Shown here: piece after piece, positions 1 to 64,000 of the stretch | How positions within the stretch are numbered: the first letter of the stretch is position 1 | Layout of the letters: every line of letters begins with the position of its first letter | Assembly: GCA_965208395.1 (NCBI GenBank) | Contig: CBDBON010000002.1 | Span: 532,010-596,009 of the forward strand | Direction: 5' to 3' | Origin: Dehalococcoidia bacterium | GTDB taxonomy: Bacteria; Chloroflexota; Dehalococcoidia; Lucifugimonadales; CBDBON01 | Length of the DNA: 64,000 bases | Position numbers and translations under genes: made by a program | The notes under the pieces: model-generated | Database searches by the model: none | The model's input: the letters and a program-made list of their open reading frames with translations, nothing else | Told to the model about the DNA's origin: nothing

Positions 1-597
1 GGAGAGAGCATCATCGTCGAGCTGGATCTGGCGTCCCCCGACTCGATTTCAAGCGCGTTCGCGCTTATTCGTGATCAGGCTGGCGATCCGGACGTCCTGG
101 TCTATAACGCCGGCTACCTGGAAGGTCGCGACCTTCCGCCGGAGAAGGAGCTGCTGGAACACATCCCCTTCGAAATGTTCGAGACAGCGCAGCACATCTC
201 CAGCAGCGGGCCCTTCCTCGTCGCCAAGGAGGTCTTGCCAGCCATGCGGGAGCGAGGCGAAGGCTCCATTCTGATTTCCAATAATTCGTCGTCCCTGCGA
301 GGAAGAAAGCGGTACACAGGACAGTCGCTGTACTATCCGCGCGTGCTGATGCGGACGCTGGCACAGGCGTTGACCGAGGAATACTCCGAATACGGTGTGC
401 ATGTCGCCAATGTCGTGATAGACGGCACCATTGACTCACCGGGCACGCGGGTCATGGCCCGAAGACAGCAGCACCCCGAACTGCTGATAAACCCCGTTGC
501 GATCGCTGATGCCTTCTACTACCTGCACACCCAGGACAAGTCCTGCTGGACCCACGAACTCCAACTGACCCCCTTTGCCAGCAAGCCGAGCTTCTGA
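1..597 (+). CDS. SDR-like (short-chain dehydrogenase/reductase fold) oxidoreductase, N-terminus outside the window
   Basis: Frame 1 is open from nt 1 (GESIIVELDL...VLVYNAGYLEG) and runs into listed ORF 175..597. The NAG motif and C-terminal GVHVANVVIDGTIDSPG block are SDR-like. A canonical YxxxK is not obvious. Confidence 0.6.
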   Translation, partial: GESIIVELDLASPDSISSAFALIRDQAGDPDVLVYNAGYLEGRDLPPEKELLEHIPFEMFETAQHISSSGPFLVAKEVLPAMRERGEGSILISNNSSSLRGRKRYTGQSLYYPRVLMRTLAQALTEEYSEYGVHVANVVIDGTIDSPGTRVMARRQQHPELLINPVAIADAFYYLHTQDKSCWTHELQLTPFASKPSF

Positions 598-719
598 TAC
601 GTGTTGTCCGGGGCCGCCGGATACTTGACGGGCGTGATCGCGTACGGCTCAGTTGAGTTAGGCTCTCACGAGTTTTCGTGCGACGATGGAGCGCATGCGC
701 GGCTTCGGCTCTGGTCGCC

Positions 720-1859
720 TTAGGCCCCTAGAATCTTCGCGACCCTTTTCGACTCGAAGTAGGCCAGGTCCCACTCCGCGCCCCAGCCCGGCCCATCCGG
801 TGGGACTATCCGTCCCTCACGAGGCACGATGGGGTTGGTCATACCGAACTCCCGGCTGACCTGCTCGTACTCTCCGCCGAAGTACTCGTAATATGTGGTG
901 TTGGGCACGCTGACGAGCAGGTGAGCGTGGACCAGGCCTCCCAGACCCCCGATGCTGTTAAGCTCGATGGACGTGCCATGTAGTTCTGCGAGGTGGGCCA
1001 GCTTGAGCACCGGCGTGGTCCCGTGCCGCGCGTTCGCACGGACTATGTCTGTGGCGCCAGCGATCAGCCACTGGGCCGACAAGTCCACGTCGTTCATCAT
1101 GGTCTCCGGCGCCAGGATGGGAATGTCCAGCGTGTCGCAAAGAGACTTCATCTTCGAGAGATATCGTTCGGGTAGCGGCTCTTCCATCCACCGGTAGTTG
1201 AGTTCCTCCAGAGCGTGGCCGACGCGAACCGCCTGCTCAAACGAATAGATCGCAACCGGGTCATGCATGGCGTCGATGTCAGGTCCAACCGCCTCCCGGA
1301 CAGCCTGGAGCCACCGGATGTTTTCGTCCACCGAATGGTAAAAGTGGTCTTTGACTGCGGGAAAGCCGGCGTCTACCGCGCGGACGGCGTCCTCTGCGGC
1401 GAGCTCCTTGGTCGGGCCACCGATATTCATGTAGGCTGGCGCGGAGTCCCTGACACGCCCCATGATGGCGTGGACCGGCAGGCCCGCCGCCTTGCCGACG
1501 ATGTCCCACAGACAGTTGTCGAATGTGCCGGCCCACCCCTGATGGAAGTAGATCCATCGCGTTCCGGTGTGGAGCTTCTGATAGAGCAACTCGCGGTACA
1601 GGGGATCCTCGCCGATGACCAGGCGTCGTAGTTGCTCTAATGCGCCTCCGGACATCGGCGCGGTGTAGCGCGGCACGTCGCAGAGGCCCTCGACGCCCTC
1701 GTCGGTCATGACGTGCATCACCTGGAAGTGCCCGGGACTATGCACCGGGCTCTCGTGGATCCACCTGTCCCTGCCCATTCCGGGCAGCAGACCAAGGTCG
1801 AAAGTCCTGGATCCGCGCTCCGTCTCGAAGACGGATATCTCTACGCCGGTGATCTTCAT
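720..1859 (-). CDS. Enolase-superfamily enzyme (mandelate racemase / muconate lactonizing enzyme family, sugar-acid dehydratase-like)
   Basis: 379-aa ORF (MKITGVEISVFE...). It has an N-terminal capping domain plus a barrel region with acidic ligand blocks (DAMHDP, WMEEPL, APETMMND) in MR/MLE-like spacing. Confidence 0.75.
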   Translation of the reverse strand: MKITGVEISVFETERGSRTFDLGLLPGMGRDRWIHESPVHSPGHFQVMHVMTDEGVEGLCDVPRYTAPMSGGALEQLRRLVIGEDPLYRELLYQKLHTGTRWIYFHQGWAGTFDNCLWDIVGKAAGLPVHAIMGRVRDSAPAYMNIGGPTKELAAEDAVRAVDAGFPAVKDHFYHSVDENIRWLQAVREAVGPDIDAMHDPVAIYSFEQAVRVGHALEELNYRWMEEPLPERYLSKMKSLCDTLDIPILAPETMMNDVDLSAQWLIAGATDIVRANARHGTTPVLKLAHLAELHGTSIELNSIGGLGGLVHAHLLVSVPNTTYYEYFGGEYEQVSREFGMTNPIVPREGRIVPPDGPGWGAEWDLAYFESKRVAKILGA

Positions 1860-2144
1860 CGCACGAGCCTACTGAAGCATTGTCTTCTGCGGATGAAGTC
1901 TATCGTCCGACCGCTGCCCCTTGCTGAGCCCCCACACTGCTCCCTTAGCTGGCACGCTCCACCGATCGCAGTGCCGAACCAGAAGGCTCTCAAGCAGGCC
2001 ACCTCTATTCACGGCTAATTATACACAGTGAGGAGTTGCGTGCCTTCCCACGCTGTCGAGGTCGTGGAGGGAGGCCCTGAGTGTAGCTCCCTACCTTCGG
2101 CTCCGCCAGTGGACTCCACATGCCATAGGGGCCGATGACGGGGC

Positions 2145-3845
2145 CTAGAACCGATACAGCGCATCCCCAGTCGAGGTCTTGGCCGGACCTCCACTGAACC
2201 CGGCGGGTGTGCCGTCAGCTCGCCAGCAGGCCGCGCCGTGAATCACTCCTCGCCGGTGATCGAACATCACGCCGTTCATCCCTCCGGCCACCTTCGGAAC
2301 ATCCTGGACATCGTGCCCCATAGTCTGCAGGCGCTTCCGCACGCCCGGCCGGATGCCGCCCTCGACCTCCAGCGACTGTCCTTGTGTCCAAACTCGCGGC
2401 GCTTCCACTGCCTCTTGGAGACTCATGCCGTGGTCGATGACGTTCACGATCGCCTGCAGCACCGACGGGAAGATTCGTGTAGCGCCCGGTGTGCCAAGCG
2501 CCATCAACGGTTTGCCGTCCTTCATTACTACAGTCGGCGCCATGCTGCTCACCATTCTCTTGCCGGGCGCGATCGAGTTCGCGTTGCCCGGGTGTGGATC
2601 GAAAATGTTCATGGTGTTGTTCAGAAGCATACCTGTGCCCGGAGTCGTCACCTTGGAACCGAATGCCGAGTGTATGGTCTGCGTCGTAGACACGACATTA
2701 CCGTCGCCGTCTGCGACAGTCAGGTGTGTAGTGTCCGCGCTCTCACCCACGTACGCTGAGGGATCGCCGTAGCTGTAGATGCGCGCCGAGCCAGTGTCGA
2801 TCTCGCGGCGCCGCGAAGCCGCATACGTCTTGGCCGTAAGCGCTTCCACGGGCACCTCGACGAAGCCGGGATCCCCCAGGTACTCAAATCTGTCCGCGAA
2901 TGCGATCTTCATGGACTCCGCCAGCAGATGTATGCCCTCCGCCGTGCCGAATCCCGCTCCAGCGACATCAAACCCTTCGAGAATGTTCAGCATTTCCACG
3001 ATTGCCGTCCCGCCTGAGCTGGTCGGCGCCACGGAGACAATCTCGTGTCCCCGATAAGTGCCTCGTACAGGCTCCCGCAGGTGTATACGGTAGTCGCGAA
3101 GGTCATCGGAAGTGATGATCCCGCCGTTCGCGGCCATGTCATCGACCACCATCTCGCCGATACGGCCCGTGTAGAGCACGGACGGTCCGCTCTTCGCTAT
3201 AGATTCCAGTGTCTTCCCGTAGTCCTCCCTGAAGATCAAGTCGCCCACGGACAGCGGCGACCCGCCGGGAAGGAACACATCAGCACTCGCCGGGAACATC
3301 GCCAGATCTTCCTGGCTCTGTCGGATAATGTCCACGAGGTACTGACCGGCCCGAAATCCACGCCTTGCGTATCGAATCGCCGGTTGGACCGCCGTTTCCA
3401 GCCCAAGCCTCCCATACCGCTCCTCCGCATAGCACCAGCCTTTCAGCGATCCGGGCACCCCAACTGCCCTGTAGCCCACTAGGTTGGCGCGGTCTGCGGT
3501 CTCCATGTAGTCCGGCCAGGCCTCAGAGATCGTCTCGTACATGTCCGGGGTCGCCGCTCGAGGCGCGACCGAGTAGTTGTCGATATTCACGAACTCGTTG
3601 CCCGATGCGTTGTAGAAGTTGATGAACCCGGCTCCGAAGATGCCGATCATCATCGGCTCCACGACACTCAGCGCGAACGCGGACGCCACAGCCGCGTCCA
3701 TCGCGTTCCCGCCCATCGCGAGCATCTCCAGGCCCGCGGCAGACCCCAACGGATGATTGGTGGAAACCATGCCGTTCGTCGCCACCGCGTCGTGCTTGAA
3801 GGTCTCAAACGGGTATGAAGCGTTCTTCTTCCAAGTCGTGGACAT
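2145..3845 (-). CDS. ggt: Gamma-glutamyltransferase
   Basis: 566 aa. Nucleophile Thr block SADTTHLTVADGDGNVVSTTQTI, plus GSKVTTPGTGMLLNN and MAPTVV blocks typical of GGT. Confidence 0.9.
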   Translation of the reverse strand: MSTTWKKNASYPFETFKHDAVATNGMVSTNHPLGSAAGLEMLAMGGNAMDAAVASAFALSVVEPMMIGIFGAGFINFYNASGNEFVNIDNYSVAPRAATPDMYETISEAWPDYMETADRANLVGYRAVGVPGSLKGWCYAEERYGRLGLETAVQPAIRYARRGFRAGQYLVDIIRQSQEDLAMFPASADVFLPGGSPLSVGDLIFREDYGKTLESIAKSGPSVLYTGRIGEMVVDDMAANGGIITSDDLRDYRIHLREPVRGTYRGHEIVSVAPTSSGGTAIVEMLNILEGFDVAGAGFGTAEGIHLLAESMKIAFADRFEYLGDPGFVEVPVEALTAKTYAASRRREIDTGSARIYSYGDPSAYVGESADTTHLTVADGDGNVVSTTQTIHSAFGSKVTTPGTGMLLNNTMNIFDPHPGNANSIAPGKRMVSSMAPTVVMKDGKPLMALGTPGATRIFPSVLQAIVNVIDHGMSLQEAVEAPRVWTQGQSLEVEGGIRPGVRKRLQTMGHDVQDVPKVAGGMNGVMFDHRRGVIHGAACWRADGTPAGFSGGPAKTSTGDALYRF

Positions 3846-4035
3846 GGATCATCTCACCTCAGGATCTCCCGATACTACTACACCCTGATCCATTCCCCAC
3901 AAGAAAAACATCCCCTCCTCTGGTTGACGTTCCTGTAGTATTCTACGCCTCGGCTGCGCACTTATTGGCATAGCGATCCCTCGCTTTGGGGCATTGGGTT
4001 GAAAGGACAGCCGCTGACCACCACTCGCTTCTCAA

Positions 4036-4949
4036 TTGCAGGGACGGCTCGTAGCGATACGAAAGGCGCGTTCGGACGGAAGGGGGACGAAGTTGCTTAC
4101 GGAGATGGTCGAAGTCACGACACCTGAAGGCATTACGCTGACAGGCGCCTATTTCGCCCCGGCCAAGGTGGGACGATCCTACTCGGTGGACGCCGTGCTC
4201 TTCTTTCACGGCGATAGCGGCAACTTCTACAGCGGCCTGTATCTTGAGCTGGGCCGACGGATTGCGGAGAAGGGCATTGCCTTTCTGACAGGCAATCGCC
4301 GGGGACACGATCATGTCGCCAACGGAGTCAGAGGAGGGCCGCTCGCTGGCTACGCCTTCGAGTCCGTCGACGACTCGCGAGCCGACTTCGGCGCCTGGCT
4401 GAAGCTGCTGCGGGAGAGAGGACATCACCGGATAGCCATAGGCGGACACAGCGGCGGGGCTGTCCGGGCCACCTACGCGCAGGCAAAAGAGAAGTTTGAC
4501 AACGTGGTGGCAGTCATCCCGGTGTCGCCAGGCGAGTACAACCACGAGGGGTCATCGCGCTGCACGGAGAGGAATTCTCGGGGCCGTTCAGAGAGTCTGA
4601 GCGCAACGTCGCGGAGGGCCGCCCGGACGTGTTGCTTCGTCCGGGAGTCCCATGGGGGTCAATGTGGAGTGCACGCACCTTTGTAGATTGCTTCAACCGG
4701 GACAATCGCTACAGTGTGACCATGCACGCGCGGAACACGGGCTGCCCCACGCTCTTCATATTCGGCTCGGAGGAGTGCGCCGTCGGCGGGCCGCAGGAGC
4801 TTCCAGTGTGCGGCGCAGCCCGGCGCGGCCTGGAGGCCGTAGGTTATCCGCACGTCCAGATCAGCGAGATTGACGGAGCCAACCATGGCTACATGGGATG
4901 CGAGGGAGCGCTGTTCGAGACGATGTTCTCCTGGCTCAGGGGGCTTTAG
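4036..4949 (+). pseudogene. Alpha/beta-hydrolase, reading frame broken near a G4 run (~4548-4551)
   Basis: ORF 4036..4686 carries the nucleophile elbow GGHSGG and makes sense up to ..PVSPGEYNHE. The sensible continuation (GVIALHGEEFSGPF...TLFIFGSEE...GANHGY) is in the frame of ORF 4629..4949. One indel at GAGGGGT joins them. Confidence 0.6.
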
Positions 4950-5019
4950 AGAGCTAACTGCGGCGCAAGGCTAAGGGCATGTCATCTCCGCGACCTTCTG
5001 GGCAGCGCCATATTGTGGT

Positions 5020-5349
5020 CTAGTGCTTATCCTTGCCGCCGTACACGTCAATGACCATTTCCCAATAGGCGTTCAGTCGATCCCCCTTCTGTCGACGTTG
5101 CTCTTCCAGTTGTCTTAGCTTCTCTTCCGCCACGCGCTTCTCCTTGACGAACGCCTGGTCGGCCCAACTGATAACGTCGGTCAAGGCAGATGACTGAGAA
5201 CGTCCCCATGTCCACTGATCTCTAGAATCGTCAAACTGTATCGACGCAAAGGTCTCTCCCTGAGGCCTATCCAATTGAACAGTGAATCCCCCGTCAGGCT
5301 GATCAATTTTCCTAATTATCAACCCGTTCTCAGTTGTCATGTCTGCCAT
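5020..5349 (-). CDS. Hypothetical small protein (charged helical C-terminus)
   Basis: 109-aa ORF in an intergenic-sized gap, with no competing ORF. No recognisable motif. Confidence 0.35.
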   Translation of the reverse strand: MADMTTENGLIIRKIDQPDGGFTVQLDRPQGETFASIQFDDSRDQWTWGRSQSSALTDVISWADQAFVKEKRVAEEKLRQLEEQRRQKGDRLNAYWEMVIDVYGGKDKH

Positions 5350-5506
5350 CGGTCAACCTCCACCCCTGCGTGAGCTATCCTTGCGCGCAATCATGTCACA
5401 TCGTATAGGATCGCACCAACACCGCGCACCGCAGAACGGGTAGAGAGGTATGTTCCGTCGTGTTGGATGGAACACGATTCAACACCTGCAGGAGGGTCAA
5501 CGAAGG

Positions 5507-6319
5507 ATGAAGGTAGAGGTCATCGACTTCGAGAGAGATGTGATCGAGCGCAGTCGGACGATTCCCGTACTGGTCGATTTCTGGGCCGAGTGGTGCGGCC
5601 CATGCAAGATCCTGGGACCCGTCCTGGAGAAGCTGGCCGGCGAGCACTCACACGAGTGGGCACTCGTGAAGCTGGACACAGAGGCCTTCCCCCATATCTC
5701 CGCCCGGTACGGAATCCGCAGCATCCCCAACGTGAAGCTGTTCGTCGACGGAGAAGTCGTTGACGAGTTCATCGGCGCCCTACCCGAGCGGAGGATCGTA
5801 GAGTGGCTTCGCAAGGCGATACCGAGCCGCTACCGTTCGCAGCTGGCGGACGCCAGACGCATGCTGGCCGTCCACGACACCGGCCCCGCGCTGGAAACAC
5901 TGCGGCCGATCACACAGGCAGAGCCGGACAACGATGAAGCTCTGGCCCTGACCGCCAGAGCCCTCCTGCACACAGACTCCGATCAGGCGGCGATGATCGC
6001 CGGTCGTGTGGGGCTCGGGTCTTCGCATCACGACGAGGCCGAAGCCGTGAGGACGCTGGCCTCTATGTTTGCTAGAGTCGACGATCCGGGGCCGCTGCCG
6101 GACAGCCCCGTGAAAGAGGACTACCTGCAGGCACTTCGCAGCGCTCGGACCGGCAACTTCGAGGCGGCCCTGGATGGACTCATCGACGTGGTCCGAAAGG
6201 ATCGTCGTTACGACGACGACGGCGCCAGGAGGAGCTGTGTCGCCATCTTCTATCTGCTCGGGAATGACCACGAACTCACGAGGAGATCCCGCGCCGCTCT
6301 CAGCAGCGCCCTGTACTGA
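5507..6319 (+). CDS. Thioredoxin-domain protein with TPR-like C-terminal half (YbbN/CnoX-type architecture)
   Basis: WAEWCGPCK active site near the N-terminus, then a helical-repeat C-terminal half. ATG at 5507 is preceded by GAAGGA; the listed ORF start at 5450 is probably an upstream extension. Confidence 0.8.
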   Translation: MKVEVIDFERDVIERSRTIPVLVDFWAEWCGPCKILGPVLEKLAGEHSHEWALVKLDTEAFPHISARYGIRSIPNVKLFVDGEVVDEFIGALPERRIVEWLRKAIPSRYRSQLADARRMLAVHDTGPALETLRPITQAEPDNDEALALTARALLHTDSDQAAMIAGRVGLGSSHHDEAEAVRTLASMFARVDDPGPLPDSPVKEDYLQALRSARTGNFEAALDGLIDVVRKDRRYDDDGARRSCVAIFYLLGNDHELTRRSRAALSSALY

Positions 6320-6513
6320 GCTCCTGCCAGCCCGATTTCCCGTCCCAATGAGATTCGATTCACAACTCCCGACCATGTTCTTCAGGACGAATGATGAGAA
6401 GCCCCTCGCCGAGGAGCCCAAGGCCCGAGGAGCCATGACATCTAAGGCGCTTACAGTCGCTGCGGCGCCCTCTTAGGACGCCTCCAGGTACGGCTATCGG
6501 CTGCTGGAAGTCA

Positions 6514-7794
6514 TCAGCAAGACATCCCGCTAGGTCCGCAGGCCCTAACGCCTAGAACAGCTATGCAGCGGGCCTTACTGATACACAATGCAACAATCGA
6601 GGAGGATGTGGGAAATCCCCATAGTGGTGGACTCCGGTGCACTGAAACAAGTACCGAGTCGTTCAGGGCCATTTTCTCGATTGCCTTCCTTGGAATCAAG
6701 CTATCGCTTGGCATAGGCACTGTGTATCTGAGGAGGGCGTCGCCGGGTATGACGACGATCTCCTTGACGAACGACTGGATGAAGGCCTTGCGTTCGGTCA
6801 GTTCGCCGTGCTTCAGGAAATCTCTCATCTCCTTGGCGTAGGCCTCCACGGTGTCCACGTCGTCCAGGACCGACCTGCGCTGAGTCAAGATCGCCCTGGC
6901 TGCCGATGCCTCGTCCTCAAGGAGCTCCTGCCGGTCCCTGAGTTCCCTGATGTGGTTTCCGGCGTCGGCCATGTCGATATTGTCGGTCTCCCCGATGAAG
7001 TGCCAGATGCGGCTAAGGTGCCGCTTCACATCCTCATGTTCCGTGTCTATCTCCTCCAGCCTCTTGTGCTGCCCGGCGGCCACCTTATCCATCTTCTCGT
7101 CCACGGTCTTCACCAGATCTCGGATGTTTCCTTCGGTGAGAACGTTGGAGCGAATCTTATCGACGACCAATTTCTCGAATCGTCGGGCGTTGAGCCTCGG
7201 GGTGTCGCATGACCCGCTGCCCTGCTTCATGAGGGTCTGGCAGACGTAGTATGGGAACTTGCCGCTCTTGGCGTACTGGCCGGTCAGTGCGCGCCTGCAG
7301 GGCTTACACTTGACCAGCCCGCTCAAGAGGAAGGGACTGGCAACCCTGCGGGGGTTGACCACCTTGGGCGCACGTGAGCGCATCAGCTTGGCCACACGGT
7401 TGAACTGGGCTTTGGAGACAATTGCCGGGAACGCATCGTCCACCTGCACGGGGTCGGCCCCGTCCTTGGCGTTCATGCCCCAGATCAAGGTGCCGGTGTA
7501 GGTCTCGTTGATGAGGATTGCGTGGAGGGTCGTCTTTCCCCAGGGATTTCCCCTAGGGCTGGCAATGCCCTCGTCGTTGAGCGTCCGAGCGATGTCGAGC
7601 GTCGACTTTCCGGCCTCCGACATGTCGAAGATGCGCCTGACGACCTGGGACGAATCGGGGTCGGGCTCCAATCTGGGTCTCTTCTTGGGTCCATCCTGTA
7701 CCATGATCCTACTGTAGCCGAACGGCGCCCCGCTGGACATCCAGAAGCCCCTCGATGCAGCTTCCCTCATTCCCCTGGTGACCTCCTGAGCCAG
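6514..7794 (-). pseudogene. Large serine recombinase, C-terminal fragment (recombinase domain, zinc ribbon, coiled coil); catalytic domain missing
   Basis: The open frame reads ..LAQEVTRGMREAASRGFWMSSGAPFGY..., then a C..C / YYVC zinc-ribbon region and a coiled coil. No S-R catalytic domain is present. It continues the fragment at 32459..32899. Confidence 0.8.
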
Positions 7795-8210
7795 GATATC
7801 GGTTATCCAATAACGACAAAAAAATCAGGTACACATGGGCGGCCGAACTTGAAGCCAACTGACCTCGGCAGCAGGGCGTGGTGCTACACGCAATTCCAGA
7901 GTCCGTAGCGGAGTCGCCCGAGGCCGAGACCGCAACGCTCACGTCCAGCGCCGCATCTGGCGCCGGGTTGGCCGTACAGCGTGAAGATGGCGTCCCCGCC
8001 CTCGGTGGCTCCGCTGGCCGCCGTGATGTCTATCGTGGGCGGCGGTGACGGGGTGGCGTCTTCACCCTGCTCGCTGGCGCGGCAGGTCTCCAGCGCGTCC
8101 AACTCCACCACCGCTTACGGTAGATACCGCCATATTCGAGATGTCGCTTGGCAGCCTGTCGGCGCACCAAGGACTTGCGATTCCTGTAGTGTGACACCCA
8201 ATTGCCATCG

Positions 8211-8780
8211 CTACTTGTAGTACACGGCGATGTAGGCATGGAAGAGACCCAGGACAACCGTGACGGCGGCCAGTGAGACGTGGGCAACTCCCCACGAGAC
8301 GGTGTAGTAGCGGTTGTTGATCCTGATGCCCAGGGGACTCGCCGCACCAACAAGCATGTTGCCCAGAAACACCCAGCTGAGCGCCGCCAGGTAGCCGTAG
8401 CCCACCTCCACGCTGTGCACGTAGAACAGCAGTGGCACCAGTGCGCCGGTCCGCTGATGCCACGGCAGCAGCCTCCGCAGATTCCGCCGCTTGAGACGGG
8501 AGTAGAAGAGCCACCACTGCCATCCCACATACGAAAGCAGTCCGGCGCCGGTGACATACTTGTACTCGTCCAGGTCTTGGGCCTGGGCGAGCCACTCCCA
8601 CCGCAGCCCAGCGACATCCTGGCCCACGTAGAGGAGCACGCTGAGGACACCCACCATCCGCCACCGCCACGCCGCTACCGGCAACGCGAAGGGGCGGCCA
8701 GCACGAACGGGCCTTCCCCGGCTCCCGTTGCTGTCGGCAGCTTCCACTGGAGATTCACCTACGGATTGGCCCGTTGTCAT
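8211..8780 (-). CDS. Polytopic membrane protein with conserved His in the helices (possible haem-b binding, cytochrome b-like)
   Basis: About 4 hydrophobic helices with His in PWHQRTG, YVHSVE, VAHVSL and LFHAYI. ATG 8780 overlaps the upstream stop as ATGA. The ORF track's start at 8900 overlaps the neighbouring gene. Confidence 0.5.
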   Translation of the reverse strand: MTTGQSVGESPVEAADSNGSRGRPVRAGRPFALPVAAWRWRMVGVLSVLLYVGQDVAGLRWEWLAQAQDLDEYKYVTGAGLLSYVGWQWWLFYSRLKRRNLRRLLPWHQRTGALVPLLFYVHSVEVGYGYLAALSWVFLGNMLVGAASPLGIRINNRYYTVSWGVAHVSLAAVTVVLGLFHAYIAVYYK

Positions 8781-9598
8781 CGCGCCTCCCCCATGTCTTG
8801 CGCCTCCAGCAGCAAGCGAAGGGTCTGGGCCGATGTCCTCTCCTCCACCTCCGCCATGAAGACATCGGCCGATGGCAGGAAATAGCCGTCTGCGGGCCAC
8901 AGGTCTCCCACGGGGGGAGGGTCGGCAAAGATGGCAACCTTATCCAGGTAATGCACATAGGCTTCACGGACGCTCCGGCGCAGAGCTCCTATCAGTTCCA
9001 TGGCCTCGGCCATGCTTATCTCGTCCTCCGGGTATGACCAGGTGGTCGCACCCATGACGTCGCCCACCTGCCAGTCGGTCTTGGGCGAGTTCGGGTCGCT
9101 GTTGTGGCAGACCACGCACGCCTCCGCCGAGGCGATGTCCGAGAACATGGCGGTCTGAAAGCCGATATCCGGGTCCAAGAAGAACTGCGGCTCGCCGGTG
9201 CGCCTGATGACTTGAAAGTGCTCTGTCTGCAAGCCGGTGAACTTGTTGGCGTCATTGATCGGGAAGTCCGAGCCGAGGAATAGATACAGGGGAACCGGAC
9301 TACGCCGGAGACCCTCGGCAGTCTCCCGCAGGAAGAGCGCCGGAAGCGGCCCGGCGTCCAGCCTCTCGTCATGCCAGTCCTCGTCAAATCGAATCCCCTG
9401 CGCTTGGCCCGCTCCCACAATGTCCCTGGCCCACACCTGGCGCACCGCGTCGTTCTCGGCTTCCAGCACTGCGAAAACAGCTTCAATGGGCACGGGCGGG
9501 CCGCCATCGGTGAGTGCGTCGTCCGGCGGCGGCGCATTCGCGACGATGAGCGCCACGAGCACGATGGCTACCGCCACGACCACGGCGACGAACTTCAT
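8777..9598 (-). CDS. Secreted or anchored c-type haem protein (DUF3365 / Tll0287-like)
   Basis: Signal anchor MKFVAVVVAVAIVLVALIV and a single CxxCH (ACVVCHNSDPNSPKTDW) in a DUF3365-like context. Its start overlaps the upstream stop (ATGA). Confidence 0.6.
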   Translation of the reverse strand: MKFVAVVVAVAIVLVALIVANAPPPDDALTDGGPPVPIEAVFAVLEAENDAVRQVWARDIVGAGQAQGIRFDEDWHDERLDAGPLPALFLRETAEGLRRSPVPLYLFLGSDFPINDANKFTGLQTEHFQVIRRTGEPQFFLDPDIGFQTAMFSDIASAEACVVCHNSDPNSPKTDWQVGDVMGATTWSYPEDEISMAEAMELIGALRRSVREAYVHYLDKVAIFADPPPVGDLWPADGYFLPSADVFMAEVEERTSAQTLRLLLEAQDMGEAR

Positions 9599-10221
9599 GG
9601 GTCGCCGCCTTCCCCGGTCGAGGACGGCTCGACGCGCTTCTCGTCGCCGTAGGGCGATGGCCCTCCCAGGAAGTATTCCAGGATGAGCGCCTCCGGCACC
9701 CCTTCTTCAAGGCACAGCGGCGTGTCCCGGACGTGGTTGCCGTGGAAGTCGTGGCACTGGAGGCAGGTGTTCCACGACCCCCTGCGCACCAGCTCTACAT
9801 GTGTGGGGGTGATGGGGTCGTCTTCCAACGAGGTGTCCTGGTGGCAGTGGGTGCAGAAACCGATGGTGGGCTGCGTCACCCGCACTCCCTGGTGCTCGGT
9901 GTGGCAGGTGACGCACGTGTGGGCCGCAATGTGCTCCCGCGCATCGGAAAAGCGCGGTTCCACAAAGCGGGATACGGGGTGTCGGTCATCCGGCCTCTCG
10001 TGGCAGTCCAGACAGGCCGCGTTACCGACATCCTCGGAGCCAAAGCCTATGGTGGACTCCCGCAGACCCAGCCAGTGGTAGACGTTGGAGCTCAGTTGTT
10101 GCGCGGCGGTGCCCGCCACGGCTGAGTGGCATTCCTGGCAGCCCAATCCCTCATGGCCCGTGTTCATGGGACCCTTGGCAACCAGCGCGTTGCGGTCCGG
10201 AAAAGTGAGAAACGCCACCAA
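9595..10221 (-). CDS. Pentahaem c-type cytochrome
   Basis: Five CxxCH motifs (CQECH, CLDCH, CVTCH, CTHCH, CLQCH) in 208 aa. A hydrophobic anchor (RYIGVAAGVALGLLL) is encoded in frame upstream of the listed TTG start, so the true start is uncertain. Confidence 0.8.
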   Translation of the reverse strand: MVAFLTFPDRNALVAKGPMNTGHEGLGCQECHSAVAGTAAQQLSSNVYHWLGLRESTIGFGSEDVGNAACLDCHERPDDRHPVSRFVEPRFSDAREHIAAHTCVTCHTEHQGVRVTQPTIGFCTHCHQDTSLEDDPITPTHVELVRRGSWNTCLQCHDFHGNHVRDTPLCLEEGVPEALILEYFLGGPSPYGDEKRVEPSSTGEGGDP

Positions 10222-10366
10222 GAGCAGGCCCAGCGCAACGCCGGCTGCAACTCCGATATATCGCCAATGTATTAGCAGCGCTCTGATAACAACTCCGCTC
10301 CTGGGCGTCCTTGTGACCCTTCATCCATTCAACGCGTGCGATCATCTTGTGGTATGAAGCGCGGAA

Positions 10367-11809
10367 TCATCTATCGGGACTGAAGCGCCCCTCCAGCCCG
10401 CAGGTCTCCGCCGCTCTCAAGAATGCTTCCGATGGTTCGCCCAAGCTGGCGTCCCGCATGGCCTCCGCCAGCTTCGCAGGCCCGCCCAGCTCCTCGAACA
10501 GGCAGGCCGCGCCCTCCCTGAAGTCGGGCGGCAACCCCAATCTCGGAGCGTAGGTCTCCCATTCATCGTCGTTCATGCAGACCACTGAGACGTTCAGTGC
10601 CGTCATCCCCAGCGCCAGGGAGTTTTCGGGGGCAAACCCGGCGACGGCCGGAGCCAACAGACCGCGCAGGTCAATCGGCACGAATCCCTCCCGTATGCAC
10701 AATGAAGTCTCTTCACTGAACGGTTCAACTTGCCCTACGAGCGTGGTCAGGAACAGCCTCAGCACCGTGTCGTCTTGCAGGCAGTTGACGATGTCCACGA
10801 CGGTCTCCAGCGAGCCGCCGGGAGAGCGCCCCGTCATCTGCAACAGTTCCTGTGGGCCGATGCCCTTATCGCCGAGGCAGGACTGTTCCCTGGGCGACAG
10901 TCCAGACAGGAACGTTTGGGGGTCGTCAATAGCCACGGGGTGCAGCGTGTCAGGCGGCAGCCCCATACCCTCCGTGGAAGTGTCGCCGCCTGTGCCACCG
11001 GAGCCGGAGTCGTCAGGCATGTTCTCCGACATTCCCGCAAAGCCCACGCCGCACTTGGCTGCCGTGGCTACGAACGCCGTAGGCAATCCCGATTCATCCG
11101 TTTGGAGCAGGGCTTCCGCCACTCCCGTCGGTCCGCCCAGTTCGGCCAACAGGCAATCCGTACCGGATTTGTCGCGAGGCCCTAACTCCAGTGCGGAGGA
11201 CGCCGCCTCCCACTCCTCATCGTTCAGGCAGGCGGTGAACGTCAGGAAACTCGCCATCCCAACTATCCGGGCATCCATCGCTCCGGCAGCCGCCCCGGGC
11301 GATTTCATCATTGGGCGCAGGTCCATCCCGCCCAGACCTTGGCGGATGCACACGGAGGTCTCATCACTCAATTCTCCGGTTGCCGTCAGCGGCTCGCTCA
11401 GGAACATGCGCAACACCGTCTCATCTTCGAGACAGTCGAGGATGGCGTCCCCCTCCTCGGCTCCATCGGTCGAGGTCATTGCCGTCATGATCTGGGCGAT
11501 GCCGAGATTGCCGTCGGCAAGGCAGGACTGCTCCTGTGCAGATAGAGCCGACAGGAACGTCTGTGGGTCGTCCAAATCCAGCGGTGCAAGGCTCCGGGCA
11601 GCCTCCGGTCTGTCCGCTTGCGGTGTCGCCGTCGCCGTAGGTTGCGGAGTGGCCGTCGGTGTCGGCGTGGCGGTGGCCTCCGGCGCACGGGTGGCCGTTG
11701 CCTCCGCCGTAGGCTGCGCGGCCGGGGCCTGGCCGTCGTCTGAGCAGGCCATGATCGAGAATAGCGAAGCCAGGACAACCAGGACTGCCACGAAGTGTTG
11801 CTTTGACAA
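10367..11809 (-). CDS. Lipoprotein with a T/P/A-rich linker and an internally duplicated Cys-containing domain
   Basis: Lipobox ..LFSIMAC|SDD. Two homologous halves: LDLDDPQTFLSALSAQEQSCLADGNLG... and VAIDDPQTFLSGLSPREQSCLGDKGIG.... Confidence 0.6.
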   Translation of the reverse strand: MSKQHFVAVLVVLASLFSIMACSDDGQAPAAQPTAEATATRAPEATATPTPTATPQPTATATPQADRPEAARSLAPLDLDDPQTFLSALSAQEQSCLADGNLGIAQIMTAMTSTDGAEEGDAILDCLEDETVLRMFLSEPLTATGELSDETSVCIRQGLGGMDLRPMMKSPGAAAGAMDARIVGMASFLTFTACLNDEEWEAASSALELGPRDKSGTDCLLAELGGPTGVAEALLQTDESGLPTAFVATAAKCGVGFAGMSENMPDDSGSGGTGGDTSTEGMGLPPDTLHPVAIDDPQTFLSGLSPREQSCLGDKGIGPQELLQMTGRSPGGSLETVVDIVNCLQDDTVLRLFLTTLVGQVEPFSEETSLCIREGFVPIDLRGLLAPAVAGFAPENSLALGMTALNVSVVCMNDDEWETYAPRLGLPPDFREGAACLFEELGGPAKLAEAMRDASLGEPSEAFLRAAETCGLEGRFSPDR

Positions 11810-11835
11810 GTTCGCCTCCCTGAATTAGACGGAGT

Positions 11836-14409
11836 TCACAACCTCGGATCGACCGGCTCGCTCTCAAGGGCGAGCACGCCGAAGGCGCACTCATGCACCC
11901 TGTAGAGGGGCTCTCGTTCCACGAATCGCTGGAGACCCTCTACGCCCAACGCGAATTCACGAAGGGCAAGAGACCTCTTTGCGGAGATGTTCCGGTTCCG
12001 CAGACGCTCCAAATTCTCCGGCAGCGTGTACTCGGGTCCGTAGATGATGCGCAGATATTCGGTACCCCTGCACTTTATGGCGGGCTGCGCCAAGCCACGC
12101 TTGGCCTTCGATACAAAGTCCAACGGCTTGACGACCATGCCCTCGCCGCCCGTACTCGTAAGTTCCTCCCACCAACCGGTGGCCTCAGATTCATCCGACG
12201 TGTCCAGTCGCACAACCTTATGCCGGGTGTCCCGGAAAAACTCAGAATCAGCCTCTTGCAGGCGCGTAGCGACGTTCATGTGCCACAGGTGGTCTTTGTC
12301 GGTGTGCAGTCGTCCTTCGCTCGCAAGCAGGTGGAAGGGCGCGAACTGGATGTCGGCCAGCGATTCGACCGGCCAGCAGTACCGGGCGTAGGCGTCGCCG
12401 TAGAGCTTGACCAGGCCGATCCTGTCTTCAACCCCGGCCAGGGTGTCGGCGACCTCGACGCCGCGAGCAGCCGTCTGCCGGAGGAGTGATCCGGCGGCCG
12501 TCAGGCTGGTGCGAGCAGCCGCACCGACGGCGGCGTACTGGTCGCTGAGCAGTTCCTGCGCCTTGAGGGACCACGGCATGATCTCGCTGTCCAGCACGAT
12601 CCAGCCCGTCTCCAGTTCATCCCAGAGCCCAGCCTCCGAGATGCCCCTGCGGACGCGTTCCATGAACGCCGACTCCAGGGCGCGGTCTCCAAAGAACCTT
12701 CGCCCCGTCCGCGTGTAACATGCGCCGACGCCATCGCCGGTGACGCCGAAGCGCCGCTCTATGGCAGAGGCGTCCCGCCCAACAACCACCACGGCCCGTG
12801 AACCCATGTGCTTCTCTTCGCAGACCACCTCGGACACGCCAGCGTTGCGGTAGTAGGTGAATGCCTCGGCTGGATGCTCCAGCAGGCCGGGGAGTTTGGA
12901 CGTCTCGGATGGAGAGATCGTGGGCGGAAGGTAGACGAGCCAGCGCGGGTCCAAGGCGAACCGGCTCATCACCTCAAGCGCCGCAGCAGCGTTCTCCTCC
13001 CGCACCGTGACATTCCCTCGCAGCCGGGTCGATACGACGCGCTTGCCGATCACGTCATCGATGTCGAGAAGGTTCGCCGAGCGGTCCGTGGCTGACCCGG
13101 TTGACTCCTCCGGCGAGACGGATTGGGCCAATGGTCTGACCGGCTCGTAGTAGACCCGCGCCGCCGGAACCGACACGAGCTCCTTCTCAGGGTACCGGAG
13201 CGCGGTCAGCTTCCCGCCGAACACGCAGCCGGTATCGATGTTGATGGTGCGGTTGAGCCACTCTGGTTCCACAACGGCGGTATGGCCGTAGACAACCGTA
13301 GCCTTCCCCCGATACTCGGCCGCCCAGTTGGCGCGTATCGGGAGTCCGAATTCGTCCTTCTCCCCGGTGGTCTCCCCGTACAGGCAGAAGTCCCGGACAC
13401 GGGCCGAGGCGCGGCCCTGGTACTCCGACTTGATGCCCGCGTGGGCCACCACCAGGTCCCCGTCGTCGAGCACGTAGTGGCTGATGAGCCCATCCAGGAA
13501 GGCAAGAGCCTGTTGCCGAAACGCTTCGGACTCCATGTCCAGTTGCGCCAGCGACTCCGCCAGTCCGTGGGTCACCTGAACGTTCCTGCCCTGGAGCTTG
13601 CGAGCCAGCTTGGACTCGTGATTGCCGGCTACGCAGAGGGCCGAACCGTCCGTCACCATCGACATCACGAGCTTGAGCACGTTGACGACGCCGGGGCCTC
13701 GGTCCACGAGGTCGCCCACGAACACGGCCTTTCGTCCCTCGAGATGGGATACCGAAAAGCCTACGCCGCCGTCAGACTCGGTGCGGGTCTCAATCTCATA
13801 GCCTAAGCGTTCCAGGAGGGCGAGGAGCTCATCGAAACACCCGTGGACATCGCCGATGACGTCGAAGGGGCCGCGCTCGTGACGCAGGTTGACCCACATG
13901 GGCGTCCGTTGAACGGTTGCGGAGTCAGCCTCTTCGGGAGAGTTGAGCACGAACACATGCCGGAAGCCCTCGCGCTTCAGCCCGCGAAGCGACCGCCTGA
14001 GCTGCTGGGCCTGCTGGCGCACCACGCGACCCCCAAATTGGCGGTCGGGGCGCTCTCTGTTGCGGGCCAGGCAGAGGGCCTCGGGCATGTTCAGGACGAT
14101 GGCCACCGGCAGGCAGTCATGCTCCCTGGCCAGTTCCACGAGGGACTTCCGCGCCTCCGGCTGGACGCTGGTGGCGTCAATGACCGTGAGGCGGCGGGAG
14201 CGCAGGCGCGTCGCCGCGATGAAGTTGAGCAGGGCAAAGGCGTCGGGAGTCGCCGCCTGGTCGTTGGCGTCGTCGGCAACCATCGCCCGGCAATCGTCCG
14301 AAGACACCACTTCGGTGGGCTTGAAGTGACGGGAGGCAAAGTGGGACTTCCCCGAACCGGTGGGGCCGATGAGAGCGACGAGACACAGCTCGGGAATGGA
14401 GATGTTCAT
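11836..14409 (-). CDS. pnkp: Polynucleotide kinase-phosphatase (RNA repair Pnkp: kinase, metallophosphatase and ligase-like domains)
   Basis: MNISIPELCLVALIGPTGSGKSHF (P-loop kinase), GDVHGC..GDLVDRGP..GNHE (calcineurin-like phosphatase), and a long adenylyltransferase-like C-terminus (CEEKHMGSRAVVVV). ATG 14409 overlaps the hen1 stop as ATGA. Confidence 0.85.
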   Translation of the reverse strand: MNISIPELCLVALIGPTGSGKSHFASRHFKPTEVVSSDDCRAMVADDANDQAATPDAFALLNFIAATRLRSRRLTVIDATSVQPEARKSLVELAREHDCLPVAIVLNMPEALCLARNRERPDRQFGGRVVRQQAQQLRRSLRGLKREGFRHVFVLNSPEEADSATVQRTPMWVNLRHERGPFDVIGDVHGCFDELLALLERLGYEIETRTESDGGVGFSVSHLEGRKAVFVGDLVDRGPGVVNVLKLVMSMVTDGSALCVAGNHESKLARKLQGRNVQVTHGLAESLAQLDMESEAFRQQALAFLDGLISHYVLDDGDLVVAHAGIKSEYQGRASARVRDFCLYGETTGEKDEFGLPIRANWAAEYRGKATVVYGHTAVVEPEWLNRTINIDTGCVFGGKLTALRYPEKELVSVPAARVYYEPVRPLAQSVSPEESTGSATDRSANLLDIDDVIGKRVVSTRLRGNVTVREENAAAALEVMSRFALDPRWLVYLPPTISPSETSKLPGLLEHPAEAFTYYRNAGVSEVVCEEKHMGSRAVVVVGRDASAIERRFGVTGDGVGACYTRTGRRFFGDRALESAFMERVRRGISEAGLWDELETGWIVLDSEIMPWSLKAQELLSDQYAAVGAAARTSLTAAGSLLRQTAARGVEVADTLAGVEDRIGLVKLYGDAYARYCWPVESLADIQFAPFHLLASEGRLHTDKDHLWHMNVATRLQEADSEFFRDTRHKVVRLDTSDESEATGWWEELTSTGGEGMVVKPLDFVSKAKRGLAQPAIKCRGTEYLRIIYGPEYTLPENLERLRNRNISAKRSLALREFALGVEGLQRFVEREPLYRVHECAFGVLALESEPVDPRL

Positions 14410-15806
14410 CGCGTGAAGACACCCATCTGCGTCGGCGCTCCATGCACTGGGTGGACGGGGCCGATGTCCTGGAAGATCACTTCGTACTTGCGGCGGTCCG
14501 CAACCTGTCGCGACCAGTCTTGGAATTCGGCTCGCGTCCACTCGAAACGATGGTCCCCGTGCCTGAACGCGCCGTCGGCCAGCCCTTCGAACAGCGCGTT
14601 GTACTCCGCATTCGGCGTCGTGATGAGGACGGCGCCGGGCCTGGCGTTCCCGAAAATGGTGTCCTCGAAGGCGTCAAGTCGCGTGGGGTCGATGTGCTCG
14701 ATCACCTCCATGGCGACGGCGACATCGTGCCCTGAGAAGCGCTTGTCCCGATAGGTGAGGGAGCCGTGCAGGAGGGTGATACGCTCCCGTTGTCGCGGGG
14801 GAAGGGTGTCGAGGCGCAGCCGGCGGGCCGCCGTTTCAAACGCCCGGTGCGAGACATCCAGACCGGTGATCGAACGAACCGAAGACTCTCCGAGTAGAGC
14901 CTCGATCAACCTCCCCTCGCCACAGCCGAGGTCGAGCACCCTGGCCGCCCCCATGTCGCGGAGCACCGTGAGCACCGCCTGAGTGCGCTGCTCACCCAGT
15001 CGAATGGGCGATTCAAGCCGTTCCTCTTCCCGTTCGTGCCTTGTGGCGACAACGCCCGGGTCAGCCGATCCCGCGTCAAGCAGCTGGGCGAGCGCCTGGC
15101 TTACCAGGCTGCGCTGATGCTTCAGGTAGCGGCGCGAGATGAGTTCACGCAGAGGATGGTTGTCCAGCCACCCCTCGCCGAAGCGCAGGAGCTTGGCCAC
15201 CTCGTCGTCGCCGACCCAGTAGTGCTTGTCGTCGTCCAGGACGGGCAAGAGCACGTAGAGGTGAGCGAGCAGTTCCCGGAGTCGGACCTTCGACGACAGG
15301 CGCACGCCGTAGTACGGGCTGTGTCCCCACTCTGGGAAACGTTCATCCAAGGGCCGCCCTGAAACGTGAACGTCGTAGCCCAGCGGCTCGAACAAGCGCC
15401 TGATGAGATCCGGCCCATCCGCAGAGGGCATCGCGGGAACATCGGCTTCCAGCGGCATGGGCATGTCGGCAAGTTCCGCTCGTTCGGCGCTCTTCCCCGC
15501 CAGCGCGCTGCCGAAGACCAAAGCAATCGCCACGCTCATGTGTGATGAGACGACGTAGGGACGGTCGTTCACGTATTGCCCAAGCCAGTCCCCGGCGTTG
15601 GGGTTCCCGGACTTCGGGCGTGCCAGCCCCACCGGATCGATGTGCAACAGAAGCACCGCCGTGCAGCGGTGGATGTCTGCCTCGGGGTAGAAGACGTCGG
15701 CCCTCCCGAAAGACAGCTTGAACGACTGGAATCGACTAGGGTTCTTGTGGAGCAGGAACCCCAGGTCGGTCGCCGGTTGGTGCGTCGTCGTGATGGTGAG
15801 CAACAT
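14406..15806 (-). CDS. hen1: RNA 3'-terminal 2'-O-methyltransferase Hen1
   Basis: MLLTITTTHQPATDLGFLLHKNPSRFQSF is a bacterial Hen1-type N-terminus. SAM-methyltransferase motif VLDLGCGEG. Sits directly upstream of pnkp. Confidence 0.85.
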   Translation of the reverse strand: MLLTITTTHQPATDLGFLLHKNPSRFQSFKLSFGRADVFYPEADIHRCTAVLLLHIDPVGLARPKSGNPNAGDWLGQYVNDRPYVVSSHMSVAIALVFGSALAGKSAERAELADMPMPLEADVPAMPSADGPDLIRRLFEPLGYDVHVSGRPLDERFPEWGHSPYYGVRLSSKVRLRELLAHLYVLLPVLDDDKHYWVGDDEVAKLLRFGEGWLDNHPLRELISRRYLKHQRSLVSQALAQLLDAGSADPGVVATRHEREEERLESPIRLGEQRTQAVLTVLRDMGAARVLDLGCGEGRLIEALLGESSVRSITGLDVSHRAFETAARRLRLDTLPPRQRERITLLHGSLTYRDKRFSGHDVAVAMEVIEHIDPTRLDAFEDTIFGNARPGAVLITTPNAEYNALFEGLADGAFRHGDHRFEWTRAEFQDWSRQVADRRKYEVIFQDIGPVHPVHGAPTQMGVFTR

Positions 15807-16137
15807 GATTCAAATGTTAGGACCGAAAAGTAGTGCCTCAGTTTCGGTTAGAGCAATTACCGCAGCCGCCTCATCCGCCACTTTCGCAGGACGGCCAGCA
15901 ACCGGCGCAGGGCTCGAATCTCATACTTTGCTAGCTCTGGTTGCATACCTTCACCCTGGGCAGTTCCAAGCCTGCCTGAGACCGGCTGGTCCAACGACGG
16001 CCACCGACAACATTCACCTGCTTGCCTTTTGCCGATTGTTGCAATCACATTATACAGTTGCGATAATCAAACAACCAGAGCGCATCATGGTCGTTGATGG
16101 GAATTGTCTCGGAGACGGAGACACCGAGGAGAGACCG

Positions 16138-16500
16138 ATGGCTAGGACAGCGAGCTTCGATGGCGGGGCCTTTTTCACCGCCCTGGACGCGGAGCGTCAG
16201 GCCCGCCGACGCACCTGGAGGCAGGTGGCGGAGGAGTGCGGCATCAGCGCCTCCACGTTGAGCCGCATGGCCCAGGGCAGACTGCCCGACGTGAACGGCC
16301 TTGCTGCCTTGGCGGCCTGGTCGGGGCTGGAGGTGGACCGCTTCGTCAAGAGCGCTGTCGCCAGAGAAGAGCCGAAGCCGATGGCGGTCATCTCTTCCTG
16401 CCTGCACGCAGACCCCCACCTCAGCGAAGAGGCCGCCGTCGCCATTGACCAGATGGTGAGGGCAGCCTATAGAAGCATGGCGAGCCAGCGACAGGATTGA
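16138..16500 (+). CDS. XRE-family HTH regulator preceding hsdR
   Basis: RRTWRQVAEECGISASTLSRMAQGRLPDVNGL is an HTH_3-like segment. ATG 16138 sits within listed ORF 15718..16500. The stop is 4 nt before the hsdR start. Confidence 0.7.
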   Translation: MARTASFDGGAFFTALDAERQARRRTWRQVAEECGISASTLSRMAQGRLPDVNGLAALAAWSGLEVDRFVKSAVAREEPKPMAVISSCLHADPHLSEEAAVAIDQMVRAAYRSMASQRQD

Positions 16501-16504
16501 CGGC

Positions 16505-19309
16505 ATGACTCCCGAAGAACAGGCCAGGGTCAGGATAGACAGCCTGCTTAGGCAGGCAGGTTGGGCCGTGCAGGACGCCGCCGCCATCAACCTGTACGCA
16601 AGCGCCGGCGTCGCGGTGCGGGAGTTTTCGCTGAAGCCCGGACACGGTGACGCCGACTACCTGCTGTTCGTCAACCAGAAGGCCGCGGGCGTGGTCGAGG
16701 CCAAGCCGGAAGGCTTCACCCTCACCGGCGTAGAGGTCCAGTCCGAGAAGTACAGCGCAGGTCTGCCCGATAACCTTCCCGCCCACCAACGCCCGCTCCC
16801 GTTCCTGTACGAGAGCACCAGTTCGGAAACCCAGTTCACCAACAGGCTGGACCCCGAACCGAGAAGCAGGGGCGTCTTCTCCTTCCATACCCCGCAGACG
16901 CTCGCTGAGTGGATAGGCGCGACCTATATGCTAGATGCCGAGGCGGGACGAATCGCCGAACACAAGGGCGACCACCTGGCCATGAACAACCTGCGCCAGA
17001 GGCTGAAGGCCATGCCGCCCCTGAACGCATCGGGGCTGTGGCCGGTGCAGGAGCGGGCGATCAGGAACCTGGAGGAGTCCCTGAGTGCAGGACGCCCGCG
17101 TGCGCTGGTGCAGATGGCCACCGGCAGCGGCAAGACCTTCATGGCCTGCAACCAGGTGTATCGCCTCGTCAAGCACGCTGGAGCGCGGCGTGTGCTTTTC
17201 CTCGTAGACCGCAGCAACCTTGGACGTCAGACGTTGCGGGAGTTCCAGGGCTTCACCACCCCGGACGAGGGCCGCAAGTTCACCGAGCTCTACAACGTCC
17301 AACTCCTCCAGTCCGGGCATATCGACCCGGTGAGCCGGGTCTGCATCGCCACCATCCAGCGGGTCTACTCCATCCTGAAGGGCGAGGAGCTTGACCCGGA
17401 GCGGGAGGAGTTTTCCGACTTCGACACACCCTCGCTCCAGCGCGAGCCCTCACCCGTCGAGTACAACCCCGACGTTCCCATCGAGACCTTCGACGTAATC
17501 ATCACCGATGAGTGCCACCGCTCGATCTACAACCTGTGGCGGCAGGTGCTGGAGTACTTCGACGGCTTCATCATCGGGCTGACCGCAACTCCGTCCAAGC
17601 AGACCGTCGGGTTCTTCCGGCAGAACCTGGTCATGGAGTACACCCACGAGCAGGCTGTGGCCGACGGGGTGAACGTGGACTTCGACACCTACCGGATTCG
17701 CACGCAGATCACCGAGCGGGGATCGACGGTGGACGCCGGGTACTACGTTGACCGGCGGGACAGGCAGACCAAGGAGGTGCGCTGGGAGCAGCTGGACGAG
17801 GACCTTACCTACGCACCCAGCCAGCTTGACCGCGACGTGGTGGCCGAGGCCCAGATTCGCACGGTCATCCAGACCTTCAGGGACAAGCTGTTCACGGACA
17901 TGTTCCCCGGCCGCAGAGACGTGCCCAAGACCATCATCTTCGCCAAGGACGACAGCCACGCCGACGACATCGTGCGCGTCGTGCGGCAGGTCTTCGACAA
18001 GGGCAACGACTTCTGCCAGAAGATCACCTACCGCACCACCGGGGCGAGGCCCGAAGACCTGCTGACCGCCTTCCGCAACAGCTACAACCCCCGCATCGTC
18101 GTCACCGTGGACATGATCGCCACGGGCACGGACATCAAGCCGGTGGAGGTGGTCTTCTTCATGCGCAACGTGCGCAGCCGCAGCTTCTTCGAGCAGATGA
18201 AGGGACGCGGGGTGCGCACTATCTCCGAGACCGACTTCAACGCGGTGACCCCCGACGCCCGCAACAAGGACCGCTTCGTCATCGTCGATGCGGTGGGGGT
18301 GACGGAGACGCCGCTCTCGGACTCCTACTCGCTGGAGAGAAGGCCCTCGGTGTCCTTCGACAAGCTGCTGGAGATGGTGAGCATGGGCGACCGGGACCCG
18401 GAGGTGCTGTCGTCCCTCGCCAGCCGCCTGGCGCGGCTGGACCGCAAGCTGCGTCCCAGAGACCGCGAGGCCATAGAAGCAGCCTCCGAGGGCGCGCCAT
18501 TGAATGCCCTTGTCGCCAGCCTGGTGAACGCCACCGACCCGGACGCCGCTATCGTTGCGGCCCAGAAGACGACAGGGCAGGACGAACCGCCCGAATCCGC
18601 GGTCGAAGAGGCCAAGCGCCGGTTGCTGGACGAGGCTGCCCGGCCCTTCGCCGCCAACCCCGGCCTGCGGCAGCGGCTGGTGGACATCCACCGCTCCTAC
18701 GAGCAGACCATCGACACGGTGAGCGCCGACAGCGTGATGGAGGCTGGTTTCTCCGAGGGCCAGGCCAACGGCGTGGTGCAGTCGTTCCAGCAGTTCATAG
18801 AGGAGAACCGGGACGAGATCACGGCGTTGCAGGTGCTCTATGAGCGACCCTTTAGGCGACGGCTGGGCTATGCCGACATCAAAGCCCTGGCGGACGCCCT
18901 GGTGTCTCCGCCTCGCTCGTGGACGGCGGAACGGCTGTGGGAGGCCTATCGACAACTGGACGAATCGAAGGTGCGCGGCTCAGGACAGCGGACCCTGGCG
19001 GACATCGTGTCCGTCGTGCGCTACGCTATCGGCGGCGCGGACGAGCTTGCGCCCTTCGCAGACGGCGTGCGCGAACGCTTTCAGGGGTGGATGGCGATGC
19101 AGCAGACGGCGGGCCGCTCCTTCACCGAGGAGCAGATACGCTGGCTGGAGGCCATCCGAGACCACATCGCTGGCAGCGTCAGCATGGAGATGGGCGACTT
19201 CCAACTGCCCCCGTTCTCGCAGCAGGGCGGCCTCGGCAAGGCGCACCAGCTCTTCGGGCAAGAACTGGCCGGGCTGTTGGAGGAACTCAACCTCGAGTTG
19301 GTGGCATAG
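16505..19309 (+). CDS. hsdR: Type I restriction enzyme R subunit (helicase/nuclease, EcoEI-like C-terminus)
   Basis: N-terminus MTPEEQARVRIDSLLRQAGW. Helicase motifs MATGSGKT and ITDECHR..LTATP. The tail ..FTEEQIRWLEAIRDHIA.. resembles type IB R subunits. Confidence 0.9.
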   Translation: MTPEEQARVRIDSLLRQAGWAVQDAAAINLYASAGVAVREFSLKPGHGDADYLLFVNQKAAGVVEAKPEGFTLTGVEVQSEKYSAGLPDNLPAHQRPLPFLYESTSSETQFTNRLDPEPRSRGVFSFHTPQTLAEWIGATYMLDAEAGRIAEHKGDHLAMNNLRQRLKAMPPLNASGLWPVQERAIRNLEESLSAGRPRALVQMATGSGKTFMACNQVYRLVKHAGARRVLFLVDRSNLGRQTLREFQGFTTPDEGRKFTELYNVQLLQSGHIDPVSRVCIATIQRVYSILKGEELDPEREEFSDFDTPSLQREPSPVEYNPDVPIETFDVIITDECHRSIYNLWRQVLEYFDGFIIGLTATPSKQTVGFFRQNLVMEYTHEQAVADGVNVDFDTYRIRTQITERGSTVDAGYYVDRRDRQTKEVRWEQLDEDLTYAPSQLDRDVVAEAQIRTVIQTFRDKLFTDMFPGRRDVPKTIIFAKDDSHADDIVRVVRQVFDKGNDFCQKITYRTTGARPEDLLTAFRNSYNPRIVVTVDMIATGTDIKPVEVVFFMRNVRSRSFFEQMKGRGVRTISETDFNAVTPDARNKDRFVIVDAVGVTETPLSDSYSLERRPSVSFDKLLEMVSMGDRDPEVLSSLASRLARLDRKLRPRDREAIEAASEGAPLNALVASLVNATDPDAAIVAAQKTTGQDEPPESAVEEAKRRLLDEAARPFAANPGLRQRLVDIHRSYEQTIDTVSADSVMEAGFSEGQANGVVQSFQQFIEENRDEITALQVLYERPFRRRLGYADIKALADALVSPPRSWTAERLWEAYRQLDESKVRGSGQRTLADIVSVVRYAIGGADELAPFADGVRERFQGWMAMQQTAGRSFTEEQIRWLEAIRDHIAGSVSMEMGDFQLPPFSQQGGLGKAHQLFGQELAGLLEELNLELVA

Positions 19310-19341
19310 CATGTCCAGGAGAAGTGAAAGGAGGCAATTCA

Positions 19342-19542
19342 ATGACCAGCGCTGATGAGATCAAGCAGGCAGTCTTGAGCCTTCCTGAAGCCGAGTACAC
19401 CAAGGTCATGGACTGGCTTCATGAGTTGGCGGAGGAGGCGTGGGACCGAGAGATCGAAGATGACGCGAAGGCTCGACGGCTGGACTTCCTGAAGGCTGAG
19501 GTCGAACAGGCCAAGCGGGAAGGCACCCTGAGGGAGTTGTAG
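19342..19542 (+). CDS. Putative antitoxin (small acidic helical protein)
   Basis: 66 aa, preceded by GAAAGGAGG. The stop is 1 nt before the toxin GTG. The position and size are typical of an addiction-module antidote. Confidence 0.5.
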   Translation: MTSADEIKQAVLSLPEAEYTKVMDWLHELAEEAWDREIEDDAKARRLDFLKAEVEQAKREGTLREL

Positions 19543-19543
19543 T

Positions 19544-19798
19544 GTGCATCGCACCACGCCCCAATTCTGGGCGCACTTCGAGCGGCTGCCTGAAGCGGTT
19601 CAGAGAACTGCTCAGCGAAACTTCCAGTTGCTCAAGGATGATCCGCGACACCCCTCCCTTCACTTCAAGAAGGCCAACGACTACTGGGTGGTCCGGGTAG
19701 GGCGTGCCTACAGAGCCCTCGCCATCGAAGAAGGGCAGGACCTGTTCTGGGTCTGGATTGGCGGCCACGACGACTACATGAGGGTCCTTGGCCGATAG
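19544..19798 (+). CDS. RelE/ParE-superfamily type II toxin
   Basis: 84 aa. ..LPEAVQRTAQRNFQLLKDDPRHPSLHFKK..WVVRVGRAYRALA..WVWIGGHDDY matches the ParE/RelE-like pattern. Confidence 0.6.
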   Translation: MHRTTPQFWAHFERLPEAVQRTAQRNFQLLKDDPRHPSLHFKKANDYWVVRVGRAYRALAIEEGQDLFWVWIGGHDDYMRVLGR

Positions 19799-19809
19799 GT
19801 ACGCTATCG

Positions 19810-21375
19810 ATGCTTGCTACAAGCCAACATAGAGATGTCGCTGCGATAGAGGGCACCGAACTGGGGGAACTGCCCAGCAGATGGGTGACCGCTGCACTCG
19901 GAGAGGTCTGTCTCGTAATTCAAGGCCAATCCCCGCCCGGCAAGACCTACAACACCAACGGGGTAGGGCTGCCATTCCTTCAGGGAAAGGCAGAATTTGG
20001 AAAAACATACCCGATAGCTACAAAGTGGTGTTCTGCTCCGTCCAAGATGGCCGAGCCGGACGATGTGCTGATTTCAATTCGGGCACCAGTCGGCCCGACG
20101 AACCTCTGCGCTGTTGAATCTTGTATCGGCAGAGGCTTGGCAGCCATCAGAACTCAGGGGGGTATACCTTCCAAGTACGTCCTCTATGCTATGCGAGCCA
20201 CGGAGGAGGAACTGCGTGCCAGTGCGACCGGCACCACCTTTGAGGCCATTCGTGGCAATGACTTGAGGTCGCATCCTCTATCCCTCGCCCCTCTCGCCGA
20301 GCAGCGCCGCATCGTAGCCGAAATCGAAAAGCAGTTCGCCCGCCTCGATGCATCTGTGGCGTCGCTCAAGCGGGTCCAGGCCAACCTGAGACGCTACCGG
20401 GCCAGCGTCCTCAAGTCTGCCTGCGAGGGCAGGCTGGTTCCGATAGAGGCGGAGCTTGCCCGCACCGAGGGCCGGGACTACGAGCACGCCTCCGTCCTGC
20501 TGGAGCGCGTCCTTGCCGAACGCCGCACCCGGTGGGAATCCCAATCCAAGCGCCGCGGCAAGTACAAGGAGCCCATGGGGCCGGATACGTCGGACCTGCC
20601 GGAGCTGCCGGAGGGATGGACGTGGGCGACGGCTGCTCAACTTGGAGAAGTGCGCTTGGGACGGCAGCGATCACCCAAGAGAGCGACGGGGCCTCACATG
20701 CGTCCGTATCTGCGTGCAGCCAATGTCACCTGGGATGGGATCGACCTGTCCGACGTTAAGGAGATGGACTTTGATCCGCGAGAGTATGAAATCTATCGGC
20801 TGCGCCGAGGGGATATCCTGTTGGCAGAAGCGTCCGGTAGTGCAGATGAGGTTGGAAAGCCAGCAATATGGGCTGACCAGATTGATGGCTGCTGCTTTCA
20901 GAACACGCTCATACGCGTCAGGGCCTTTCCGACCGTAGCGCCGTACCTGTTCTATCACCTGCTTTCTGACGCTCGGACTGGAGCTCTTGGGAGGGCAGCG
21001 AGAGGGGTGGGCATTCACCACTTGGGTGCTCAACGAACGGAGTCCTGGGTCGTCGCTCTCCCCCCACTTGCCGAGCAGCACCGCATCGTCGTCGAGGTTG
21101 ACCGCCGCCTGTCCGTCATCCAGCAGGCCGAGTCCACCGTCGAGGCCAACCTCACACGAGCCGAGCGGCTGCGGCAGAGCATCCTGAAGCGGGCGTTCTC
21201 CGGCAGGCTGGTTCCCCAGAACCCCAACGACGAACCGGCATCGGCGCTATTGAAGCGCATCCGCGCTGAACGCGAGGAAGCCGAGGCCGCAGCCAGCTCC
21301 AACGGCAGGCCAAGGCGAAGCCGGTCAAGGAAGTCCACTAGGCCGCAACACTCCGGTAGTGAGGTATCACCATGA
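19810..21375 (+). CDS. hsdS: Type I R-M specificity subunit (two target-recognition domains)
   Basis: Duplicated architecture with conserved central and distal helices (LAEQRRIVAEIEKQFARLD and LAEQHRIVVEVDRRLSVIQ). Confidence 0.85.
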   Translation: MLATSQHRDVAAIEGTELGELPSRWVTAALGEVCLVIQGQSPPGKTYNTNGVGLPFLQGKAEFGKTYPIATKWCSAPSKMAEPDDVLISIRAPVGPTNLCAVESCIGRGLAAIRTQGGIPSKYVLYAMRATEEELRASATGTTFEAIRGNDLRSHPLSLAPLAEQRRIVAEIEKQFARLDASVASLKRVQANLRRYRASVLKSACEGRLVPIEAELARTEGRDYEHASVLLERVLAERRTRWESQSKRRGKYKEPMGPDTSDLPELPEGWTWATAAQLGEVRLGRQRSPKRATGPHMRPYLRAANVTWDGIDLSDVKEMDFDPREYEIYRLRRGDILLAEASGSADEVGKPAIWADQIDGCCFQNTLIRVRAFPTVAPYLFYHLLSDARTGALGRAARGVGIHHLGAQRTESWVVALPPLAEQHRIVVEVDRRLSVIQQAESTVEANLTRAERLRQSILKRAFSGRLVPQNPNDEPASALLKRIRAEREEAEAAASSNGRPRRSRSRKSTRPQHSGSEVSP

Positions 21376-22874
21376 CCACATCCTCCTCCGTTGGCCAGAA
21401 GCTGTGGAACTACTGCAATATCCTGCGCGACGCCGGGCTGTCCTACGGCGACTACCTAGAGCAGCTCACCTACCTCATCTTCCTCAAGATGATGGACGAA
21501 CGCAGCCGTCCGCCCTTCTCCGACCTGCCCGATTACAAGCCGCCGCCCATCCCCGAAGGCTACGGCTGGCCCAGCCTGCTGGCGCGAGAGGGCGAAGAGT
21601 TGGAGACCCACTATCGCAACACCCTTGAGACCCTGGCCCGACAGCCGGGCACCCTCGGCGTCATCTTCCGCAAGGCCCAGAACCGCATCCAGGAGCCTGC
21701 GATGCTCACCAGGCTGATTAAGGAGTTGATCGACAGGGAGAACTGGTCGGCCTTGAGCGCCGACGTAAAGGGCGACGCCTACGAATCGCTGCTGGAGCGC
21801 AACGCCCAGGATGTGAAGACAGGAGCGGGGCAGTATTTCACGCCGCGCCCGCTGATACAGGTCATCGTGGATGTGATGCGGCCGAAGCCGGACACCACCA
21901 TCTGCGACCCCGCCTGCGGCACCGGCGGATTCCTGCTGGCGGCCCATGACTACATCGTGCGTCATCACCCCATGGACCATGGTCAGAAGGAGCACCTGAA
22001 GAACGGCGCGCTGCACGGATGGGAGATCGTGGACAGTGCCGCCCGGCTCGGCGTCATGAACCTGTACCTTCGCGACATCGGAGGGGACAAGACGAACATC
22101 AAGGTTGACGACAGCCTCCGAAGCTATCCGGGCGTCAACTTCGACATGGTGCTGACCAATCCGCCCTTTGGGCGCAAGTCCAGCCTCACCTTCGTCAACT
22201 CCGAGTGCGACGCCGAGCGGGAGAAAGACCCTGCCGTTGATCGCCCCGACTTCTGGGCCACCACGAGCAACAAGCAACTCAGCTTCCTCCAGCACGTGAA
22301 GTCCATACTGAAGCTTCACGGGAGGGCGGCCATAGTCGTGCCCGACAACGTGCTGTTCGAGGGCGGGGCCGGGGAGACCGTGCGCAGGAAGCTGCTGGCG
22401 GAGTGCGACGTGCACACCCTGCTGCGGCTGCCCACCGGCGTCTTCTACGCCCAAGGAGTCAAGGCCAACGTCCTCTTCTTCGACCGCAAACCCGCCAGCG
22501 AGACCCCTTGGACACGCGAACTGTGGATATACGACCTGCGCACCAACCGCCGCTTCACCCTGAAGGCCAATCCATTGGCCCGGGCCGACCTAGACGACTT
22601 CGTGGCCTGCTATAACCCGGAAGCTCAACAACAACGGCAAGAGACCGAACGCTTCCACAGGTTCAGCTACGAGGAACTGATGAATCGGGACAAGGTGAAC
22701 CTGGACGTATTCTGGCTGCGGGACGAGAGCATCGAGGACACGGCGAACCTTCCGCCCCCGGACGAGATCGCCGAGGAGATCGTGGAGGACTTGCGCGCCG
22801 CCCTAGAGCAGTTGGAGGAGATTGCGGCGGACCTGTCGCCGGAGACGGTGCCGCTGGAGAGACAGGTTCGTTGA
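21372..22874 (+). CDS. hsdM: Type I R-M N6-adenine DNA methyltransferase subunit
   Basis: HsdM N-terminal block (LWNYCNILRD..YLEQLTYLIFLKM), SAM motif DPACGTGGF and catalytic NPPFG. Its start overlaps the hsdS stop. Confidence 0.9.
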   Translation: MTTSSSVGQKLWNYCNILRDAGLSYGDYLEQLTYLIFLKMMDERSRPPFSDLPDYKPPPIPEGYGWPSLLAREGEELETHYRNTLETLARQPGTLGVIFRKAQNRIQEPAMLTRLIKELIDRENWSALSADVKGDAYESLLERNAQDVKTGAGQYFTPRPLIQVIVDVMRPKPDTTICDPACGTGGFLLAAHDYIVRHHPMDHGQKEHLKNGALHGWEIVDSAARLGVMNLYLRDIGGDKTNIKVDDSLRSYPGVNFDMVLTNPPFGRKSSLTFVNSECDAEREKDPAVDRPDFWATTSNKQLSFLQHVKSILKLHGRAAIVVPDNVLFEGGAGETVRRKLLAECDVHTLLRLPTGVFYAQGVKANVLFFDRKPASETPWTRELWIYDLRTNRRFTLKANPLARADLDDFVACYNPEAQQQRQETERFHRFSYEELMNRDKVNLDVFWLRDESIEDTANLPPPDEIAEEIVEDLRAALEQLEEIAADLSPETVPLERQVR

Positions 22875-23039
22875 CGAAGATGCGCCTTTCGCTTGCGAGA
22901 AGCCCCATGCCTGGCTCCGACCTAGTGGAACGCCTACAACCTGACTGCTCTTCGCTGTCGAGAAGGTGCAATAGAGGGAATGGACGAGGGACGAGCGTAG
23001 GCGTCGGGGACTTCTGCGCGTGGGTTCGGAGGCTAAGTA

Positions 23040-24287
23040 ATGGGCTGGATTAGGCAAACAGTCCCCCTTGCGGCGGCTATGGTTCTCATGGCGGGCGTTC
23101 TCTCGTGCGGCGACGGCACGGAGCCCGTGCTGCTGGCCACTGAGGGCGCCTACCACCCCTTCAACTTCATCGACGACGACGGCGAGATAGACGGGTTGGA
23201 GCGCGAGCTAGGCGACGAGCTGTGCCGCAGGGCCGAGCTTCAGTGCGAGTGGTTGCTGAACGACTGGGAGTCCATGATCCCGGACCTGGTAGCTGGGGAG
23301 TTCGACGCCATCATCGCCGGTATGAGCATCACCGATGAGCGCGATGAAACCATCGACTTCACCGAGCCGTACTACCCTCCCACGCCTTCCGTCTACCTCG
23401 CGCTTGCGGACGCGGGCGACGAGGCGGTTCAGGGTCGGCTGGGAGCCTACGCCAACACCATCTACTCGGACTACTTCACGGAGCGAGGCATCCCGTACAC
23501 CGAATTCAGCAGCGAGGAGGAACGAATCGAGGCGCTGCTCAACGGCGACATCGACGCGAGCCTCGTGGACCACGCCTACGCCGTGGATAAGCTTGCGGAG
23601 CATGAGGGTCGGCTGACCGTCGTCGGCCCTTCCGTGCTGCTTGACCGGGGCATAGGCATTGGTGTGCGCGAGGACAACGACCTGCTTGAGAAGCTGAACT
23701 CAGCGCTGGCCTCCATGAAGACCGACGGCTCTCTGAACACCTTGATAGTCAAGTGGATCGGAGAGGACGCGCCGACATTCAGTGAAGCCTCGACGTCGTC
23801 CCCGGTGCCAGTACCGACCGTCACGCCCGCCCCTCTTCCTGCGTCCACGGCGACTCTAGGAGTGGGCAGGGATAGAGAGGCTGTGCCCTCAATTCCACAG
23901 GGGTATCTTGAATACAGTGGACGCCTTTATCCAGGTTGGAGGGGTAGTTATTGCTGGCCAGTAAGTGCGGACAGCACCGTCTGTTCCGAAAGCGCAGGAT
24001 GGCGTGATTTTGACACTGCTCCCACAGTCCGAGTCATCCGAGGGGATGGAGTCAAGATTGTTGTTTCAGACGAAGACCCGAGTCCAGAACAGGTGCAGCT
24101 TGCGATGTACCCTGTCACGGCAACAAAACCTGTGCTGAGGTGGGGAGAGGAAGTCTATTCGACTGACGTAGCGGAAGCTGAAGCTCATGCACCTGACATC
24201 CCAGAGGGCATTTATTTCGTCCATGTGTTCATAAAGTTCCACGTAGGAGATGTTTCCTACGGTTTCAAGGTGGAGATCGTTCACTGA
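23040..24287 (+). CDS. Family-3 solute-binding lipoprotein (amino-acid ABC type) with an unknown ~150-aa C-terminal extension
   Basis: Lipobox MAGVLSC|G. The block GAYHPFNF..DGLERELGDELC..DAIIAGMSITDERDETIDFTEPYY is typical of polar amino-acid binding proteins. A PVP-rich linker precedes an extra domain. Confidence 0.7.
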   Translation: MGWIRQTVPLAAAMVLMAGVLSCGDGTEPVLLATEGAYHPFNFIDDDGEIDGLERELGDELCRRAELQCEWLLNDWESMIPDLVAGEFDAIIAGMSITDERDETIDFTEPYYPPTPSVYLALADAGDEAVQGRLGAYANTIYSDYFTERGIPYTEFSSEEERIEALLNGDIDASLVDHAYAVDKLAEHEGRLTVVGPSVLLDRGIGIGVREDNDLLEKLNSALASMKTDGSLNTLIVKWIGEDAPTFSEASTSSPVPVPTVTPAPLPASTATLGVGRDREAVPSIPQGYLEYSGRLYPGWRGSYCWPVSADSTVCSESAGWRDFDTAPTVRVIRGDGVKIVVSDEDPSPEQVQLAMYPVTATKPVLRWGEEVYSTDVAEAEAHAPDIPEGIYFVHVFIKFHVGDVSYGFKVEIVH

Positions 24288-24402
24288 ACAGCCTTCCATC
24301 GCCGAAGTCCAAGAGAAGTAGGATACAGGCAACCGGGAGGGGCATAGCTGAATATATGCCCCTCCCGTGGCGTAGCGACCCGGCGCGCCTGCACTGACCG
24401 GT

Positions 24403-25572
24403 TCAAGCAGCTCCCGCGGCCGACTGACGTAGCAGGGCGGAGTAGCTTGGGGCCACCACGTGGTCCACCGACACCCTCCCCGTGCCGTCGTACCCGGCCC
24501 GGAAGGCGTACTCCACCTCGGCTCCCCAGGGCACGCGCCCGCCGACGCGCACCGCGCCGCCCCTGGACGTGCCGTCTCTCCCGCGTGCGCCGTGCACCAC
24601 CATGCCGCTGCGCTCGCCCTTCTTCCAGCCGAGCACCTTCATCGCCACAGGCATCACCCGCTCCGGATCCTGCCGCTTCTGGAACAGCGCCCCGTGCAGC
24701 TTGCGCAGCACAACGGCCGACGGGCTGCGCTGGCCGTTCATGATCTGGGAGAGGTGGCCGGAGCTGATGCCCGCCCTGCGCGCCACCTCGTTCTGGCTGA
24801 CCCCGATGGCGTCCATCTGATCCCAGATGAACTGCCGGTCGATGTCGGGGCACCGGGCGGACGCTACCTTCGCCCGTCCACCAAGCACGGCCTCGACCTT
24901 GGCCTGGAGCTTCACCCCCATGCACTTGTGACCGCGCGCCACCTGGCTCAGGTACCCTGCGGACACGCCGACCATCTTGGCAAGCTCCTTCATGCTGATG
25001 CCGAGTGCGCGTGCGGCTTCCCGGATGAAGCTGCTGGCGTCGCCGTTCACGACCTCTCCCTGGCGGTTGGCGAGTTTGGCGGGGGCGACCCTGGCTGCCA
25101 CCCCAAGCACGGACTCGATCTGGGCCTGCGCCTTCACGCCCATGGTCCTGCGGCCCTTCGCTACCTGGGTGAGATACGAGTAACTCACGCCCGACCGGTC
25201 GGACAGCTCCAGCATGGTCATACCCATCGCCCTAGCGGTCTCTCGGATGAAATTGCTCTCGCCAGTCACTTCCTCGTTCTGTCGGTAGACGACGCCCTGT
25301 CCTGGGACCTCGCCCAGGATGGCGATGGCCTTCTCCCGCAGGCTGGGGGTCCAGGGCTTCTTGCCCGTGCCCACCTGGGACAGGTGGCTCGCGCTAACGC
25401 CCATCAGGGCCGCCAGTTCCTTCACGGTGAGGCCCTTCTTCCTGGCAGCAGCCCTGAGCTCGCTCTCGGGCCTGCCCACGCGCTCGGCGGTCGCTGCCGC
25501 ATTCGTCCGTGTGTCCGTCGTCTTCGTCGGGTTGGTCGTGGTCGTGGTCGTGGTTGTGGTTGCCGTCGTCAT
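24403..25572 (-). CDS. Protein with four tandem XRE-type HTH domains and an N-terminal poly-Thr tract
   Basis: Repeats: LTVKELAALMGVSASHLSQVGTGKK, MTMLELSDRSGVSYSYLTQVAKGRR, ISMKELAKMVGVSAGYLSQVARGHK, VSQNEVARRAGISSGHLSQIMNGQR. N-terminus MTTATTTTTTTTTNPTKTT. Confidence 0.7.
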   Translation of the reverse strand: MTTATTTTTTTTTNPTKTTDTRTNAAATAERVGRPESELRAAARKKGLTVKELAALMGVSASHLSQVGTGKKPWTPSLREKAIAILGEVPGQGVVYRQNEEVTGESNFIRETARAMGMTMLELSDRSGVSYSYLTQVAKGRRTMGVKAQAQIESVLGVAARVAPAKLANRQGEVVNGDASSFIREAARALGISMKELAKMVGVSAGYLSQVARGHKCMGVKLQAKVEAVLGGRAKVASARCPDIDRQFIWDQMDAIGVSQNEVARRAGISSGHLSQIMNGQRSPSAVVLRKLHGALFQKRQDPERVMPVAMKVLGWKKGERSGMVVHGARGRDGTSRGGAVRVGGRVPWGAEVEYAFRAGYDGTGRVSVDHVVAPSYSALLRQSAAGAA

Positions 25573-26503
25573 GTCGCTTCCTCCTGTGAATGAAGAAGCG
25601 GGACGGCCGCCACCCCCCGTGGGGCGGAGACAGTCCCGCTGTGAATTGGCGTCCCGAATGGCCGGGACTGTCTCCGTGGGTATTGGTTTTTGCTGGCAAA
25701 GAGAAGGACCGCCTCCCCTGCGAGGGAAGCGGCCCTGTGTTCGCCAACTGCTATGTGGGCCTTGCGTGCGAGAGCCGGGGCATGAATGCTGTCGAAGCCG
25801 ACTCCGACGCCCTTGACCTCGCCTACCGATTACTCAACGTGCATAAGCGCCTCCTTGTGGTTGTTGTTGACCCGCCCGGCATCCAGGGCGCGGTTTGCGT
25901 GTGCTGATTTCGATTGACGAATGACGCACTCCACCCACGGTCGGATGCCGGACGCGGGGACGAAGCGGACGAGAAGACGCAGTTCGGTCCCAGGTCCACG
26001 TCACGGGAGGAGCGACCGAGTGGGGGAGAACTGCGAGACGTGGTGCGGCCAACCTACTTGAAACCGTGGATCGGCGCGGTGATGAAGCGACGCAGTCCAG
26101 CGAGGTCGCGCAGGACGGCGTGCGTGGAACCTGCGACCCAACCGCGTGACGATTGCGCCGCAGCATGAGGACTAGCCGGGGCGCTGGGCGCACTCCGACC
26201 AGGGTGTCCTAGGGGTTGAAGCGAAACGCGCCTCAGCCGCTGCGAATGTGTCCCTCCGGGGCGGCCTTCGGGAGAGCGCGATGCTCGATCCCTCCGGTCT
26301 GACCCCCTGGGTGGCCTTCAGAGAGCGCGGTGCTCGATCCTACGCAGCCGGTCCCGGATTCGGGGGACGGGAACCCTCCAGGTTTCTCGGCATGAAACAA
26401 CTGGAAAAGCCTGAAACTGACTCCATTATTGCCGAACAACTGAGCGGATGGAAGGGTTTGGCGTCACCTGCGCCCAAAGTGTTCTGTCCAGTTCATGAAA
26501 ACC

Positions 26504-27385
26504 CTAAGCGCGCCGCCCCGGCCACCAGCGGCTTCGCCACAGGCCGCACGTGAGCGCCTTCCACAGCAGGTATCTCCAGGCCAGCGCCCTGCGGACATCG
26601 ACGAGGGTGTCCCTGCGCCAGTTGAACTGGGAGCTTCGGTAGAGTCCGTGCAGCGGCTCCGTCTCCGGCGGAAGGGTCATCCCGTACTCTTCGAGCAGGG
26701 CCACCTCCAGGCTACGGACCCGCGCCTCGGTCTCCAGCCAGGCCAGGCCCTTGCCTGTGCCCACGTGCCCCGCCTTCCATATTTCGCGCCACTCCTCGAT
26801 GAGGGGCCACGCCTCGCCGAAGACCTCCTCGTCGTCGGGCGCGGGCTCCTTGGTCACCAGCTCGGGATACAGCCGCTTCGGGTACCTGGCCCTCGCCGAC
26901 GGCTTGTCCGTCGCCGGGGCCTCCTCCAGCGCGTCTCCGGTTGCGTCCTGGGCCTCCGTCGGTCCCGTCGTGGACTCTCGCTGGGCTTCCGCACGCGACA
27001 GCCTCTTCTCGATCTTCGCTAACGCCCCGCTCTGCTCCTCACACAGGACTTTCACCTCGCCTTTGACGGCGTCCAGACCCTCGTGCAGCTCTTTCGCCAA
27101 CCCCTCCACCCGACGCTCCAGCGCGTCGTGACGCTTCCGCTGACGGGCGACGGACGAACCCACCCCATCCCGGAGGCCCCGCTCCAGGGCTTCCCTGAGC
27201 CGCCACGTCATTCCGCCGCCATCCATGCAGGCACCCACGGTCCGCCGGTCTATCCCCAGCGCCCGCGCCGCTCCCTTACGGCTCCCTTCTCTTCGCACCA
27301 CCTCGTGCAGCAGGGCCATGAGGCGATTGACGTGCTCCTCCTCGACGTCTCCCTCTTCGGTTATGACCTTCTCACTCGCTTCCAT
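26504..27385 (-). CDS. Island regulator-like protein (N-terminal HTH-like segment, charged middle, W-rich C-terminus)
   Basis: 293 aa. The segment GSRKGAARALGIDRRTVGACMDGG is HTH-like. SD GGAGGAGGG is upstream. A degraded paralogue lies at 28579..29282. Confidence 0.5.
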   Translation of the reverse strand: MEASEKVITEEGDVEEEHVNRLMALLHEVVRREGSRKGAARALGIDRRTVGACMDGGGMTWRLREALERGLRDGVGSSVARQRKRHDALERRVEGLAKELHEGLDAVKGEVKVLCEEQSGALAKIEKRLSRAEAQRESTTGPTEAQDATGDALEEAPATDKPSARARYPKRLYPELVTKEPAPDDEEVFGEAWPLIEEWREIWKAGHVGTGKGLAWLETEARVRSLEVALLEEYGMTLPPETEPLHGLYRSSQFNWRRDTLVDVRRALAWRYLLWKALTCGLWRSRWWPGRRA

Positions 27386-27399
27386 CAGTCCCTCCTCCG

Positions 27400-27591
27400 G
27401 TACAACATGTACCCGTTTTGTACACGGCTTGCCGATCCTCTGAGGTGTACAACATGTACCGCTTCAGCTACGGACGATGTACCACCCCGTCGCAACCGGT
27501 CCCTGACAAAAAGTGTTCGCTTTTCACGCCCTGTAGGGGCTGCTTTCCCCCTGTTCCAGCTTTGAAAACCGCCCAGATGTACAACATGTAC
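27400..27591. promoter_or_regulatory. Three exact copies of GTACAACATGTAC in the divergent control region upstream of 26504..27385
   Basis: Exact 13-mers at 27400-27412, 27447-27459 and 27579-27591, with an ACATGT palindromic centre. The first is 15 nt from the start codon. Confidence 0.45.
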
Positions 27592-27633
27592 ACGGACGCG
27601 TTTTCCTGTACTACCCCATGACATCACGGGAGG

Positions 27634-27835
27634 CCCCGTGGCGGGGTATCCCCTGGAAGGGGCTATCACGAATGAAACGGTTGCACGGATGAAGACCCCT
27701 TCCGAGGGATAACGCTCGTCTCTCCCATAGCCCACGCTGGTTGGAGAAAGCCAGTTGCAGTTCGGGCAGTCCTTTGATTCCCAACTCGAACGCCGGGCAA
27801 TCGACGCGACGAGAGTGGCAACCTTGAAAGAAGCC
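27634..27835 (+). other. Candidate structured leader/ncRNA, copy 1 (two hairpins, conserved core, TTGAAAGAAGCC)
   Basis: Hairpins CCCCG-tgg-CGGGG (27634-27646) and CCCC-tggaa-GGGG (27650-27662). Core GAATGAAACGGTTGCACGGATGAAGACCCCTTCCGAGGGATAACGCTCG (27670-27718). Homologous to 29783-30017. Confidence 0.3.
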
Positions 27836-28578
27836 GAGAACCAAACAGAATCAGAGAACAGTGGCCGGGCCATCTCCGAGTTCGGCGCGGCAACCAGCGA
27901 CTTCAACCCCGGCCCCGACGCGGAGGGCCGCCTCCGCCGTAACCGGCGACGGTGACAGCGCGACTGGCGATAGTGCGCAGGCGGCCACAACTGCGGCCCA
28001 CCCGTGCCTGTTCCCGCGCTTCTCACTGTCAGGCCAGAGATGACTGACGAGGCTAGGTGGCACACGTGGCAGGGCGGAACGTCTGGGACGTGAGCCAGCC
28101 AAAGGGACGCGCGAAGGGGACGAAGTGGGTTTGGGACGAGCAATCTGGCCCGGGAGTTGGTACTGACGGGGAGAAACAGCCAGACGTGCAGCGGCCAGCC
28201 TGCTCATGGACACAGGCAGCCGGGCGCGTGTCGGAACTGCGGTGCGACCGACTGCGTCAGCCATCACGCAGACATGCTGAACCGGTCGATGCGACAAGCG
28301 CCAACTTCGACCAGTTTGCCGGGGACGAGGCGCGGAAGGCGCACCCGTTCCCTTGGCCCGACGGAGAGGCGATCAACCCCAGCCGTCAGACCGGTGTCCA
28401 GCGGGTGAAGGACCAACGTCAAACTCCAACCCTCTGGACGGGACCGAGAACGGAGGCCCTTGCGTCAACTCCGTCGGTTCGGCCCGCACTGGTTGCGAAG
28501 GACCCAACGTCAAACTCCGCATTGCCAGCATTCCCTCTTGGGCGAAGCCCGTGCAACAGGGATCACGCACCCGGGTTT

Positions 28579-29282
28579 CTATGGTCGGAAACCCTGGAGA
28601 AAGCCAAACAGTGAAGTCATCATAGCCGATCTGTGAGGCCGAAAAGACCCCCTGCGTGCCCCCACCCCGGAAATTGCCCAAAGCGACCTGCACAACGTAA
28701 CGCCGGACGACCACGACTGCGTCCACAACCTCAGCGTGAGCGCCCGCCACCGGACGATGAGCGTCCAAGCCTCGCCGAATACCTCCTCGTTGTCATTGGC
28801 GGGCTCAATGGTCACTAGGTCGAGATACTTGCGCCGGGTCAAGGACTCCGACGGAGGATTTTTCTCCCGTCCTGACGCTCCGCTCCGTCTCCCCCTTCAT
28901 CAGCGCCTTGCTGGGAAGGAACGGCGTGGGCGTGAGCGCCCCCGGTCATCTTCGCCCCCATGAAGTCGTCCTGCCCCAGGGACTCCACCTCATTCTCTAG
29001 CACCCCCAACCGTTCCTCCAAGGCGTCGTTGGGCTCCCGCTGGCGGACCGCCGTAGAACCCACGCCCTACCGCAAAGCCCGCTCCAGGGCCTCCCGCATA
29101 CGCCGCGACAGCCTTCCCGTCCTTGCGCTCTCGGCCACCGTGCGCTGGTCGATCTCCAGCGCCCGCGCAGCGCCCCTGTACCCGCGCTCCCGCACCAGCT
29201 CTTGCAGCAACGTCATGAGCCGCATGTGGTACATGTTCTCCACGTCTTTGCTGTCCTCAATGCCGTGTCCGGTGGTCTTCAT
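28579..29282 (-). pseudogene. Degraded paralogue of the 26504..27385 regulator (split over three frames)
   Basis: ORFs 29067..29282 (..RGYRGAARALEIDQRTVAESARTG..REALERAL), 28839..29063 and 28579..28842 (..EPANDNEEVFGEAWTLI..) are collinear with the 293-aa protein (..KGAARALGIDRRTV.., ..EPAPDDEEVFGEAWPLI..). Confidence 0.55.
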
Positions 29283-29367
29283 GGCAATGTCCTCCTCCTC
29301 AAGAAATTCGTCTCAGCTGTGAATTCCGCCAAGTCCGTGTTTTCTGCGATGTCGCACCCCGCGTAAC

Positions 29368-29451
29368 GCACCCCCACCTCAAGCGCACTTTTTGGCCGGT
29401 TTTGTCATCGGGCCGTCGATTTTGCCCGCGTCATGCACCCCCACCTCAAGC
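29368..29451. promoter_or_regulatory. Two exact copies of GCACCCCCACCTCAAGC upstream of the degraded regulator
   Basis: 17-mers at 29368-29384 and 29435-29451, each followed by TTGTCATCG. They occupy the position that the 13-mers hold in copy 1. Confidence 0.4.
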
Positions 29452-29620
29452 CTCCTCTTGTCATCGCCGACCGGATTCCGCCCTTTCATCAGATTGCTCA
29501 CCGCTCACGTCCGGTAGAGGGGGTTTTGCCCCTGGTTCAGCTACGGAATCACGACTTTGACCAGTCAGTCACCAAACTCCTTTTCCTGTACACCCCTGCC
29601 ACTGCAAGAAACGGCCCGCC

Positions 29621-29666
29621 AAAAAGAGACCTCGGAAGGTGCCACCTTGCGTGAGGTCTTTTTTCG
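29621..29666. terminator. Bidirectional intrinsic-terminator-like hairpin
   Basis: AAAAAGAGACCTC-ggaaggtgccaccttgcgt-GAGGTCTTTTTT: a GC-rich stem flanked by an A-run and a T-run. Confidence 0.5.
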
Positions 29667-29782
29667 CGTCTGAACCGTTCACACTCTCTGGTGAACGCTG
29701 CGATCAAGTGCGTCGCAGCAGACCACGACGAGGTGAGCGAGGTGGCGCTGAGTTCGACAGAGCGACCAACAACCCCGGTGAC

Positions 29783-30017
29783 GCCGTGGCCTCCACGGCC
29801 TCATCCCGGTAGCCGGGTCTGGCCCCATTGCGTCTCGCCATCGCTACGGGGGATGAATGAAACCGGTTGCACGGATGAATACCCCCTCTGAGGGATAACG
29901 CTCGCCATTCCGGTCGCCCACACTGACGTAACGACCGGGCCGTAGTCCGGTAGGTCAACCCTGAGCACCTATCCGACCGCAAGCAAAGCGACAAGAGCAG
30001 CGATCTTGAAAGAAGCC
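29783..30017 (+). other. Candidate structured leader/ncRNA, copy 2
   Basis: Hairpins GCCGTGG-cct-CCACGGC (29783-29799) and CCCGG-tag-CCGGG (29805-29817). Core GAATGAAACCGGTTGCACGGATGAATACCCCCTCTGAGGGATAACGCTCG (29855-29904). Ends in TTGAAAGAAGCC (30006). Confidence 0.3.
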
Positions 30018-30212
30018 ACCCGCAGGACAGAGCAGAAGACGCGAAGGGAAGCCTCCGCGGAACTGCGCGTGGTGGCGATCAACTGCAACCCCGCTCCCGA
30101 CGCCCAGGACCGCCTGCGCAGGCTCTTCACGATACTGGCCAAGTTGACCCGGGACGAGGAGGCTTCCCCTGCGGACCCGACGCCTCAGCACGGCCCGGAA
30201 GGGGAGGACTGA
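30006..30212 (+). CDS. Small conserved ORF downstream of the leader element (TTG start)
   Basis: MKEATRRTEQ...AINCNPAPDAQDRLRRLF.. has a recognisable paralogue in copy 1 (LKEAENQTES...SDFNPGPDAEGRLRR, from TTG 27824). Function unknown. Confidence 0.3.
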   Translation: MKEATRRTEQKTRREASAELRVVAINCNPAPDAQDRLRRLFTILAKLTRDEEASPADPTPQHGPEGED

Positions 30213-30268
30213 GGCGTCTTGCAGGAAGCTGCGTCGTCCTTGACATGAGATTGCATTAGTGCCATCAT

Positions 30269-30517
30269 GTGAGTATCGTGAACAGGACTCTGGACGACAT
30301 GCGGCGCAACCCCCGGAACGTCCGGTTCGACGACCTCAGAAAGGTCTGCGACCACTACTTCGGAGAACCGAGGCAGAGGGGCAGCCATCTCTTCTACAGG
30401 ATGCCCTGGCAGGGCAGGCCGCTGGTGAACATCCAGCCCGTCCGGGGCATGGCCAAGGCGTACCAGGTCCGTCAGGCGCTCAAGGCAATCGACAGATTGG
30501 AGGAAATGCATGGCTGA
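30269..30517 (+). CDS. hicA: HicA-like toxin
   Basis: 82 aa with a ..RGSHLFYRMPWQGRPLVNIQPVRG..KAYQVRQALKAI pattern. It overlaps hicB by 8 nt. Confidence 0.55.
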   Translation: MSIVNRTLDDMRRNPRNVRFDDLRKVCDHYFGEPRQRGSHLFYRMPWQGRPLVNIQPVRGMAKAYQVRQALKAIDRLEEMHG

Positions 30518-30845
30518 ATTGATCGACCGCTACACCTACCGGGTCTTCTGGTCCGACGAGGACGGGGAGTACGTCGGCCTGTGCGCCGAGTTCGGCCTGC
30601 TGAGCCACCTGGACGATACCCCGGAAAAGGCCCTGACCGGGATTCGAGAGCTGGTGTCCCACGCCGTCCAACTGAATCTGGAGGAGGGCATCGAAGTCCC
30701 GGAGCCGATATCCACGCGCCGCTACAGCGGAACGATCACCCTGCGCATTCCCCCGGAGACCCACCGCGCCCTGGCGATGGAGGCCGCCGAGGCGGGCGTC
30801 AGCATGAACCGGCTGGCCACCGAACGACTGACGCTGCGACGTTAG
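30510..30845 (+). CDS. hicB: HicB-family antitoxin with a C-terminal ribbon-helix-helix
   Basis: YTYRVFWSDEDGEYVGLCAEFGLLSHLDDTPEKAL.. (HicB fold) plus SGTITLRIPPETHRALAMEAAEAGVSMNRL (RHH). Confidence 0.75.
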   Translation: MAELIDRYTYRVFWSDEDGEYVGLCAEFGLLSHLDDTPEKALTGIRELVSHAVQLNLEEGIEVPEPISTRRYSGTITLRIPPETHRALAMEAAEAGVSMNRLATERLTLRR

Positions 30846-30879
30846 CCTTAGCCAAGTCCTATACACAGAGGAGACAACC

Positions 30880-32496
30880 ATGCCAAGAATCAAGATGCAG
30901 CGCCGCAAGGCGAAGGAAGGCAGGGCGGCCATCTACGCCCGCGTCTCGGACCAGAGCCAGGACGCCGAGGACAAGACCTCCATCTCCGAGCAGATATCCG
31001 ACATGGAGGCCCACTGCGAAAAGCGCGGCCTGACCATCGTCGCCCGCTATCAGGAGGTGGGACAGGGCTGGTCGAAGAAGCGCCCGGAGTTCCAGAGGAT
31101 GCTCGCCGACGCCAGGCGAGGGCGCTTCGACACCATCGTCTGCTGGAAGTCCGACCGGCTCAGCAGGGGCATGTACCCCGCAGCCGCCCTCATGGAGGTG
31201 GTCGAGGCGCACCACATAGAGCTGGAAGCGGTCATGGACGCCATCGACATGAAGACCTTCGGACTGATGGCCGCCATCGGCAAGATCGAGCTCGACAACT
31301 TCCGGGAGAGGGCGTCGATGGGCAGGCGCGGCGCGGCCAAGCAGGGCCGCATCCCCATCGGCAACGTCCCCTACGGCTACCGCATCGGTGACGACGGCAG
31401 GCCCGAGTTAGAGGAGGACGAGGCCGAGGTCGTCCGGCGCATCTTCCGCATGTGCGTGCGGGACGACCTCGGAGCGCGGGTGATCGGCCAGCGGCTCATG
31501 GCCGACGGCGTTCCCGTCGCCAACGGAGGCAAGCGGTGGTGGGACGGCCAGATATACCGCATCCTCAGCAACGAGACCTACAAGGGGACGTGGTGGTACG
31601 GCAAGGCCCGCTACGTATCCACCGAGGATGGGACGCGAGTTTACGAGAAGGACAAGGAGACCTGGATACCCGTGCCGTTCCCGCAGCTAGTGGACGAGCA
31701 GACCTGGGATATGGCCCAGAGCCTCATGAAGAAGCGGCGCACCCGCTCCTACCGCAACACCAAGATATTCTACCTGTTGCAGCACCTGGTCCGGTGCACC
31801 GGATGCGGGATGCTGATGGGCTGCATGGCCACCAGGAAGCGGACGGTCAAGCGCAACGGCAAGGTCTACAAGTACGAGATGGACGTCCCCCGCCGCTACT
31901 ACAAGTGCTACGGCGTGCAGCACTTCCGCACGGGTTGCCGCAAGCACACGATGATCCGTGCGGAGCGGCTGGAGGGACTGGTCTGGGGCGAGGTCAAGAA
32001 GGTGCTGGAGTCCCCCGGCCTCATCGTCTCCGGCATCGAGTCGCTGGACACTCAGGAGGACGGAGGGCTGGAGAACCAGATTGCCAGGGCGGAGCGCGAG
32101 CTTCAGAGGGTGCAGTTCGAGGAAGACCGGGTGATCAGACTCTACGTCACCGAGAAGATCACCGAGGAGCAGATGGACCGGCAGCGCAAGTTCATCACCG
32201 AGCGGTTGGAGACGCTGCGGAAAGGGCTGGACGACCTCCGCGCCAGGGAGATGGCGGCGATGGAGAAGCTGGCTTTGGGTGAGCACGTGGTCGAGTGGGC
32301 CAACCGGGTCGGCGACAGACTGGACGACCTGCCGGACGAGGAGCGCCGCGAGGTGTTGCGGCTCCTTCTCGACGAGGTGACCATCGACGGGGAGAACAAC
32401 GTCAATCTCACCCTCGGCATCCCAACGGAAGAGTTAGAGTCAATTGAACCACCGGTAACAGATTCTCGCTGTAGAATTCGTCCACGCTCTCGATGA
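30880..32496 (+). CDS. Large serine recombinase (island integrase)
   Basis: AAIYARVSDQSQ catalytic Ser, resolvase domain, recombinase domain (PYGYRIG..), zinc ribbon (CTGCGMLMGC...YYKCYG) and coiled coil. The last ~12 codons lie beyond the island junction at 32458. Confidence 0.9.
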   Translation: MPRIKMQRRKAKEGRAAIYARVSDQSQDAEDKTSISEQISDMEAHCEKRGLTIVARYQEVGQGWSKKRPEFQRMLADARRGRFDTIVCWKSDRLSRGMYPAAALMEVVEAHHIELEAVMDAIDMKTFGLMAAIGKIELDNFRERASMGRRGAAKQGRIPIGNVPYGYRIGDDGRPELEEDEAEVVRRIFRMCVRDDLGARVIGQRLMADGVPVANGGKRWWDGQIYRILSNETYKGTWWYGKARYVSTEDGTRVYEKDKETWIPVPFPQLVDEQTWDMAQSLMKKRRTRSYRNTKIFYLLQHLVRCTGCGMLMGCMATRKRTVKRNGKVYKYEMDVPRRYYKCYGVQHFRTGCRKHTMIRAERLEGLVWGEVKKVLESPGLIVSGIESLDTQEDGGLENQIARAERELQRVQFEEDRVIRLYVTEKITEEQMDRQRKFITERLETLRKGLDDLRAREMAAMEKLALGEHVVEWANRVGDRLDDLPDEERREVLRLLLDEVTIDGENNVNLTLGIPTEELESIEPPVTDSRCRIRPRSR

Positions 32497-32899
32497 TGCC
32501 CTCAAGCAGCCTGCCGGTGGCGGTGTCCTCGGCCTGCTCGGTGATGGACACCACTCGGATGCCCTTGCGCCGAAGCATGGACTTGAAGGCGACGGCGTGC
32601 TCGCGCTTCCGGGTGAACCTCGAAAACTTCCAGACGAGGATTTCCTTGAAGGGAGCCTTGGGCTTGGCGGCCTCATCCAGCATCTTGCGGAACTCGGGGC
32701 GGTCGGCGACACGGCCGCTTTCGGCCTCGTCCACGTACTCCCGGAAGACCATGTATCCGTTTTTGGCGGCGTAGTCCCTGAGCGCCCTGAGCTGTGCAGC
32801 AACGGAGTTGTCCACGTCCTGCCGGTCGCTGGACACCCTGGCGTAGAGGGCCACGGGCGTGTAGTCGTGTCGTCGAATCATCCGTTCCTCCTTGCTCAT
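32408..32899 (-). pseudogene. Large serine recombinase, N-terminal catalytic-domain fragment (partner of 6514..7794)
   Basis: From ATG 32899: MSKEERMIRRHDYTPVALYARVSSDRQ...LLEGIIESVDEFYSENL. After nt 32459 the frame reads junk (LPVVQLTLTLPLGCRG*) that is island DNA. Confidence 0.8.
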
Positions 32900-33093
32900 T
32901 CCATTGCCTTTCTGTGGGCCTCGGCCCGTTGGCGGCGCTGTCGCCGCTGCCACTCCCGTTCCTCCATGTACAGGCGGATGGCCTCGCGGAGGAACTCGCT
33001 CATCGTGCGGCCCTCCTCCTTGAGCACCTGCTGTACTTGCTCGGCCATCTCCGGGGGCATGGAAAAGGTGATGGCCTTCCGGGTCGTGGGCAT
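32896..33093 (-). CDS. Ribbon-helix-helix (CopG-like) protein coupled to the disrupted LSR
   Basis: MPTTRKAITFSMPPEMAEQVQQVLKEEGRTMSEFLREAIRLYM is an RHH pattern. Its stop overlaps the LSR ATG (ATGA). Confidence 0.65.
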   Translation of the reverse strand: MPTTRKAITFSMPPEMAEQVQQVLKEEGRTMSEFLREAIRLYMEEREWQRRQRRQRAEAHRKAME

Positions 33094-33248
33094 TCTCTTT
33101 CTTCTCCTCGCTGAGTATGACGCTGGCATACTCTATCATGAACGATCTGGGGCACGCTGTCAAGGGAATACCCTTGGACAATCGTGTCCCTCTCGAATGG
33201 CAGAGGTGCACAATATATGGTGGTCTGCCTCTACTGACCACCGACAGA

Positions 33249-33277
33249 TTGACATTCCTGAGATGGCCAGCTATCGT
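33249..33277 (+). promoter_or_regulatory. Candidate sigma70-type promoter for the LexA-like/CBASS operon
   Basis: TTGACA (33249-33254), 17-nt spacer, TATCGT (33272-33277). A near-palindrome CACAATATATGGTG lies at 33209-33222 in the same divergent region. Confidence 0.3.
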
Positions 33278-33314
33278 AAGAGAACGTATCCACCAAAACT
33301 ATTCCGTTATTGCT

Positions 33315-33995
33315 ATGGGACGTCCAAAGATAATAGACCGAGAGCAAATGCTGCGGGCCATCAGCCATGGGATAGTGCGTCGAGGGATGGCGCCTACGAT
33401 TGAAGAGCTTCGGAAGGCCCTAGGTGTGGGGTCAACCAACACTGTTCTGCGGTACCTCCGTGAGTTGGAAGAGGAAGGCCATATTGAACGTTGGCCTGGC
33501 GCTCGCGGCATAAGACTCATCAAAGGGGTTGGAGGCGAGTTGAATACTCGGCCGATCCCGATAGTTGGGACCGTGCCTGCAGGTCCTCTGATGCTAGCTG
33601 AAGAGAACTTTGAGGCCTGGGTACGTCTCCAAGAAGCCGTCCTCACTCCTTCGACTGCGCAGTTCTTCCTGCTTCGTGTCAGAGGGGACTCCATGAACAG
33701 GGCGAAAGTCCGCGGAGGCAGAATCGAGGACGGCGACTTGCTGTTGATTCGTCAGCAAGCTCAGGCCGAACCCGGGCAGATCGTAGTAGTAGTCATCGAC
33801 GGTGAGGCTACCGTTAAGCGACTGGCTGCTGGGCCAGATTACTGGGTCCTGAAGCCTGAATCTAGCAACAGGGTACATCAACCAATTGTTCTCAACAGGG
33901 AAGCCATCATTCAGGGAGTGGCGTGCCGCGTCCTGAAGCAGGCTTCTGAGATCTTGGACTACGAAGACATGGAACTGACACAGACACGAGGGTAG
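33315..33995 (+). CDS. LexA-like S24 autocleavable repressor
   Basis: wHTH (TIEELRKALGVGSTNTVLRYLRELEEEGHIER), Ala-Gly site in IVGTVPAGPL, and Ser/Lys dyad blocks VRGDSM and ATVKRL. Confidence 0.8.
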   Translation: MGRPKIIDREQMLRAISHGIVRRGMAPTIEELRKALGVGSTNTVLRYLRELEEEGHIERWPGARGIRLIKGVGGELNTRPIPIVGTVPAGPLMLAEENFEAWVRLQEAVLTPSTAQFFLLRVRGDSMNRAKVRGGRIEDGDLLLIRQQAQAEPGQIVVVVIDGEATVKRLAAGPDYWVLKPESSNRVHQPIVLNREAIIQGVACRVLKQASEILDYEDMELTQTRG

Positions 33996-34003
33996 ACATT
34001 TCA

Positions 34004-34972
34004 ATGAGAGACCCGTTCATAGCACACGCCGAGATTCGCAACTTTGCTGATGCACGAGTGAATCTGCCGTCGGACACCGCGCGTCGGTACCGGGAGCAGG
34101 TGAACCGCCTGCGAGAAACTCTCGCAAAGCACATCGCAGACAACCCAGGCTTCGCTTTGGTCAAGATGCTCCATGCCGGAAGCGTTGCGAAGGGGACTGC
34201 CCTTCGCACCATTAACGACCTTGATGCCGCCGTATACGTGAGGAGGGACCAAACTCCCGGTGACGAGAGGCAGTTGGTGCCGTGGGTGGCAGACCGGCTC
34301 CGTGAAGCATATCCCACCAAAGATGCAAGCGACTTCACGGAATCACCGCATTGCGTGACGATTCATTTCCGGGGAACTGACCTAAATGTCGATGTGGTCC
34401 CTGTGCTTTACGAGGGCGACGAAGACGATTACGGCTATCTGGTGGATAAGTTCACTGGCGAACGACTTCTTACGTGCATTCCACGCCATCTTGAGTTTGT
34501 TCGCAAGCGAAAAGCTGCCAACCAGACGCATTTCGCCCAGGTGGTTCGCCTAGTGAAGTGGTGGGCAAGCCAACGAAAGGCGGAGAACGCCAACTTCAAG
34601 TGCAAGTCTTTCCTATTGGAACTGCTTGTTGCTCACCTGGCCGATGGCGGTGCTGACCTAAAGGATTACCCACAGGTTCTTGAAGGGTTCTTCAGCCATG
34701 TAGTGAAGACTGGCCTTGAGGAGCGTGTGGCGTTCGCTGACTACTATCCAGCCAGTCGTCTACCACGTCCTACGGGTGCCGCCATCGAAGTCTTCGATCC
34801 GGTCAACGCCGAAAACAATGTCACCGACAAATACGCGTGGGCTGACCGTGAGGCCCTCGTCGATGCTGCAGAAGAGGCGGCAGACGCAATACGAGAGGCT
34901 TTGTATTCCACCACCAAGGGGCGCGCAATAGAACTGTGGCAGGTAGTCCTTGGACCATCATTCAGAGGGTAG
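34004..34972 (+). CDS. CD-NTase / SMODS-type nucleotidyltransferase (CBASS cyclase)
   Basis: GSVAKGTALRTINDLDAAVYV (GS...DxD) and a downstream NVDVVPV third-acidic block. It is followed by HORMA, TRIP13 and SAVED genes. Confidence 0.75.
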   Translation: MRDPFIAHAEIRNFADARVNLPSDTARRYREQVNRLRETLAKHIADNPGFALVKMLHAGSVAKGTALRTINDLDAAVYVRRDQTPGDERQLVPWVADRLREAYPTKDASDFTESPHCVTIHFRGTDLNVDVVPVLYEGDEDDYGYLVDKFTGERLLTCIPRHLEFVRKRKAANQTHFAQVVRLVKWWASQRKAENANFKCKSFLLELLVAHLADGGADLKDYPQVLEGFFSHVVKTGLEERVAFADYYPASRLPRPTGAAIEVFDPVNAENNVTDKYAWADREALVDAAEEAADAIREALYSTTKGRAIELWQVVLGPSFRG

Positions 34973-34978
34973 CCGGAC

Positions 34979-35482
34979 ATGACGAACACTTACACAACCA
35001 GCGCTACGTACACCAAGACTAACGTGGAGTACGTGGCTTCGAAGGTGATTGCAGACCTCAGGGCCTTGCGCGCCTACTACGGCCAGCCGAGCGAGTCCAA
35101 GATATGGGAATTCTACGAAGAGTTGGTCGAACTCCTGGCTGGTGGCTACGTGGCCAGCGTGGAGTATGGCTTCAAGCGGAACGGACAGCGAGTCGTAAGC
35201 CTGTATTACGAGGCGCGAACGGATGGTTCACTGTCGGATGGGAGATCCGGTGGCGTTTTCGCAAGGGCAAACATCTCTGGAGCAACTTGGTTCTCCTTTC
35301 TCGAGTACAGCTGGAAATGGGATTCGCTCTCTCCTGCCGCGCAGCGGCAAGTCGAGGACCGGATTACCCTCAAGCGCACCTACGGACAGGCTCCTGGAGA
35401 CGGCAACGGCTACTGGAATACAGATCGCACCTACTCCTCGCAAGGCCTAGGTGTGCAGCGCCGGACGTTCCGTCCCTACTAG
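34979..35482 (+). CDS. Bacterial HORMA-domain protein (Cap7-like)
   Basis: 167 aa, positioned between the cyclase and the TRIP13-like ATPase. The block YGQPSESKIWEFYEELVELLAGGYVASVEYGF resembles bacterial HORMA1 proteins as I recall them. Confidence 0.6.
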   Translation: MTNTYTTSATYTKTNVEYVASKVIADLRALRAYYGQPSESKIWEFYEELVELLAGGYVASVEYGFKRNGQRVVSLYYEARTDGSLSDGRSGGVFARANISGATWFSFLEYSWKWDSLSPAAQRQVEDRITLKRTYGQAPGDGNGYWNTDRTYSSQGLGVQRRTFRPY

Positions 35483-35492
35483 GTGACTAGAT

Positions 35493-36434
35493 ATGACCTC
35501 CCCAAACCTGTTCGATGAAATCAGAGACCTGCCCGATGAGGAAGCAGCTCGGCAGTTCAGCCGCCTGATTGGACTAGACCACCTCAAGAATGTCTTGGTA
35601 AAGCAAGCACGCCTATTGCTGACGCCGGGACTGCTGGAAGAGTGGAGCAGGCAGCATCACAACGTCGTCTTGCCATGTGTCGATGACTTCAGCCGACGGC
35701 CTCCGCTGATCGTGTTTTCCGGAGATGTGGGAACGGGGAAGACAACGCTTGCAGATAGCTTCGGCGACCCCGTTGCGCGAAGTGAGAAGTTGGCAAGAGT
35801 CACTCTTCTTCGGTTGAGTCTCATGACGCGTGGCAGAGGGGCTGTGGGTGAGATGACCCACCTCATATCGCAAGCCTTCGATGAGGTGGTGGAGCTGGCG
35901 AGGAAGGGGAGCAATCCGTCGGGGAAGCCTTCGTCGGCCGTCATATTTGTCATAGATGAAGCCGATGCGCTTGCAGAATCGCGGGCTACCGAACAGATGC
36001 ATCATGAGGATCGCGCCGGTGTCAATGTGCTGATCAGAGGTATTGATCGGCTTGCGCGGGATCGGCTGCCCGGCCTGGTTGTGCTCTGCACGAATCGAGT
36101 CGAATCACTCGACCCGGCAGTCATGCGTCGGGCAGCCGTTCATCATGAGTTCAAGCGGCCGACCGATGAGCAGAGGGAATCGGTATTGCGTGACGCTTTT
36201 GGGAACACATTCGACGACACCCAGTATCGTGAACTTGCTCTCCTAACTGGTCCACACCGGAATGGACGAGACTACGGCTACACCTTCTCGGACATAGCTC
36301 AGAGATTTGTGCCTAACCTTCTCCTTGAGGCTTTTCCGGAGCGTCCTGTGACGTTCGACCTGGCCAGGTCAGTTCTGGACCGATTGGAGCCAACAGCTCC
36401 ATTCGTGTCCATGGAAAGCCGAGCGAAGCCGTGA
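35493..36434 (+). CDS. TRIP13/Pch2-like AAA+ ATPase (Cap6-like)
   Basis: Walker A GDVGTGKTT and Walker B VIFVIDEADAL. The size and operon position are typical of type III CBASS. Confidence 0.75.
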   Translation: MTSPNLFDEIRDLPDEEAARQFSRLIGLDHLKNVLVKQARLLLTPGLLEEWSRQHHNVVLPCVDDFSRRPPLIVFSGDVGTGKTTLADSFGDPVARSEKLARVTLLRLSLMTRGRGAVGEMTHLISQAFDEVVELARKGSNPSGKPSSAVIFVIDEADALAESRATEQMHHEDRAGVNVLIRGIDRLARDRLPGLVVLCTNRVESLDPAVMRRAAVHHEFKRPTDEQRESVLRDAFGNTFDDTQYRELALLTGPHRNGRDYGYTFSDIAQRFVPNLLLEAFPERPVTFDLARSVLDRLEPTAPFVSMESRAKP

Positions 36435-37885
36435 CCACCGGACTGAGTGCGAGCGGTGCCCGAATCAGGGGCGACGACTACCAGCATCTGTTCGCATGGA
36501 TTCAGGTGCTCAGGGCAATTCAGGTTGGCAGTGATATCGTCGAAATCGGAATAGAAGATCCCGAAGCGGGCAATGCCGACGACGTAACGGTCTACAGGGA
36601 TGGCGGAGGCCGCGAATACTATCAGGTGAAGTCTTCGGTCGAAACGAGGGAAGCTGCTGGCATTGAGTGGTTGATGAACCCCAGCCGGGCAGGCGGACCT
36701 AGCATCCTGCAGGGATTCTACAGCTTATGGGTGGGTGAGGAGGAGGGACGTAGGCCCAAGGTGAGCCTTGTTACCAATCGCCTCGCCTTGGACGGCGACC
36801 CGATTTTGGGTAGAAGAGACGGGCGTGACGCCTCAGTAGCACGGGGGGTGAAACTGTCGTCACCCAAGTCAGAGACTGGCGCTGCCCGCAAGAGAATTGC
36901 TGATCATCTCCAGGTCCGGGAGGAGGAGGTACACCTTTTTCTCGATGACCTATCCTTCAATCTGGGCAAGACCAATGACGATTGGAGGGAATTTGCAAAG
37001 CCACTCATGTTCGCAGCAGGCCTTCGCCATGACGAAGGTGCCGTTTCTGAAGGCATGAGAATCGTGAGAGAGTGGGTTACCGGGGGTCAGAGGAAGCTGA
37101 CGACGGCCGAGTTGCGGGAAACGGTTGAGCACTTGAGGCGCCCGGATGACCTGCCGGCAGCTTCGCTTCTCATACAGGCAATTGATCGGGACTCCATGCC
37201 AGAGGCCTCCACCATCGTCCTTGACTGGGCGAACTCGTTCCCTGGGGATGAGGCGAGAGTTCGCCGCCTGCCGCATGACCAAGCGCTATGGAACGACAGT
37301 TTCCGACCGGAGATCCGAAGGGCAGCACAGGACTTGAGGGGGCAGGGACAGACCAATGTTCTTGTTCGCGGTTACATGCGCTTGCCCACGTGGTTCGCTG
37401 CGGGAGTTGAACTGAACAGGACCGCTGGCTTTCAGGTTACGTCGTTTCAGGGCCAGACTCCCTGGTCCTCAGAGGGAACGCTCTCTAAAATCGCTATCGA
37501 GCAGGTCGCTACGAGTTTAGGACTTGGCGAGGACATCGCAATAGGCCTAGCTTTGGCGTTTGATCTATCGCCGGATGTGTTGGCCTACCTTCGTGAATTG
37601 GAGATGGGTGTGGCCCACTACGTTTGCTTGCAGCCGGTGGGCGGTGCAAACAGTCAAGCTATCCGCAGTGCTGCTCAGGCTAGGTGCTGGGCCTATGAAG
37701 CACGTGACTCTATCCGGCGTCTCGTTCAAGAAAACAGACCCAAACGCATTCATCTGTTCTTAGCGGGGCCGCATGGTGCGACGCTCTTGCTAGGCCACCT
37801 GTGGGACCGAATGCCACCCACACAGCTATATGAAGACCTGGGACCAACCAAAGGGTACAGCCCTTCATATCTGATTCCGAATTGA
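36431..37885 (+). CDS. Cap4-like effector: N-terminal PD-(D/E)xK nuclease (DUF4297-like) plus C-terminal SAVED-like domain
   Basis: N-terminal RGDDYQHLFAWIQVL...DDVTVY...EYYQVKSS, and a C-terminal ..RIHLFLAGPHGATLLLGHLWDRMPPTQLYE SAVED-type ending. The GTG overlaps the upstream stop. Confidence 0.7.
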   Translation: MTTGLSASGARIRGDDYQHLFAWIQVLRAIQVGSDIVEIGIEDPEAGNADDVTVYRDGGGREYYQVKSSVETREAAGIEWLMNPSRAGGPSILQGFYSLWVGEEEGRRPKVSLVTNRLALDGDPILGRRDGRDASVARGVKLSSPKSETGAARKRIADHLQVREEEVHLFLDDLSFNLGKTNDDWREFAKPLMFAAGLRHDEGAVSEGMRIVREWVTGGQRKLTTAELRETVEHLRRPDDLPAASLLIQAIDRDSMPEASTIVLDWANSFPGDEARVRRLPHDQALWNDSFRPEIRRAAQDLRGQGQTNVLVRGYMRLPTWFAAGVELNRTAGFQVTSFQGQTPWSSEGTLSKIAIEQVATSLGLGEDIAIGLALAFDLSPDVLAYLRELEMGVAHYVCLQPVGGANSQAIRSAAQARCWAYEARDSIRRLVQENRPKRIHLFLAGPHGATLLLGHLWDRMPPTQLYEDLGPTKGYSPSYLIPN

Positions 37886-37913
37886 GGAACCGTACGTAGA
37901 ACAGGAGCATCGA

Positions 37914-38750
37914 TTGAAGCCAGATAAGACACTAAAGATTGACCAAATGGAGCTCTCGCCTAACGCAGGGACTCCCTTCGAATTCGAGGGGGTTCACTCT
38001 GGCGGGCAGCTGTCTGGTATCGAGGTAACAGTTACTGTCTACTCGGATGACGATGCCCAAACCCTCGATGAATTGTTCCAGAAGAAAACCGCAATAGTGG
38101 ATGACGCCTTCGCGAACAGACAATACGAAGCCACTTTGCACAGGAAATCTTCCATGTATCAGGAAGGACGCCCAGGGAGGACCTACAGATTTGAGGTAAG
38201 AGAGTTGGATGAAGCACCTCCATTCGAGCAGCTGGAAATCGAAGGACACACCTTTGCGGTCATCAGAAACGCCGAGAGGCTACATGAAGACACCGTGATC
38301 TGTCTGAACATATTGCTGCGTTTGTCGCCAGAGGAGTTTCAGACATTTCAAAGCTTGCGAAAGCCTGGGCCCATCACAATCCGAAGAGTTGGCATCGACG
38401 AAGACCCGATTGTGCGGCGCTTTGGAGGAGCTCTATACTGGTCTTCCCATGAGGAGGGATCGGCGAGGTTTTATAAGCAGATTGCCAGATTCTTCCCAAG
38501 TGACTATCCGCCCGGTGGGCACTCTTTCGCCTCTGGGCAAGAGCAGCGTGCACAATCTCAGATGATATTGGCACTCACGGCTCGTTTCGAAGCTCTCGTA
38601 AACACCCTTGTTGAGACTGGAAACGTCAGCCAGGAGATCGGCGAAACCTTGGCGTCTGATGAGTGGCGAAAGCTTGTTGATGACGAACGGGCGATGATGA
38701 TGGCCTCAAGGCTATCGGAAGTGAATGACGCAGACCTGGAGTTGGACTAG
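37914..38750 (+). CDS. Hypothetical protein trailing the CBASS operon
   Basis: 278-aa ORF (TTG 37914, or ATG 37947), 28 nt after the effector stop, on the same strand. No motif recognised. Confidence 0.5.
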   Translation: MKPDKTLKIDQMELSPNAGTPFEFEGVHSGGQLSGIEVTVTVYSDDDAQTLDELFQKKTAIVDDAFANRQYEATLHRKSSMYQEGRPGRTYRFEVRELDEAPPFEQLEIEGHTFAVIRNAERLHEDTVICLNILLRLSPEEFQTFQSLRKPGPITIRRVGIDEDPIVRRFGGALYWSSHEEGSARFYKQIARFFPSDYPPGGHSFASGQEQRAQSQMILALTARFEALVNTLVETGNVSQEIGETLASDEWRKLVDDERAMMMASRLSEVNDADLELD

Positions 38751-38777
38751 AGACGACGACACGCAAGGACCTGCGCT

Positions 38778-39153
38778 GTGTGGTAGTGAATGGCCACCCT
38801 GACCGCCGAGTAGAGTGTTCCGCGCCGATCAGGCGTTATGGGCGGAGGGGGACCTTTAGGACACGGGGAGGGGCAACAGCGTACCACTTGAGCGTGGGTA
38901 CTCAGCACAAGTGTCACCATATAAGGGCGTCAGCAGGAGTTCCAATGGGAGCGTTGCGGTCTGGGCGTCGGGGGGAATCGACAGCGGATCGTAGGGATTC
39001 GCCCGTCCTGTTCTATGTGAGCCGGTAGCTCCCGCCGTTCATCTCCAGGACGTGAACTCGGCGAGTGAAGCGGTCCGCAGGGGCCAGGTTAAACCTCTTT
39101 GGCCGAATATCTCAGTCCGCTCGCCGGAGGGGCAGGTTGGTGGTAACTGGCAT
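38778..39153 (-). mobile_element. IS21-family remnant (istB 3' fragment plus possible terminal repeat)
   Basis: The minus strand 39013-39111 reads ..FNLAPADRFTRRVHVLEMNGGSYRLT*, which resembles an IstB C-terminus, with an in-frame TGA upstream. A TGT... end is at 38778. Confidence 0.4.
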
Positions 39154-39299
39154 TGACCTTCTCTCGTTTCTACACCTCCTCTGGCAGGCGGCGAGGCCCA
39201 AGCGAGGGCTACAAGGGTCTGGCCGGTGCCGTTGTTGATGGCGTTCCTGACTGGAGGTGCTCCATCTTCCCTGTCTCCAACTCCCGCCCGAGAATCACA

Positions 39300-39851
39300 T
39301 CATCCGCTCGTCGCTTTTCTTCCAGTGAAGAATAGCAATATGAGCTTGATCTCCATCACAACGAAGATGACGAAACCGATGTAGAACACTGAGCTTATCA
39401 GCCAGGACAGGGTCGGCACCTTGTCGACGAGGATGTTGAAGCCGGCCGCCATACCGAGAATAAACGCGAAGAACACGCTGATGCCGCGAATAATGCGGCC
39501 GGACGAGGAGCGTCTAGCATTCTTTGTCCACTTCCGTATTTTGTAGGGCAACAGTGGTTCGATGAGAACCAGGACCGAAACAACTAGACAGAGTAAGACC
39601 ATCGCGAGAGTCACTTGTGGTGCGGTGAGTTGCGGGATTATCCTGTCCACTTGGAGTCCCAGGCCCTCCGCAGACAGGCCATGTGCGTAGGCGAACAGCA
39701 GCAGGAACCACGTCGCACTCTCTTCTATCTCCAACCTTGGCCGACTCTTGAGCCAACCCTTCAATCTGCGTGCTAGGCGTGCTGCAGTTTCCATCGATCT
39801 GCCTCCTGCAATACCTGGTTGCTCTTGCCTCGCTGCTGCCCTGGGGTGCAT
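39300..39851 (-). CDS. Hypothetical integral membrane protein
   Basis: 183 aa with about 4 hydrophobic segments (WFLLLFAYA, LAMVLLCLVVSVLVLIEPL, ISVFFAFILGMAAGF, VFYIGFVIFVVM). Confidence 0.45.
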   Translation of the reverse strand: MHPRAAARQEQPGIAGGRSMETAARLARRLKGWLKSRPRLEIEESATWFLLLFAYAHGLSAEGLGLQVDRIIPQLTAPQVTLAMVLLCLVVSVLVLIEPLLPYKIRKWTKNARRSSSGRIIRGISVFFAFILGMAAGFNILVDKVPTLSWLISSVFYIGFVIFVVMEIKLILLFFTGRKATSG

Positions 39852-40019
39852 AGGTGGTGCGCTGCCAGAAGAGCCAACGCCTTACTTGAGTATCGCACAA
39901 ATAACCCGTAGTATATATGTGTGTTAGTCGTTGGAAGGGCAAGTTGTCCGATGACATCGAATGACAAACATTCGCGATACACATAGCATGAACCTGGGTA
40001 ACTCGTCAGAAAGGTAGCG

Positions 40020-40835
40020 ATGCCGACTGTCAAACACGAAACGTTCTTTCGCCGGCACCCGGTGTTCACCGGAGTGGAATTGGCTGAACACCTCTCCTCC
40101 AGCGGCGAGAAGGGGACGAGAACGCAAGAATCTCTGATTGCCTACCACACCGGAACAGGGCGCCTGGTCCGTGTTCGACGGGGACTGTTCGCCGTCATCC
40201 CACCGGGCGCGGACAGCGATACCTATCCCATAGACCCCTTCCTGATCGCGTCCAGGCTCACGCAGGATGCGGTCCTGTCGCACCACACGGCGCTGGACTT
40301 CCACGGGCGGGCCTACTCGGTCTGGAGACGCTTTACCTACCTGGCGTCGCGTCCTCTGGAGCCGCTGACCTTCCGCCACCATGTCTACCGGGGAGCCAGA
40401 TTTCCGGAGGCGCTTGTCCGTGTGGGCGGGGAGCAAGTCGGCGTGACAATGGCCGAGCGTGCCGGCATGTCGCTTAGGGTCACGAGCCTTGAGCGCACGC
40501 TCGTGGACATTCTCGACCGCCCGCACATCTCAGGAGGCTGGGAGGAAATATGGCGCTCTCTAGAGACGGTTGAGTTCTTCGACCTCGACAGAATCGTGGA
40601 ATATGTCCTTCTGCTTGGGAAGGCGACCACGGCCTCGAAGGTAGGCTACTACCTTGAAGAGCACCGAGAGTCATTGATGGTTGAGGAACGTCATCTCAAT
40701 GCACTCCGCAGTCGACGTCCTCGGCAGCCCCACTACGTCGATCGGAGTAGAACCGGGGATGGGAGCCTCGTGGCCGCATGGAACCTGGTCGTTCCGACCG
40801 AGATAATCGAGAGATCCTGGGCCGAGGTGACATGA
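40020..40835 (+). CDS. abiEi: AbiEi-family type IV antitoxin / transcriptional regulator
   Basis: ..FTGVELAE..GRLVRVRRGLFAVIP..PFLIASRL..AVLSHHTALDFHG.. matches the AbiEi pattern. Its stop overlaps the next ATG. Confidence 0.8.
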   Translation: MPTVKHETFFRRHPVFTGVELAEHLSSSGEKGTRTQESLIAYHTGTGRLVRVRRGLFAVIPPGADSDTYPIDPFLIASRLTQDAVLSHHTALDFHGRAYSVWRRFTYLASRPLEPLTFRHHVYRGARFPEALVRVGGEQVGVTMAERAGMSLRVTSLERTLVDILDRPHISGGWEEIWRSLETVEFFDLDRIVEYVLLLGKATTASKVGYYLEEHRESLMVEERHLNALRSRRPRQPHYVDRSRTGDGSLVAAWNLVVPTEIIERSWAEVT

Positions 40836-41830
40836 GGGTTTCTCTTGAGAGGCTGGCGCTGGATGCGGAGGCGACCGGGTTCCAGCCGGATGTGCTGGAG
40901 AAGGTGGTACAGCTGCTGGGGTTGCTTGATGCCATCCGCAGCCACCCGTTCTTAGCAGGAAAGCTGGCCCTCAAGGGAGGGACTGCGTTGAACCTCTTTG
41001 TGTTCGACGTACCGAGACTATCCGTTGACATCGATCTGAATTACGTGGGCGCCGAGACAACTGAAGCCATGCTGGAAGAACGCCCCCGGATCGAGGACGC
41101 GATGCAGGCTGTCTTCAGCCGAGAGGATTTCGCCATTAGGAGGATTCCTGAAGAACACGCGGGAGGAAAGTGGTCGCTGCGCTATCCGGCGGCCTCGGGG
41201 CAGAGCGGTAGGATCGACGTGGACGTCAACTACATGTACCGCGTGCCCCTGTGGCCGATCACGGTCATGGAGTCCCGGCCTGTGGGTAGCTGGCGGGCAA
41301 CAGGTATCCCAGTGGTTGACAAGCACGAGCTGGCGGCAGGAAAGCTTGCAGCACTGTTGACCCGCCGCAGGGCGAGGGACCTGTTCGACAGCAGCCTGAT
41401 CCTCTCTATTGATGGTCTCGATGTCGAAAAGCTCAGAACCGCATTCGTGGTTTACGGGGCCGGGGTTAGGAGGGACTGGCGCACGGTCTCAGTCGAGGAC
41501 ATGGCGTTCGACCCGGAGGAGCTATCTAGCCAGCTTGTGCCTGCGTTGCGCGGTGGTCGTATGCAAGGCGTTGATGCGGCCGCCTATGGCAATGACCTCG
41601 TACGCAAATGCCAGCGGGTGCTGTCTGATCTCTTACCGTTCAAAGACGAGGAACGAGCATTCCTAGACCTTCTGCTGGACGCTGGTGAGATCGACGCGAG
41701 TCTCCTCACGACTGAGGGGGAGCTAAAGAACCGCATCCAGGCTCAACCACTGCTTGAATGGAAGGCCCAGAACGTAAGGCGTCACAAGGGACTCTTGTCA
41801 GACCAAGTTGAAGGGGATCACAGAAAGTGA
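40832..41830 (+). CDS. abiEii: AbiEii/AbiGii nucleotidyltransferase toxin
   Basis: FLAGKLALKGGTALNLFVFDVPRLSVDIDLNYVG is the hallmark AbiEii NTase block. Confidence 0.85.
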   Translation: MRVSLERLALDAEATGFQPDVLEKVVQLLGLLDAIRSHPFLAGKLALKGGTALNLFVFDVPRLSVDIDLNYVGAETTEAMLEERPRIEDAMQAVFSREDFAIRRIPEEHAGGKWSLRYPAASGQSGRIDVDVNYMYRVPLWPITVMESRPVGSWRATGIPVVDKHELAAGKLAALLTRRRARDLFDSSLILSIDGLDVEKLRTAFVVYGAGVRRDWRTVSVEDMAFDPEELSSQLVPALRGGRMQGVDAAAYGNDLVRKCQRVLSDLLPFKDEERAFLDLLLDAGEIDASLLTTEGELKNRIQAQPLLEWKAQNVRRHKGLLSDQVEGDHRK

Positions 41831-43044
41831 GCAGCGTATTCAGCAGAGAACCCCAACCTGATGAACTCTACCGATTTCGGTCCATCGACGCCCTTCTTGG
41901 GTCTCGCAAGGAACTGTCTCGTCAAACCATATATCTAGCTAGGCCAGACGAGTTGAACGACTTGGCAGAGGATACGGTAAATGTGGTTTGGAGTGGCGAC
42001 GATGTCCTGTGGGCGAATCTAATCACCTACTACTGGAGATCACTTCTACTCTCATGTACCACGGGCGACATCTTTCTTCCGGGGTATCACTTCATACCTG
42101 GCCGCCTGGGCTTGGATGACCCTCCACTGGGTCCTCTAATCGACCAGGGAGTTGCCAGAATACAACAGGAACACGAGACTCAAAGGGTGGCTGCACTGAC
42201 GGAACTCCGGCAAAGCAAGGTGCTAGTGTCTGGCTACGAACTGCGAAGGCTACTTTCCACCCTGACCCCTCGCCAGCTTCAACCGTCGTTCTCGGCAGCT
42301 AACCCGCCAGTACTCGATAAGTTCCCGGAGAGGTTCGTGCAAGCCTTGGGCAAGATACTATTGTCAGAATGGGGCGTAGCCTGCTTCACGAAGGACTTCA
42401 CAAATCCATTTTTGTGGTCATCATACGCTGACAGCCATAGCGGAGTCTGTTTGGTGTTCGAGAGAGGGCTCCTGGAGGGCCTCGGAGCCTCAGAGTGGGC
42501 AGAGAGGGTGGAGTTGGCAGATGTAACCTACGAAATCACAAAACCTGAGATAGAATTCTTCGCCAATCTTCCAAGATTGACGGTGTCGGAGTACTCTAAG
42601 CTGTTTACCGGCGAGGACGGGACGCTGAGTCCCCTGTGCCCCTTCTTGCCCGAGGACAGAAAGGTCATTGAAGAGGCAAATGCCAGGCAGCAGACTTTTG
42701 CGCGCGAGAACCTTCTGCTCAAGCAAAAGCACTGGGAGGCCGAGCAAGAAGTTCGCATGTTCAGCCTGTTCTATTTCCACGGGACGATGAACTCGGACCC
42801 TGCCGAACACACGATGCAGTATCCGATAGAGGCACTGAAGGGGATCATCTTCGGCAGCCGCACAACAGAGGCGGACAAGCAAGCTGTGCTGGATGTTGTC
42901 TTGTCTAAGCACTATGTATCTCCAATGAGAGAAGACTTCTGCTTCTGGGAGGCGGAGCTACAACCCAGTGGGTCGATATTCAAGAACTTTTACCAGCCGT
43001 ACATTGGATGGAGACAAGAGTCCGTCTATCCGCGTAAACGATGA
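41827..43044 (+). CDS. DUF2971-family protein, translationally coupled to abiEii
   Basis: The GTG overlaps the abiEii stop (GTGA). The core VACFTKDFTNPFLWSSYADSHSGVCLVFE matches the DUF2971 signature (..W..YA....G.C..F). Confidence 0.6.
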   Translation: MSSVFSREPQPDELYRFRSIDALLGSRKELSRQTIYLARPDELNDLAEDTVNVVWSGDDVLWANLITYYWRSLLLSCTTGDIFLPGYHFIPGRLGLDDPPLGPLIDQGVARIQQEHETQRVAALTELRQSKVLVSGYELRRLLSTLTPRQLQPSFSAANPPVLDKFPERFVQALGKILLSEWGVACFTKDFTNPFLWSSYADSHSGVCLVFERGLLEGLGASEWAERVELADVTYEITKPEIEFFANLPRLTVSEYSKLFTGEDGTLSPLCPFLPEDRKVIEEANARQQTFARENLLLKQKHWEAEQEVRMFSLFYFHGTMNSDPAEHTMQYPIEALKGIIFGSRTTEADKQAVLDVVLSKHYVSPMREDFCFWEAELQPSGSIFKNFYQPYIGWRQESVYPRKR

Positions 43045-43209
43045 CTGCTGGAGATCCAAACGCTCGATGGCTACACGCGGACCGGCACATGGAGTCGACG
43101 GATGCAATCGAAGGCCCTCCAGTGATCGCCAGGCCAAGTGAGGATGGATGGTGTGCGTGACGGCGGCTGGCGGTTCTTCCAGATAGTCGGAATGAAAACG
43201 GAGGCGTAG

Positions 43210-44850
43210 GTGAATATCTGGGGTGAGAGATTCGCGGAAGTTCAACTGTTCGTGGGATATTGCCGGGACTTGGGAGTCGGGACCGACCAGCGCGAGTTGG
43301 AACACTACGAAAAGATCGGGGCCATGCTTCCTGTTGCGAGAGTGGTCTACCCGGATGAGTATGTGATACAGAGAGACCAAAGCCAATGGAAAGGGGTCAC
43401 TGATTGGGACGCAACGGATCAATGGCCAGCTCTCGGTCGACTATCGGAGAGAATCGGGCCATTTCCCTTTGGCTACGGAGGATTGGCTGACGAGGAACTT
43501 GTTCATTGCGTTGATCGAGAGATGGAATCGGGCTGCAATCCGCATCTGAAGAGGCCTGGCCCAGACGAATACCGCCCCTGGTCAGACTACAGGGCAACAG
43601 TCCACGACAAACGGGGTAATGCCATCGCGCGGTCCACCGTGGAGCATTACTACAGCTACTGGCAGGTCCATCAACTGTCTTGGATCCAGCAGTATCCCGA
43701 CCTGTACAAAAACGCCCGGCTGATTGAGTGCATACCGGAAGACGATCCAGTTAGGAAGTTCCGGCCATGGGCGCCGAAGAGGGAGCGACTCGTCGAGTTC
43801 GACGGTAGGAGACGTGGCTTTGATGCGCTTTCGTTTTGGGTCACGGTCTTTGAAAGAGAGCGGGGACGTACTTTCGCCAGCATCGCCGAGTCAAATGGGA
43901 TCAGGAGACTCGACCATAGCCAGGCCGCCGCCTACAGGACGAGGCTTGGCAACCTTGCTGGGAATGTCGCCGCTCGGTTTGACTTGACCCGTGATGACTA
44001 CTACGGCTTTCTGCGAAGACTCATCGAACTCCTGGAAGACTATAGGCGCAATGAACGCCACAAGCTGGCGGAAGAGTTGAAGAGGGATATCTTCGCCTGG
44101 GAGGAACTCCTCATGTTGGTCACGGGAGAGACGCGGATAGAGGTGGCAGAGGAACTCGGGCAGAAGAGCGTCCATCACGAGCGAATGTTTCGCCACCTTG
44201 ACACTGCGACCAAAGAGCGGGACTACTCCCTAGACCTTCTGAAGAGCGTCGCGACAGCTTGCGGCAGTGCTCTACAGAAACTGGGAGACTCGCAGTGGTC
44301 GTTTACTGAGGCGGATGCGGATGACTTGCTGACGTACTTGGAGCAGGAGGGGCTAGGAATCTTTGTGACGGCGTTGAGTGGAATGATCGCTGTAGGTGAT
44401 GACGAGTATCGACAGAAGTTCACGAGAGTGCAGAAGTACACAAACCTAAAGAACGTGCTCACTGCATACGAGTACTTCTTGAAGAACCTTACGCAGGGGA
44501 CCAGCATAGTCACCGATAAGAAGACCATGACGATGCTCGTCGGCGATGTGATGGCGCATGAGCCGTGGAAGAACTTATTCGGTACGAGGAGTAAACTGGC
44601 CAGTGGAGCCGACAGCCAGGATTTCCTTGCGAATTTGGGCACTCTGCTGTCCGATAGACACTTGAAGGGATCGGTGGAGGGCTATTGGGCGCGACAGTTC
44701 CTTGTTATGTGTCTGGCGAGGAACATGACCGTACACGCCTATCCCAACGAAGACAGCTACTATGGCGACTTCTTTGGGCCGATGCTGGACTCTGCGATCT
44801 GCTCCACTTTCTACACGTGGCGGCTCGCAAAGACAAATGGCTGGATATAG
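43210..44850 (+). CDS. Hypothetical 546-aa protein with a C-terminal RNxxxH (HEPN-like) motif
   Basis: The C-terminal helical region contains ..QFLVMCLARNMTVHAYPNED.. (R-x4-H with Asn after Arg). The N-terminal region is unrecognised. Confidence 0.45.
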   Translation: MNIWGERFAEVQLFVGYCRDLGVGTDQRELEHYEKIGAMLPVARVVYPDEYVIQRDQSQWKGVTDWDATDQWPALGRLSERIGPFPFGYGGLADEELVHCVDREMESGCNPHLKRPGPDEYRPWSDYRATVHDKRGNAIARSTVEHYYSYWQVHQLSWIQQYPDLYKNARLIECIPEDDPVRKFRPWAPKRERLVEFDGRRRGFDALSFWVTVFERERGRTFASIAESNGIRRLDHSQAAAYRTRLGNLAGNVAARFDLTRDDYYGFLRRLIELLEDYRRNERHKLAEELKRDIFAWEELLMLVTGETRIEVAEELGQKSVHHERMFRHLDTATKERDYSLDLLKSVATACGSALQKLGDSQWSFTEADADDLLTYLEQEGLGIFVTALSGMIAVGDDEYRQKFTRVQKYTNLKNVLTAYEYFLKNLTQGTSIVTDKKTMTMLVGDVMAHEPWKNLFGTRSKLASGADSQDFLANLGTLLSDRHLKGSVEGYWARQFLVMCLARNMTVHAYPNEDSYYGDFFGPMLDSAICSTFYTWRLAKTNGWI

Positions 44851-44925
44851 CTGACCAATTCTGGCTCAAATGAGATCGGCCGTGGAACGGCTGAACCGAT
44901 GAGCCTGTTCAATTGGGGACACCTA

Positions 44926-45147
44926 CTACGATGTGCGGTGAACTGCCGTAGAATCGGGCTTGGACAGGGCCATGTCGTTAGGCACCATGTCCTCGGTCTT
45001 GCTGCCGGATGTGCTGCCATAGTGGGGCAGCGGACGCCTCCCAGACGCCTCGGACCACGCGACGAAGTTGTTCCACTGGCTGGCGTAACTTTCGCTCGTC
45101 CTCGTCCGTCGTGAAGTTGCCGGCACGGGCTCAACCATCGGCTTCAC
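44926..45147 (-). pseudogene. Possible tyrosine-integrase N-terminal (core-binding) remnant
   Basis: ..ESYASQWNNFVAWSEASGRRPLP.. resembles the SAM-like N-terminal domain of XerC/phage integrases. No catalytic domain follows. Confidence 0.3.
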
Positions 45148-45440
45148 CCCCTCCGATTGCTGGAAACTATCCTAGCCGCTATCCAATGCCGATAGTAGCA
45201 CTCCGGCCAAGTAGCGAGGAGTCCTAGTCGAGTGAGCTCGCCGCGAGCCCGTCACGAAAGGGTCTTGCCGCTAGCCATGTAGGTCACAGTTAAGGCCCCA
45301 TCAGCACCCTCTAAGTTGATTGGTGGAGATGATGCTTGGCCTGAGGCCGTCCCAGTCCACCATTTCTGCCACTTCGAAATGAGGACGCTGGCTGCCCTTC
45401 AATTGGGCCTTCCACGAGTGCCAAGTTACTGATGGTCCAA

Positions 45441-45468
45441 TTGACGATTATCCCGCTTTTCATATATT
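45441..45468 (+). promoter_or_regulatory. Candidate sigma70-type promoter of the HTH-ATPase-HK-REC operon
   Basis: TTGACG (45441-45446), 16-nt spacer, TATATT (45463-45468), in a locally AT-rich stretch 36 nt upstream of the first start codon. Confidence 0.35.
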
Positions 45469-45503
45469 ATTGTGGTGTTTGATAGTGTTTCGTTGGGAGA
45501 AGT

Positions 45504-45728
45504 GTGTCAAGAATGTCTACCGAAGAAGGCTGGGTCGGTGTCGCAGAAGTCGCTGCTCACTTACAGGTAGCTAGGGACTCTATCTACCGCTGGATAGACT
45601 CCAAGGGATTTCCCGCTCACAGGGTAGGTCGGTTGCTGCGCTTTAGGCTTTCCGAGGTAGACGAGTGGGTGAAGACTGGCGACAGGGATGTTCCGGGAAC
45701 CTCAGATGCAGACGGGGTAGGCCAATAA
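45504..45728 (+). CDS. Excisionase/MerR-type HTH DNA-binding protein
   Basis: WVGVAEVAAHLQVARDSIYRWIDSKGFPAHRVGRLLRFRLSEVDEWV is the excisionase-family HTH pattern. Confidence 0.7.
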   Translation: MSRMSTEEGWVGVAEVAAHLQVARDSIYRWIDSKGFPAHRVGRLLRFRLSEVDEWVKTGDRDVPGTSDADGVGQ

Positions 45729-45829
45729 AGCGAACGCCGGCGTGGGGACACCCTGCGGCGCGCGAACTGCCGGATGCGCCAAGTTTCGAGGAACCAACCG
45801 CGGCTGTATCGAGGAATCAAAGCTGGAGT

Positions 45830-47689
45830 GTGAATGTGCTGATAGAGCAAGTTCAGATTGAGGATGGATTCCTAGATGGCCTTGACGTTCGGTTCTCAGA
45901 AGGCCTCAACGTATTGATTGGTGCCCGTGGGACCGGGAAGACTTCGCTCATTGAGCTCATTAGGTTTGCTCTCGGGGCCACAGCCTTTACAGAAGACGCG
46001 GCGAGGCGAGGCAACCAGCAGGCGCTCAGCGTTCTCCAAGGAGGACAGGTCACTGTAGTAATTCGCAATGGAGAAGATCGATTTGTCGTGACCAGGGGTG
46101 CTCGCGACGAAGTACCACGCTCCACACACTCTGTTCCTCCCGTCACGGTTCTTGCACAGAGTGAGATCGAAGCCGTCGGTGCCCAGGCAAGCGGGCGACT
46201 CTACCTCATTGACCGGTTCCGGCCCAATCGAGGGGAAGCCGACAAGCGACGTAGCAATCTCATTTCGAAGTTGCGCTCACTCACGGCGGAGATTGGCGGA
46301 ACCCTAAATGAACTTCGGTCGATCAGCGGACAGATACTTGGGATGCAGACGGTGCGCAGTGAGTTGCTGAGTGCGGTCGAACAGCAACAGGACTTGCTGA
46401 AGTCGATAGCAGCAACTGCCAAGGACCGTGAAGAGTTAGCCGAACTCCAGGCTCGTGCGGCCGTACTCGGGGTCCGAAGTGCGGTCTATGAGCGGACCAC
46501 AACCACGTTAAACAGCTTTCGCTGGGAACTTCTCAGTATTGCGCAGGGACTCCACGAGATAGAGGAGTGGCCTGATAGCGCCGGTGAACATGATTTGCTA
46601 GGTGAGGTTAGGGCAAGAAGCACCCAAGCCGCACAAGCCCTGAGAACCACTATAGGCATCGTCGAGAGCGCTGAGGCAGAGGTCCAGAAGTTGATCGAGC
46701 AGAACAGTGCAGATCGACTCAATACCGACGATAGAGCGCGAGCATCCCGCCGCGCATTGGATGAATTGCAGGCCGGTGCTGGAACATTGACCAGAAGAGT
46801 AGAGATCCTCACGGAAAGCGTGGCGCAACTGGGCACGCTAGAGGATCTCGCCAACGATCGGGCTACCAGAGTTGAGGAACTTCAAGGGCAGCGTCGTCGC
46901 GTCTTCGAGCAACTTGAGGAAATGCGAGCGGAGCGATTTGAATCGCGTATCCAAATCGCAAATCGACTCAGGGACGCTCTTGGGCCAGAGATCAAGACTG
47001 ATATCATCGAGTCAGGAATGACCAATAGCTATTCGAATGTTATCGCAGCCGCGTTACGAGGGAGTGGACTGCACTACAACACTCTGGCACCTTTGTTCGC
47101 GGCCCACATGTCTCCGCTCGAATTGGTCGAGGCGGTAGAATCCAACACTGTTCAGGCGATTGCAGAGGCGGTAGAGATTACAAACGAGCGCGCGGCAAAT
47201 GTCATTGCATATCTAAAGTCACGCAACCTCACCGATCTCATCGCCGCACCGATCGACGACGCGGTAGAGCTATATCTATTGGACGGAGTCGAATACAAAG
47301 GATCCGATAACCTATCTATAGGACAGCGATGCACGGTTGTTTTGCCTATTCTACTGAGTGGCCAAGGTGAGTTGCTCATCATCGATCAGCCCGAGGATCA
47401 TCTCGATAATGCGTTCATCACTGAGACATTGGTTGATAGGCTGCGTCATAGACAGAAGGGCGATCAGTTCATACTAGCGTCGCACAATGCGAATATACCG
47501 GTGCTCGGCGAAGCCGACCTCGTCGTTCGCCTCGGTTCTGATGGCCGCCGCGGTTTCGTCGAGCACGCCGATCAGCTAGATGCCCCAGCGACGGTGATGG
47601 CGATCACTTCCGTCATGGAAGGCGGAGTCGAGGCTTTCGAGCGGCGCGCGGCCTTCTATCAGGGCGTACTCGAGGGTGGGCGTGAATAA
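45830..47689 (+). CDS. ABC/SMC-like ATPase with a long coiled-coil-like insert
   Basis: Walker A GARGTGKTS, a Q/E/L/R-rich centre, and C-terminal LSIGQRCTV..LLIIDQPEDHLDNAF..FILASHNANIPVLGEADLVV. The start is GTG 45830 or 45836; the listed 45665 start is an extension. Confidence 0.75.
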   Translation: MNVLIEQVQIEDGFLDGLDVRFSEGLNVLIGARGTGKTSLIELIRFALGATAFTEDAARRGNQQALSVLQGGQVTVVIRNGEDRFVVTRGARDEVPRSTHSVPPVTVLAQSEIEAVGAQASGRLYLIDRFRPNRGEADKRRSNLISKLRSLTAEIGGTLNELRSISGQILGMQTVRSELLSAVEQQQDLLKSIAATAKDREELAELQARAAVLGVRSAVYERTTTTLNSFRWELLSIAQGLHEIEEWPDSAGEHDLLGEVRARSTQAAQALRTTIGIVESAEAEVQKLIEQNSADRLNTDDRARASRRALDELQAGAGTLTRRVEILTESVAQLGTLEDLANDRATRVEELQGQRRRVFEQLEEMRAERFESRIQIANRLRDALGPEIKTDIIESGMTNSYSNVIAAALRGSGLHYNTLAPLFAAHMSPLELVEAVESNTVQAIAEAVEITNERAANVIAYLKSRNLTDLIAAPIDDAVELYLLDGVEYKGSDNLSIGQRCTVVLPILLSGQGELLIIDQPEDHLDNAFITETLVDRLRHRQKGDQFILASHNANIPVLGEADLVVRLGSDGRRGFVEHADQLDAPATVMAITSVMEGGVEAFERRAAFYQGVLEGGRE

Positions 47690-48692
47690 CGAGCAGGCAC
47701 TGGCTGTCTTCGAAGGCACGCCAGCTTCGACTTCTAGCGACCGACTTCGGGCCGCTCGGTTCCTTGCGCAGAATGCGACCAACACCCATCAAACGCGGTT
47801 GACGAAGATTAGGGAGGCCGAACGCAATTCCTGGGTCCGCAAGGCGCTTGATCAAGCCCTGAAACGATCCAGAAAGGGAAAAGCAGAACCCGCGATAGTT
47901 TCCATTGAAGACGTGCAGGAGACACCCATAGACGCCCGCCTCTACGAGGAACTTCGTGCCCAAGCAATAGAAGAGACATCTGCGTGGTTCCTGCATGAGT
48001 TGCGTCCGCTCGTCGGTTTCCTTGATGAGGACGCGGACGCCGAAATAGATCGCTACACATGTAGTAGAACTAAGGTCTCGATAGACCGAGTTCAGTCGTT
48101 CCTTGACGCTATAGACAGACTGCGGAAGGCCGCCGCAGCTCCGGCGATACAGGAATTTGACCTGACCGATCTGGTAGTCCGAGTTGCGGAAGATGAAGCC
48201 AAGCAAGGCAGAGCCGCTCTTCATGACGCCAAAGAGGACGTGAATGAGGACGTCGGTCTAGACGATGACGGGGAATATGTCCCCCAGCAAAGGGTCATCA
48301 CATTGTCGCTCGCCCGTCGGGAGCCAGTCATCACGGCGGGTGATCCTCAACTGATCGAAATGGCAGTCGCAAACGCCCTTCGGAATGCAATCGAAGCTGT
48401 CATGGAGGTACAAGAGGAGGACCGACGGGACGTTACCCTCAATTGGGGTATAACCGATACTGATAGTTGGATCGTGGTATTAGACGAAGGATGCGGGCTT
48501 CCGCCAGGATCGGATCGTCTCACCGTGCCCGGTGCCAGTACCAAGTCGAAGAGTGGAGGCAATCTAGGAATGGGGTTGCCGATAGCACTAAGAGCAATGG
48601 AATCGATGCGAGGAACGTTGCAACTTACACCCCGGTCGGGTGCTGGCGTTTCATGTGAGATCCGATGGCCTTACGGAGATATGGTCGAGTGA
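47676..48692 (+). CDS. Soluble histidine kinase (no TM segments; HEAT-like N-terminus)
   Basis: H-box FLHELRPLVGF, N-box ANALRNAIEA, G1 VLDEGCGLP and G2 GGNLGMGLPIA. It overlaps the ATPase stop by 14 nt. Confidence 0.75.
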   Translation: MGVNNEQALAVFEGTPASTSSDRLRAARFLAQNATNTHQTRLTKIREAERNSWVRKALDQALKRSRKGKAEPAIVSIEDVQETPIDARLYEELRAQAIEETSAWFLHELRPLVGFLDEDADAEIDRYTCSRTKVSIDRVQSFLDAIDRLRKAAAAPAIQEFDLTDLVVRVAEDEAKQGRAALHDAKEDVNEDVGLDDDGEYVPQQRVITLSLARREPVITAGDPQLIEMAVANALRNAIEAVMEVQEEDRRDVTLNWGITDTDSWIVVLDEGCGLPPGSDRLTVPGASTKSKSGGNLGMGLPIALRAMESMRGTLQLTPRSGAGVSCEIRWPYGDMVE

Positions 48693-49873
48693 AAGTCCTA
48701 ATCGTTGAGGATGAGACAGACGTCATAACTAGGCTCGATGAGCGCCTACTTCGGTCAACACCTGGCATTGAGACTGTCATCGCGCGCAGTAGGTCCAGTG
48801 GGATTGCAGTACTCCGAAACGATGAGTTTGACTTCATTATCTGCGATTTACGGCTGCCACCTAATGACGGAGGCCTGGATACAGACGAGGCACACGGACT
48901 TGCGGTATATGCGGAGTCAAGGAGCGTCTGTCCTGGCACGCCTTGCTTGTTCTTTACTGGGTTTGACACAAGTCCAGAAGTTAAAGAGCAGCTTTCGAGC
49001 GGCGGAACACACGATATCTTTGGAACTAGTGAAAGCTATGCTATGACGCGAATCCTGACCAAAGATAGATTCTTATCATGTATAGAACGGCTGGAGGCCT
49101 TCAATACGGAACTGGCCGTACTGGACGCAATCGACATTGAACTTTCTAGTGGTAACCGTAATCTTGATCAGTTCGAAGAACGTGCGTTGCAAATGCAAGC
49201 AAGGTCTCTAGGTGCGGAGAGCATTGAAGCTAGCGCTCTAGGTGGACTTTCTGGTGCTCAGACTATGAGAGCGTGGTTTAAGGACGAACAGGAGCGCACA
49301 CTTGGTTCCTACTTCGTTAAGATTGATAAGCGGGCGAACATAGAGAAGGAACGGAAGAACTACCATCAACACGTCAGCCCACTTCTTAAGATGGGGCACT
49401 ATCCTGCGCTAACTCGTGACATTGTGGCGGGTATAGGCAAACGAGAGGCTCTCTTCTACCAGCTAGCAGACGACTATGTAGAGAGTCTGTTTGACGTTCT
49501 GGAGAATTGTGAGAGCGCTGCAATATCTGCAGTAAAGGAAGTGCGGAGCATTCTAGCTCCGTGGGCCGATGTGAGTGCAAAGAAAACCGTACACGTTCGT
49601 GATCTTAGGACACTGCGAATCGACGAGACAGATTTCCAACCATATCGTGATGCCCTTGGCTTCACAGAACGATTCGAAGTCATCAAACTGGAGATGACGA
49701 CAAGTCGTCAGCATGGAGACCTACACGGGTTCAATATCCTCTGCAACGACTCCGGTACTCCAGTTGTCATAGATTTCGGTAACGTAGGACCTGCACCAAC
49801 TTGCATCGATCCGGTAATACTGGAGCTTTCTGTCTTGTTCCATTGTCAAACGCCAGGAGCTATGTACCAGTAG
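48665..49873 (+). CDS. Response-regulator receiver fused to a protein-kinase/APH-like domain; 3' end replaced by IS21 sequence from nt 49844
   Basis: REC blocks: KVLIVEDE, DFIICDLRLP, LFFTG. Kinase-like blocks: YFVKID, HGDLHGFNILC, VVIDFGNVG. The last 9 codons (CQTPGAMYQ*) lie inside the IS21 left inverted repeat. An alternative GTG start at 48689 overlaps the HK stop. Confidence 0.7.
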   Translation: MALRRYGRVKVLIVEDETDVITRLDERLLRSTPGIETVIARSRSSGIAVLRNDEFDFIICDLRLPPNDGGLDTDEAHGLAVYAESRSVCPGTPCLFFTGFDTSPEVKEQLSSGGTHDIFGTSESYAMTRILTKDRFLSCIERLEAFNTELAVLDAIDIELSSGNRNLDQFEERALQMQARSLGAESIEASALGGLSGAQTMRAWFKDEQERTLGSYFVKIDKRANIEKERKNYHQHVSPLLKMGHYPALTRDIVAGIGKREALFYQLADDYVESLFDVLENCESAAISAVKEVRSILAPWADVSAKKTVHVRDLRTLRIDETDFQPYRDALGFTERFEVIKLEMTTSRQHGDLHGFNILCNDSGTPVVIDFGNVGPAPTCIDPVILELSVLFHCQTPGAMYQ

Positions 49874-49975
49874 AAGGAGAGATCGCCAGGACCTTTAGAC
49901 CACTTCGCCAGGAGGATGACCACCCTGGGCGCCGGATTGGCGACCATTGCTGGAGCCTTGATGCAAGGAGCAGCG

Positions 49976-51562
49976 ATGGCGTACAGGGAGGTGTCGAGAG
50001 TGGAGATAGCAGAAGTGGTCCGACGCTGGCAGTCGGGTAACAGCCAGCGGCAGATAGCGACCGGTACAGGTTTGTCGCGGGCGACAGTCCGCCGGTACAT
50101 CGCGGCGGCGCTGGGAGCGGGTCTGACGCGCGACGGTCCGGCTGCGAGCGAAGATCAACTGAGTCGTCTGTCTGGGCTGAACGTGAGCAGTCCTCGGAAG
50201 GTCGAGGCACCGACCGAGGAGATACTCGCCCCATGGGCCGCCCAGGTCTACGAGTGGCTGACCGCCGATAGGTTGCAACTGACCCGCATCCACGAGTTGC
50301 TTGCGGACCGGAACTGCCGGGTCTCCTACACATCGTTGAGGAGGTTCATCCAGCGACGGGGCTGGCAGAGGCGAAGTCCAACGACGGTCCGGATGGGAGA
50401 GAGAGCGCCGGGCGAAGTGGCGGAGATGGACTTCGGTCGCCTGGGCCTGATGGAAGACGCTGAGACCGGCCGCCGCCGCGTGGTCTGGGCCCTGATCGTC
50501 GTCCTGACGTACTCGCGGCACAGCTTCGTCTGGCCGACCTTCAGCCAGAAGCTCGTCGACGTGATCGACGGGTTGGAGGCTGCCTGGGCCTTCTTCGAGG
50601 GTGTGCCCAAGTACCTGGTGATCGACAACTTCCCTGCGGCCGTGGCCGGCCCCGACCGGCTCCATCCCCGCCTGACGCGCGGCTTCCTGGAGTACTCCCA
50701 GCACCGGGGCTTCATCGCAGACCCCGCAAGGGTGCGCCATCCTCGCGACAAGCCGCGTGTGGAGCGCGGAGTGCCCTACGTCCGCGAGAGGTTCTTCAAG
50801 GGAGGGACCTTCACCGACCTTGCGGACATGAGGTCTGAGGCCAGGCGGTGGTGCGTGGAGGTGGCCGGCCAGAGGGTGCACGGCACCACCCGCAGGCAGC
50901 CCCTGACCGTCTTCCGGCAGGAGGAGCGCAGTGCGTTGGGGGAGTGGAACGGAGAGCCCTACGAGATGACCGACTGGCGCACTGCCAAGGTCCATCCCGA
51001 CCACCACGTGGCCTGCCAGTACGCCCTCTACTCGGTGCCGTCTGAGATATGTCCGCCCGGCCAGAAGGTGGAGGTGCGGCTCGGCAGCAAGCTGGTGCGC
51101 ATCTACTACCGGGGCAGGCTGATCAAGGTCCACCCACGGAAGGGCCGCGGCGGCAGGTCCACCGACCCTGAAGACTACCCGTCGGAGCTGAGCGCCTACA
51201 CCCTCAGGGCTCCTGATCGGATCAAGCTCAGCGCAGCTTCGCACGGACCGGCCGTGGCGGCCTATGCCGAGCGCCTCTTCGACGGCCCACTGCCCTGGGC
51301 CAGGATCCGGCAGGGGCACAAGCTCATACGGTTGGGAGAACGCTACTCCCCTGAACGTCTCGACGCTGCCTGCCGCAGGGCTCTGTCAGTAGACCTGATC
51401 GACGTGGCACGTCTCGAGCGCATCCTCGTAGAGGCCCTGGAGCAGGAGACAGCGGAGACAGAGCCTCCACCGATGCCTCCGGGTCGGTTCGCCAGGTCCG
51501 GGTCCGTCTTCGCTCATGCCAACGGCATCGCCACTCAACCAGCACAAGGAGAATGCCCATGA
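49976..51562 (+). CDS. istA: IS21 transposase IstA
   Basis: N-terminal HTH (MAYREVSRVEIAEVVRRWQSGNSQRQIATGTGLSRATVRRY), a DDE integrase core (..MDFG..VLTYSRHSFV..VIDN..PKVERGV..) and a C-terminal region. Confidence 0.9.
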   Translation: MAYREVSRVEIAEVVRRWQSGNSQRQIATGTGLSRATVRRYIAAALGAGLTRDGPAASEDQLSRLSGLNVSSPRKVEAPTEEILAPWAAQVYEWLTADRLQLTRIHELLADRNCRVSYTSLRRFIQRRGWQRRSPTTVRMGERAPGEVAEMDFGRLGLMEDAETGRRRVVWALIVVLTYSRHSFVWPTFSQKLVDVIDGLEAAWAFFEGVPKYLVIDNFPAAVAGPDRLHPRLTRGFLEYSQHRGFIADPARVRHPRDKPRVERGVPYVRERFFKGGTFTDLADMRSEARRWCVEVAGQRVHGTTRRQPLTVFRQEERSALGEWNGEPYEMTDWRTAKVHPDHHVACQYALYSVPSEICPPGQKVEVRLGSKLVRIYYRGRLIKVHPRKGRGGRSTDPEDYPSELSAYTLRAPDRIKLSAASHGPAVAAYAERLFDGPLPWARIRQGHKLIRLGERYSPERLDAACRRALSVDLIDVARLERILVEALEQETAETEPPPMPPGRFARSGSVFAHANGIATQPAQGECP

Positions 51563-52344
51563 CCACCGCCACCGAACTGACGCCGCTGCTCAAGCGCCTC
51601 AAGCTCGGAGCCATGCTCAACACACTGCCCGAGAGGATCGCCCTCGCACGCAGAGAGGAGCTCGACTACGCATCCTTCCTGCAGGTGATCCTCACCGACG
51701 AGGTCAACCGCAGGGACCACAGGCGACTGGAGCTCCGACTCCAGCAAGCCGGCTTCGATCAGGTCTGCCGCCTCGAAGACTTCGACTGGTCCGCATCCAT
51801 CACGCTCGACCGCCGGCTCCTCGACGCCGCCTTCTCACTCCAGTTCCTACCGCGCAACGAGCACGTCCTGCTCGTCGGCCCGGTCGGCGTGGGCAAGAGC
51901 TTCCTCGCACAGGCTCTAGGATATGCAGCCGTCCGGGCGGGACACTCCGTCCGCTTCATACGCGCAGACGACTTCTTCAGGGCCATGGCCCAGGCCAGGG
52001 TGGACCACTCCACCGACAAGACCTTCCGGTCCTTCCTCTCCCCAGACCTGCTCATCCTCGACGACCTCGGTCTCCACAGGCTGGCTCAGCAGCAGTCGAT
52101 AGACCTCTACGAGCTGGTCATCGCTAGGCACCGCACTTCCAGCTTCGTCGTCACATCCAACAGGGCCGTCGACGAGTGGCTCGGACTCTTCGACGATCCC
52201 ATCCTGGGCAACAGCGCCCTCGACCGGCTCGCCAACGCCAGCTACCAGATCGTTATCGAGGGCGACAGCTACCGGCAACGTCTGTCACCACACAGGGCGC
52301 TGCTCGACAGAAAGGAGGTGGTTGACCCTCAAACGCCGCAGTGA
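51553..52344 (+). CDS. istB: IS21 helper ATPase IstB
   Basis: Walker A GPVGVGKSF, Walker B LLILDDLG and the tail DRLANASYQIVIEGDSYR. It overlaps the istA stop. Confidence 0.9.
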   Translation: MPMTTATELTPLLKRLKLGAMLNTLPERIALARREELDYASFLQVILTDEVNRRDHRRLELRLQQAGFDQVCRLEDFDWSASITLDRRLLDAAFSLQFLPRNEHVLLVGPVGVGKSFLAQALGYAAVRAGHSVRFIRADDFFRAMAQARVDHSTDKTFRSFLSPDLLILDDLGLHRLAQQQSIDLYELVIARHRTSSFVVTSNRAVDEWLGLFDDPILGNSALDRLANASYQIVIEGDSYRQRLSPHRALLDRKEVVDPQTPQ

Positions 52345-52444
52345 TAATAGTCCGCATACCGGTTCTCAGGGTGGCTCAATGATCCTGGCGACGACTGGTA
52401 CATAGGTCTTGGCGAACGACAAACAACTCCGTATCCAACAGTCG

Positions 52445-53134
52445 ATGATGTCTGAGGCCCAGCGATCGATGTCGGCTTTGATGACTTCCTATCGTATGTT
52501 CGGCGAGTCAATCCGAGGTATGGATGATCTGATAGAGTTGCCGTCTTTTGTGTTGCCTGGTGCGACTCGAGAGATAGCCATTACCGGTCACGTCTTGGAT
52601 GTACTCTACACCGCAGAAGATGAAACTCAAGAGGAAGCCGGAGAACCAGAACCCTACCCCATAGTAGAGGAGGAACTTTGGGACTCTGATCTGATCGCCT
52701 TGCTGGAGCGAGTAGGCCCCCAGTTTGTCACGATTTACAGAGGCGCAGTGGCCGCTCTGGACGGTAACAACCCGGATCGCTCGCGGCATGTACTGACTTC
52801 CTTCCGGGAGTTATGGAATCATCTTCTCCGCAAATTGGCACCGAAGAGAGAAGTGGGAGATTGGATTCAGGAACACGGCATTCAAGGATATCTACAAGAC
52901 GGAGAGCCCACGCGACGTGCCAAGATTCGTTACTTGCTGCGGGATCTAGAGGACGAATCCCTGAGAGGATTTGTCGAAGCCGACGCAAGAGCGATGGTGG
53001 AGTTGTACGCACTGTACGGTCGGCTCCATGGACTAGACACCGGTGTTACTGATGAACAACTTCGTGCCGTCGCCTTCAGGACGGAATCTTATCTGAGCTA
53101 CATCCTAAGGGTACGGGAATGGTCCATAGAGTAA
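52445..53134 (+). CDS. Hypothetical protein (helical; no family recognised)
   Basis: Listed ORF 52409..53134, but its TTG start lies inside the IS21 right repeat, so ATG 52445 is used here. It lies between IS21 and an hsdS remnant. Confidence 0.4.
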   Translation: MMSEAQRSMSALMTSYRMFGESIRGMDDLIELPSFVLPGATREIAITGHVLDVLYTAEDETQEEAGEPEPYPIVEEELWDSDLIALLERVGPQFVTIYRGAVAALDGNNPDRSRHVLTSFRELWNHLLRKLAPKREVGDWIQEHGIQGYLQDGEPTRRAKIRYLLRDLEDESLRGFVEADARAMVELYALYGRLHGLDTGVTDEQLRAVAFRTESYLSYILRVREWSIE

Positions 53135-53182
53135 TCTTCCAGATGTCGACTGCCGAGTCGAGAGCATCTATGCTCGCATTGC

Positions 53183-53590
53183 ATGAGGACTATACACCCT
53201 ACCGAACCTATAAGCCCTCCAGCGTCGAACGGCTGGGCGAGATTCGGATCCTTCTGGGTGGGGCGGCTCAAGCATCTCGCGATGGTTAACGACGAAGCGC
53301 ACGCTGAGACCAACGATTCCATTTTGAAGATCCAATACGCAATTGGGAATGTTGATTCAGTTGAGGGGATCACGGGTAGGGAGGCCTTGGTATTCGAAGA
53401 TGCTCCTTCGAGGGCGCGCCGCATCGTTCGTCAAGGCGATGCAGTAGTCTCGACGGTTCGCACGTATCTGAGAGCCATAGCCCGAATCGAAGTTGTCAGC
53501 CCTCTCCCCACCGGCAACGTCCGTAGCGACGCCGACTGCCGTCCCCGCTCGGACTCCACCGCTACGAGCTGTAAGTGGCTGGCGGCGTGA
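53183..53590 (+). pseudogene. Type I R-M specificity-subunit (hsdS) N-terminal remnant
   Basis: ..NGWARFGSFWVGRLKHLAMV.. and ..SRARRIVRQGDAVVSTVRTYLRAIARIE.. match the HsdS TRD-end pattern (..GD.l.s.vR.yL..ia..). No second TRD or conserved helices are present, and the tail overlaps the next gene. Confidence 0.5.
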
Positions 53591-55565
53591 TCCCGTGGAA
53601 GATCGAGTATTCTGAGATCACCACATCCTCTCCGTCGATAGTGCCCCAGACCACGATTGTGTAGACACCCATGCCGAACTGACTCAGCACACCCTCGACG
53701 TTTGCACTAACCGTGAAACTGTCTCTATAGACCCTCCACTCGTTGGCGGTGATCCATGGAACCGTGATGAGCTGCCCCACAGGGTTCAGGCTCTTCATAT
53801 AGGTCTCCTGCCAGAACCTGTGAGCTTGATCCGGGGACTGAGGGGCGGGTGCATCCGCCGGAACTTCATACGGACTTGCGCATGGTTTGTGCGACCACGT
53901 GAACTCGTGGGAGTCATAGAACCATCCACCAAGTAGGGGAGCCCTCAATGATGCCACGAGTCGGCCTCTGTCGTAGCAGTAGGTTCTGGATAGTTGTCCT
54001 CTTGTTAGTGATTGTGGAGGCTGATCGTAGAACACCTGAACCCCTAGATCATTGGACAGCTGAACCTCTTCTGAAACCTTCCCAGACAGTTGTAGGACGG
54101 TCCCACTGATGGAGGGTAGTTGATCGTACTGCACGTAGTCTCCCTCGAAGTGCTGATACGTCATCAGGTTGTACCGATCCCAGGCCAATCCTATGTTGAC
54201 CTTCTTGTGGTACTTGTCCAGGATATTACTCCGGTGGCCCTCACTGCTCATCCAGCTGTCCATTGCGTCCTTGATCTCTTCTTTGATTGGGTCTAGGGAA
54301 GTGTACTGGTGTCCTCGCGGGCTTCTGGTCTGTGAGGTGATGCAAAAGTCTAGGCCGAGTCCATTCTCCCCGTTAGACTGGTACCCTCCAGCGAGGCTGT
54401 ACCTCATGTAGGGTTTGAGGCCATCAGAATCCCAGTGAGAGGAGTAGCATCCTGCTAGAGAGACCTCGGCGTGCAGTTGAGCTGCGATGTTATCTCCAAG
54501 GACGACTGGGGGGACTCCGGCTTTGACCCGCTCGGCGTTGATCAACTCCAGCATGTAGAGCTTTTCGTCCATGTGACGAAGATTCGCGCGTGGAACTGAA
54601 GTTGCTGTAGGCACTGGTGTGGGCGTGTTGGTCGGCGTTGCTGTGGGTATCGGTGTGCTTGTTGGCGCTGGAGTAGGTATGGGAGTGGGGGTGCCCGTTG
54701 CTGCCGGCAAGGGTGTGGGCGTGATAGTTGGTGTCGCCGTCGGAGTATGTGTAGGTACGTGCTCAACTGTGGGAACTATAGTTCCCTGGTACCACTGGAC
54801 TCTTCCTCTGTGAAACTGCCTCTCAGTCTTCGTAGGGGTTGAGGTCGGAGTTGGAGTTGGCTCGGCCGTGACTGTAGCCGTGGTAGGAGGCTCTGGCGTG
54901 GATGTCTCCGTGGGAGTAGCTGTCACCACAATGATCTGGGGGGTAGGATCCTCAAAGAACTCTTGGAGATCGTCCCCGTACCTGTCGCCAAGCGCAAAGG
55001 CGACGCCAACGACAGCTGCCAACACAACGATGGATAGCAGGACCTTCACGAAGGGAGATCTTCCACGTCGAGGTGCACCTCCTCGAGACTGACCACCCCA
55101 GCCCCCCTCGGCCCCGAGCGAAGCTCCGCCGCCGAGCATGCCTGCTGGGCTGCCGACCTTGCGGCTAGGTTGATCGGTACGCGGGCGGTCAACACGTGAC
55201 TGGCGAACGGGTGCCTCAGCGTGTGGCTCGCCCAGTGGCGCTCCGGAAACAGGACGCCGGCGGTGCGGTCCCGCGTCTCCTCGATCCACGGGCTCGCCGT
55301 CTCCCTCGACTCCGGGATCAGCTCGTCCCGGCTCTTCCTGTAGTCGATCGTCACCCTCAACGCCGCCTAGAGCTCCGGTTGGACCGGCACCAGACGCGCC
55401 TTCGCGCCTCTCCACCCATCCTTTCCCAAAACACAGTGGGCATCTTGTCCGGGTACCACCAACACTAGTGGCCCACTGGCCGATGACGACACCATCGCCC
55501 TCACATGTCCGGCAGCGTTGCCACTCATGTCCCGGAGCGGGAGCACGGGTTGGTTTCGGCTTCAT
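53562..55565 (-). CDS. Membrane-anchored secreted protein: N-terminal CxxC zinc ribbon, TM helix, T/P-rich linker, CAP/SCP (YkwD-like) domain, C-terminal domain
   Basis: CRTCEGDG...CPLCFGKGW; TM VLLSIVVLAAVVGVAFAL; a long PTPT linker; CAP-like LELINAERVKAGVPPVVLGDNIAAQLHA...SSHWDSDG...GENG...SEGHRSNIL. ATG 55565 overlaps the upstream stop (ATGA). Confidence 0.65.
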   Translation of the reverse strand: MKPKPTRAPAPGHEWQRCRTCEGDGVVIGQWATSVGGTRTRCPLCFGKGWVERREGASGAGPTGALGGVEGDDRLQEEPGRADPGVEGDGEPVDRGDAGPHRRRPVSGAPLGEPHAEAPVRQSRVDRPRTDQPSRKVGSPAGMLGGGASLGAEGGWGGQSRGGAPRRGRSPFVKVLLSIVVLAAVVGVAFALGDRYGDDLQEFFEDPTPQIIVVTATPTETSTPEPPTTATVTAEPTPTPTSTPTKTERQFHRGRVQWYQGTIVPTVEHVPTHTPTATPTITPTPLPAATGTPTPIPTPAPTSTPIPTATPTNTPTPVPTATSVPRANLRHMDEKLYMLELINAERVKAGVPPVVLGDNIAAQLHAEVSLAGCYSSHWDSDGLKPYMRYSLAGGYQSNGENGLGLDFCITSQTRSPRGHQYTSLDPIKEEIKDAMDSWMSSEGHRSNILDKYHKKVNIGLAWDRYNLMTYQHFEGDYVQYDQLPSISGTVLQLSGKVSEEVQLSNDLGVQVFYDQPPQSLTRGQLSRTYCYDRGRLVASLRAPLLGGWFYDSHEFTWSHKPCASPYEVPADAPAPQSPDQAHRFWQETYMKSLNPVGQLITVPWITANEWRVYRDSFTVSANVEGVLSQFGMGVYTIVVWGTIDGEDVVISEYSIFHGITPPATYSS

Positions 55566-56176
55566 TCCGAATAGTCTGACGCACCCATCAGCAACCGTGC
55601 CCATTTTGCCGCAGCGTCCCACGATGCGCGGGCAGGCCGACGATAGCAACCGGGTCGTGCCACAGAATACGCTTTTGTCACATTCCGTATTCCCGGCACA
55701 CGCCTCACTCTTGCATAGGCCTTATCGCCGAGAGCTATCACCGGCAACCCTTCCAAGAGATCCAGTTGCTGACCGAGAAACCGGGACGCACACTCTTTCT
55801 CAGCATCCGACGGAACACGCCCCGCTGCCTCAGGGGCTGAACACAGATATGTCTCGGTTATCCATGCCTTCCTCAATTGATCCCTGAGCCGAAGCCCAGG
55901 GAATACCTGATCCAGCAAGTACCTCAGATTTCTGTGGAAAAGGCTACCGTCTCCACTGAGGAGCCTGAACGTATGCTGACAAGTCTGCGCCAGCTGGTCA
56001 CCCAACTCATACTTTTCCCCCACAAGCGGGTTTCCAGGCTCAGCTACCAAAATCACGACCTCGATCTCATCAATAGACCCCAGGCCACCAACAAACCCGC
56101 GAGGAACGTGGCCCAGTACGGGCTTCCATCTGGCAACTCCTCTGCAGGCACCACTAAAACCCGGACACGGGGGCAT
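55562..56176 (-). CDS. Uracil-DNA-glycosylase-superfamily-like protein (tentative)
   Basis: 204 aa. VVILVAEPGNP resembles the GE(A/G)PG motif of family 4/5 UDGs. A clear HPS-type motif B was not found. Confidence 0.35.
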   Translation of the reverse strand: MPPCPGFSGACRGVARWKPVLGHVPRGFVGGLGSIDEIEVVILVAEPGNPLVGEKYELGDQLAQTCQHTFRLLSGDGSLFHRNLRYLLDQVFPGLRLRDQLRKAWITETYLCSAPEAAGRVPSDAEKECASRFLGQQLDLLEGLPVIALGDKAYARVRRVPGIRNVTKAYSVARPGCYRRPARASWDAAAKWARLLMGASDYSE

Positions 56177-56729
56177 AAGCCGGTTCCAAGATCTCTACGA
56201 GCTCCCTCGCTGGCGAGTAACGCATCATGTTATTCCATCCATGAACTGCATCGGATCGGGCAGTTCTCTGATCTGCCTGAGTTGTTTGATTGGGGGACTA
56301 TATACGTGCGTGCCCAAGGGTCCATTCGGCGGTCTGTCAGTCTTGGCGGCGGGTGATCTCAATCACTTGATGGGGATGGGGAGCGGCTAGACTGGTCTAT
56401 CGGAGTATTTCGAGTGCTTCGGCTTGTGGGCTGCGGCTGTCAAGCGCATCGCATTTGCGTCGGTCTGGGGTTGAGCCACAGTTTTCGGTCATCCAAGAGA
56501 CCAGCCTGCACAACCTTCAGGAATCTGAGTACTATGATATGAATGAATAGCATGACATCGACGTCGCGCCGATTCAGAAACTGTTGGCAACCGGCAAAAG
56601 TGGGAACAGTGTGAGAGGCGAGATCATGGATTGGATGGAGGTCACAGGAGCTCCCTGAGGAAGTACCACCGCAAGACGTCGGTGCACATCTCGGTGGCGT
56701 CGGCGAATCGCCCCCCTGCATCAGCACCT

Positions 56730-57862
56730 CTATTCCTCGGTCAGGCCAACGACTTCGCAGTAGTAGGATTCACAGTAGTCCGCCACCTCGAGCAGGGCCT
56801 CGAGAGTGGGGAGATAGACTTCGTGGATCCCTTCGTAGTCCGGCTCTAATGTATCCCCATCCAGCCTGCACGGTGGCTTATCGAACTCCAGTCTTTCCAA
56901 AGACCAGAGATCTCCAAATGCGTTCTTGGACAGCGGCCTTACACCGTATCCACCGACCTCAATCCTCAGCTCGATCAGACGGTGCAGCCCACCTAGAGTG
57001 TCAGGGCTGACCTCGAGGCAGTGATCGTACTGAGAACCGTCGAGACGCATTACCAGCTTCGCAAGGTGTGGAGTCGAGATGAAAAGGTCGTCGGGCATTC
57101 TGACAGCCCTTCGGCGTTCATCATCCGGGTTGGGGGCGATCGTCAGATCGAGGGATCCCACACTCGACGGAAGTCCGAGTAATGCCCCTGGCGGCAGCGA
57201 GGCGTTGGGTTCGAGATCTATCTCGATACGTAGAGACTCTAGAGAGATCAGGTCATGGAACAGGTCAGGAGCGAGAGCCTCGACTGCTGTTCCTGTATCT
57301 CAAGATGCCTTAGATTCACAAGGTCGGCGAAATCAGATCGTTGGATGGGTCGCCCCTCGGTGTTGACCTGTAGTCGTTCGAGCCGAAACAGCTCCCCCAC
57401 ATTGATGGCGGCGCACAGGCCTGGCCCCGGGAACGTGTTCAACAGTGCATTCTGGACCGGTATCGAGCGATAGCAGATGTCCCGCCTGCCACTCGACGAC
57501 GATGGAGATGCGGTCGGGGCAGGTATGGCAGGAGCCGAAACCGGAATCGCCGTCGGCGCGGGCGTGGCAGTAGGGATGGGAGCCGTCGCAGTCGGGGCGA
57601 GCGACGCGGGAGTCGGCGGCACGGAGGTCTGGAGCGAAAGCGAACTAGACTCTAGGACGGCAATCCGCCTCTCCAACTCGGCCACCCGGGCCTGCGCTTC
57701 GGACAACTGAGTCTCATGACTTGCAGATGGTGTCGGCGTCTCTGTATACGGAGTGGCCACCGTATCCTCCATCGAGTCAGGATCGCAGGCGACGATCAGA
57801 GCAACAGCCGACACCGCGACCGAGATGAGGAGGAGTCTGTGGGCAGAAGGCACGGTCACCAT
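56730..57862 (-). pseudogene. LRR-containing lipoprotein with a frameshift near 57295
   Basis: From ATG 57862: signal and lipobox ..AVALIVAC|D, a T/P/A linker, then LRR-like ..FADLVNLRHLEIQ. The sensible continuation (..LFHDLISLESLRIEIDLEPNASLPPGALLGL..GSLDLTI..) is in the frame of ORF 56730..57161. Confidence 0.5.
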
Positions 57863-58009
57863 GTTTCGATGGTAGGGTAACGGCGGTAAGACGCCGTGAA
57901 TTGTCGGCTTCACGCGACCTGTTGTCAATCCGCGATGGGTCGTGCCACGACTTCCCGCAGTGGAGAAAGCCGACAGTCTCGCATTTCTGTGACAAATGGA
58001 ATTGCTCTG

Positions 58010-58268
58010 CGGGCGTTTGGAAAGGGGTGCGTCCCGAACGTGGCGGTCCTTGTCGCCTCTTGTCAGTAGGACGAATAGGGCCTCAACTCTCTGCGCGAGG
58101 TACACCCGGTAGCCGGGTCCGTAGTTCGATGCGAACTTCAGAAACTCTCTCTCCCACCGGCCTCACGTCTCCTGGGTTGCCCAGCGACAGCCGCCTGATG
58201 CGGTTGTCGATTCTCACCCTGGCCTGTCTGTCCCGAAGTCGCCTGAACCAGAGGGCGTAACGGCGCAT
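58010..58268 (-). pseudogene. Addiction-module killer protein (RelE/HigB-like, COG3657-type) remnant with a frameshift
   Basis: ..FRRLRDRQARVRIDNRIRRLSLGNPGDVRPVGERVSEVRIE.. then shifts frame into ..YLAQRVEALFVLLTRGDKD... Together these match the killer-protein pattern. Confidence 0.5.
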
Positions 58269-58536
58269 GAACCCGCGCGGCCTCTGCGAGGGGCGCTTGC
58301 TATGCCGGCGCTCCCAGCGATGCGACCTGCCCCATCGCGTACAGGCCCAGTCGGCGCATCTCGGTCTTTATTCCTGTTAGGATGCGGATGAGGTCAAGCT
58401 ACTAAGAGTCCTACCAGCACCGCCACGACCATGGTGGCGGGGTCGCTGGGGTAGTTGAACGAAATACGACAGAGGACACACCTTTCCTAGCGACCGGACA
58501 GAGGCGCCGGTTCCGTTGGCTTTCGGTGTTTTCCAC

Positions 58537-59565
58537 TCATGAGTCGCAAACTAGGCGTTGATAGTTGGTGGCAAACCCTGTGACATCGAAATCTTCCCAG
58601 GCCGTCGCGGCACCGCCAGACAGTACGCCATCTCCAGTCACAGCGAACTGCATGAGCACACCCTTGCTCTCCGCATCCGCAATGAGGGTTATGATGGGCC
58701 TAACTGCAGCCGCTCCTTCAAACCTGATACTCGAACGATCCCAAGTGGGAACTTTGACGTTGTGAAACACAACGGGATCGTTGTCGCCAACGGTGACGCT
58801 CAAGTTGACGCCATGACGAGGCAATTCCGTTCGGTGGTCGGGGTCGTCTCGTAGAGACAAACTGAACCCAAGGTCATCGTCGAACGGGTCGCAACTGATG
58901 TCAATGTCCCTACCGTTGCCAATCCAGTTGTCGGTAGGCGCCCCCTCGCTGTCCAACGAGATCAACTGGGTATTCCACCGGCTGCTGGTACAGTTTGAGT
59001 ATCCGTCTGGGCATTCCGGCCCGTAGTAAGTCCAATCCCCTGGGTTGGATTGGTTCCCTGGCGCAGGCGTCCACCGCCAGCCCGGAGTAGTCGGTTCTGC
59101 TGTCGAACCAGCATCACCTTTGTCGCCCTTGGGTCCTTGGGGGCCTCGTTCGCCCTGAATACCCTGCTCTCCGCGCTCACCCTGAACGCCCTGCTCTCCA
59201 CGCTCCCCCTGAGACCCGCGCTCACCCTGAACGCCCTGCTCTCCACGCTCCCCCTGAGACCCGCGTTCGCCCTGAATGCCCTGCTCTCCACGCTCCCCCT
59301 GAGACCCGCGTTCGCCCTGAATGCCCTGCTCTCCACGCTCCCCCTGAGACCCGCGTTCGCCCTGAATGCCCTGCTCTCCACGCTCCCCCTGAGACCCGCG
59401 TTCGCCCTGAATGCCCTGCTCTCCACGCTCCCCCTGAGACCCGCGTTCACCCTGGATGCCCTGCTCCCCTGGCGGCCCTGGCGGTCCCTCTATACAGGCC
59501 CCAGCGAAGAGGACCGTTAGAAAAAACAGCGTTGTGACCAGTGCCCCTTTATTCAGTCGTCTCAT
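58537..59565 (-). CDS. Collagen-like triple-helix-repeat lipoprotein with a globular C-terminal domain
   Basis: Lipobox LFAGAC|I, about 43 Gly-X-Y triplets (GPPGPPGEQGIQGERGSQGERGEQ...), then a ~190-aa non-repetitive domain. Confidence 0.8.
   Translation of the reverse strand: MRRLNKGALVTTLFFLTVLFAGACIEGPPGPPGEQGIQGERGSQGERGEQGIQGERGSQGERGEQGIQGERGSQGERGEQGIQGERGSQGERGEQGIQGERGSQGERGEQGVQGERGSQGERGEQGVQGERGEQGIQGERGPQGPKGDKGDAGSTAEPTTPGWRWTPAPGNQSNPGDWTYYGPECPDGYSNCTSSRWNTQLISLDSEGAPTDNWIGNGRDIDISCDPFDDDLGFSLSLRDDPDHRTELPRHGVNLSVTVGDNDPVVFHNVKVPTWDRSSIRFEGAAAVRPIITLIADAESKGVLMQFAVTGDGVLSGGAATAWEDFDVTGFATNYQRLVCDS
59146..59460. repeat. Tandem 45-bp repeat (about 7 copies) encoding GERGSQGERGEQGIQ
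   Basis: The unit CTGAGACCCGCGTTCGCCCTGAATGCCCTGCTCTCCACGCTCCCC is repeated almost perfectly inside the collagen-like gene. Confidence 0.85.
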
Positions 59566-59757
59566 TCCAATCTCCTTTCAAATCGCTCTTGTTCACGTTG
59601 CCATCCAGTGTCCGTGTCTCACAGCCCGTCTGCGAAAGCAAACGGCGGGTCTGTGACTACGGCGCCGACGCCTACAAGTGTCGGCAGCACGTCCAAACAA
59701 TCGCCGTGGTAGATCGTGATCCCGTTGTGGTCGCAGTATGGAGTCACACTTCCCTCT

Positions 59758-60018
59758 TCACGAACCCCCGAAGCAAACGGAACCTTCCAAGTCAGTCTTT
59801 GCGAGCGTCAGAGCGGATATGCCGTCGTTTGCGTCCGCTAGGTCTTGATCGAGTCCGCTGATCGTTTCGTTGGCTGCATCCAACTGAGCTGTGAGTTGCA
59901 CCTTGTCGCCACGCAGTTCGTCGATGTCTGATCTGGCACCGGCTAGGGTAAACGCCAACGCCCCGATTACTGCGATGGCAACGACAGTCACGGATGACCA
60001 AATGGTTCTAGCAAGCAA
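59758..60018 (-). CDS. TM-anchored coiled-coil protein, apparently only the N-terminal part
   Basis: MLARTIWSSVTVVAIAVIGALAFTLAG (TM) then heptad-like DIDELRGDKVQLTAQLDAANETISGL..., ending in an odd tail GSVCFGGS*. Confidence 0.45.
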   Translation of the reverse strand: MLARTIWSSVTVVAIAVIGALAFTLAGARSDIDELRGDKVQLTAQLDAANETISGLDQDLADANDGISALTLAKTDLEGSVCFGGS

Positions 60019-60251
60019 AAAAGCCCCCTCGTGGCTCAGGTTTGCGCAGTGCTATCGACGCTGGCCTGTGTCTCCGTAGAGGCCACTCGGGGGCACGATT
60101 GCGCAATACCCTTCGCCGCCGCCGAGAAACAGCGACGGGAGTTTCGCTCTACGGAGATGTAGACGCCGGTCGATAGCGGCGGAAACGGTACAGGTGCCGC
60201 GGGGCATTTGTCAATCGGCCGGTATGAAATCCCAAAAGCAAACGGAACCAC

Positions 60252-60485
60252 TTGGAAGCAGACCTTGACGAGGCCGGAAGGAACATCGACGAACTGCGAG
60301 ACGACAAGGCCAGCCTTGAGTCCGACCTGACAGCAGACCGTGAGACGACAGCCCAACTCCGACAAGACAAGGCGACCTTAGAGTCCAACCTCGTGGATGC
60401 CAACGGCGAGATCGACACGCTCACATCTGCACTGGCGGCCGCCGACCGGCGACAGGACTCCGCCGAAGAGACATCTCCGTCCTGA
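60252..60485 (+). CDS. Coiled-coil fragment on the opposite strand (likely the displaced C-terminal part of 59758..60018)
   Basis: LEADLDEAGRNIDELRDDKASLESDL... is paralogous in style to the minus-strand gene. It has no TM, no RBS and no ATG (TTG only). Confidence 0.35.
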   Translation: MEADLDEAGRNIDELRDDKASLESDLTADRETTAQLRQDKATLESNLVDANGEIDTLTSALAAADRRQDSAEETSPS

Positions 60486-60965
60486 GAGCGGACAAGACGC
60501 AACCCCAGACCGACCTAGCGGTGGCTGATCGATCTAGGACTCATGCCAGGCACCGACGGACCCAATGACTACGACGACGATTCCCCGAAGCGCGGCAGCG
60601 ACGCGGAGTGGCAGATGCGGCAGGCACAGATAGACCGTGAGCGGTCACAGACCGGCAGATTGCGGCGGGATATTTGACCATAGCACCGTGAATCCAGGCG
60701 AGGGCGTGACTGTGTAACATGACAGTCACGTTCCTCTTCTGGTTCTGCGGCATATGCTGGCTCCTAGCGGGCGTCATGCTGACCGCCATGATGTATCAGA
60801 TGGCGGTCACTCAGACTCCAAGGTTCACTTCCTAACGACCTCCCGTGTCTCGCAGGCAGACCGTCTTTCTCTTGCTGCAACGCCAAGGTGTCGCCGCAGC
60901 ACTTGCTCGGACTGCCGGTTAGATGCAGATGGGATTGAGTGGGTTCCCGGACCGGAGAGGCTCAT

Positions 60966-61295
60966 TTAGGTTCTCCCCCATCGAGACCGCCCTTCGAGTG
61001 CAACGGAGAGTTTCTCTACGAAGCTGTCCACATCCTCTGTGCTGTGGAACAAGCCTTCCAGCCCCTCGGCCGAGTCCCTCTCCTCAGGAGAGCTGCCGCT
61101 CAAGCGCCGCACGTCGCACTCCATTGTGTTGTCCGGTAGCCAGGACTGGAGATCGCCCATTGGCACGCTCATGTGCCGCGCAAACCGGGTAGCATGGGCA
61201 ACAAACTTGGCGCCTCCAGCATTGTCGCCCGTAACCCCTTCTACCAGCATCACCGTCCGCGCTCCGCCATCCTCCAGCTTACGGACGTAGCCCAC
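60966..61295 (-). CDS. Hypothetical protein
   Basis: 109-aa ORF with no recognisable motif. An overlapping plus-strand ORF has similar length. Confidence 0.25.
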   Translation of the reverse strand: MGYVRKLEDGGARTVMLVEGVTGDNAGGAKFVAHATRFARHMSVPMGDLQSWLPDNTMECDVRRLSGSSPEERDSAEGLEGLFHSTEDVDSFVEKLSVALEGRSRWGRT

Positions 61296-61725
61296 GGGCT
61301 CCTAGTACCCCTGTGCGAAGAAGATACCCCGGACGCCGTCCCTTGCCTTCGGGCTGCAGAAGAGAGCGAGCGGGGCCGTTGAATCTGACTTAGTCAGGAG
61401 GCACCGGGAGTCGGGTCAGGTCGAGGATGGATCTCACCACGCGCTTGGTAACGGAACGGAGGGTCGGCCTCTCTGCGTTACCAACAAGCTAACTCGTATT
61501 TGCCTGCACTGTCTCCACTACCTCCCACCGTAGATACGAACCAGCTCGAATTGGTGGGGGTGGGGAAGTCTCAGGTGGAAGCACAGAGCCACAGGTGGAG
61601 GAAGACTGCGACATGACGCAAGGGGACATTAAGTCCCCGATGCGGCCCCCACTTACTAGGCACTCATTTGTCTGTTAATCCCTGTAGGCTCTTCTTGGTA
61701 GACCAAATAGATGAAAGGAGGTCGC

Positions 61726-61941
61726 ATGGACAAGCAACTTGAGGAACGTCGCATCGTTCGCAGGGAAGAGGTCTCCCGGATGACCGGCCTGGCAAGGGCC
61801 ACGATCTACCAGAAGGTGAAGGACCGCAGTTTTCCCCCACCTATCCGCCTGGGCGCTCGCTCCATTGGCTGGCGGCTGTCGGATATAGACAAATGGCTCC
61901 AAGCCCCCGAGAGGCAATGGGATCCATCTGAAGGGAGATAG
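61726..61941 (+). CDS. alpA: AlpA-family HTH regulator/excisionase
   Basis: IVRREEVSRMTGLARATIYQKVKDRSFPPPIRLGARSIGWRLSDIDKWL is the AlpA/prophage CP4-57 regulatory pattern. Confidence 0.75.
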   Translation: MDKQLEERRIVRREEVSRMTGLARATIYQKVKDRSFPPPIRLGARSIGWRLSDIDKWLQAPERQWDPSEGR

Positions 61942-61943
61942 AG

Positions 61944-64000
61944 GTGGACCCCAATCAGCGGTTCAAACGGGACCACCCGTGCCCGGTGTGTGGCGGACAC
62001 GCAGCTCTGCCCCAAGGAGTGGGAAGTCGCTGCTATGGCTTCATCTCAGATGATGAAAGCTATGCCCATTGTACGCGGGAGGAGTTTGCCGGCGGTCTTG
62101 ATCTCAATGGGAACTCCAACACGTACCCCCACTACCTGAAGGGAGACTGTGACTGTAAGAACTGGCACGGCATAGGACCTGCTCGTGACGGGGCCCTTCG
62201 CAGAGGCAGTCGAGATGCTCCAAGCGTGCACTCCTACCGACACTACCAACTGGGACAGCCTGATCATGTTTGGGCCTACCGGCATGCCGATGGGGAGTTG
62301 GCGGGTTACGCGGCGAGATGGGACCGGCCGGACGGTAGCAAGGAGTTCCGCCCCTTGACCCTTCATAGAGGTCGCTGGCGACAGAAGGGCATTCCCGAGC
62401 CTGTACCTCTCTACAATCTGCTGGAACTAGGGAAACGCCCCGATGCTCCGGTCTTGGTAGTGGAAGGCGAGAAGACGAGTAGCGCCGCGAGGGACCTGTT
62501 CCCGGACTACGTCCCCGTCACATCTATAGGCGGGGCGAATGCTCCCCGCAAAAGCGACTGGAAGCCGTTGGAGGGCCGCGACGTGGTTGTCTGGCCCGAC
62601 AACGATTCAGATGGTCATCGATATGCCCAGACGGTTGCGGCACTGGTTCCCAAGTCGGGAACGTCAAGGACCCGTATCGTACAGCTGCCCGAAGGTCTGC
62701 CTTCCAAATGGGACCTGGCAGATCCAGTTCCTGACGGTATTGACGTTGAGAGGCTCGTGGCGGATGCCAAGCCTATTGCTGCCGACGTTGGACAGCCTGA
62801 TAGTGATGGAGAGGGAGACGGCAAGTCAAGAGCCTTGTCAGCCAGGGACCGTCTACTCCATTGGGCCAGCGAGGCAGCAGAGCTGTTCCGCGACGGGGAA
62901 GAGACCTACGCAGATGTCTGGATTGGCAAACATCGAGAGACCCTGCCAGTCCACTCGAAAGGCTTTAGGCGGTGGCTCCGAAGGCTTTACTGGGAGAGAA
63001 TGGGGAGGGGAGCTCCCCAGGAAGCGTTGACTCACACTGAGGAGAATCTGGACGCCCAAGCTGCGCGGGCCGCAAAACGGAAAGTGTGCCAACGCGCCGC
63101 CACTGACGAGGGCAGGCTTTATATCGACCTGTGCAACCGCTCCTGTCAAGTAGTGGAGGTCGACTCCGAGGGCTGGCGAGTCCTGAGCGACGCTCCCACA
63201 GTGCGGTTTCGTCGACCGTGGACTGCTGGATCGCTCCCTGTGCCCGTGCGAGGAGACGCAAGGGAGTGTCTAAACGACCTGCGTCGCTTCCTCAACATAG
63301 ACGAGAATGACTTCGTCCTCTGCGTTGCATGGCTGCTGGCTTCCCTGAGGGATACTGGTCCATACCCGTTGCTGGTCCTCACCGGTGAGCAGGGGAGTGC
63401 GAAGAGCACGGCCGCGAAGATCCTCCGGTCCTTGGTGGATCCGGCCATCCCTCCAACCACGGGAATGCCCAGGAACGAGAGGGACACCGTCATAGCAGCC
63501 CGTAACCGCCACGTTCTTGCCTACGACAATCTGAGTGGCTTGCCCACCTGGCTATCCGACACACTATGCCGTCTCTCCACGGGCGAGGGATACTCAACTC
63601 GGGCTCTCTACACCGACTACGAGGAGGTGGTCATAGAGGCCTCGAGGCCCGTGATTCTCACTGGCATCGAGAATCCATCGGTCCGGGGCGACCTGGCGGA
63701 CCGGTCACTCATTATCAAGCTGTCTCCCATATCGGATGCGGACCGATGCACCGAGTTCGAGCTCATGGCAGCGTTCGAAAAGAAGCGTCCCCGCATCTTT
63801 GGCGCCCTCCTCGACGGCCTATCAGAGGGACTCCGTAGTCAAGACAGCGTCCAACTCGAGCGGTTGCCCCGCATGGCCGACTTCTGCAAGTGGGTCGTTG
63901 CCTGCGAGGGTGCTTACTGGTCTCCGGGCACCTTCATGGCTGCCTACGAAGATGCCCAGGCCTCTGCTACAGAGGATGTGATCGAGGACACCGCCATCGG
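61944..64000 (+). CDS. Zn-finger / TOPRIM primase / P-loop helicase-like replication protein of a mobile element (3' end outside the window)
   Basis: I translated frame 0 from GTG 61944 to nt 64000 and found no stop; it is absent from the ORF track because it has no stop. Motifs: CPVCGGH..C..HC, TOPRIM VLVVEGEKT and WPDNDSDGHRYA, P-loop LTGEQGSAKST. Confidence 0.75.
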   Translation, partial: MDPNQRFKRDHPCPVCGGHAALPQGVGSRCYGFISDDESYAHCTREEFAGGLDLNGNSNTYPHYLKGDCDCKNWHGIGPARDGALRRGSRDAPSVHSYRHYQLGQPDHVWAYRHADGELAGYAARWDRPDGSKEFRPLTLHRGRWRQKGIPEPVPLYNLLELGKRPDAPVLVVEGEKTSSAARDLFPDYVPVTSIGGANAPRKSDWKPLEGRDVVVWPDNDSDGHRYAQTVAALVPKSGTSRTRIVQLPEGLPSKWDLADPVPDGIDVERLVADAKPIAADVGQPDSDGEGDGKSRALSARDRLLHWASEAAELFRDGEETYADVWIGKHRETLPVHSKGFRRWLRRLYWERMGRGAPQEALTHTEENLDAQAARAAKRKVCQRAATDEGRLYIDLCNRSCQVVEVDSEGWRVLSDAPTVRFRRPWTAGSLPVPVRGDARECLNDLRRFLNIDENDFVLCVAWLLASLRDTGPYPLLVLTGEQGSAKSTAAKILRSLVDPAIPPTTGMPRNERDTVIAARNRHVLAYDNLSGLPTWLSDTLCRLSTGEGYSTRALYTDYEEVVIEASRPVILTGIENPSVRGDLADRSLIIKLSPISDADRCTEFELMAAFEKKRPRIFGALLDGLSEGLRSQDSVQLERLPRMADFCKWVVACEGAYWSPGTFMAAYEDAQASATEDVIEDTAI

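Follow-up and report, generated by a model that had tools for sequence, protein, structure and literature searches.

The 64,000-nucleotide window of Dehalococcoidia DNA analysed here contains two nested mobile elements: a 24.66-kb island carrying its own large serine recombinase (LSR) lies inside the LSR gene of another, defence-carrying island. The interrupted gene joins seamlessly, relatives carry the empty site, and the same codon is hit again and again over the clade, with recent independent insertions. From these comparisons we conclude that the inner element is very probably a site-specific integrative island, that the attB of its LSR is a conserved motif-coding stretch in the gene of another LSR family, and that its arrival would disable the host island reversibly. 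The interrupted gene and the insertion comprise the following features.

6514-7794, minus strand: outer LSR C-terminal fragment, aa 147/148-572 (translation; Pfam on the joined protein).
7792-7794: CAG core at attL; read in antisense it is CTG, the codon of Leu147 (five attL compared).
7795-7842, plus strand: conserved island end on the left, corresponding to the right arm of attP, with the sequence GATATCGGTTATCCAATAACGACAAAAAAATCAGGTACACATGGGCGG (recurs at independent attL junctions).
7795-32458: inner LSR island, 24.66 kb (between the CAG cores).
30880-32496, plus strand: inner LSR, 538 aa (translation, Pfam, homologue tails).
32459-32461: CAG core at attR (41 aligned attR junctions).
32462-32899, minus strand: outer LSR N-terminal fragment, aa 1-146/147 (translation, Pfam).

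The minus-strand ORF beginning at ATG 32899 reads ..VALYARVSSDRQ..ESVDEFYSENL, with the catalytic serine in YARVSS, and past nt 32459 turns into unrelated sequence (LPVVQLTLTLPLGCRG*); it extends to 32408 and overlaps the 3' end of the inner LSR gene in antisense. The minus-strand frame with its stop at 6514 opens with ..DIL|AQEVTRGMREAASRGFW and contains the end of helix E, the Recombinase domain, the zinc ribbon, a coiled-coil region and the tail, with 96.5% nucleotide identity to the intact gene of locus L001. Joined (32899 to 32462 plus 7794 to 6514), the fragments give 1719 nt, divisible by 3, and a 572-aa product in which all three LSR domains are contiguous in a single frame: Resolvase at aa 16-162 (7e-34), Recombinase at 192-287 (2.4e-21) and Zn_ribbon_recom at 302-361 (1.1e-12). 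The Resolvase match crosses the joint at aa 147, and coverage of 1-143/145 of the model is reached only once the fragments are joined. More than 100 intact homologues (70-96% identity) align gap-free over the joint, the motif EFYSENL|AQEVTRGMRE being invariant, and L001 holds the exact 25-mer empty site predicted by the initial annotation, which excludes a chance joint; a further empty site is present in the related locus L010. Judged by sequence comparison, the fragments are evidently contiguous parts of a single LSR lineage, since joining them gives a protein with 85-96% identity to intact ones, and the joint falls inside an invariant motif. The coordinates of the initial annotation all hold, as do its intervening length of 24,664 bp (7795-32458, between the two CAGs) and its seamless in-frame joint. 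It had also described the part encoded from ATG 32899 as a complete catalytic domain; the catalytic part is there, but the domain is not fully complete, since helix E, at whose start the break falls, belongs to the Pfam Resolvase model.

The CAG reported earlier at both junctions is indeed found at each, and is the sole sequence common to attL and attR of the window. Of the two candidate crossover dinucleotides, CA agrees with 41/41 attR and 3/5 attL junctions, and AG with 5/5 attL and 29/41 attR. All 41 aligned attR junctions switch at one nucleotide, and the five attL junctions have the left end of the island in common. Junctions of this kind could in principle be artefacts of metagenome assembly over repeated LSR genes, the source being probably a metagenome-assembled genome (MAG) and LSR genes being multi-copy in these genomes. 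Such a chimera has next to no probability here: dozens of assemblies made independently show the same junction nucleotides, among them records labelled as whole chromosomes (OZ...), the core is common to both junctions, and the joined gene is in frame.

All three LSR domains are likewise present in the inner LSR (PF00239, 5.1e-26, aa 16-157; PF07508, 1.3e-17; PF13408, 4.3e-07), with the catalytic-serine motif ..AAIYARVSDQSQ.. and with the Recombinase domain and zinc ribbon C-terminal to helix E. Its identity to the outer LSR is only 25.5%, and IELDNFRERASMG stands at the homologous spot, so the inner gene lacks its own target. Codons 528-538 and the stop (DSRCRIRPRSR*) lie past the junction on the antisense strand of the target gene; the tail was thus rightly said to cross the right junction, by 11 codons instead of about 12. 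An attP-encoded tail occurs in no inner-LSR homologue. The attL junctions of L002 and L072, which are independent, have the same left island end, and L074 and L076 have a diverged version of it; as read from the sequence, the left end of this island forms with the arm 32443-32457 an 11/15 imperfect inverted repeat around ACAGGA. The circular junction that the initial annotation proposed to look for in related sequences was not found: there was no excised circle (attP) or tandem junction and no site restored inside a single population, a metagenome scan with the island end gave only chance matches, and a viral scan gave none.

The remainder of the inner island consists of cargo and a backbone.

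8777-10221, minus strand: Tll0287-like protein and multihaem c-type cytochrome (cargo; Pfam).
11836-15806, minus strand: Pnkp (kinase/phosphatase/ligase) and Hen1 RNA-repair pair (cargo; PNKP_ligase 3.9e-177, Hen1_L 1.9e-106).
16505-22874, plus strand: type I restriction-modification system (cargo; Pfam), comprising hsdR (16505-19309), hsdS (19810-21375) and hsdM (21372-22874).
24403-30879: conserved island backbone upstream of the inner LSR (nucleotide comparison, Pfam), with a four-HTH regulator (24403-25572, minus strand) and ORFs without assigned function.

From 24407 to the junction, the window shares 85-97% nucleotide identity with L003-L007 and L062, and the cargo to the left differs. 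At 0.636, the GC content of the island exceeds that of its flanks (0.607 and 0.576). Pfam matched no phage structural or lysis gene, relaxase, coupling protein or T4SS among the 20 inner-island ORFs scanned, PHROG matched 0/9 of the inner-island ORFs tested, and neither PHROG nor PADLOC gave a hit in the backbone. With Pfam and PHROG, genes for transfer, replication or phage functions were not recognised in the inner island, nor was a candidate directionality factor; identification as a prophage or an ICE/IME was rejected, since the ORFs scanned gave no phage or conjugation match.

The outer island includes the interrupted LSR gene and features to its right; the first entry below lies just outside its left end.

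6514-6625, minus strand: 3'-terminal 36 codons of the outer LSR ORF, beyond the outer element (comparison with L121 and homologues).
32896-33129, minus strand: CopG/Arc-type RHH gene, with a 4-nt overlap with the outer LSR start (ORF, PHROG CopG/Arc repressor hits).
33117-38750, plus strand: LexA-like S24 regulator, then a type III CBASS-like set and one unknown gene (cargo; Pfam).
40020-43044, plus strand: AbiEi/AbiEii pair and a DUF2971 protein (PADLOC candidate PDC-S31; cargo; Pfam, PADLOC).
49916-52344, plus strand: IS21-family insertion sequence (istA/istB) within the outer island (Pfam rve + Mu-transpos_C_2, IstB_IS21).

The CBASS-like set comprises an SMODS CD-NTase, a HORMA protein, an AAA+ ATPase and a SAVED-Cap4 effector. 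The att junction of the outer element lies at ~6625, where the window equals L121 up to ..CACCGGAGTCCACCA and is unrelated past that point; outer LSR homologues diverge past ..LVSVHRSPP. The RHH_1 and LSR pair recurs in L002, L121 and L122, and is evidently a conserved integration module of the outer family. The guest junctions (7794/7795 and 32461/32462) thus fall between the left boundary of the host at ~6625 and its module and cargo to the right. The right boundary of the outer island was not found within the window, and neither element has conjugation genes in the window. With contiguous fragments, empty sites in L001 and L010 and an insert that has its own intact LSR, the nested-element reading of the initial annotation stands.

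Split integrase genes are also known from archaeal elements whose own integrase gene is divided on integration, and the divided LSR gene could accordingly be thought to belong to the 24.7-kb element, with attP inside that gene. This SSV1-type arrangement was rejected and has an almost negligible probability: the island lies on the side of the broken ends, and the intact ends (ATG 32899, stop 6514) point away from it, the reverse of SSV geometry; guest-free intact copies occur next to RHH and defence genes (L001, L121, L122); and the island has a complete LSR of its own.

The same insertion was sought in 81 related loci, collected from LSR-internal motifs (L002 via protein look-up, L003-L082 via genome scan) and all from Dehalococcoidia/Chloroflexota; all data come from MAGs. 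In 42 of the 81, an antisense outer-type N-fragment ending at q147-151 lies against the 3' end of the LSR, placing the break at the Leu147 codon (40 by automatic classification, L023 and L052 by ORF inspection). Protein clusters agree: among the best 120 hits to the N-fragment, at least 86 are orphans with Resolvase only, which break off past EFYSEN and run on into antisense inner-LSR sequence, and 44/120 clusters of inner-LSR homologues have ..DSRCRTRPRSR-like tails, the antisense of VDEFYSEN. A second conserved site, YTGTL at ~codon 250, is used in 7 loci; EFYSEN-L and YTGT-L look alike, and in three or four target genes both have been cut. A separate clade of 11 loci adjoins a SNF2-like helicase gene, and some streptococcal IMEs also target SNF2 genes. 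In a neighbour-joining tree the target class tracks the LSR clades. Island ends are 99-100% identical where the target alleles are only 81-90% identical (L025/L026, 1.000 for the ends versus 0.838 for the target; window/L003, 0.982 versus 0.838), which points to recent independent insertions.

Target specificity is not absolute: seven closest relatives were retrieved, and in three of them (L006, L007 and L062, with 96-98% LSR identity) the junction nucleotide is the same but is followed directly by non-LSR DNA. That these close relatives and L012 adjoin unrelated DNA would fit a one-off accident or pseudogene debris, in which a chance or illegitimate insertion occurred without dedicated targeting. 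We consider this highly improbable, given the recurrence of a single codon in the 42 loci and the orphan fragments, the fact that 41 aligned junctions fall at one nucleotide, and the diverged alleles in which separate insertions took place. Going beyond the initial annotation, the split-gene arrangement is evidently the habitual target of a whole LSR lineage.

For site-specific integration, we propose that the inner LSR would recognise an attB of ~40-50 bp in the LSR gene of the other family, coding for the start of helix E (..IIESVDEFYSEN-L-AQEVTRGM..), with strand exchange inside the Leu147 codon (CAG on the plus strand). Exchange at this codon would put the island between the catalytic and DNA-binding domains of the resident LSR and let the ORF of the invader end on 11 antisense target codons. 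The predicted catalyst of integration is the 538-aa LSR. Split by the island, the recombinase of the outer defence island (CBASS, AbiE) would be knocked out, and the separation of its catalytic from its DNA-binding domains should cost the outer island its mobility, as the initial annotation proposed. The outer LSR would be restorable only through precise excision of the inner island, which may be possible because attL has the same core as attR and each half of the gene persists as an intact ORF. The target was likely favoured as a highly conserved site that is present wherever such islands occur and costs the cell nothing.

These intact halves and identical cores would also suit a domesticated switch, a possibility already raised by the initial annotation and comparable to skin in sigK or the XisF fdxN element, in which timed excision rebuilds the outer LSR and licenses the mobility of the outer island. 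About 38 of the 42 neighbouring N-fragments lack frameshifts or truncations, and a recombinase at the element end, on the strand opposite to the interrupted gene, is typical of most cyanobacterial interruption elements (PMC4874684). The N-fragment is only 441 nt, however, so that its intactness is little informative; neither regulated excision nor an attP product was seen in the scans, some targets were hit twice, and variable selfish or defence cargo with movement between diverged alleles is the behaviour of a parasite and not of a fixed developmental device. We therefore regard a switch as unlikely, and retain the site-specific invader as the preferred reading.

Site-specific integration into conserved genes and the nesting of mobile elements are already known. 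The apparent novelty is an entire lineage of recombinases that has its natural attB inside the gene of another recombinase family and that seems to have specialised in landing in, and inactivating, the mobility gene of other elements. Whether there is, in Dehalococcoidia, a guild of 'hyperparasitic' LSR islands that have evolved to attach at conserved, motif-coding segments in core genes of other mobile elements is in our judgement evenly balanced. Such a guild would use two sites in one LSR family (codons 147 and ~250), with a third clade in the SNF2-like helicase gene; cut recombinase genes would lock defence islands into the chromosome and further islands would stack on top, giving three-piece LSR genes and chains of broken recombinases. 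For growing defence islands, recombinase genes would then be a landing pad that can be renewed as well as a battleground. A lineage that targets recombinase genes, if real, would provide a mechanism for the fixation and later accretion of mobile defence islands in slow-growing, uncultured Chloroflexota, and an element-versus-element conflict fought directly on the mobility enzyme. It would also offer many natural LSR/attP/attB sets, with dozens of natural attB variants, which diverge in their wobble positions and to the point of using the other serine codon family, and a sister clade retargeted to a look-alike site as material on the tolerance and evolution of LSR specificity, of interest for genome engineering. 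For annotation, 157-aa 'Resolvase-only' orphans and 'Recombinase+Zn-ribbon' orphans of these genomes would have to be read as the two halves of occupied landing sites.

In the fusellovirus SSV1, the attP of the element lies inside its own integrase gene, which is split on integration. As there, N- and C-terminal integrase halves flank the integrated DNA in the window, but here the geometry is the opposite one and the gene is split by a foreign element that has an LSR of its own.

Elements that interrupt genes and carry their own recombinase include B. subtilis skin/SpoIVCA and SPbeta/SprA and Anabaena fdxN/XisF; a survey also lists isolated examples in which the interrupted gene encodes an 'integrase family protein' or a transposase (PMC4874684). 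The inner island resembles these in bearing an LSR gene, terminal and antisense, and in splitting an ORF that precise excision is predicted to rebuild. These known elements are developmentally timed, act in terminally differentiated cells and interrupt host genes, whereas here an LSR clade appears dedicated to the recombinase gene of other islands, with signs of recent horizontal spread between alleles.

Nested ('matryoshka') elements of Firmicutes include IMEs in the oriT or in genes of ICEs, and Tn1806 in ICESa2603 (PMC12084326, PMC7563843, PMC12942858). Site-specific insertion in a conserved part of another element and possible multi-level nesting are common to both; the Firmicutes guests target transfer functions or oriT and ride on the conjugation of the host ICE, whereas this guest, in Chloroflexota, would inactivate the host integrase.

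The closest parallels in targeting are the LSRs of Durrant et al. 2022 (PMC10083194), where clusters with Mg-chelatase/ComM-like and prolyl-isomerase targets are described. As there, a three-domain enzyme uses a fixed position in conserved coding sequence, a single target serves diverse LSRs, the putative att sites have little length and a tiny shared core, and the recombinase gene is terminal, beside the predicted attP. The targets named in the main text of that survey are competence genes and the two families, without mention of recombinase genes; the target here, unlike these, is the mobility gene of another element, an LSR of another family.

A large serine recombinase (LSR) gene in the window is split by a second mobile element that carries an LSR of its own. 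On the minus strand, the ORF starting at ATG 32899 encodes MSKEER..VALYARVSSDRQ..IIESVDEFYSENL, after which the sequence is unrelated up to the stop codon, while the frame with its stop at 6514 opens with three unrelated codons, followed by AQEVTRGMREAASRGFW and more than 420 further residues. A CAG (7792-7794 and 32459-32461) is the sole identity between the two junctions. Joining 32899→32462 to 7794→6514 gives 1719 nt encoding a 572-aa protein, in which the Pfam Resolvase match (aa 16-162, profile 1-143/145) bridges the joint at aa 147 and is followed C-terminally by Recombinase and Zn_ribbon_recom domains. Reading of the window confirmed all coordinates given in the initial annotation for both fragments and junctions. 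More than 100 intact homologues (70-96% identity) align over the joint without gaps, and the fragments are thus contiguous parts of one LSR lineage; EFYSENLAQEVT at the joint is invariant in ten aligned intact sequences. The inner and outer LSRs share only 25.5% identity, and both the inner and the joined outer protein are LSRs by sequence definition.

The restored gene expected at an empty site reads GACCTCCTGAGCCAGATTCTCGCTG, and the predicted occurrence of such sites in relatives was borne out. The related locus L001 holds an uninterrupted outer-type gene with the exact 25-mer empty site predicted in the initial annotation. Its DNA matches window positions 33092-32459 followed by 7794-6699, the two matches overlapping by 3 nt. 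L010 provides a further empty site. Compared with the intact L001 gene, the C-terminal part of the outer LSR (6699-7794) has 96.5% nucleotide identity and the N-terminal part with the adjoining RHH gene (32459-33092) 83.6%, a mosaic that suggests allele recombination or exchange around the insertion. Over 89 nt (window 32408-32496), the truncated outer ORF lies antisense to the ORF of the inner LSR, so that transcripts from the outer RHH-LSR promoter would run into the inner LSR gene from its 3' end; an antisense interaction between outer-module transcription and this gene is possible. The interrupting element comprises the following features.

7795-32458: inner island of 24,664 bp, with a multihaem cytochrome, a Pnkp/Hen1 RNA-repair pair and a complete type I R-M system as cargo, and further genes for a solute-binding protein, a four-HTH regulator and several ORFs without family match
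30880-32496, plus strand: inner LSR of 538 aa at the right end of the inner island, with all three LSR domains

No phage, conjugation or replication genes were recognised in the inner island with Pfam and PHROGs, and a phage or ICE nature was rejected, as it found no Pfam, PHROG or PADLOC support. The backbone from window position 24407 to the junction is 85-97% identical to that of loci L003-L007 and L062 from the genome scan; the cargo to its left differs. The Pnkp/Hen1 pair is mobile cargo adjoining the type I R-M system (window 11836-15806), a combination that would suit a function against ribotoxins.

The interrupted LSR belongs to an outer island with defence cargo, whose surroundings and contents are as follows.

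Left of 6514: housekeeping genes for a thioredoxin, a γ-glutamyltranspeptidase and an enolase-superfamily enzyme
Directly upstream of the outer LSR: CopG/Arc RHH gene with a 4-nt overlap with the LSR's ATG
33117-38750: LexA-like HTH-S24 peptidase gene and type III CBASS-like operon (SMODS, HORMA, AAA+ ATPase, SAVED-Cap4-like effector)
Rightward of the CBASS-like set: AbiEi/AbiEii and a DUF2971 candidate defence gene
45665-52344: ABC/SMC-type ATPase (weak PADLOC matches to mad3, Ppl and LmuB) and its sensor-kinase-like partners (HATPase protein, response-regulator-TCAD9-kinase-like protein), then IS21 copy (istA/istB) and pPIWI-associated nuclease

The RHH+LSR pair was found again at the end of defence islands in three related loci (L002, L121 and L122). 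The LexA-like gene, which precedes the CBASS-like operon and is divergent from the RHH-LSR module, may encode a damage-responsive regulator, and the IS21 copy may interrupt a conflict system. Since the window is identical to L121 up to position 6625 (..CACCGGAGTCCACCA) and unrelated past it, the end of the outer island lies at about 6625, and the outer LSR ORF accordingly extends 36 codons into the flank. The right end was not found within the 64-kb window and may lie beyond it. Among genes of unknown function, a collagen triple-helix-repeat ORF (58537-59565, minus strand; Pfam Collagen, 4.4e-24) lies in a region closed by a Toprim/DUF6371 primase-like gene (61932-63998), and this region may still be part of the outer island. 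No tRNA gene that could serve as an att site lies in the window. The outer LSR family showed no single conserved chromosomal target, as the flanks past ..GTCCACCA differ in the window, L121 and L122. Outer-type islands seem to lie clustered end to end: L122 (9792-19269) contains a pair of RHH+LSR modules of the outer type in facing orientation, separated by about 5.7 kb with ATPase, ORC/CDC6-like and DUF2971 genes.

LSR-internal motifs, searched for in one genome per species, matched at 431 loci; the 80 of these examined with 10 kb on either side all come from Dehalococcoidia/Chloroflexota MAGs, and a genome often contributes several. In 42 of 81 loci (these 80 and L002, which came from a protein look-up), the 3' end of the LSR directly abuts an N-fragment of the outer type, antisense and broken off at residue 147-151; 40 of them were recognised by automatic classification and two (L023, L052) by ORF inspection. 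The island-to-target switch falls on the same nucleotide in all 41 aligned attR junctions, which read ..TCGATTGnnnCnCCGGTAT-CA on the island side and (G/A)(A/G)TT(C/T)TC…GTAGAA(C/T)TC(G/A)TC on the target side, where every serine codon family occurs. Five attL junctions (window, L002, L072, L074, L076) share the island left end GATATCGGTTATCCAAT..ACAAAAA..GGTAC..TGGGCGG, diverged in L074 and L076. The proteins carry the same signature: a length of exactly 537-539 aa is very common among inner-LSR homologues (67-97% identity), as is an end in ..PPVSDSRCRTRPRSR or near variants; this type of tail, which 44 of the 120 listed homologue clusters have, corresponds to (I)IESVDEFYSEN translated in antisense. 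Conversely, the best 120 clusters in a protein-database search with the N-fragment are exclusively short Resolvase-only orphans, and at least 86 of them lose the outer-type sequence directly after EFYSEN, where L(L/I/M)PV(V/I/F)QS..TLPLG.. takes over, which is inner-family C-terminal sequence read in antisense. The arrangement is a habitual one rather than an accident. The nested-element interpretation of the initial annotation is supported and reaches clade-wide beyond the single case, apparently as a specialised recombinase-in-recombinase targeting system in Dehalococcoidia.

Comparison of the island's last 900 nt with the target's first 400 nt across 37 loci with islands at Leu147 (class A) revealed locus pairs with 99-100% identity on the island side and only 81-90% on the target side. 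Island versus target identities are 1.000 versus 0.838 for L025/L026, 0.999 versus 0.868 for L002/L010 and 0.982 versus 0.838 for the window and L003. Near-identical islands have thus inserted at the same codon of clearly different LSR alleles, which is evidence of recent mobility.

A second conserved site of the outer-type target gene family, ..YTGTL|(I/V)WG.. at about codon 250 (class B), is used by a sister clade of the inner LSR. Seven loci have an abutting fragment that stops at residue 250-256, namely L069 (1-12320) and, around 11540-11910, L030, L051, L066, L072, L074 and L076. Both ends of an island of about 10.6 kb are present in L069, where the N-fragment ends in ..NEVYTGTLV and the C-fragment starts with (L)VWGTTAKD; the common core is ACCAG, and the arms are homologous to class-A arms yet diverged. 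The two sites are alike (Y-S/T-E/G-N/T-L), and a few class-A-type elements occur at the second site (L030, P0354 and P0359). Of the target gene, L072, L074 and L076 retain no more than a 110-codon middle piece (residues 147-256), as does L051 in a variant form. This piece is flanked by a class-B LSR on one side and a class-A island left end on the other; a single recombinase gene has thus been cut in three by two islands. A chain of broken recombinases occupies 11529-13700 of L002: an inner-type LSR comes first, next to a broken N-fragment of the outer type, an RHH gene and the C-fragment of a second outer-type LSR whose first residue is exactly 147, and the left end of another island comes last. 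In a further clade of the same LSR family (11 loci: L047, L054-L056, L061, L065, L073, L078, L079, L081, L082), an SNF2-like helicase gene lies beside the junction; its fragments (..TIVWDE|DYSVYxxRQASRRSWRIGQ..) are found just downstream of the LSR (~11550-12500), with varying orientation and position, which suggests a third MGE-type target.

The best-supported reading is an ordinary LSR attP×attB integration with an unusual attB. The putative attP overlaps the inner LSR gene at its 3' end and shows an 11/15 imperfect inverted repeat (ATTGAACCACCGGTA / TATCGGTTATCCAAT) around ACAGGA, and attB would be the coding stretch ..ESVDEFYSEN-L-AQEVTRG.. of the resident LSR. Exchange inside the Leu147 codon would leave the domain with the catalytic serine on one side and helix E with the DNA-binding domains on the other, a split that, judging from known serine-recombinase architecture, should abolish the activity of the outer enzyme. 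Because both halves remain ORFs and the core is CAG on either side, the outer gene would be restored by precise excision. The inner LSR carries IELDNFRERASMG at the position homologous to the target motif, and therefore lacks a target site of its own. As to the crossover dinucleotide, CA fits 41/41 attR and 3/5 attL junctions and AG fits 5/5 attL and 29/41 attR, while unoccupied sites show CAG, CAA and AAG at the core; with exceptions to each, the population data do not fix it.

The circular junction proposed in the initial annotation, expected to read ..CCACCGGTAACAGGATATCGGTTATCC.., was not found: a scan of metagenome_contigs with the left-end 18-mer GGATATCGGTTATYCAAT (attL/attP) gave 38 matches, all by chance and none continuing into the island, and viral_contigs gave nothing. 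No attP-type protein tail was found among the inner-LSR homologues. In L006, L007 and L062, LSRs 96-97% identical to that of the window are followed by unrelated DNA after the same junction nucleotide, reflecting either off-target insertions or later rearrangements. The inner-type LSR ORF of L006 (10001-12439) reads through the junction for about 280 further codons into an 812-aa fusion ORF, whose extension (..GAIMVTQQPG..) looks like the C-terminal part of another gene, ATPase-like by eye; here too, either off-target insertion or rearrangement may be the cause.

The literature searched, with incomplete coverage, contained nested ICE/IME systems and no description of this lineage or of any LSR lineage dedicated to the gene of another LSR family, which does not prove novelty. 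A cyanobacterial survey includes a single case of an element within a gene for an 'integrase family protein' (PMC4874684), and the main text of a large LSR target survey does not name recombinase genes as targets (PMC10083194). Both the geometry and the existence of empty sites rule out an SSV-type self-partition of the integrase gene. The arrangement described here falls within the definition of nested ('matryoshka') elements established for Firmicutes ICEs/IMEs (PMC12084326, PMC7563843), and skin, the XisF element and other elements that interrupt genes have the same geometry.

Follow-up and report, generated by a model that had tools for sequence, protein, structure and literature searches.

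Within the 64-kb stretch of DNA analyzed here (the window), the forward strand at 45504-49843 encodes, in order, an HTH_17 regulator, a Rad50/SMC-like ATPase, a histidine kinase (HK) and a receiver domain fused to a TCAD9 kinase (REC-kinase). An earlier note on this DNA had described four same-strand genes here, and all of its open reading frames and quoted motifs were found where it had placed them. The genes, at 45.5-49.9 kb, encode soluble proteins; no 19-residue window in them reaches transmembrane hydrophobicity. The start/stop overlaps it reported at both enzyme-gene junctions are likewise present, with the HK start inside the 3′ end of the ATPase gene (a 14-nt overlap with the ATPase stop) and the HK stop sharing 4 nt, GTGA, with the REC-kinase start at 48689.

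The operon sits in an AT-shifted, recombinase-bounded island that holds CBASS III, AbiE and PDC-S31. GC content is 0.50-0.58 over 33-50 kb of the window, with a single exception in the 1-kb bin at 40-41 kb (0.61), compared to 0.60-0.67 in the 33 kb before, and PADLOC places type III CBASS, AbiEi/AbiEii and DUF2971/PDC-S31 upstream of the operon. The AT shift, CBASS and AbiE claimed earlier for this island are borne out by the GC bins and PADLOC, but the HEPN-like gene could not be identified; neither Pfam nor PADLOC matches the open reading frame at 43210-44850.

Genes of the operon

The first gene (45504-45728) encodes a 74-aa, MAD1-like DNA-binding protein which, as had been proposed, is of the HTH_17/excisionase type (HTH_17, 1.4e-14; TIGR01764 excisionase family, 1.3e-13) and is probably a transcriptional regulator. 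A sigma-70-like motif (TTGACG-16-TATATT, 10/12 matches) lies on the same strand at 45441-45468, ~35 nt 5′ of this gene. While the motif claimed earlier is thus present, promoter-like sites in the region are no commoner than chance (2 observed compared to 2.7 expected from shuffles), so that a promoter here is only plausible, by position. Among the other loci, the HTH gene precedes the ATPase gene only at L001 and L096 and is absent from ~70; it is a lineage-specific accessory, added upstream in the window's lineage. Although four genes are present here, the conserved unit therefore consists of three, ATPase, HK and REC-kinase (the triad), which the HTH gene joins only in the closest relatives.

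The 45836-47689 gene encodes a Rad50/SMC-like ABC ATPase, the proposed sensor (Pfam AAA_21, SMC_N and AAA_23). Its SMC/ABC-like character and quoted motifs were correctly described, but its length is 617 aa rather than ~619: the true start is a GTG at 45836, behind GGAG at 45825-45828, and the resulting length matches the homologues. Walker A (45920-45946), the Q-loop (46148-46171), the signature LSIGQR (47312-47329), Walker B and the D-loop (47372-47407) and the H-loop (47477-47497) are all conserved across 73 sequences, and the coiled-coil apex carries EEWPDSAG (46562-46585). Rad50 is the nearest sequence among solved structures. An AF2 model (pLDDT 88) has the bipartite ABC head split by an antiparallel coiled coil that is the hallmark of Rad50/SMC-class ABC ATPases (helices 132-239 and 256-382, ~110 residues per arm), and the best Foldseek matches of the model are Rad50, SMC, JetC, MukB, LmuB and RecN. 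By its predicted structure, the ATPase falls within the DNA-binding Rad50/SMC/JetC/LmuB class.

The HK gene (47676-48692) encodes a 338-aa protein (HATPase_c, 8.8e-12) whose N-terminal ~100 aa are helical and contain neither a transmembrane segment nor a known sensor domain, in agreement with the earlier description of a soluble kinase. It has the phospho-His box of canonical two-component kinases (FLHELRPLVGF with His107, 47988-48020) and a CA domain with the N-box (48369-48398), G1 (48477-48503) and G2 (48555-48581), in which H107, E108, N233, N237, D270, G272, G274, G298 and G300 are each at least 90% conserved (n = 73). Its nearest sequence among solved structures is KinB.

The last gene (48689-49843) encodes the proposed effector, for which the fusion of a REC domain to a protein-kinase/APH-like fold was confirmed by domain matches (Response_reg, 3.5e-8; TCAD9, 4.9e-16; APH, 3.2e-6) and by the quoted motifs. 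The TCAD9 match exceeds its gathering score (59 compared to 40 bits), while Pfam APH covers the catalytic loop only (profile positions 165-208 of 239, 27 bits); in PADLOC only the REC domain is matched, to PDC-M60B. The receiver has a canonical acidic pocket (acidic pair at 48692-48715), phospho-acceptor Asp (in DFIICDLRLP, 48830-48859) and conserved Lys, with E7, D8, D53 and K125 (P0008 numbering) invariant in a 16-sequence alignment and at least 90% conserved in 73. The kinase domain has the features of the protein-kinase-like fold in its APH/TCAD9 branch, namely a Gly-rich loop (49241-49261), a Lys in YFVKID (49310-49327) with its αC Glu, an HxD...N catalytic loop (HGDLHGFN, 49712-49744) and a DFG-like Asp in IDFG (49763-49789); G186, S188, K211, E221, H342-G343-D344, N349 and D362 are invariant in the alignment. 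About 405 clusters match at E ≤ 1e-10, and nearly all of the 150 best listed are ~470 aa long with a kinase domain from approximately residue 150. Judged from these sequences, the TCAD9-type kinase domain is almost always REC-fused and appears to be a dedicated fusion.

In contrast to the 470 aa of full-length homologues, the REC-kinase of the window is cut off after codon 385. Its native coding sequence ends at 49843, and the final 9 codons and stop (49873) are supplied by the left end of an IS21-family insertion sequence on the forward strand (49844-52421; IS21 transposase, 9.8e-64; IstB, 3.8e-66). This element is single-copy in the window, contains istA (49916-51562) and istB (51553-52344) and has 29-nt terminal inverted repeats (83% complementary) at approximately 49844 and 52421. 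No target-site duplication was found around it and its flanks differ, which implies a deletion beside the element, and the missing ~85 C-terminal codons are nowhere in the 64-kb window. In this genome, an IS21-associated deletion has thus taken the C-terminal helical subdomain of the effector. With its effector truncated, the window copy of the triad is probably non-functional.

Conservation and genomic context of the triad

None of the outcomes that the earlier note had named as grounds for rejecting its reading was observed, and the reading is supported. It predicted that the three enzyme genes would be neighbors elsewhere, and their homologues are so almost everywhere: the triad is colinear and on one strand in all 73 loci that contain all three genes, and in 69 of the 73 the frames abut or overlap, the downstream one being open by the point where the upstream gene stops. 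Across 73 sequences, conservation is at least 90% at each of the residues that the enzymes need to hydrolyze ATP, autophosphorylate on His, accept the phosphoryl group on Asp and carry out phosphotransfer, which suggests that the enzymes are catalytically active. The triad occurs in at least eight phyla (Chloroflexota, Actinomycetota, Pseudomonadota, Acidobacteriota, Nitrospirota, Latescibacterota, Spirochaetota and Campylobacterota) and in Cyanobacteriota-related Obscuribacteraceae, and its relatives are patchily distributed (at least 122 in 185,579 species genomes). Annotated plasmid regions of Klebsiella, Leclercia, Caballeronia and Rhodococcus carry it, and the REC-kinase gene was found in 48 plasmid records from ~10 genera.

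Flanking genes are variable and include integrases, resolvases, transposases and toxin-antitoxin pairs, together with defense genes (restriction-modification, Dpd, DRT, Zorya, BREX and Hachiman-like). By a rough estimate made without a matched background, one locus in four has a defense gene within two genes of the triad. The flanks are rich in mobile-element and defense genes and are not of a housekeeping or aminoglycoside-resistance kind, but several triads, among them L002 and L005, are set among ordinary metabolic or housekeeping genes. Copies decay often, as in this window and in Piscirickettsia, while plasmids of Klebsiella (for example NZ_CP054974), Leclercia (pG3L-1), Enterobacter, Phytobacter and Pseudomonas carry intact copies, as do tractable hosts. 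ATPase, HK and REC-kinase thus form a conserved, mobile module of three genes.

A putative phosphorelay and its alternatives

We propose, with a probability of roughly 0.55, that the triad is a putative phosphorelay module, most likely directed against foreign genetic elements in immunity or conflict. Domain identities, conserved catalytic residues, operon structure, synteny, mobility and context are observed in the sequences; the defense role, DNA as the ligand and every step of the signal flow are inferred from them. The input would be the Rad50/SMC-like ATPase, probably through ATP-dependent engagement of DNA, for example that of phages or plasmids, free ends or intermediates of replication. 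Under the control of the ATPase, the sensor-less soluble HK would autophosphorylate on His107 and pass the phosphoryl group to the receiver Asp53 of the third protein (numbered from the 48689 start). The phosphorylated receiver would then switch on the fused APH/TCAD9-type kinase domain, which could act on a small molecule or protein target such that phage replication or host growth stops. A bolder and more tentative version, to which we give somewhat less than an even chance, is that the triad represents a new anti-phage/anti-plasmid class, in which an SMC-family DNA sensor feeds a His-Asp relay and a receiver-gated kinase aborts infection; the kinase target would in that case be a nucleotide, metabolite or protein. 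Against an immune reading, the effector is nearest, among solved structures, to small-molecule kinases (APH, maltokinase), and a sister clade of REC-TCAD9 proteins lacks the ATPase and HK and adjoins inositol monophosphatase genes.

An alternative hypothesis is that the triad serves non-immune accessory signaling, with the ATPase monitoring DNA damage, replication stress or plasmid state and the kinase tuning physiology (maintenance, partition, dormancy or stress tolerance of host or plasmid). Genes for replication, relaxases or toxin-antitoxin pairs are close to many plasmid copies, housekeeping genes surround some of the chromosomal ones, PGAP gives the ATPase a "double-strand break repair" GO term, and the related TRL operon was found by a growth-temperature phenotype. 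However, partition and replication genes are not conserved neighbors, bona fide defense systems repeatedly adjoin the triad, and its very sparse and patchy spread, hypervariable flanks, frequent decay and defense neighbors are the usual signatures of a conflict system rather than of maintenance, making this reading unlikely. The signal could also flow in reverse, with the relay and kinase sensing something else and phosphorylating the ATPase, which would then clamp, compact or exclude DNA like the Wadjet and Lamassu cores. Of the three proteins, the ATPase has diverged least (47-85% identity among the homologues listed, compared to 28-73% for the REC-kinase), and its fold neighbors are DNA-manipulating machines; yet it carries no nuclease or other effector domain in Pfam or in the AF2 model, the HK and REC-kinase have no recognizable sensor domain, and in known two-component logic a REC-fused domain is the output, all of which leaves a reversed flow improbable.

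We consider it highly improbable that the triad is an inducible small-molecule kinase, for example for aminoglycoside-like resistance or detoxification, whose activity is regulated by the two-component pair. The best PDB matches of the REC-kinase model (AF2, pLDDT 92) are APH(3′) enzymes, followed by maltokinase, steroid kinase and Rv3168, its HGDLHxxN catalytic loop is of the APH/choline-kinase type, and the APH-like kinases of vWA-MoxR systems have been suggested to phosphorylate low-molecular-weight substrates (PMC7159879). Yet TM-scores to APH are only ~0.55 (target-normalized), the Pfam APH match does not extend beyond the catalytic loop, NCBIfam resistance models are unmatched, resistance genes or integrons do not recur in the flanks, and an obligatory Rad50/SMC-like partner would be out of place in a resistance enzyme. 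There is, finally, a slight chance that the triad is an already named system, seen here as a broken copy, given that the PADLOC-DB used was the 2023 version and the literature search covered open-licence papers and bioRxiv. Against this, NCBIfam release 20 (June 2026), which includes MADS and Ppl models, matches the HK and REC-kinase to generic HK and response regulator models only and scores the ATPase below the TrlF cutoff, RefSeq labels are generic ("AAA family ATPase," "sensor histidine kinase," "response regulator" or "phosphotransferase"), and full-text searches of those papers and preprints (TCAD9, Detocs with histidine kinase, and related terms) returned no description of the triad. 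The earlier view that the combination is unnamed therefore holds across PADLOC 2.0, NCBIfam 20, Pfam, RefSeq annotation and the literature searched.

Detocs is the only two-component-based immune system in the searched literature, and its sensor is part of its kinase. If the triad is indeed an immune phosphorelay, the His-Asp relay would be a reusable element of immune wiring, able to connect to a DNA sensor of the SMC/Rad50 type and to a kinase effector. The triad would also tie SMC-type ATPases to two-component signaling for the first time and be the first case of two-component immunity whose effector is a kinase. The triad would provide a compact, soluble three-protein model of how an SMC-like ATPase turns DNA recognition into a chemical signal, and it offers a route to the substrate of the uncharacterized TCAD9 kinase family. 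The hypothesis is directly testable, since intact copies exist in tractable hosts and point mutants are obvious for all four catalytic centers.

Comparison with known systems

Identity with Detocs, MADS, TRL/Ppl or vWA-MoxR systems was rejected because defining components are missing or scores fall below cutoffs, and membership in the aminoglycoside-resistance APH enzymes was rejected as well (partial Pfam APH match, no NCBIfam resistance model, no recurrent resistance genes). Like Lamassu (LmuB) and Wadjet (JetC), the ATPase has a predicted ABC head with a long antiparallel coiled coil, and DNA-bound JetC and LmuB complexes are among its best structural matches. However, the LmuA/LmuC and JetA/JetB/JetD partners are absent from the operon, the match to PADLOC LmuB models is limited to ~90 N-terminal residues around Walker A (at most ~42 bits), and a conserved EWPxSAG motif takes the place of a zinc hook or hinge at the tip of the coiled coil. 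In the methylation-associated defense system MADS (mad1-8), MAD6, MAD7 and MAD8 are mandatory, and the system includes a methylase, a specificity subunit and a kinase. The HTH protein resembles MAD1 (59 bits against the MADS1 model, cutoff 80) and mad3 is the best, though weak, PADLOC match of the ATPase (62 bits), but both scores are below or far from the family thresholds, and the operon contains no further mad matches and lacks MAD6, MAD7 and MAD8 as well as a methylase, specificity subunit and MADS kinase.

An active APH-like kinase domain is a rare effector in vWA-MoxR conflict systems (Kaur et al. 2020, PMC7159879). We take this domain to be Pfam TCAD9, a name that is absent from the main text of that paper and is tied to vWA-MoxR-VMAP systems in PMC10910872. 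The triad shares this kinase family as an effector-type domain. In contrast to those systems, there are no vWA, MoxR or VMAP genes in the operon or among recurrent neighbors, and the kinase is receiver-fused and HK-driven; histidine kinase domains were not found among vWA-associated effectors in the 2020 survey (PMC7159879).

The TRL operon of Photorhabdus (TrlR-TrlF-TrlG) was found through a growth-temperature rather than a phage phenotype. The triad ATPase matches the TrlF model throughout its ATPase module (2.3e-73, profile positions 289-943 of 944) and is 27% identical to Vibrio TrlF over 98% of its length, and a small HTH gene precedes it in the window's lineage, as TrlR does. TrlF-family genes are common on plasmids, and a Vibrio plasmid TrlF and its partner lie inside a BREX-1 locus. 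Yet TrlF has an N-terminal PHP (histidinol-phosphatase-like) domain, whereas the triad ATPase starts at the Walker A lobe without PHP and scores below the TrlF-family cutoff (248 compared to 350 bits), and its partners are an HK and a REC-kinase instead of TrlG (AlbA_2 and HATPase_c_4). Similarity to Ppl, a PHP domain and ATPase in one gene, is confined to the C-terminal lobe (71 bits, cutoff 1000), with the PADLOC Ppl model matching residues 516-661 (57.7 bits).

The closest parallel in logic, as the earlier note had recognized, is Detocs (DtcA/DtcB/DtcC; Rousset et al. 2023, bioRxiv 10.1101/2023.01.24.525353), in which defense requires both phospho-His and phospho-Asp, so that a His-Asp relay with a REC-fused enzyme as its end can be a defense system. 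Both combine, in one operon, a cytoplasmic HK with a response regulator whose output is an enzyme and not DNA binding, and the earlier note was right about the differences, namely the missing buffer REC and PNP effector and the extra SMC-like ATPase. DtcA has an N-terminal TPR sensor, whereas the triad HK has HATPase_c-type domains only and no TPR in Pfam; PADLOC gave no match to it at E ≤ 0.01, in a version that may not include Detocs models. DtcB is a stand-alone buffer receiver, of which there is none in the window operon. The three genes overlap or abut and so leave no room for a fourth, and the flanking families that occur most often (~66 loci) do not include Response_reg; at one locus (L097), an isolated Response_reg gene is found at a distance of 1.8 kb, on the other strand. 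The third protein shares the REC-plus-enzyme architecture of DtcC, but its enzyme is an APH/TCAD9 kinase, which is no reported Detocs effector (PNP in ~80%, otherwise REase, TOPRIM or a TM hydrolase; 10.1101/2023.01.24.525353). Unlike Detocs, the triad opens with an obligatory Rad50/SMC-like ATPase gene.

The window operon and its truncated effector gene

Four co-directional ORFs occupy 45.5 to 49.9 kb of the window (ORF listing), as the earlier note had reported, and all of the motifs quoted there map to their expected places. The first ORF encodes a 74-aa HTH_17/excisionase-type DNA-binding protein (HTH; 45504-45728, forward strand; Pfam, 1.4e-14; TIGR01764, 1.3e-13), which scores 59 bits against the MADS MAD1 model, under the cutoff of 80. 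The second, on the same strand, encodes a 617-aa ABC ATPase; as listed it opens at 45665, upstream of the preferred GTG start at 45836, which is preceded by GGAG (45825-45828) and gives a protein of the same length as its homologues. A 338-aa histidine kinase follows (HK; 47676-48692, forward; HATPase_c, 8.8e-12), and then the proposed effector, a receiver fused to a TCAD9/APH-like kinase (REC-kinase; GTG start at 48689, forward; receiver, 3.5e-8; TCAD9, 4.9e-16; APH catalytic-loop region, 3.2e-6), whose Pfam TCAD9 score, 59 bits, exceeds the gathering threshold of 40. The proposed translational overlaps also stand: the end of the ATPase gene shares 14 nt with the beginning of the HK gene, and the HK stop overlaps the GTG at 48689 by 4 nt (GTGA), a start that agrees with homologue N termini. 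A hydrophobicity scan found no membrane-spanning segment in any of the four proteins. The suggested promoter, TTGACG-16-TATATT at 45441, exists and is well positioned, but it lacks statistical support, with 2 such sites against 2.7 expected from shuffled sequence.

The fourth gene is truncated by an IS21-family element. Full-length relatives of the protein are about 470 aa long, and the native local sequence ends (...LELSVLFH) at codon 385, nt 49843. The last nine codons and the stop of the local ORF are the left end of the element, which is bounded by 29-nt terminal inverted repeats (49843-49871 and 52394-52422), encodes IstA (9.8e-64) and IstB (3.8e-66), and has no target-site duplication in its flanks. 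A simple insertion with the 3' end kept downstream was rejected: the sequence past the right end of the element does not encode the missing C terminus, tblastn with the C-terminal ~90 residues from two homologues did not find it anywhere in the 64 kb, and the window holds no second IS21 copy. These results point to an IS-associated deletion of about 85 codons, which looks recent since the ATPase and HK genes are intact with all motifs kept. When a full-length homologue is modeled with AlphaFold (pLDDT, 92), the lost stretch makes up helices 398-469, a helical subdomain at the C terminus, and the local effector is most likely inactive. The right end of the element also coincides with the start of a pP_pnuc_1 gene (predicted pPIWI-associated nuclease; 52409-53134; 7.4e-22; PADLOC Aga_Nuclease, 2.4e-8), whose likely ATG lies at 52446, 24 nt beyond the IS, and the same deletion may have affected its 5' region. 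No Argonaute gene was found within ~3 kb of it in either direction. Beyond, on the reverse strand (53562-55649), lies a gene for a 695-aa Pro/Thr-rich protein with a CAP (cysteine-rich secretory protein) domain and an N-terminal DnaJ-type CXXCXGXG zinc-finger motif.

A colinear gene triad and its hosts

Comparison of the fourth protein with ~5.8 billion proteins returned 122 matches, mostly of 465 to 490 aa and with REC and TCAD9 domains. In four of four independent contigs with called genes, the order is ATPase (~600 to 617 aa), HK (~293 to 338 aa), and REC-kinase (470 to 476 aa), and it holds down to 28% identity. A scan of 185,579 genomes, one per species, gave at least 122 confirmed relatives; the best 80 of these, together with the earlier contigs, yielded 73 loci carrying all three genes. 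The triad is colinear on one strand at every one of them, bearing out the HK and REC-kinase genes as conserved neighbors of the ATPase, and at 69 of the 73 each downstream frame has opened by the time the upstream stop is reached, the exceptions being decayed copies.

The module is therefore smaller than the four genes first proposed: the ATPase-HK-REC-kinase core stands, and the HTH falls outside it. A phmmer search of small ORFs up to 900 bp upstream of the ATPase at the 73 loci recovered the HTH only at L001, one of the window's two closest relatives. The other, L096, also carries it, whereas L097, the contig of a close relative, does not, and it is absent from about 70 other loci; the HTH is a lineage-specific addition.

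Triads occur in Chloroflexota (Dehalococcoidia, SAR202, and Caldilineaceae), in many Actinomycetota, and in Alpha-, Beta-, and Gammaproteobacteria, Acidobacteriota, Nitrospirota, Latescibacterota, Spirochaetia, Campylobacteraceae, and Obscuribacteraceae. A blastn "distant" search with an Enterobacter triad found no match in E. coli. Intact triads are present in, among others, NZ_CP054974.1 (38405-42550), NZ_CP088263.1 (76898-81067), NZ_CP171224.1 (Pseudomonas migulae), and NZ_FOYH01000002.1 (Enterobacter). The REC-kinase gene is present in 48 plasmid records, from Klebsiella, Leclercia, Pantoea, Vibrio, Rhizobium, Shinella, Phaeobacter, Caballeronia, Rhodococcus, and Piscirickettsia. Carriage by phages was considered and rejected: there was no match among 50,697 phage records and only two full-length matches among 2.9 million IMG/VR contigs, and the triad is essentially absent from viruses.

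Thirty-six of the plasmids belong to Piscirickettsia salmonis. The copy on L089, the single plasmid inspected, has decayed: it has no annotated ATPase gene and a shortened HK, and it is surrounded by IS elements and toxin-antitoxin pairs; in some P. salmonis plasmids a C-terminal ATPase fragment survives. Five REC-kinase loci without the ATPase or HK were placed outside the triad. Four, from Dehalococcoidia MAGs (L016, L017, L021, and L045), form a sister clade beside inositol monophosphatase, with REC-TCAD9 proteins at 36 to 38% identity; an inositol-monophosphatase-family gene adjoins at the three examined (L016, L021, and L045). L016 also adjoins a vWA protein (possible FHA-like C terminus) and an OmpR-type regulator, and L017 has the same layout. 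The fifth is an orphan REC-kinase with a gene for a conjugative coupling protein some 3 kb away.

Judged by residues at least 90% conserved among the 73 sequences, all three enzymes look active. In the ATPase these comprise Walker A, the Q-loop, the LSxGQR signature, Walker B/D-loop DQPEDHxDN, and the H-loop HNANIPVLG; in the HK, the H-box His-Glu, the N-box asparagines, G1 DxGxG, and G2 GxG; in the receiver, the acidic pair, phospho-acceptor Asp, and conserved Lys; and in the kinase, the Gly-rich loop, N-lobe Lys, αC Glu, HGD...N catalytic loop, and DFG-like Asp. The catalytic positions include Lys35 (Walker A) and Glu520 (Walker B) of the ATPase, His107 of the HK, Asp53 of the receiver, and Lys211 and Asp344 of the kinase. 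Of the three proteins the ATPase varies least, with 47 to 85% identity among the listed homologues compared to 28 to 73% for the REC-kinase.

Genomic neighborhoods

The AT-shifted island in which the operon was said to lie is real: GC content is 0.50 to 0.58 over 33 to 50 kb (one 1-kb bin, 0.61) compared to 0.60 to 0.67 in the preceding 33 kb. Where it drops from ~0.63 to 0.55 sit two serine recombinases (30880-32496, forward, with Resolvase, Recombinase, and Zn_ribbon_recom domains; 32408-33241, reverse), which probably mark the integration end of a defense island. The CBASS and AbiE systems reported there are both present. A LexA/S24-peptidase-like regulator (33117-33995) lies directly upstream of a type III CBASS comprising a cyclase (34004-34972), HORMA (34979-35482), TRIP13 (35493-36434), and SAVED-nuclease (36431-37885). 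After a 278-aa ORF without Pfam or PADLOC match (37914-38750) come AbiEi/AbiEii (40020-41830) and a DUF2971/PDC-S31 gene overlapping AbiE by 4 nt (41827-43044). The "HEPN-like gene" of the earlier note is a label without support; the ORF meant may be that at 43210-44850, between the DUF2971 and HTH genes, whose 546-aa product has no Pfam or PADLOC match. The pP_pnuc_1 gene described above, past the IS, also counts among the genes of the island.

Elsewhere, flanks vary by locus. A census of the flanks at ~66 loci, covering ~260 genes no more than two positions from the triad, revealed no fourth conserved gene; these genes were called with a codon-usage model that had been trained on triad genes and compared with reference calls at four loci. 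The commonest Pfam families include integrases, resolvases, transposases, HTH_3/31, HEPN and nucleotidyltransferase pairs, Mrr, DNA methylases, and UmuC-type polymerases, and strong PADLOC matches include DpdF, DRT8, another DRT, ZorC, BrxA, AbiEii, SoFic, PDC-S39, and type I and type II restriction-modification components. On Caballeronia plasmid pSBC2-6 (L088), the triad stands between an integrase and a DUF2971 gene that directly follows it (10578-11333), beside a Hachiman-like DUF1837-helicase pair; a second annotated plasmid has a VapBC pair on each side of the triad, and in a third the triad adjoins Fic/VbhA and a relaxase. A recognizable defense gene lies within two genes at about one-quarter of loci, a rough estimate without a matched control, and some chromosomal triads stand among ordinary metabolic genes. 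L097 carries an AAA_15/AAA_21 ATPase gene followed by a DUF4276 gene (12416-14346), 2.4 kb downstream of the triad, and, upstream on the opposite strand, a HATPase_c_3 (MutL-like GHKL) gene with an unannotated gene of 540 aa after it; both pairs may be further defense candidates.

Proposed signal flow and relation to known systems

Structural modeling of the ATPase (AlphaFold; pLDDT, 88) predicts a bipartite ABC head whose lobes are separated by an antiparallel coiled coil that ascends through 132-239 and returns through 256-382; the apex lacks a CxxC hook and carries a conserved EWPxSAG motif. Its nearest solved sequence relative is Rad50, and its best fold matches are Rad50, SMC heads with coiled coils, Wadjet JetC, MukB, cohesin, condensin, Lamassu LmuB (including DNA-bound complexes), RecN, and RecF, the DNA-engaging class of ABC ATPases. 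We propose that the ATPase acts as the input, detecting foreign DNA or a DNA structure, and controls HK autophosphorylation. Phosphotransfer from the HK to the receiver Asp would follow, and the receiver, once phosphorylated, would set its fused kinase free to modify a target.

We infer every step of this flow, and three rival readings bear on it. The flow could run in reverse, with the ATPase as output; we favor the ATPase as input because the HK lacks a sensor domain and its gene overlaps that of the one other conserved protein, an SMC/Rad50-like ATPase of the DNA class. The effector could instead be a regulated small-molecule kinase. Its structural neighbors are APH(3') enzymes first, then maltokinase, Rv3168, and steroid kinase, with eukaryotic-type protein kinases behind. 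The kinase domain alone matched 405 clusters (E ≤ 1e-10) among 1.84 billion representative proteins, and almost all of the best 150 are ~470 aa long with the kinase starting near residue 150, so this TCAD9-type family is essentially dedicated to REC fusion. A non-immune signaling role in mobile elements is the third reading. The analysis itself establishes architecture, residue conservation, synteny, mobility, and context. Judged by the tests that the earlier note had set, such as synteny of the three genes, its undescribed Detocs-like phosphorelay is supported as a candidate defense module.

The absence of a name also held in the libraries searched. PADLOC-DB 2.0 returned no match for the HK, a REC-only match (PDC-M60B) for the effector, and weak generic matches for the ATPase; NCBIfam release 20 (June 2026), which includes MADS1 and Ppl antiphage models, gave generic HK/RR matches and a sub-threshold TrlF. 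RefSeq labels the ATPase "AAA family ATPase," the HK "HAMP domain-containing sensor histidine kinase" or "ATP-binding protein," and the REC-kinase "response regulator" or "phosphotransferase." Full-text literature searches found no description of the triad; the legend to Fig. 6F of DefensePredictor abbreviates REC and HATPase domains, on which the main text says nothing more. It is improbable, at about one chance in ten, that a paper or tool version beyond the reach of these searches already names it.

By profile, the ATPase is homologous along its full length to the ATPase module of the TrlF family (2.3e-73; profile positions 289 to 943 of 944), with weaker matches to Ppl, Spaf_1101, and MAD3, but it lacks the N-terminal PHP domain of TrlF and scores 248 bits against a family cutoff of 350. 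TrlF is part of the Photorhabdus "temperature restriction locus" TrlR-TrlF-TrlG (TRL), which also opens with a small HTH gene. Plasmids are rich in TrlF-family genes. On Vibrio parahaemolyticus plasmid NZ_CP034301.1 (L090), a TrlF-family ATPase and its downstream partner, an "RNA-binding domain-containing protein" and putative TrlG, lie between pglX and pglZ of BREX-1 (3224-7137), which suggests that the TRL cassette is itself a defense-associated module.

In contrast to TRL and Ppl, the triad has no PHP domain and no TrlG, and unlike MADS, it has neither MAD6-8 nor a methylase. TCAD9 has been associated with vWA-MoxR-VMAP conflict systems (PMC10910872), and no histidine kinases were found among vWA-associated effectors (PMC7159879); none of the three core genes of those systems occurs in the triad operon. 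Detocs differs in its TPR-HK and buffer receiver, both missing here, and in the type of its effector enzyme. In Lamassu-type systems, SMC-like sensors hold effectors in check. Detocs and these sensors are precedents for the two halves of the triad's proposed logic, and the triad is a candidate for two-component immunity combined with an SMC-like sensor.
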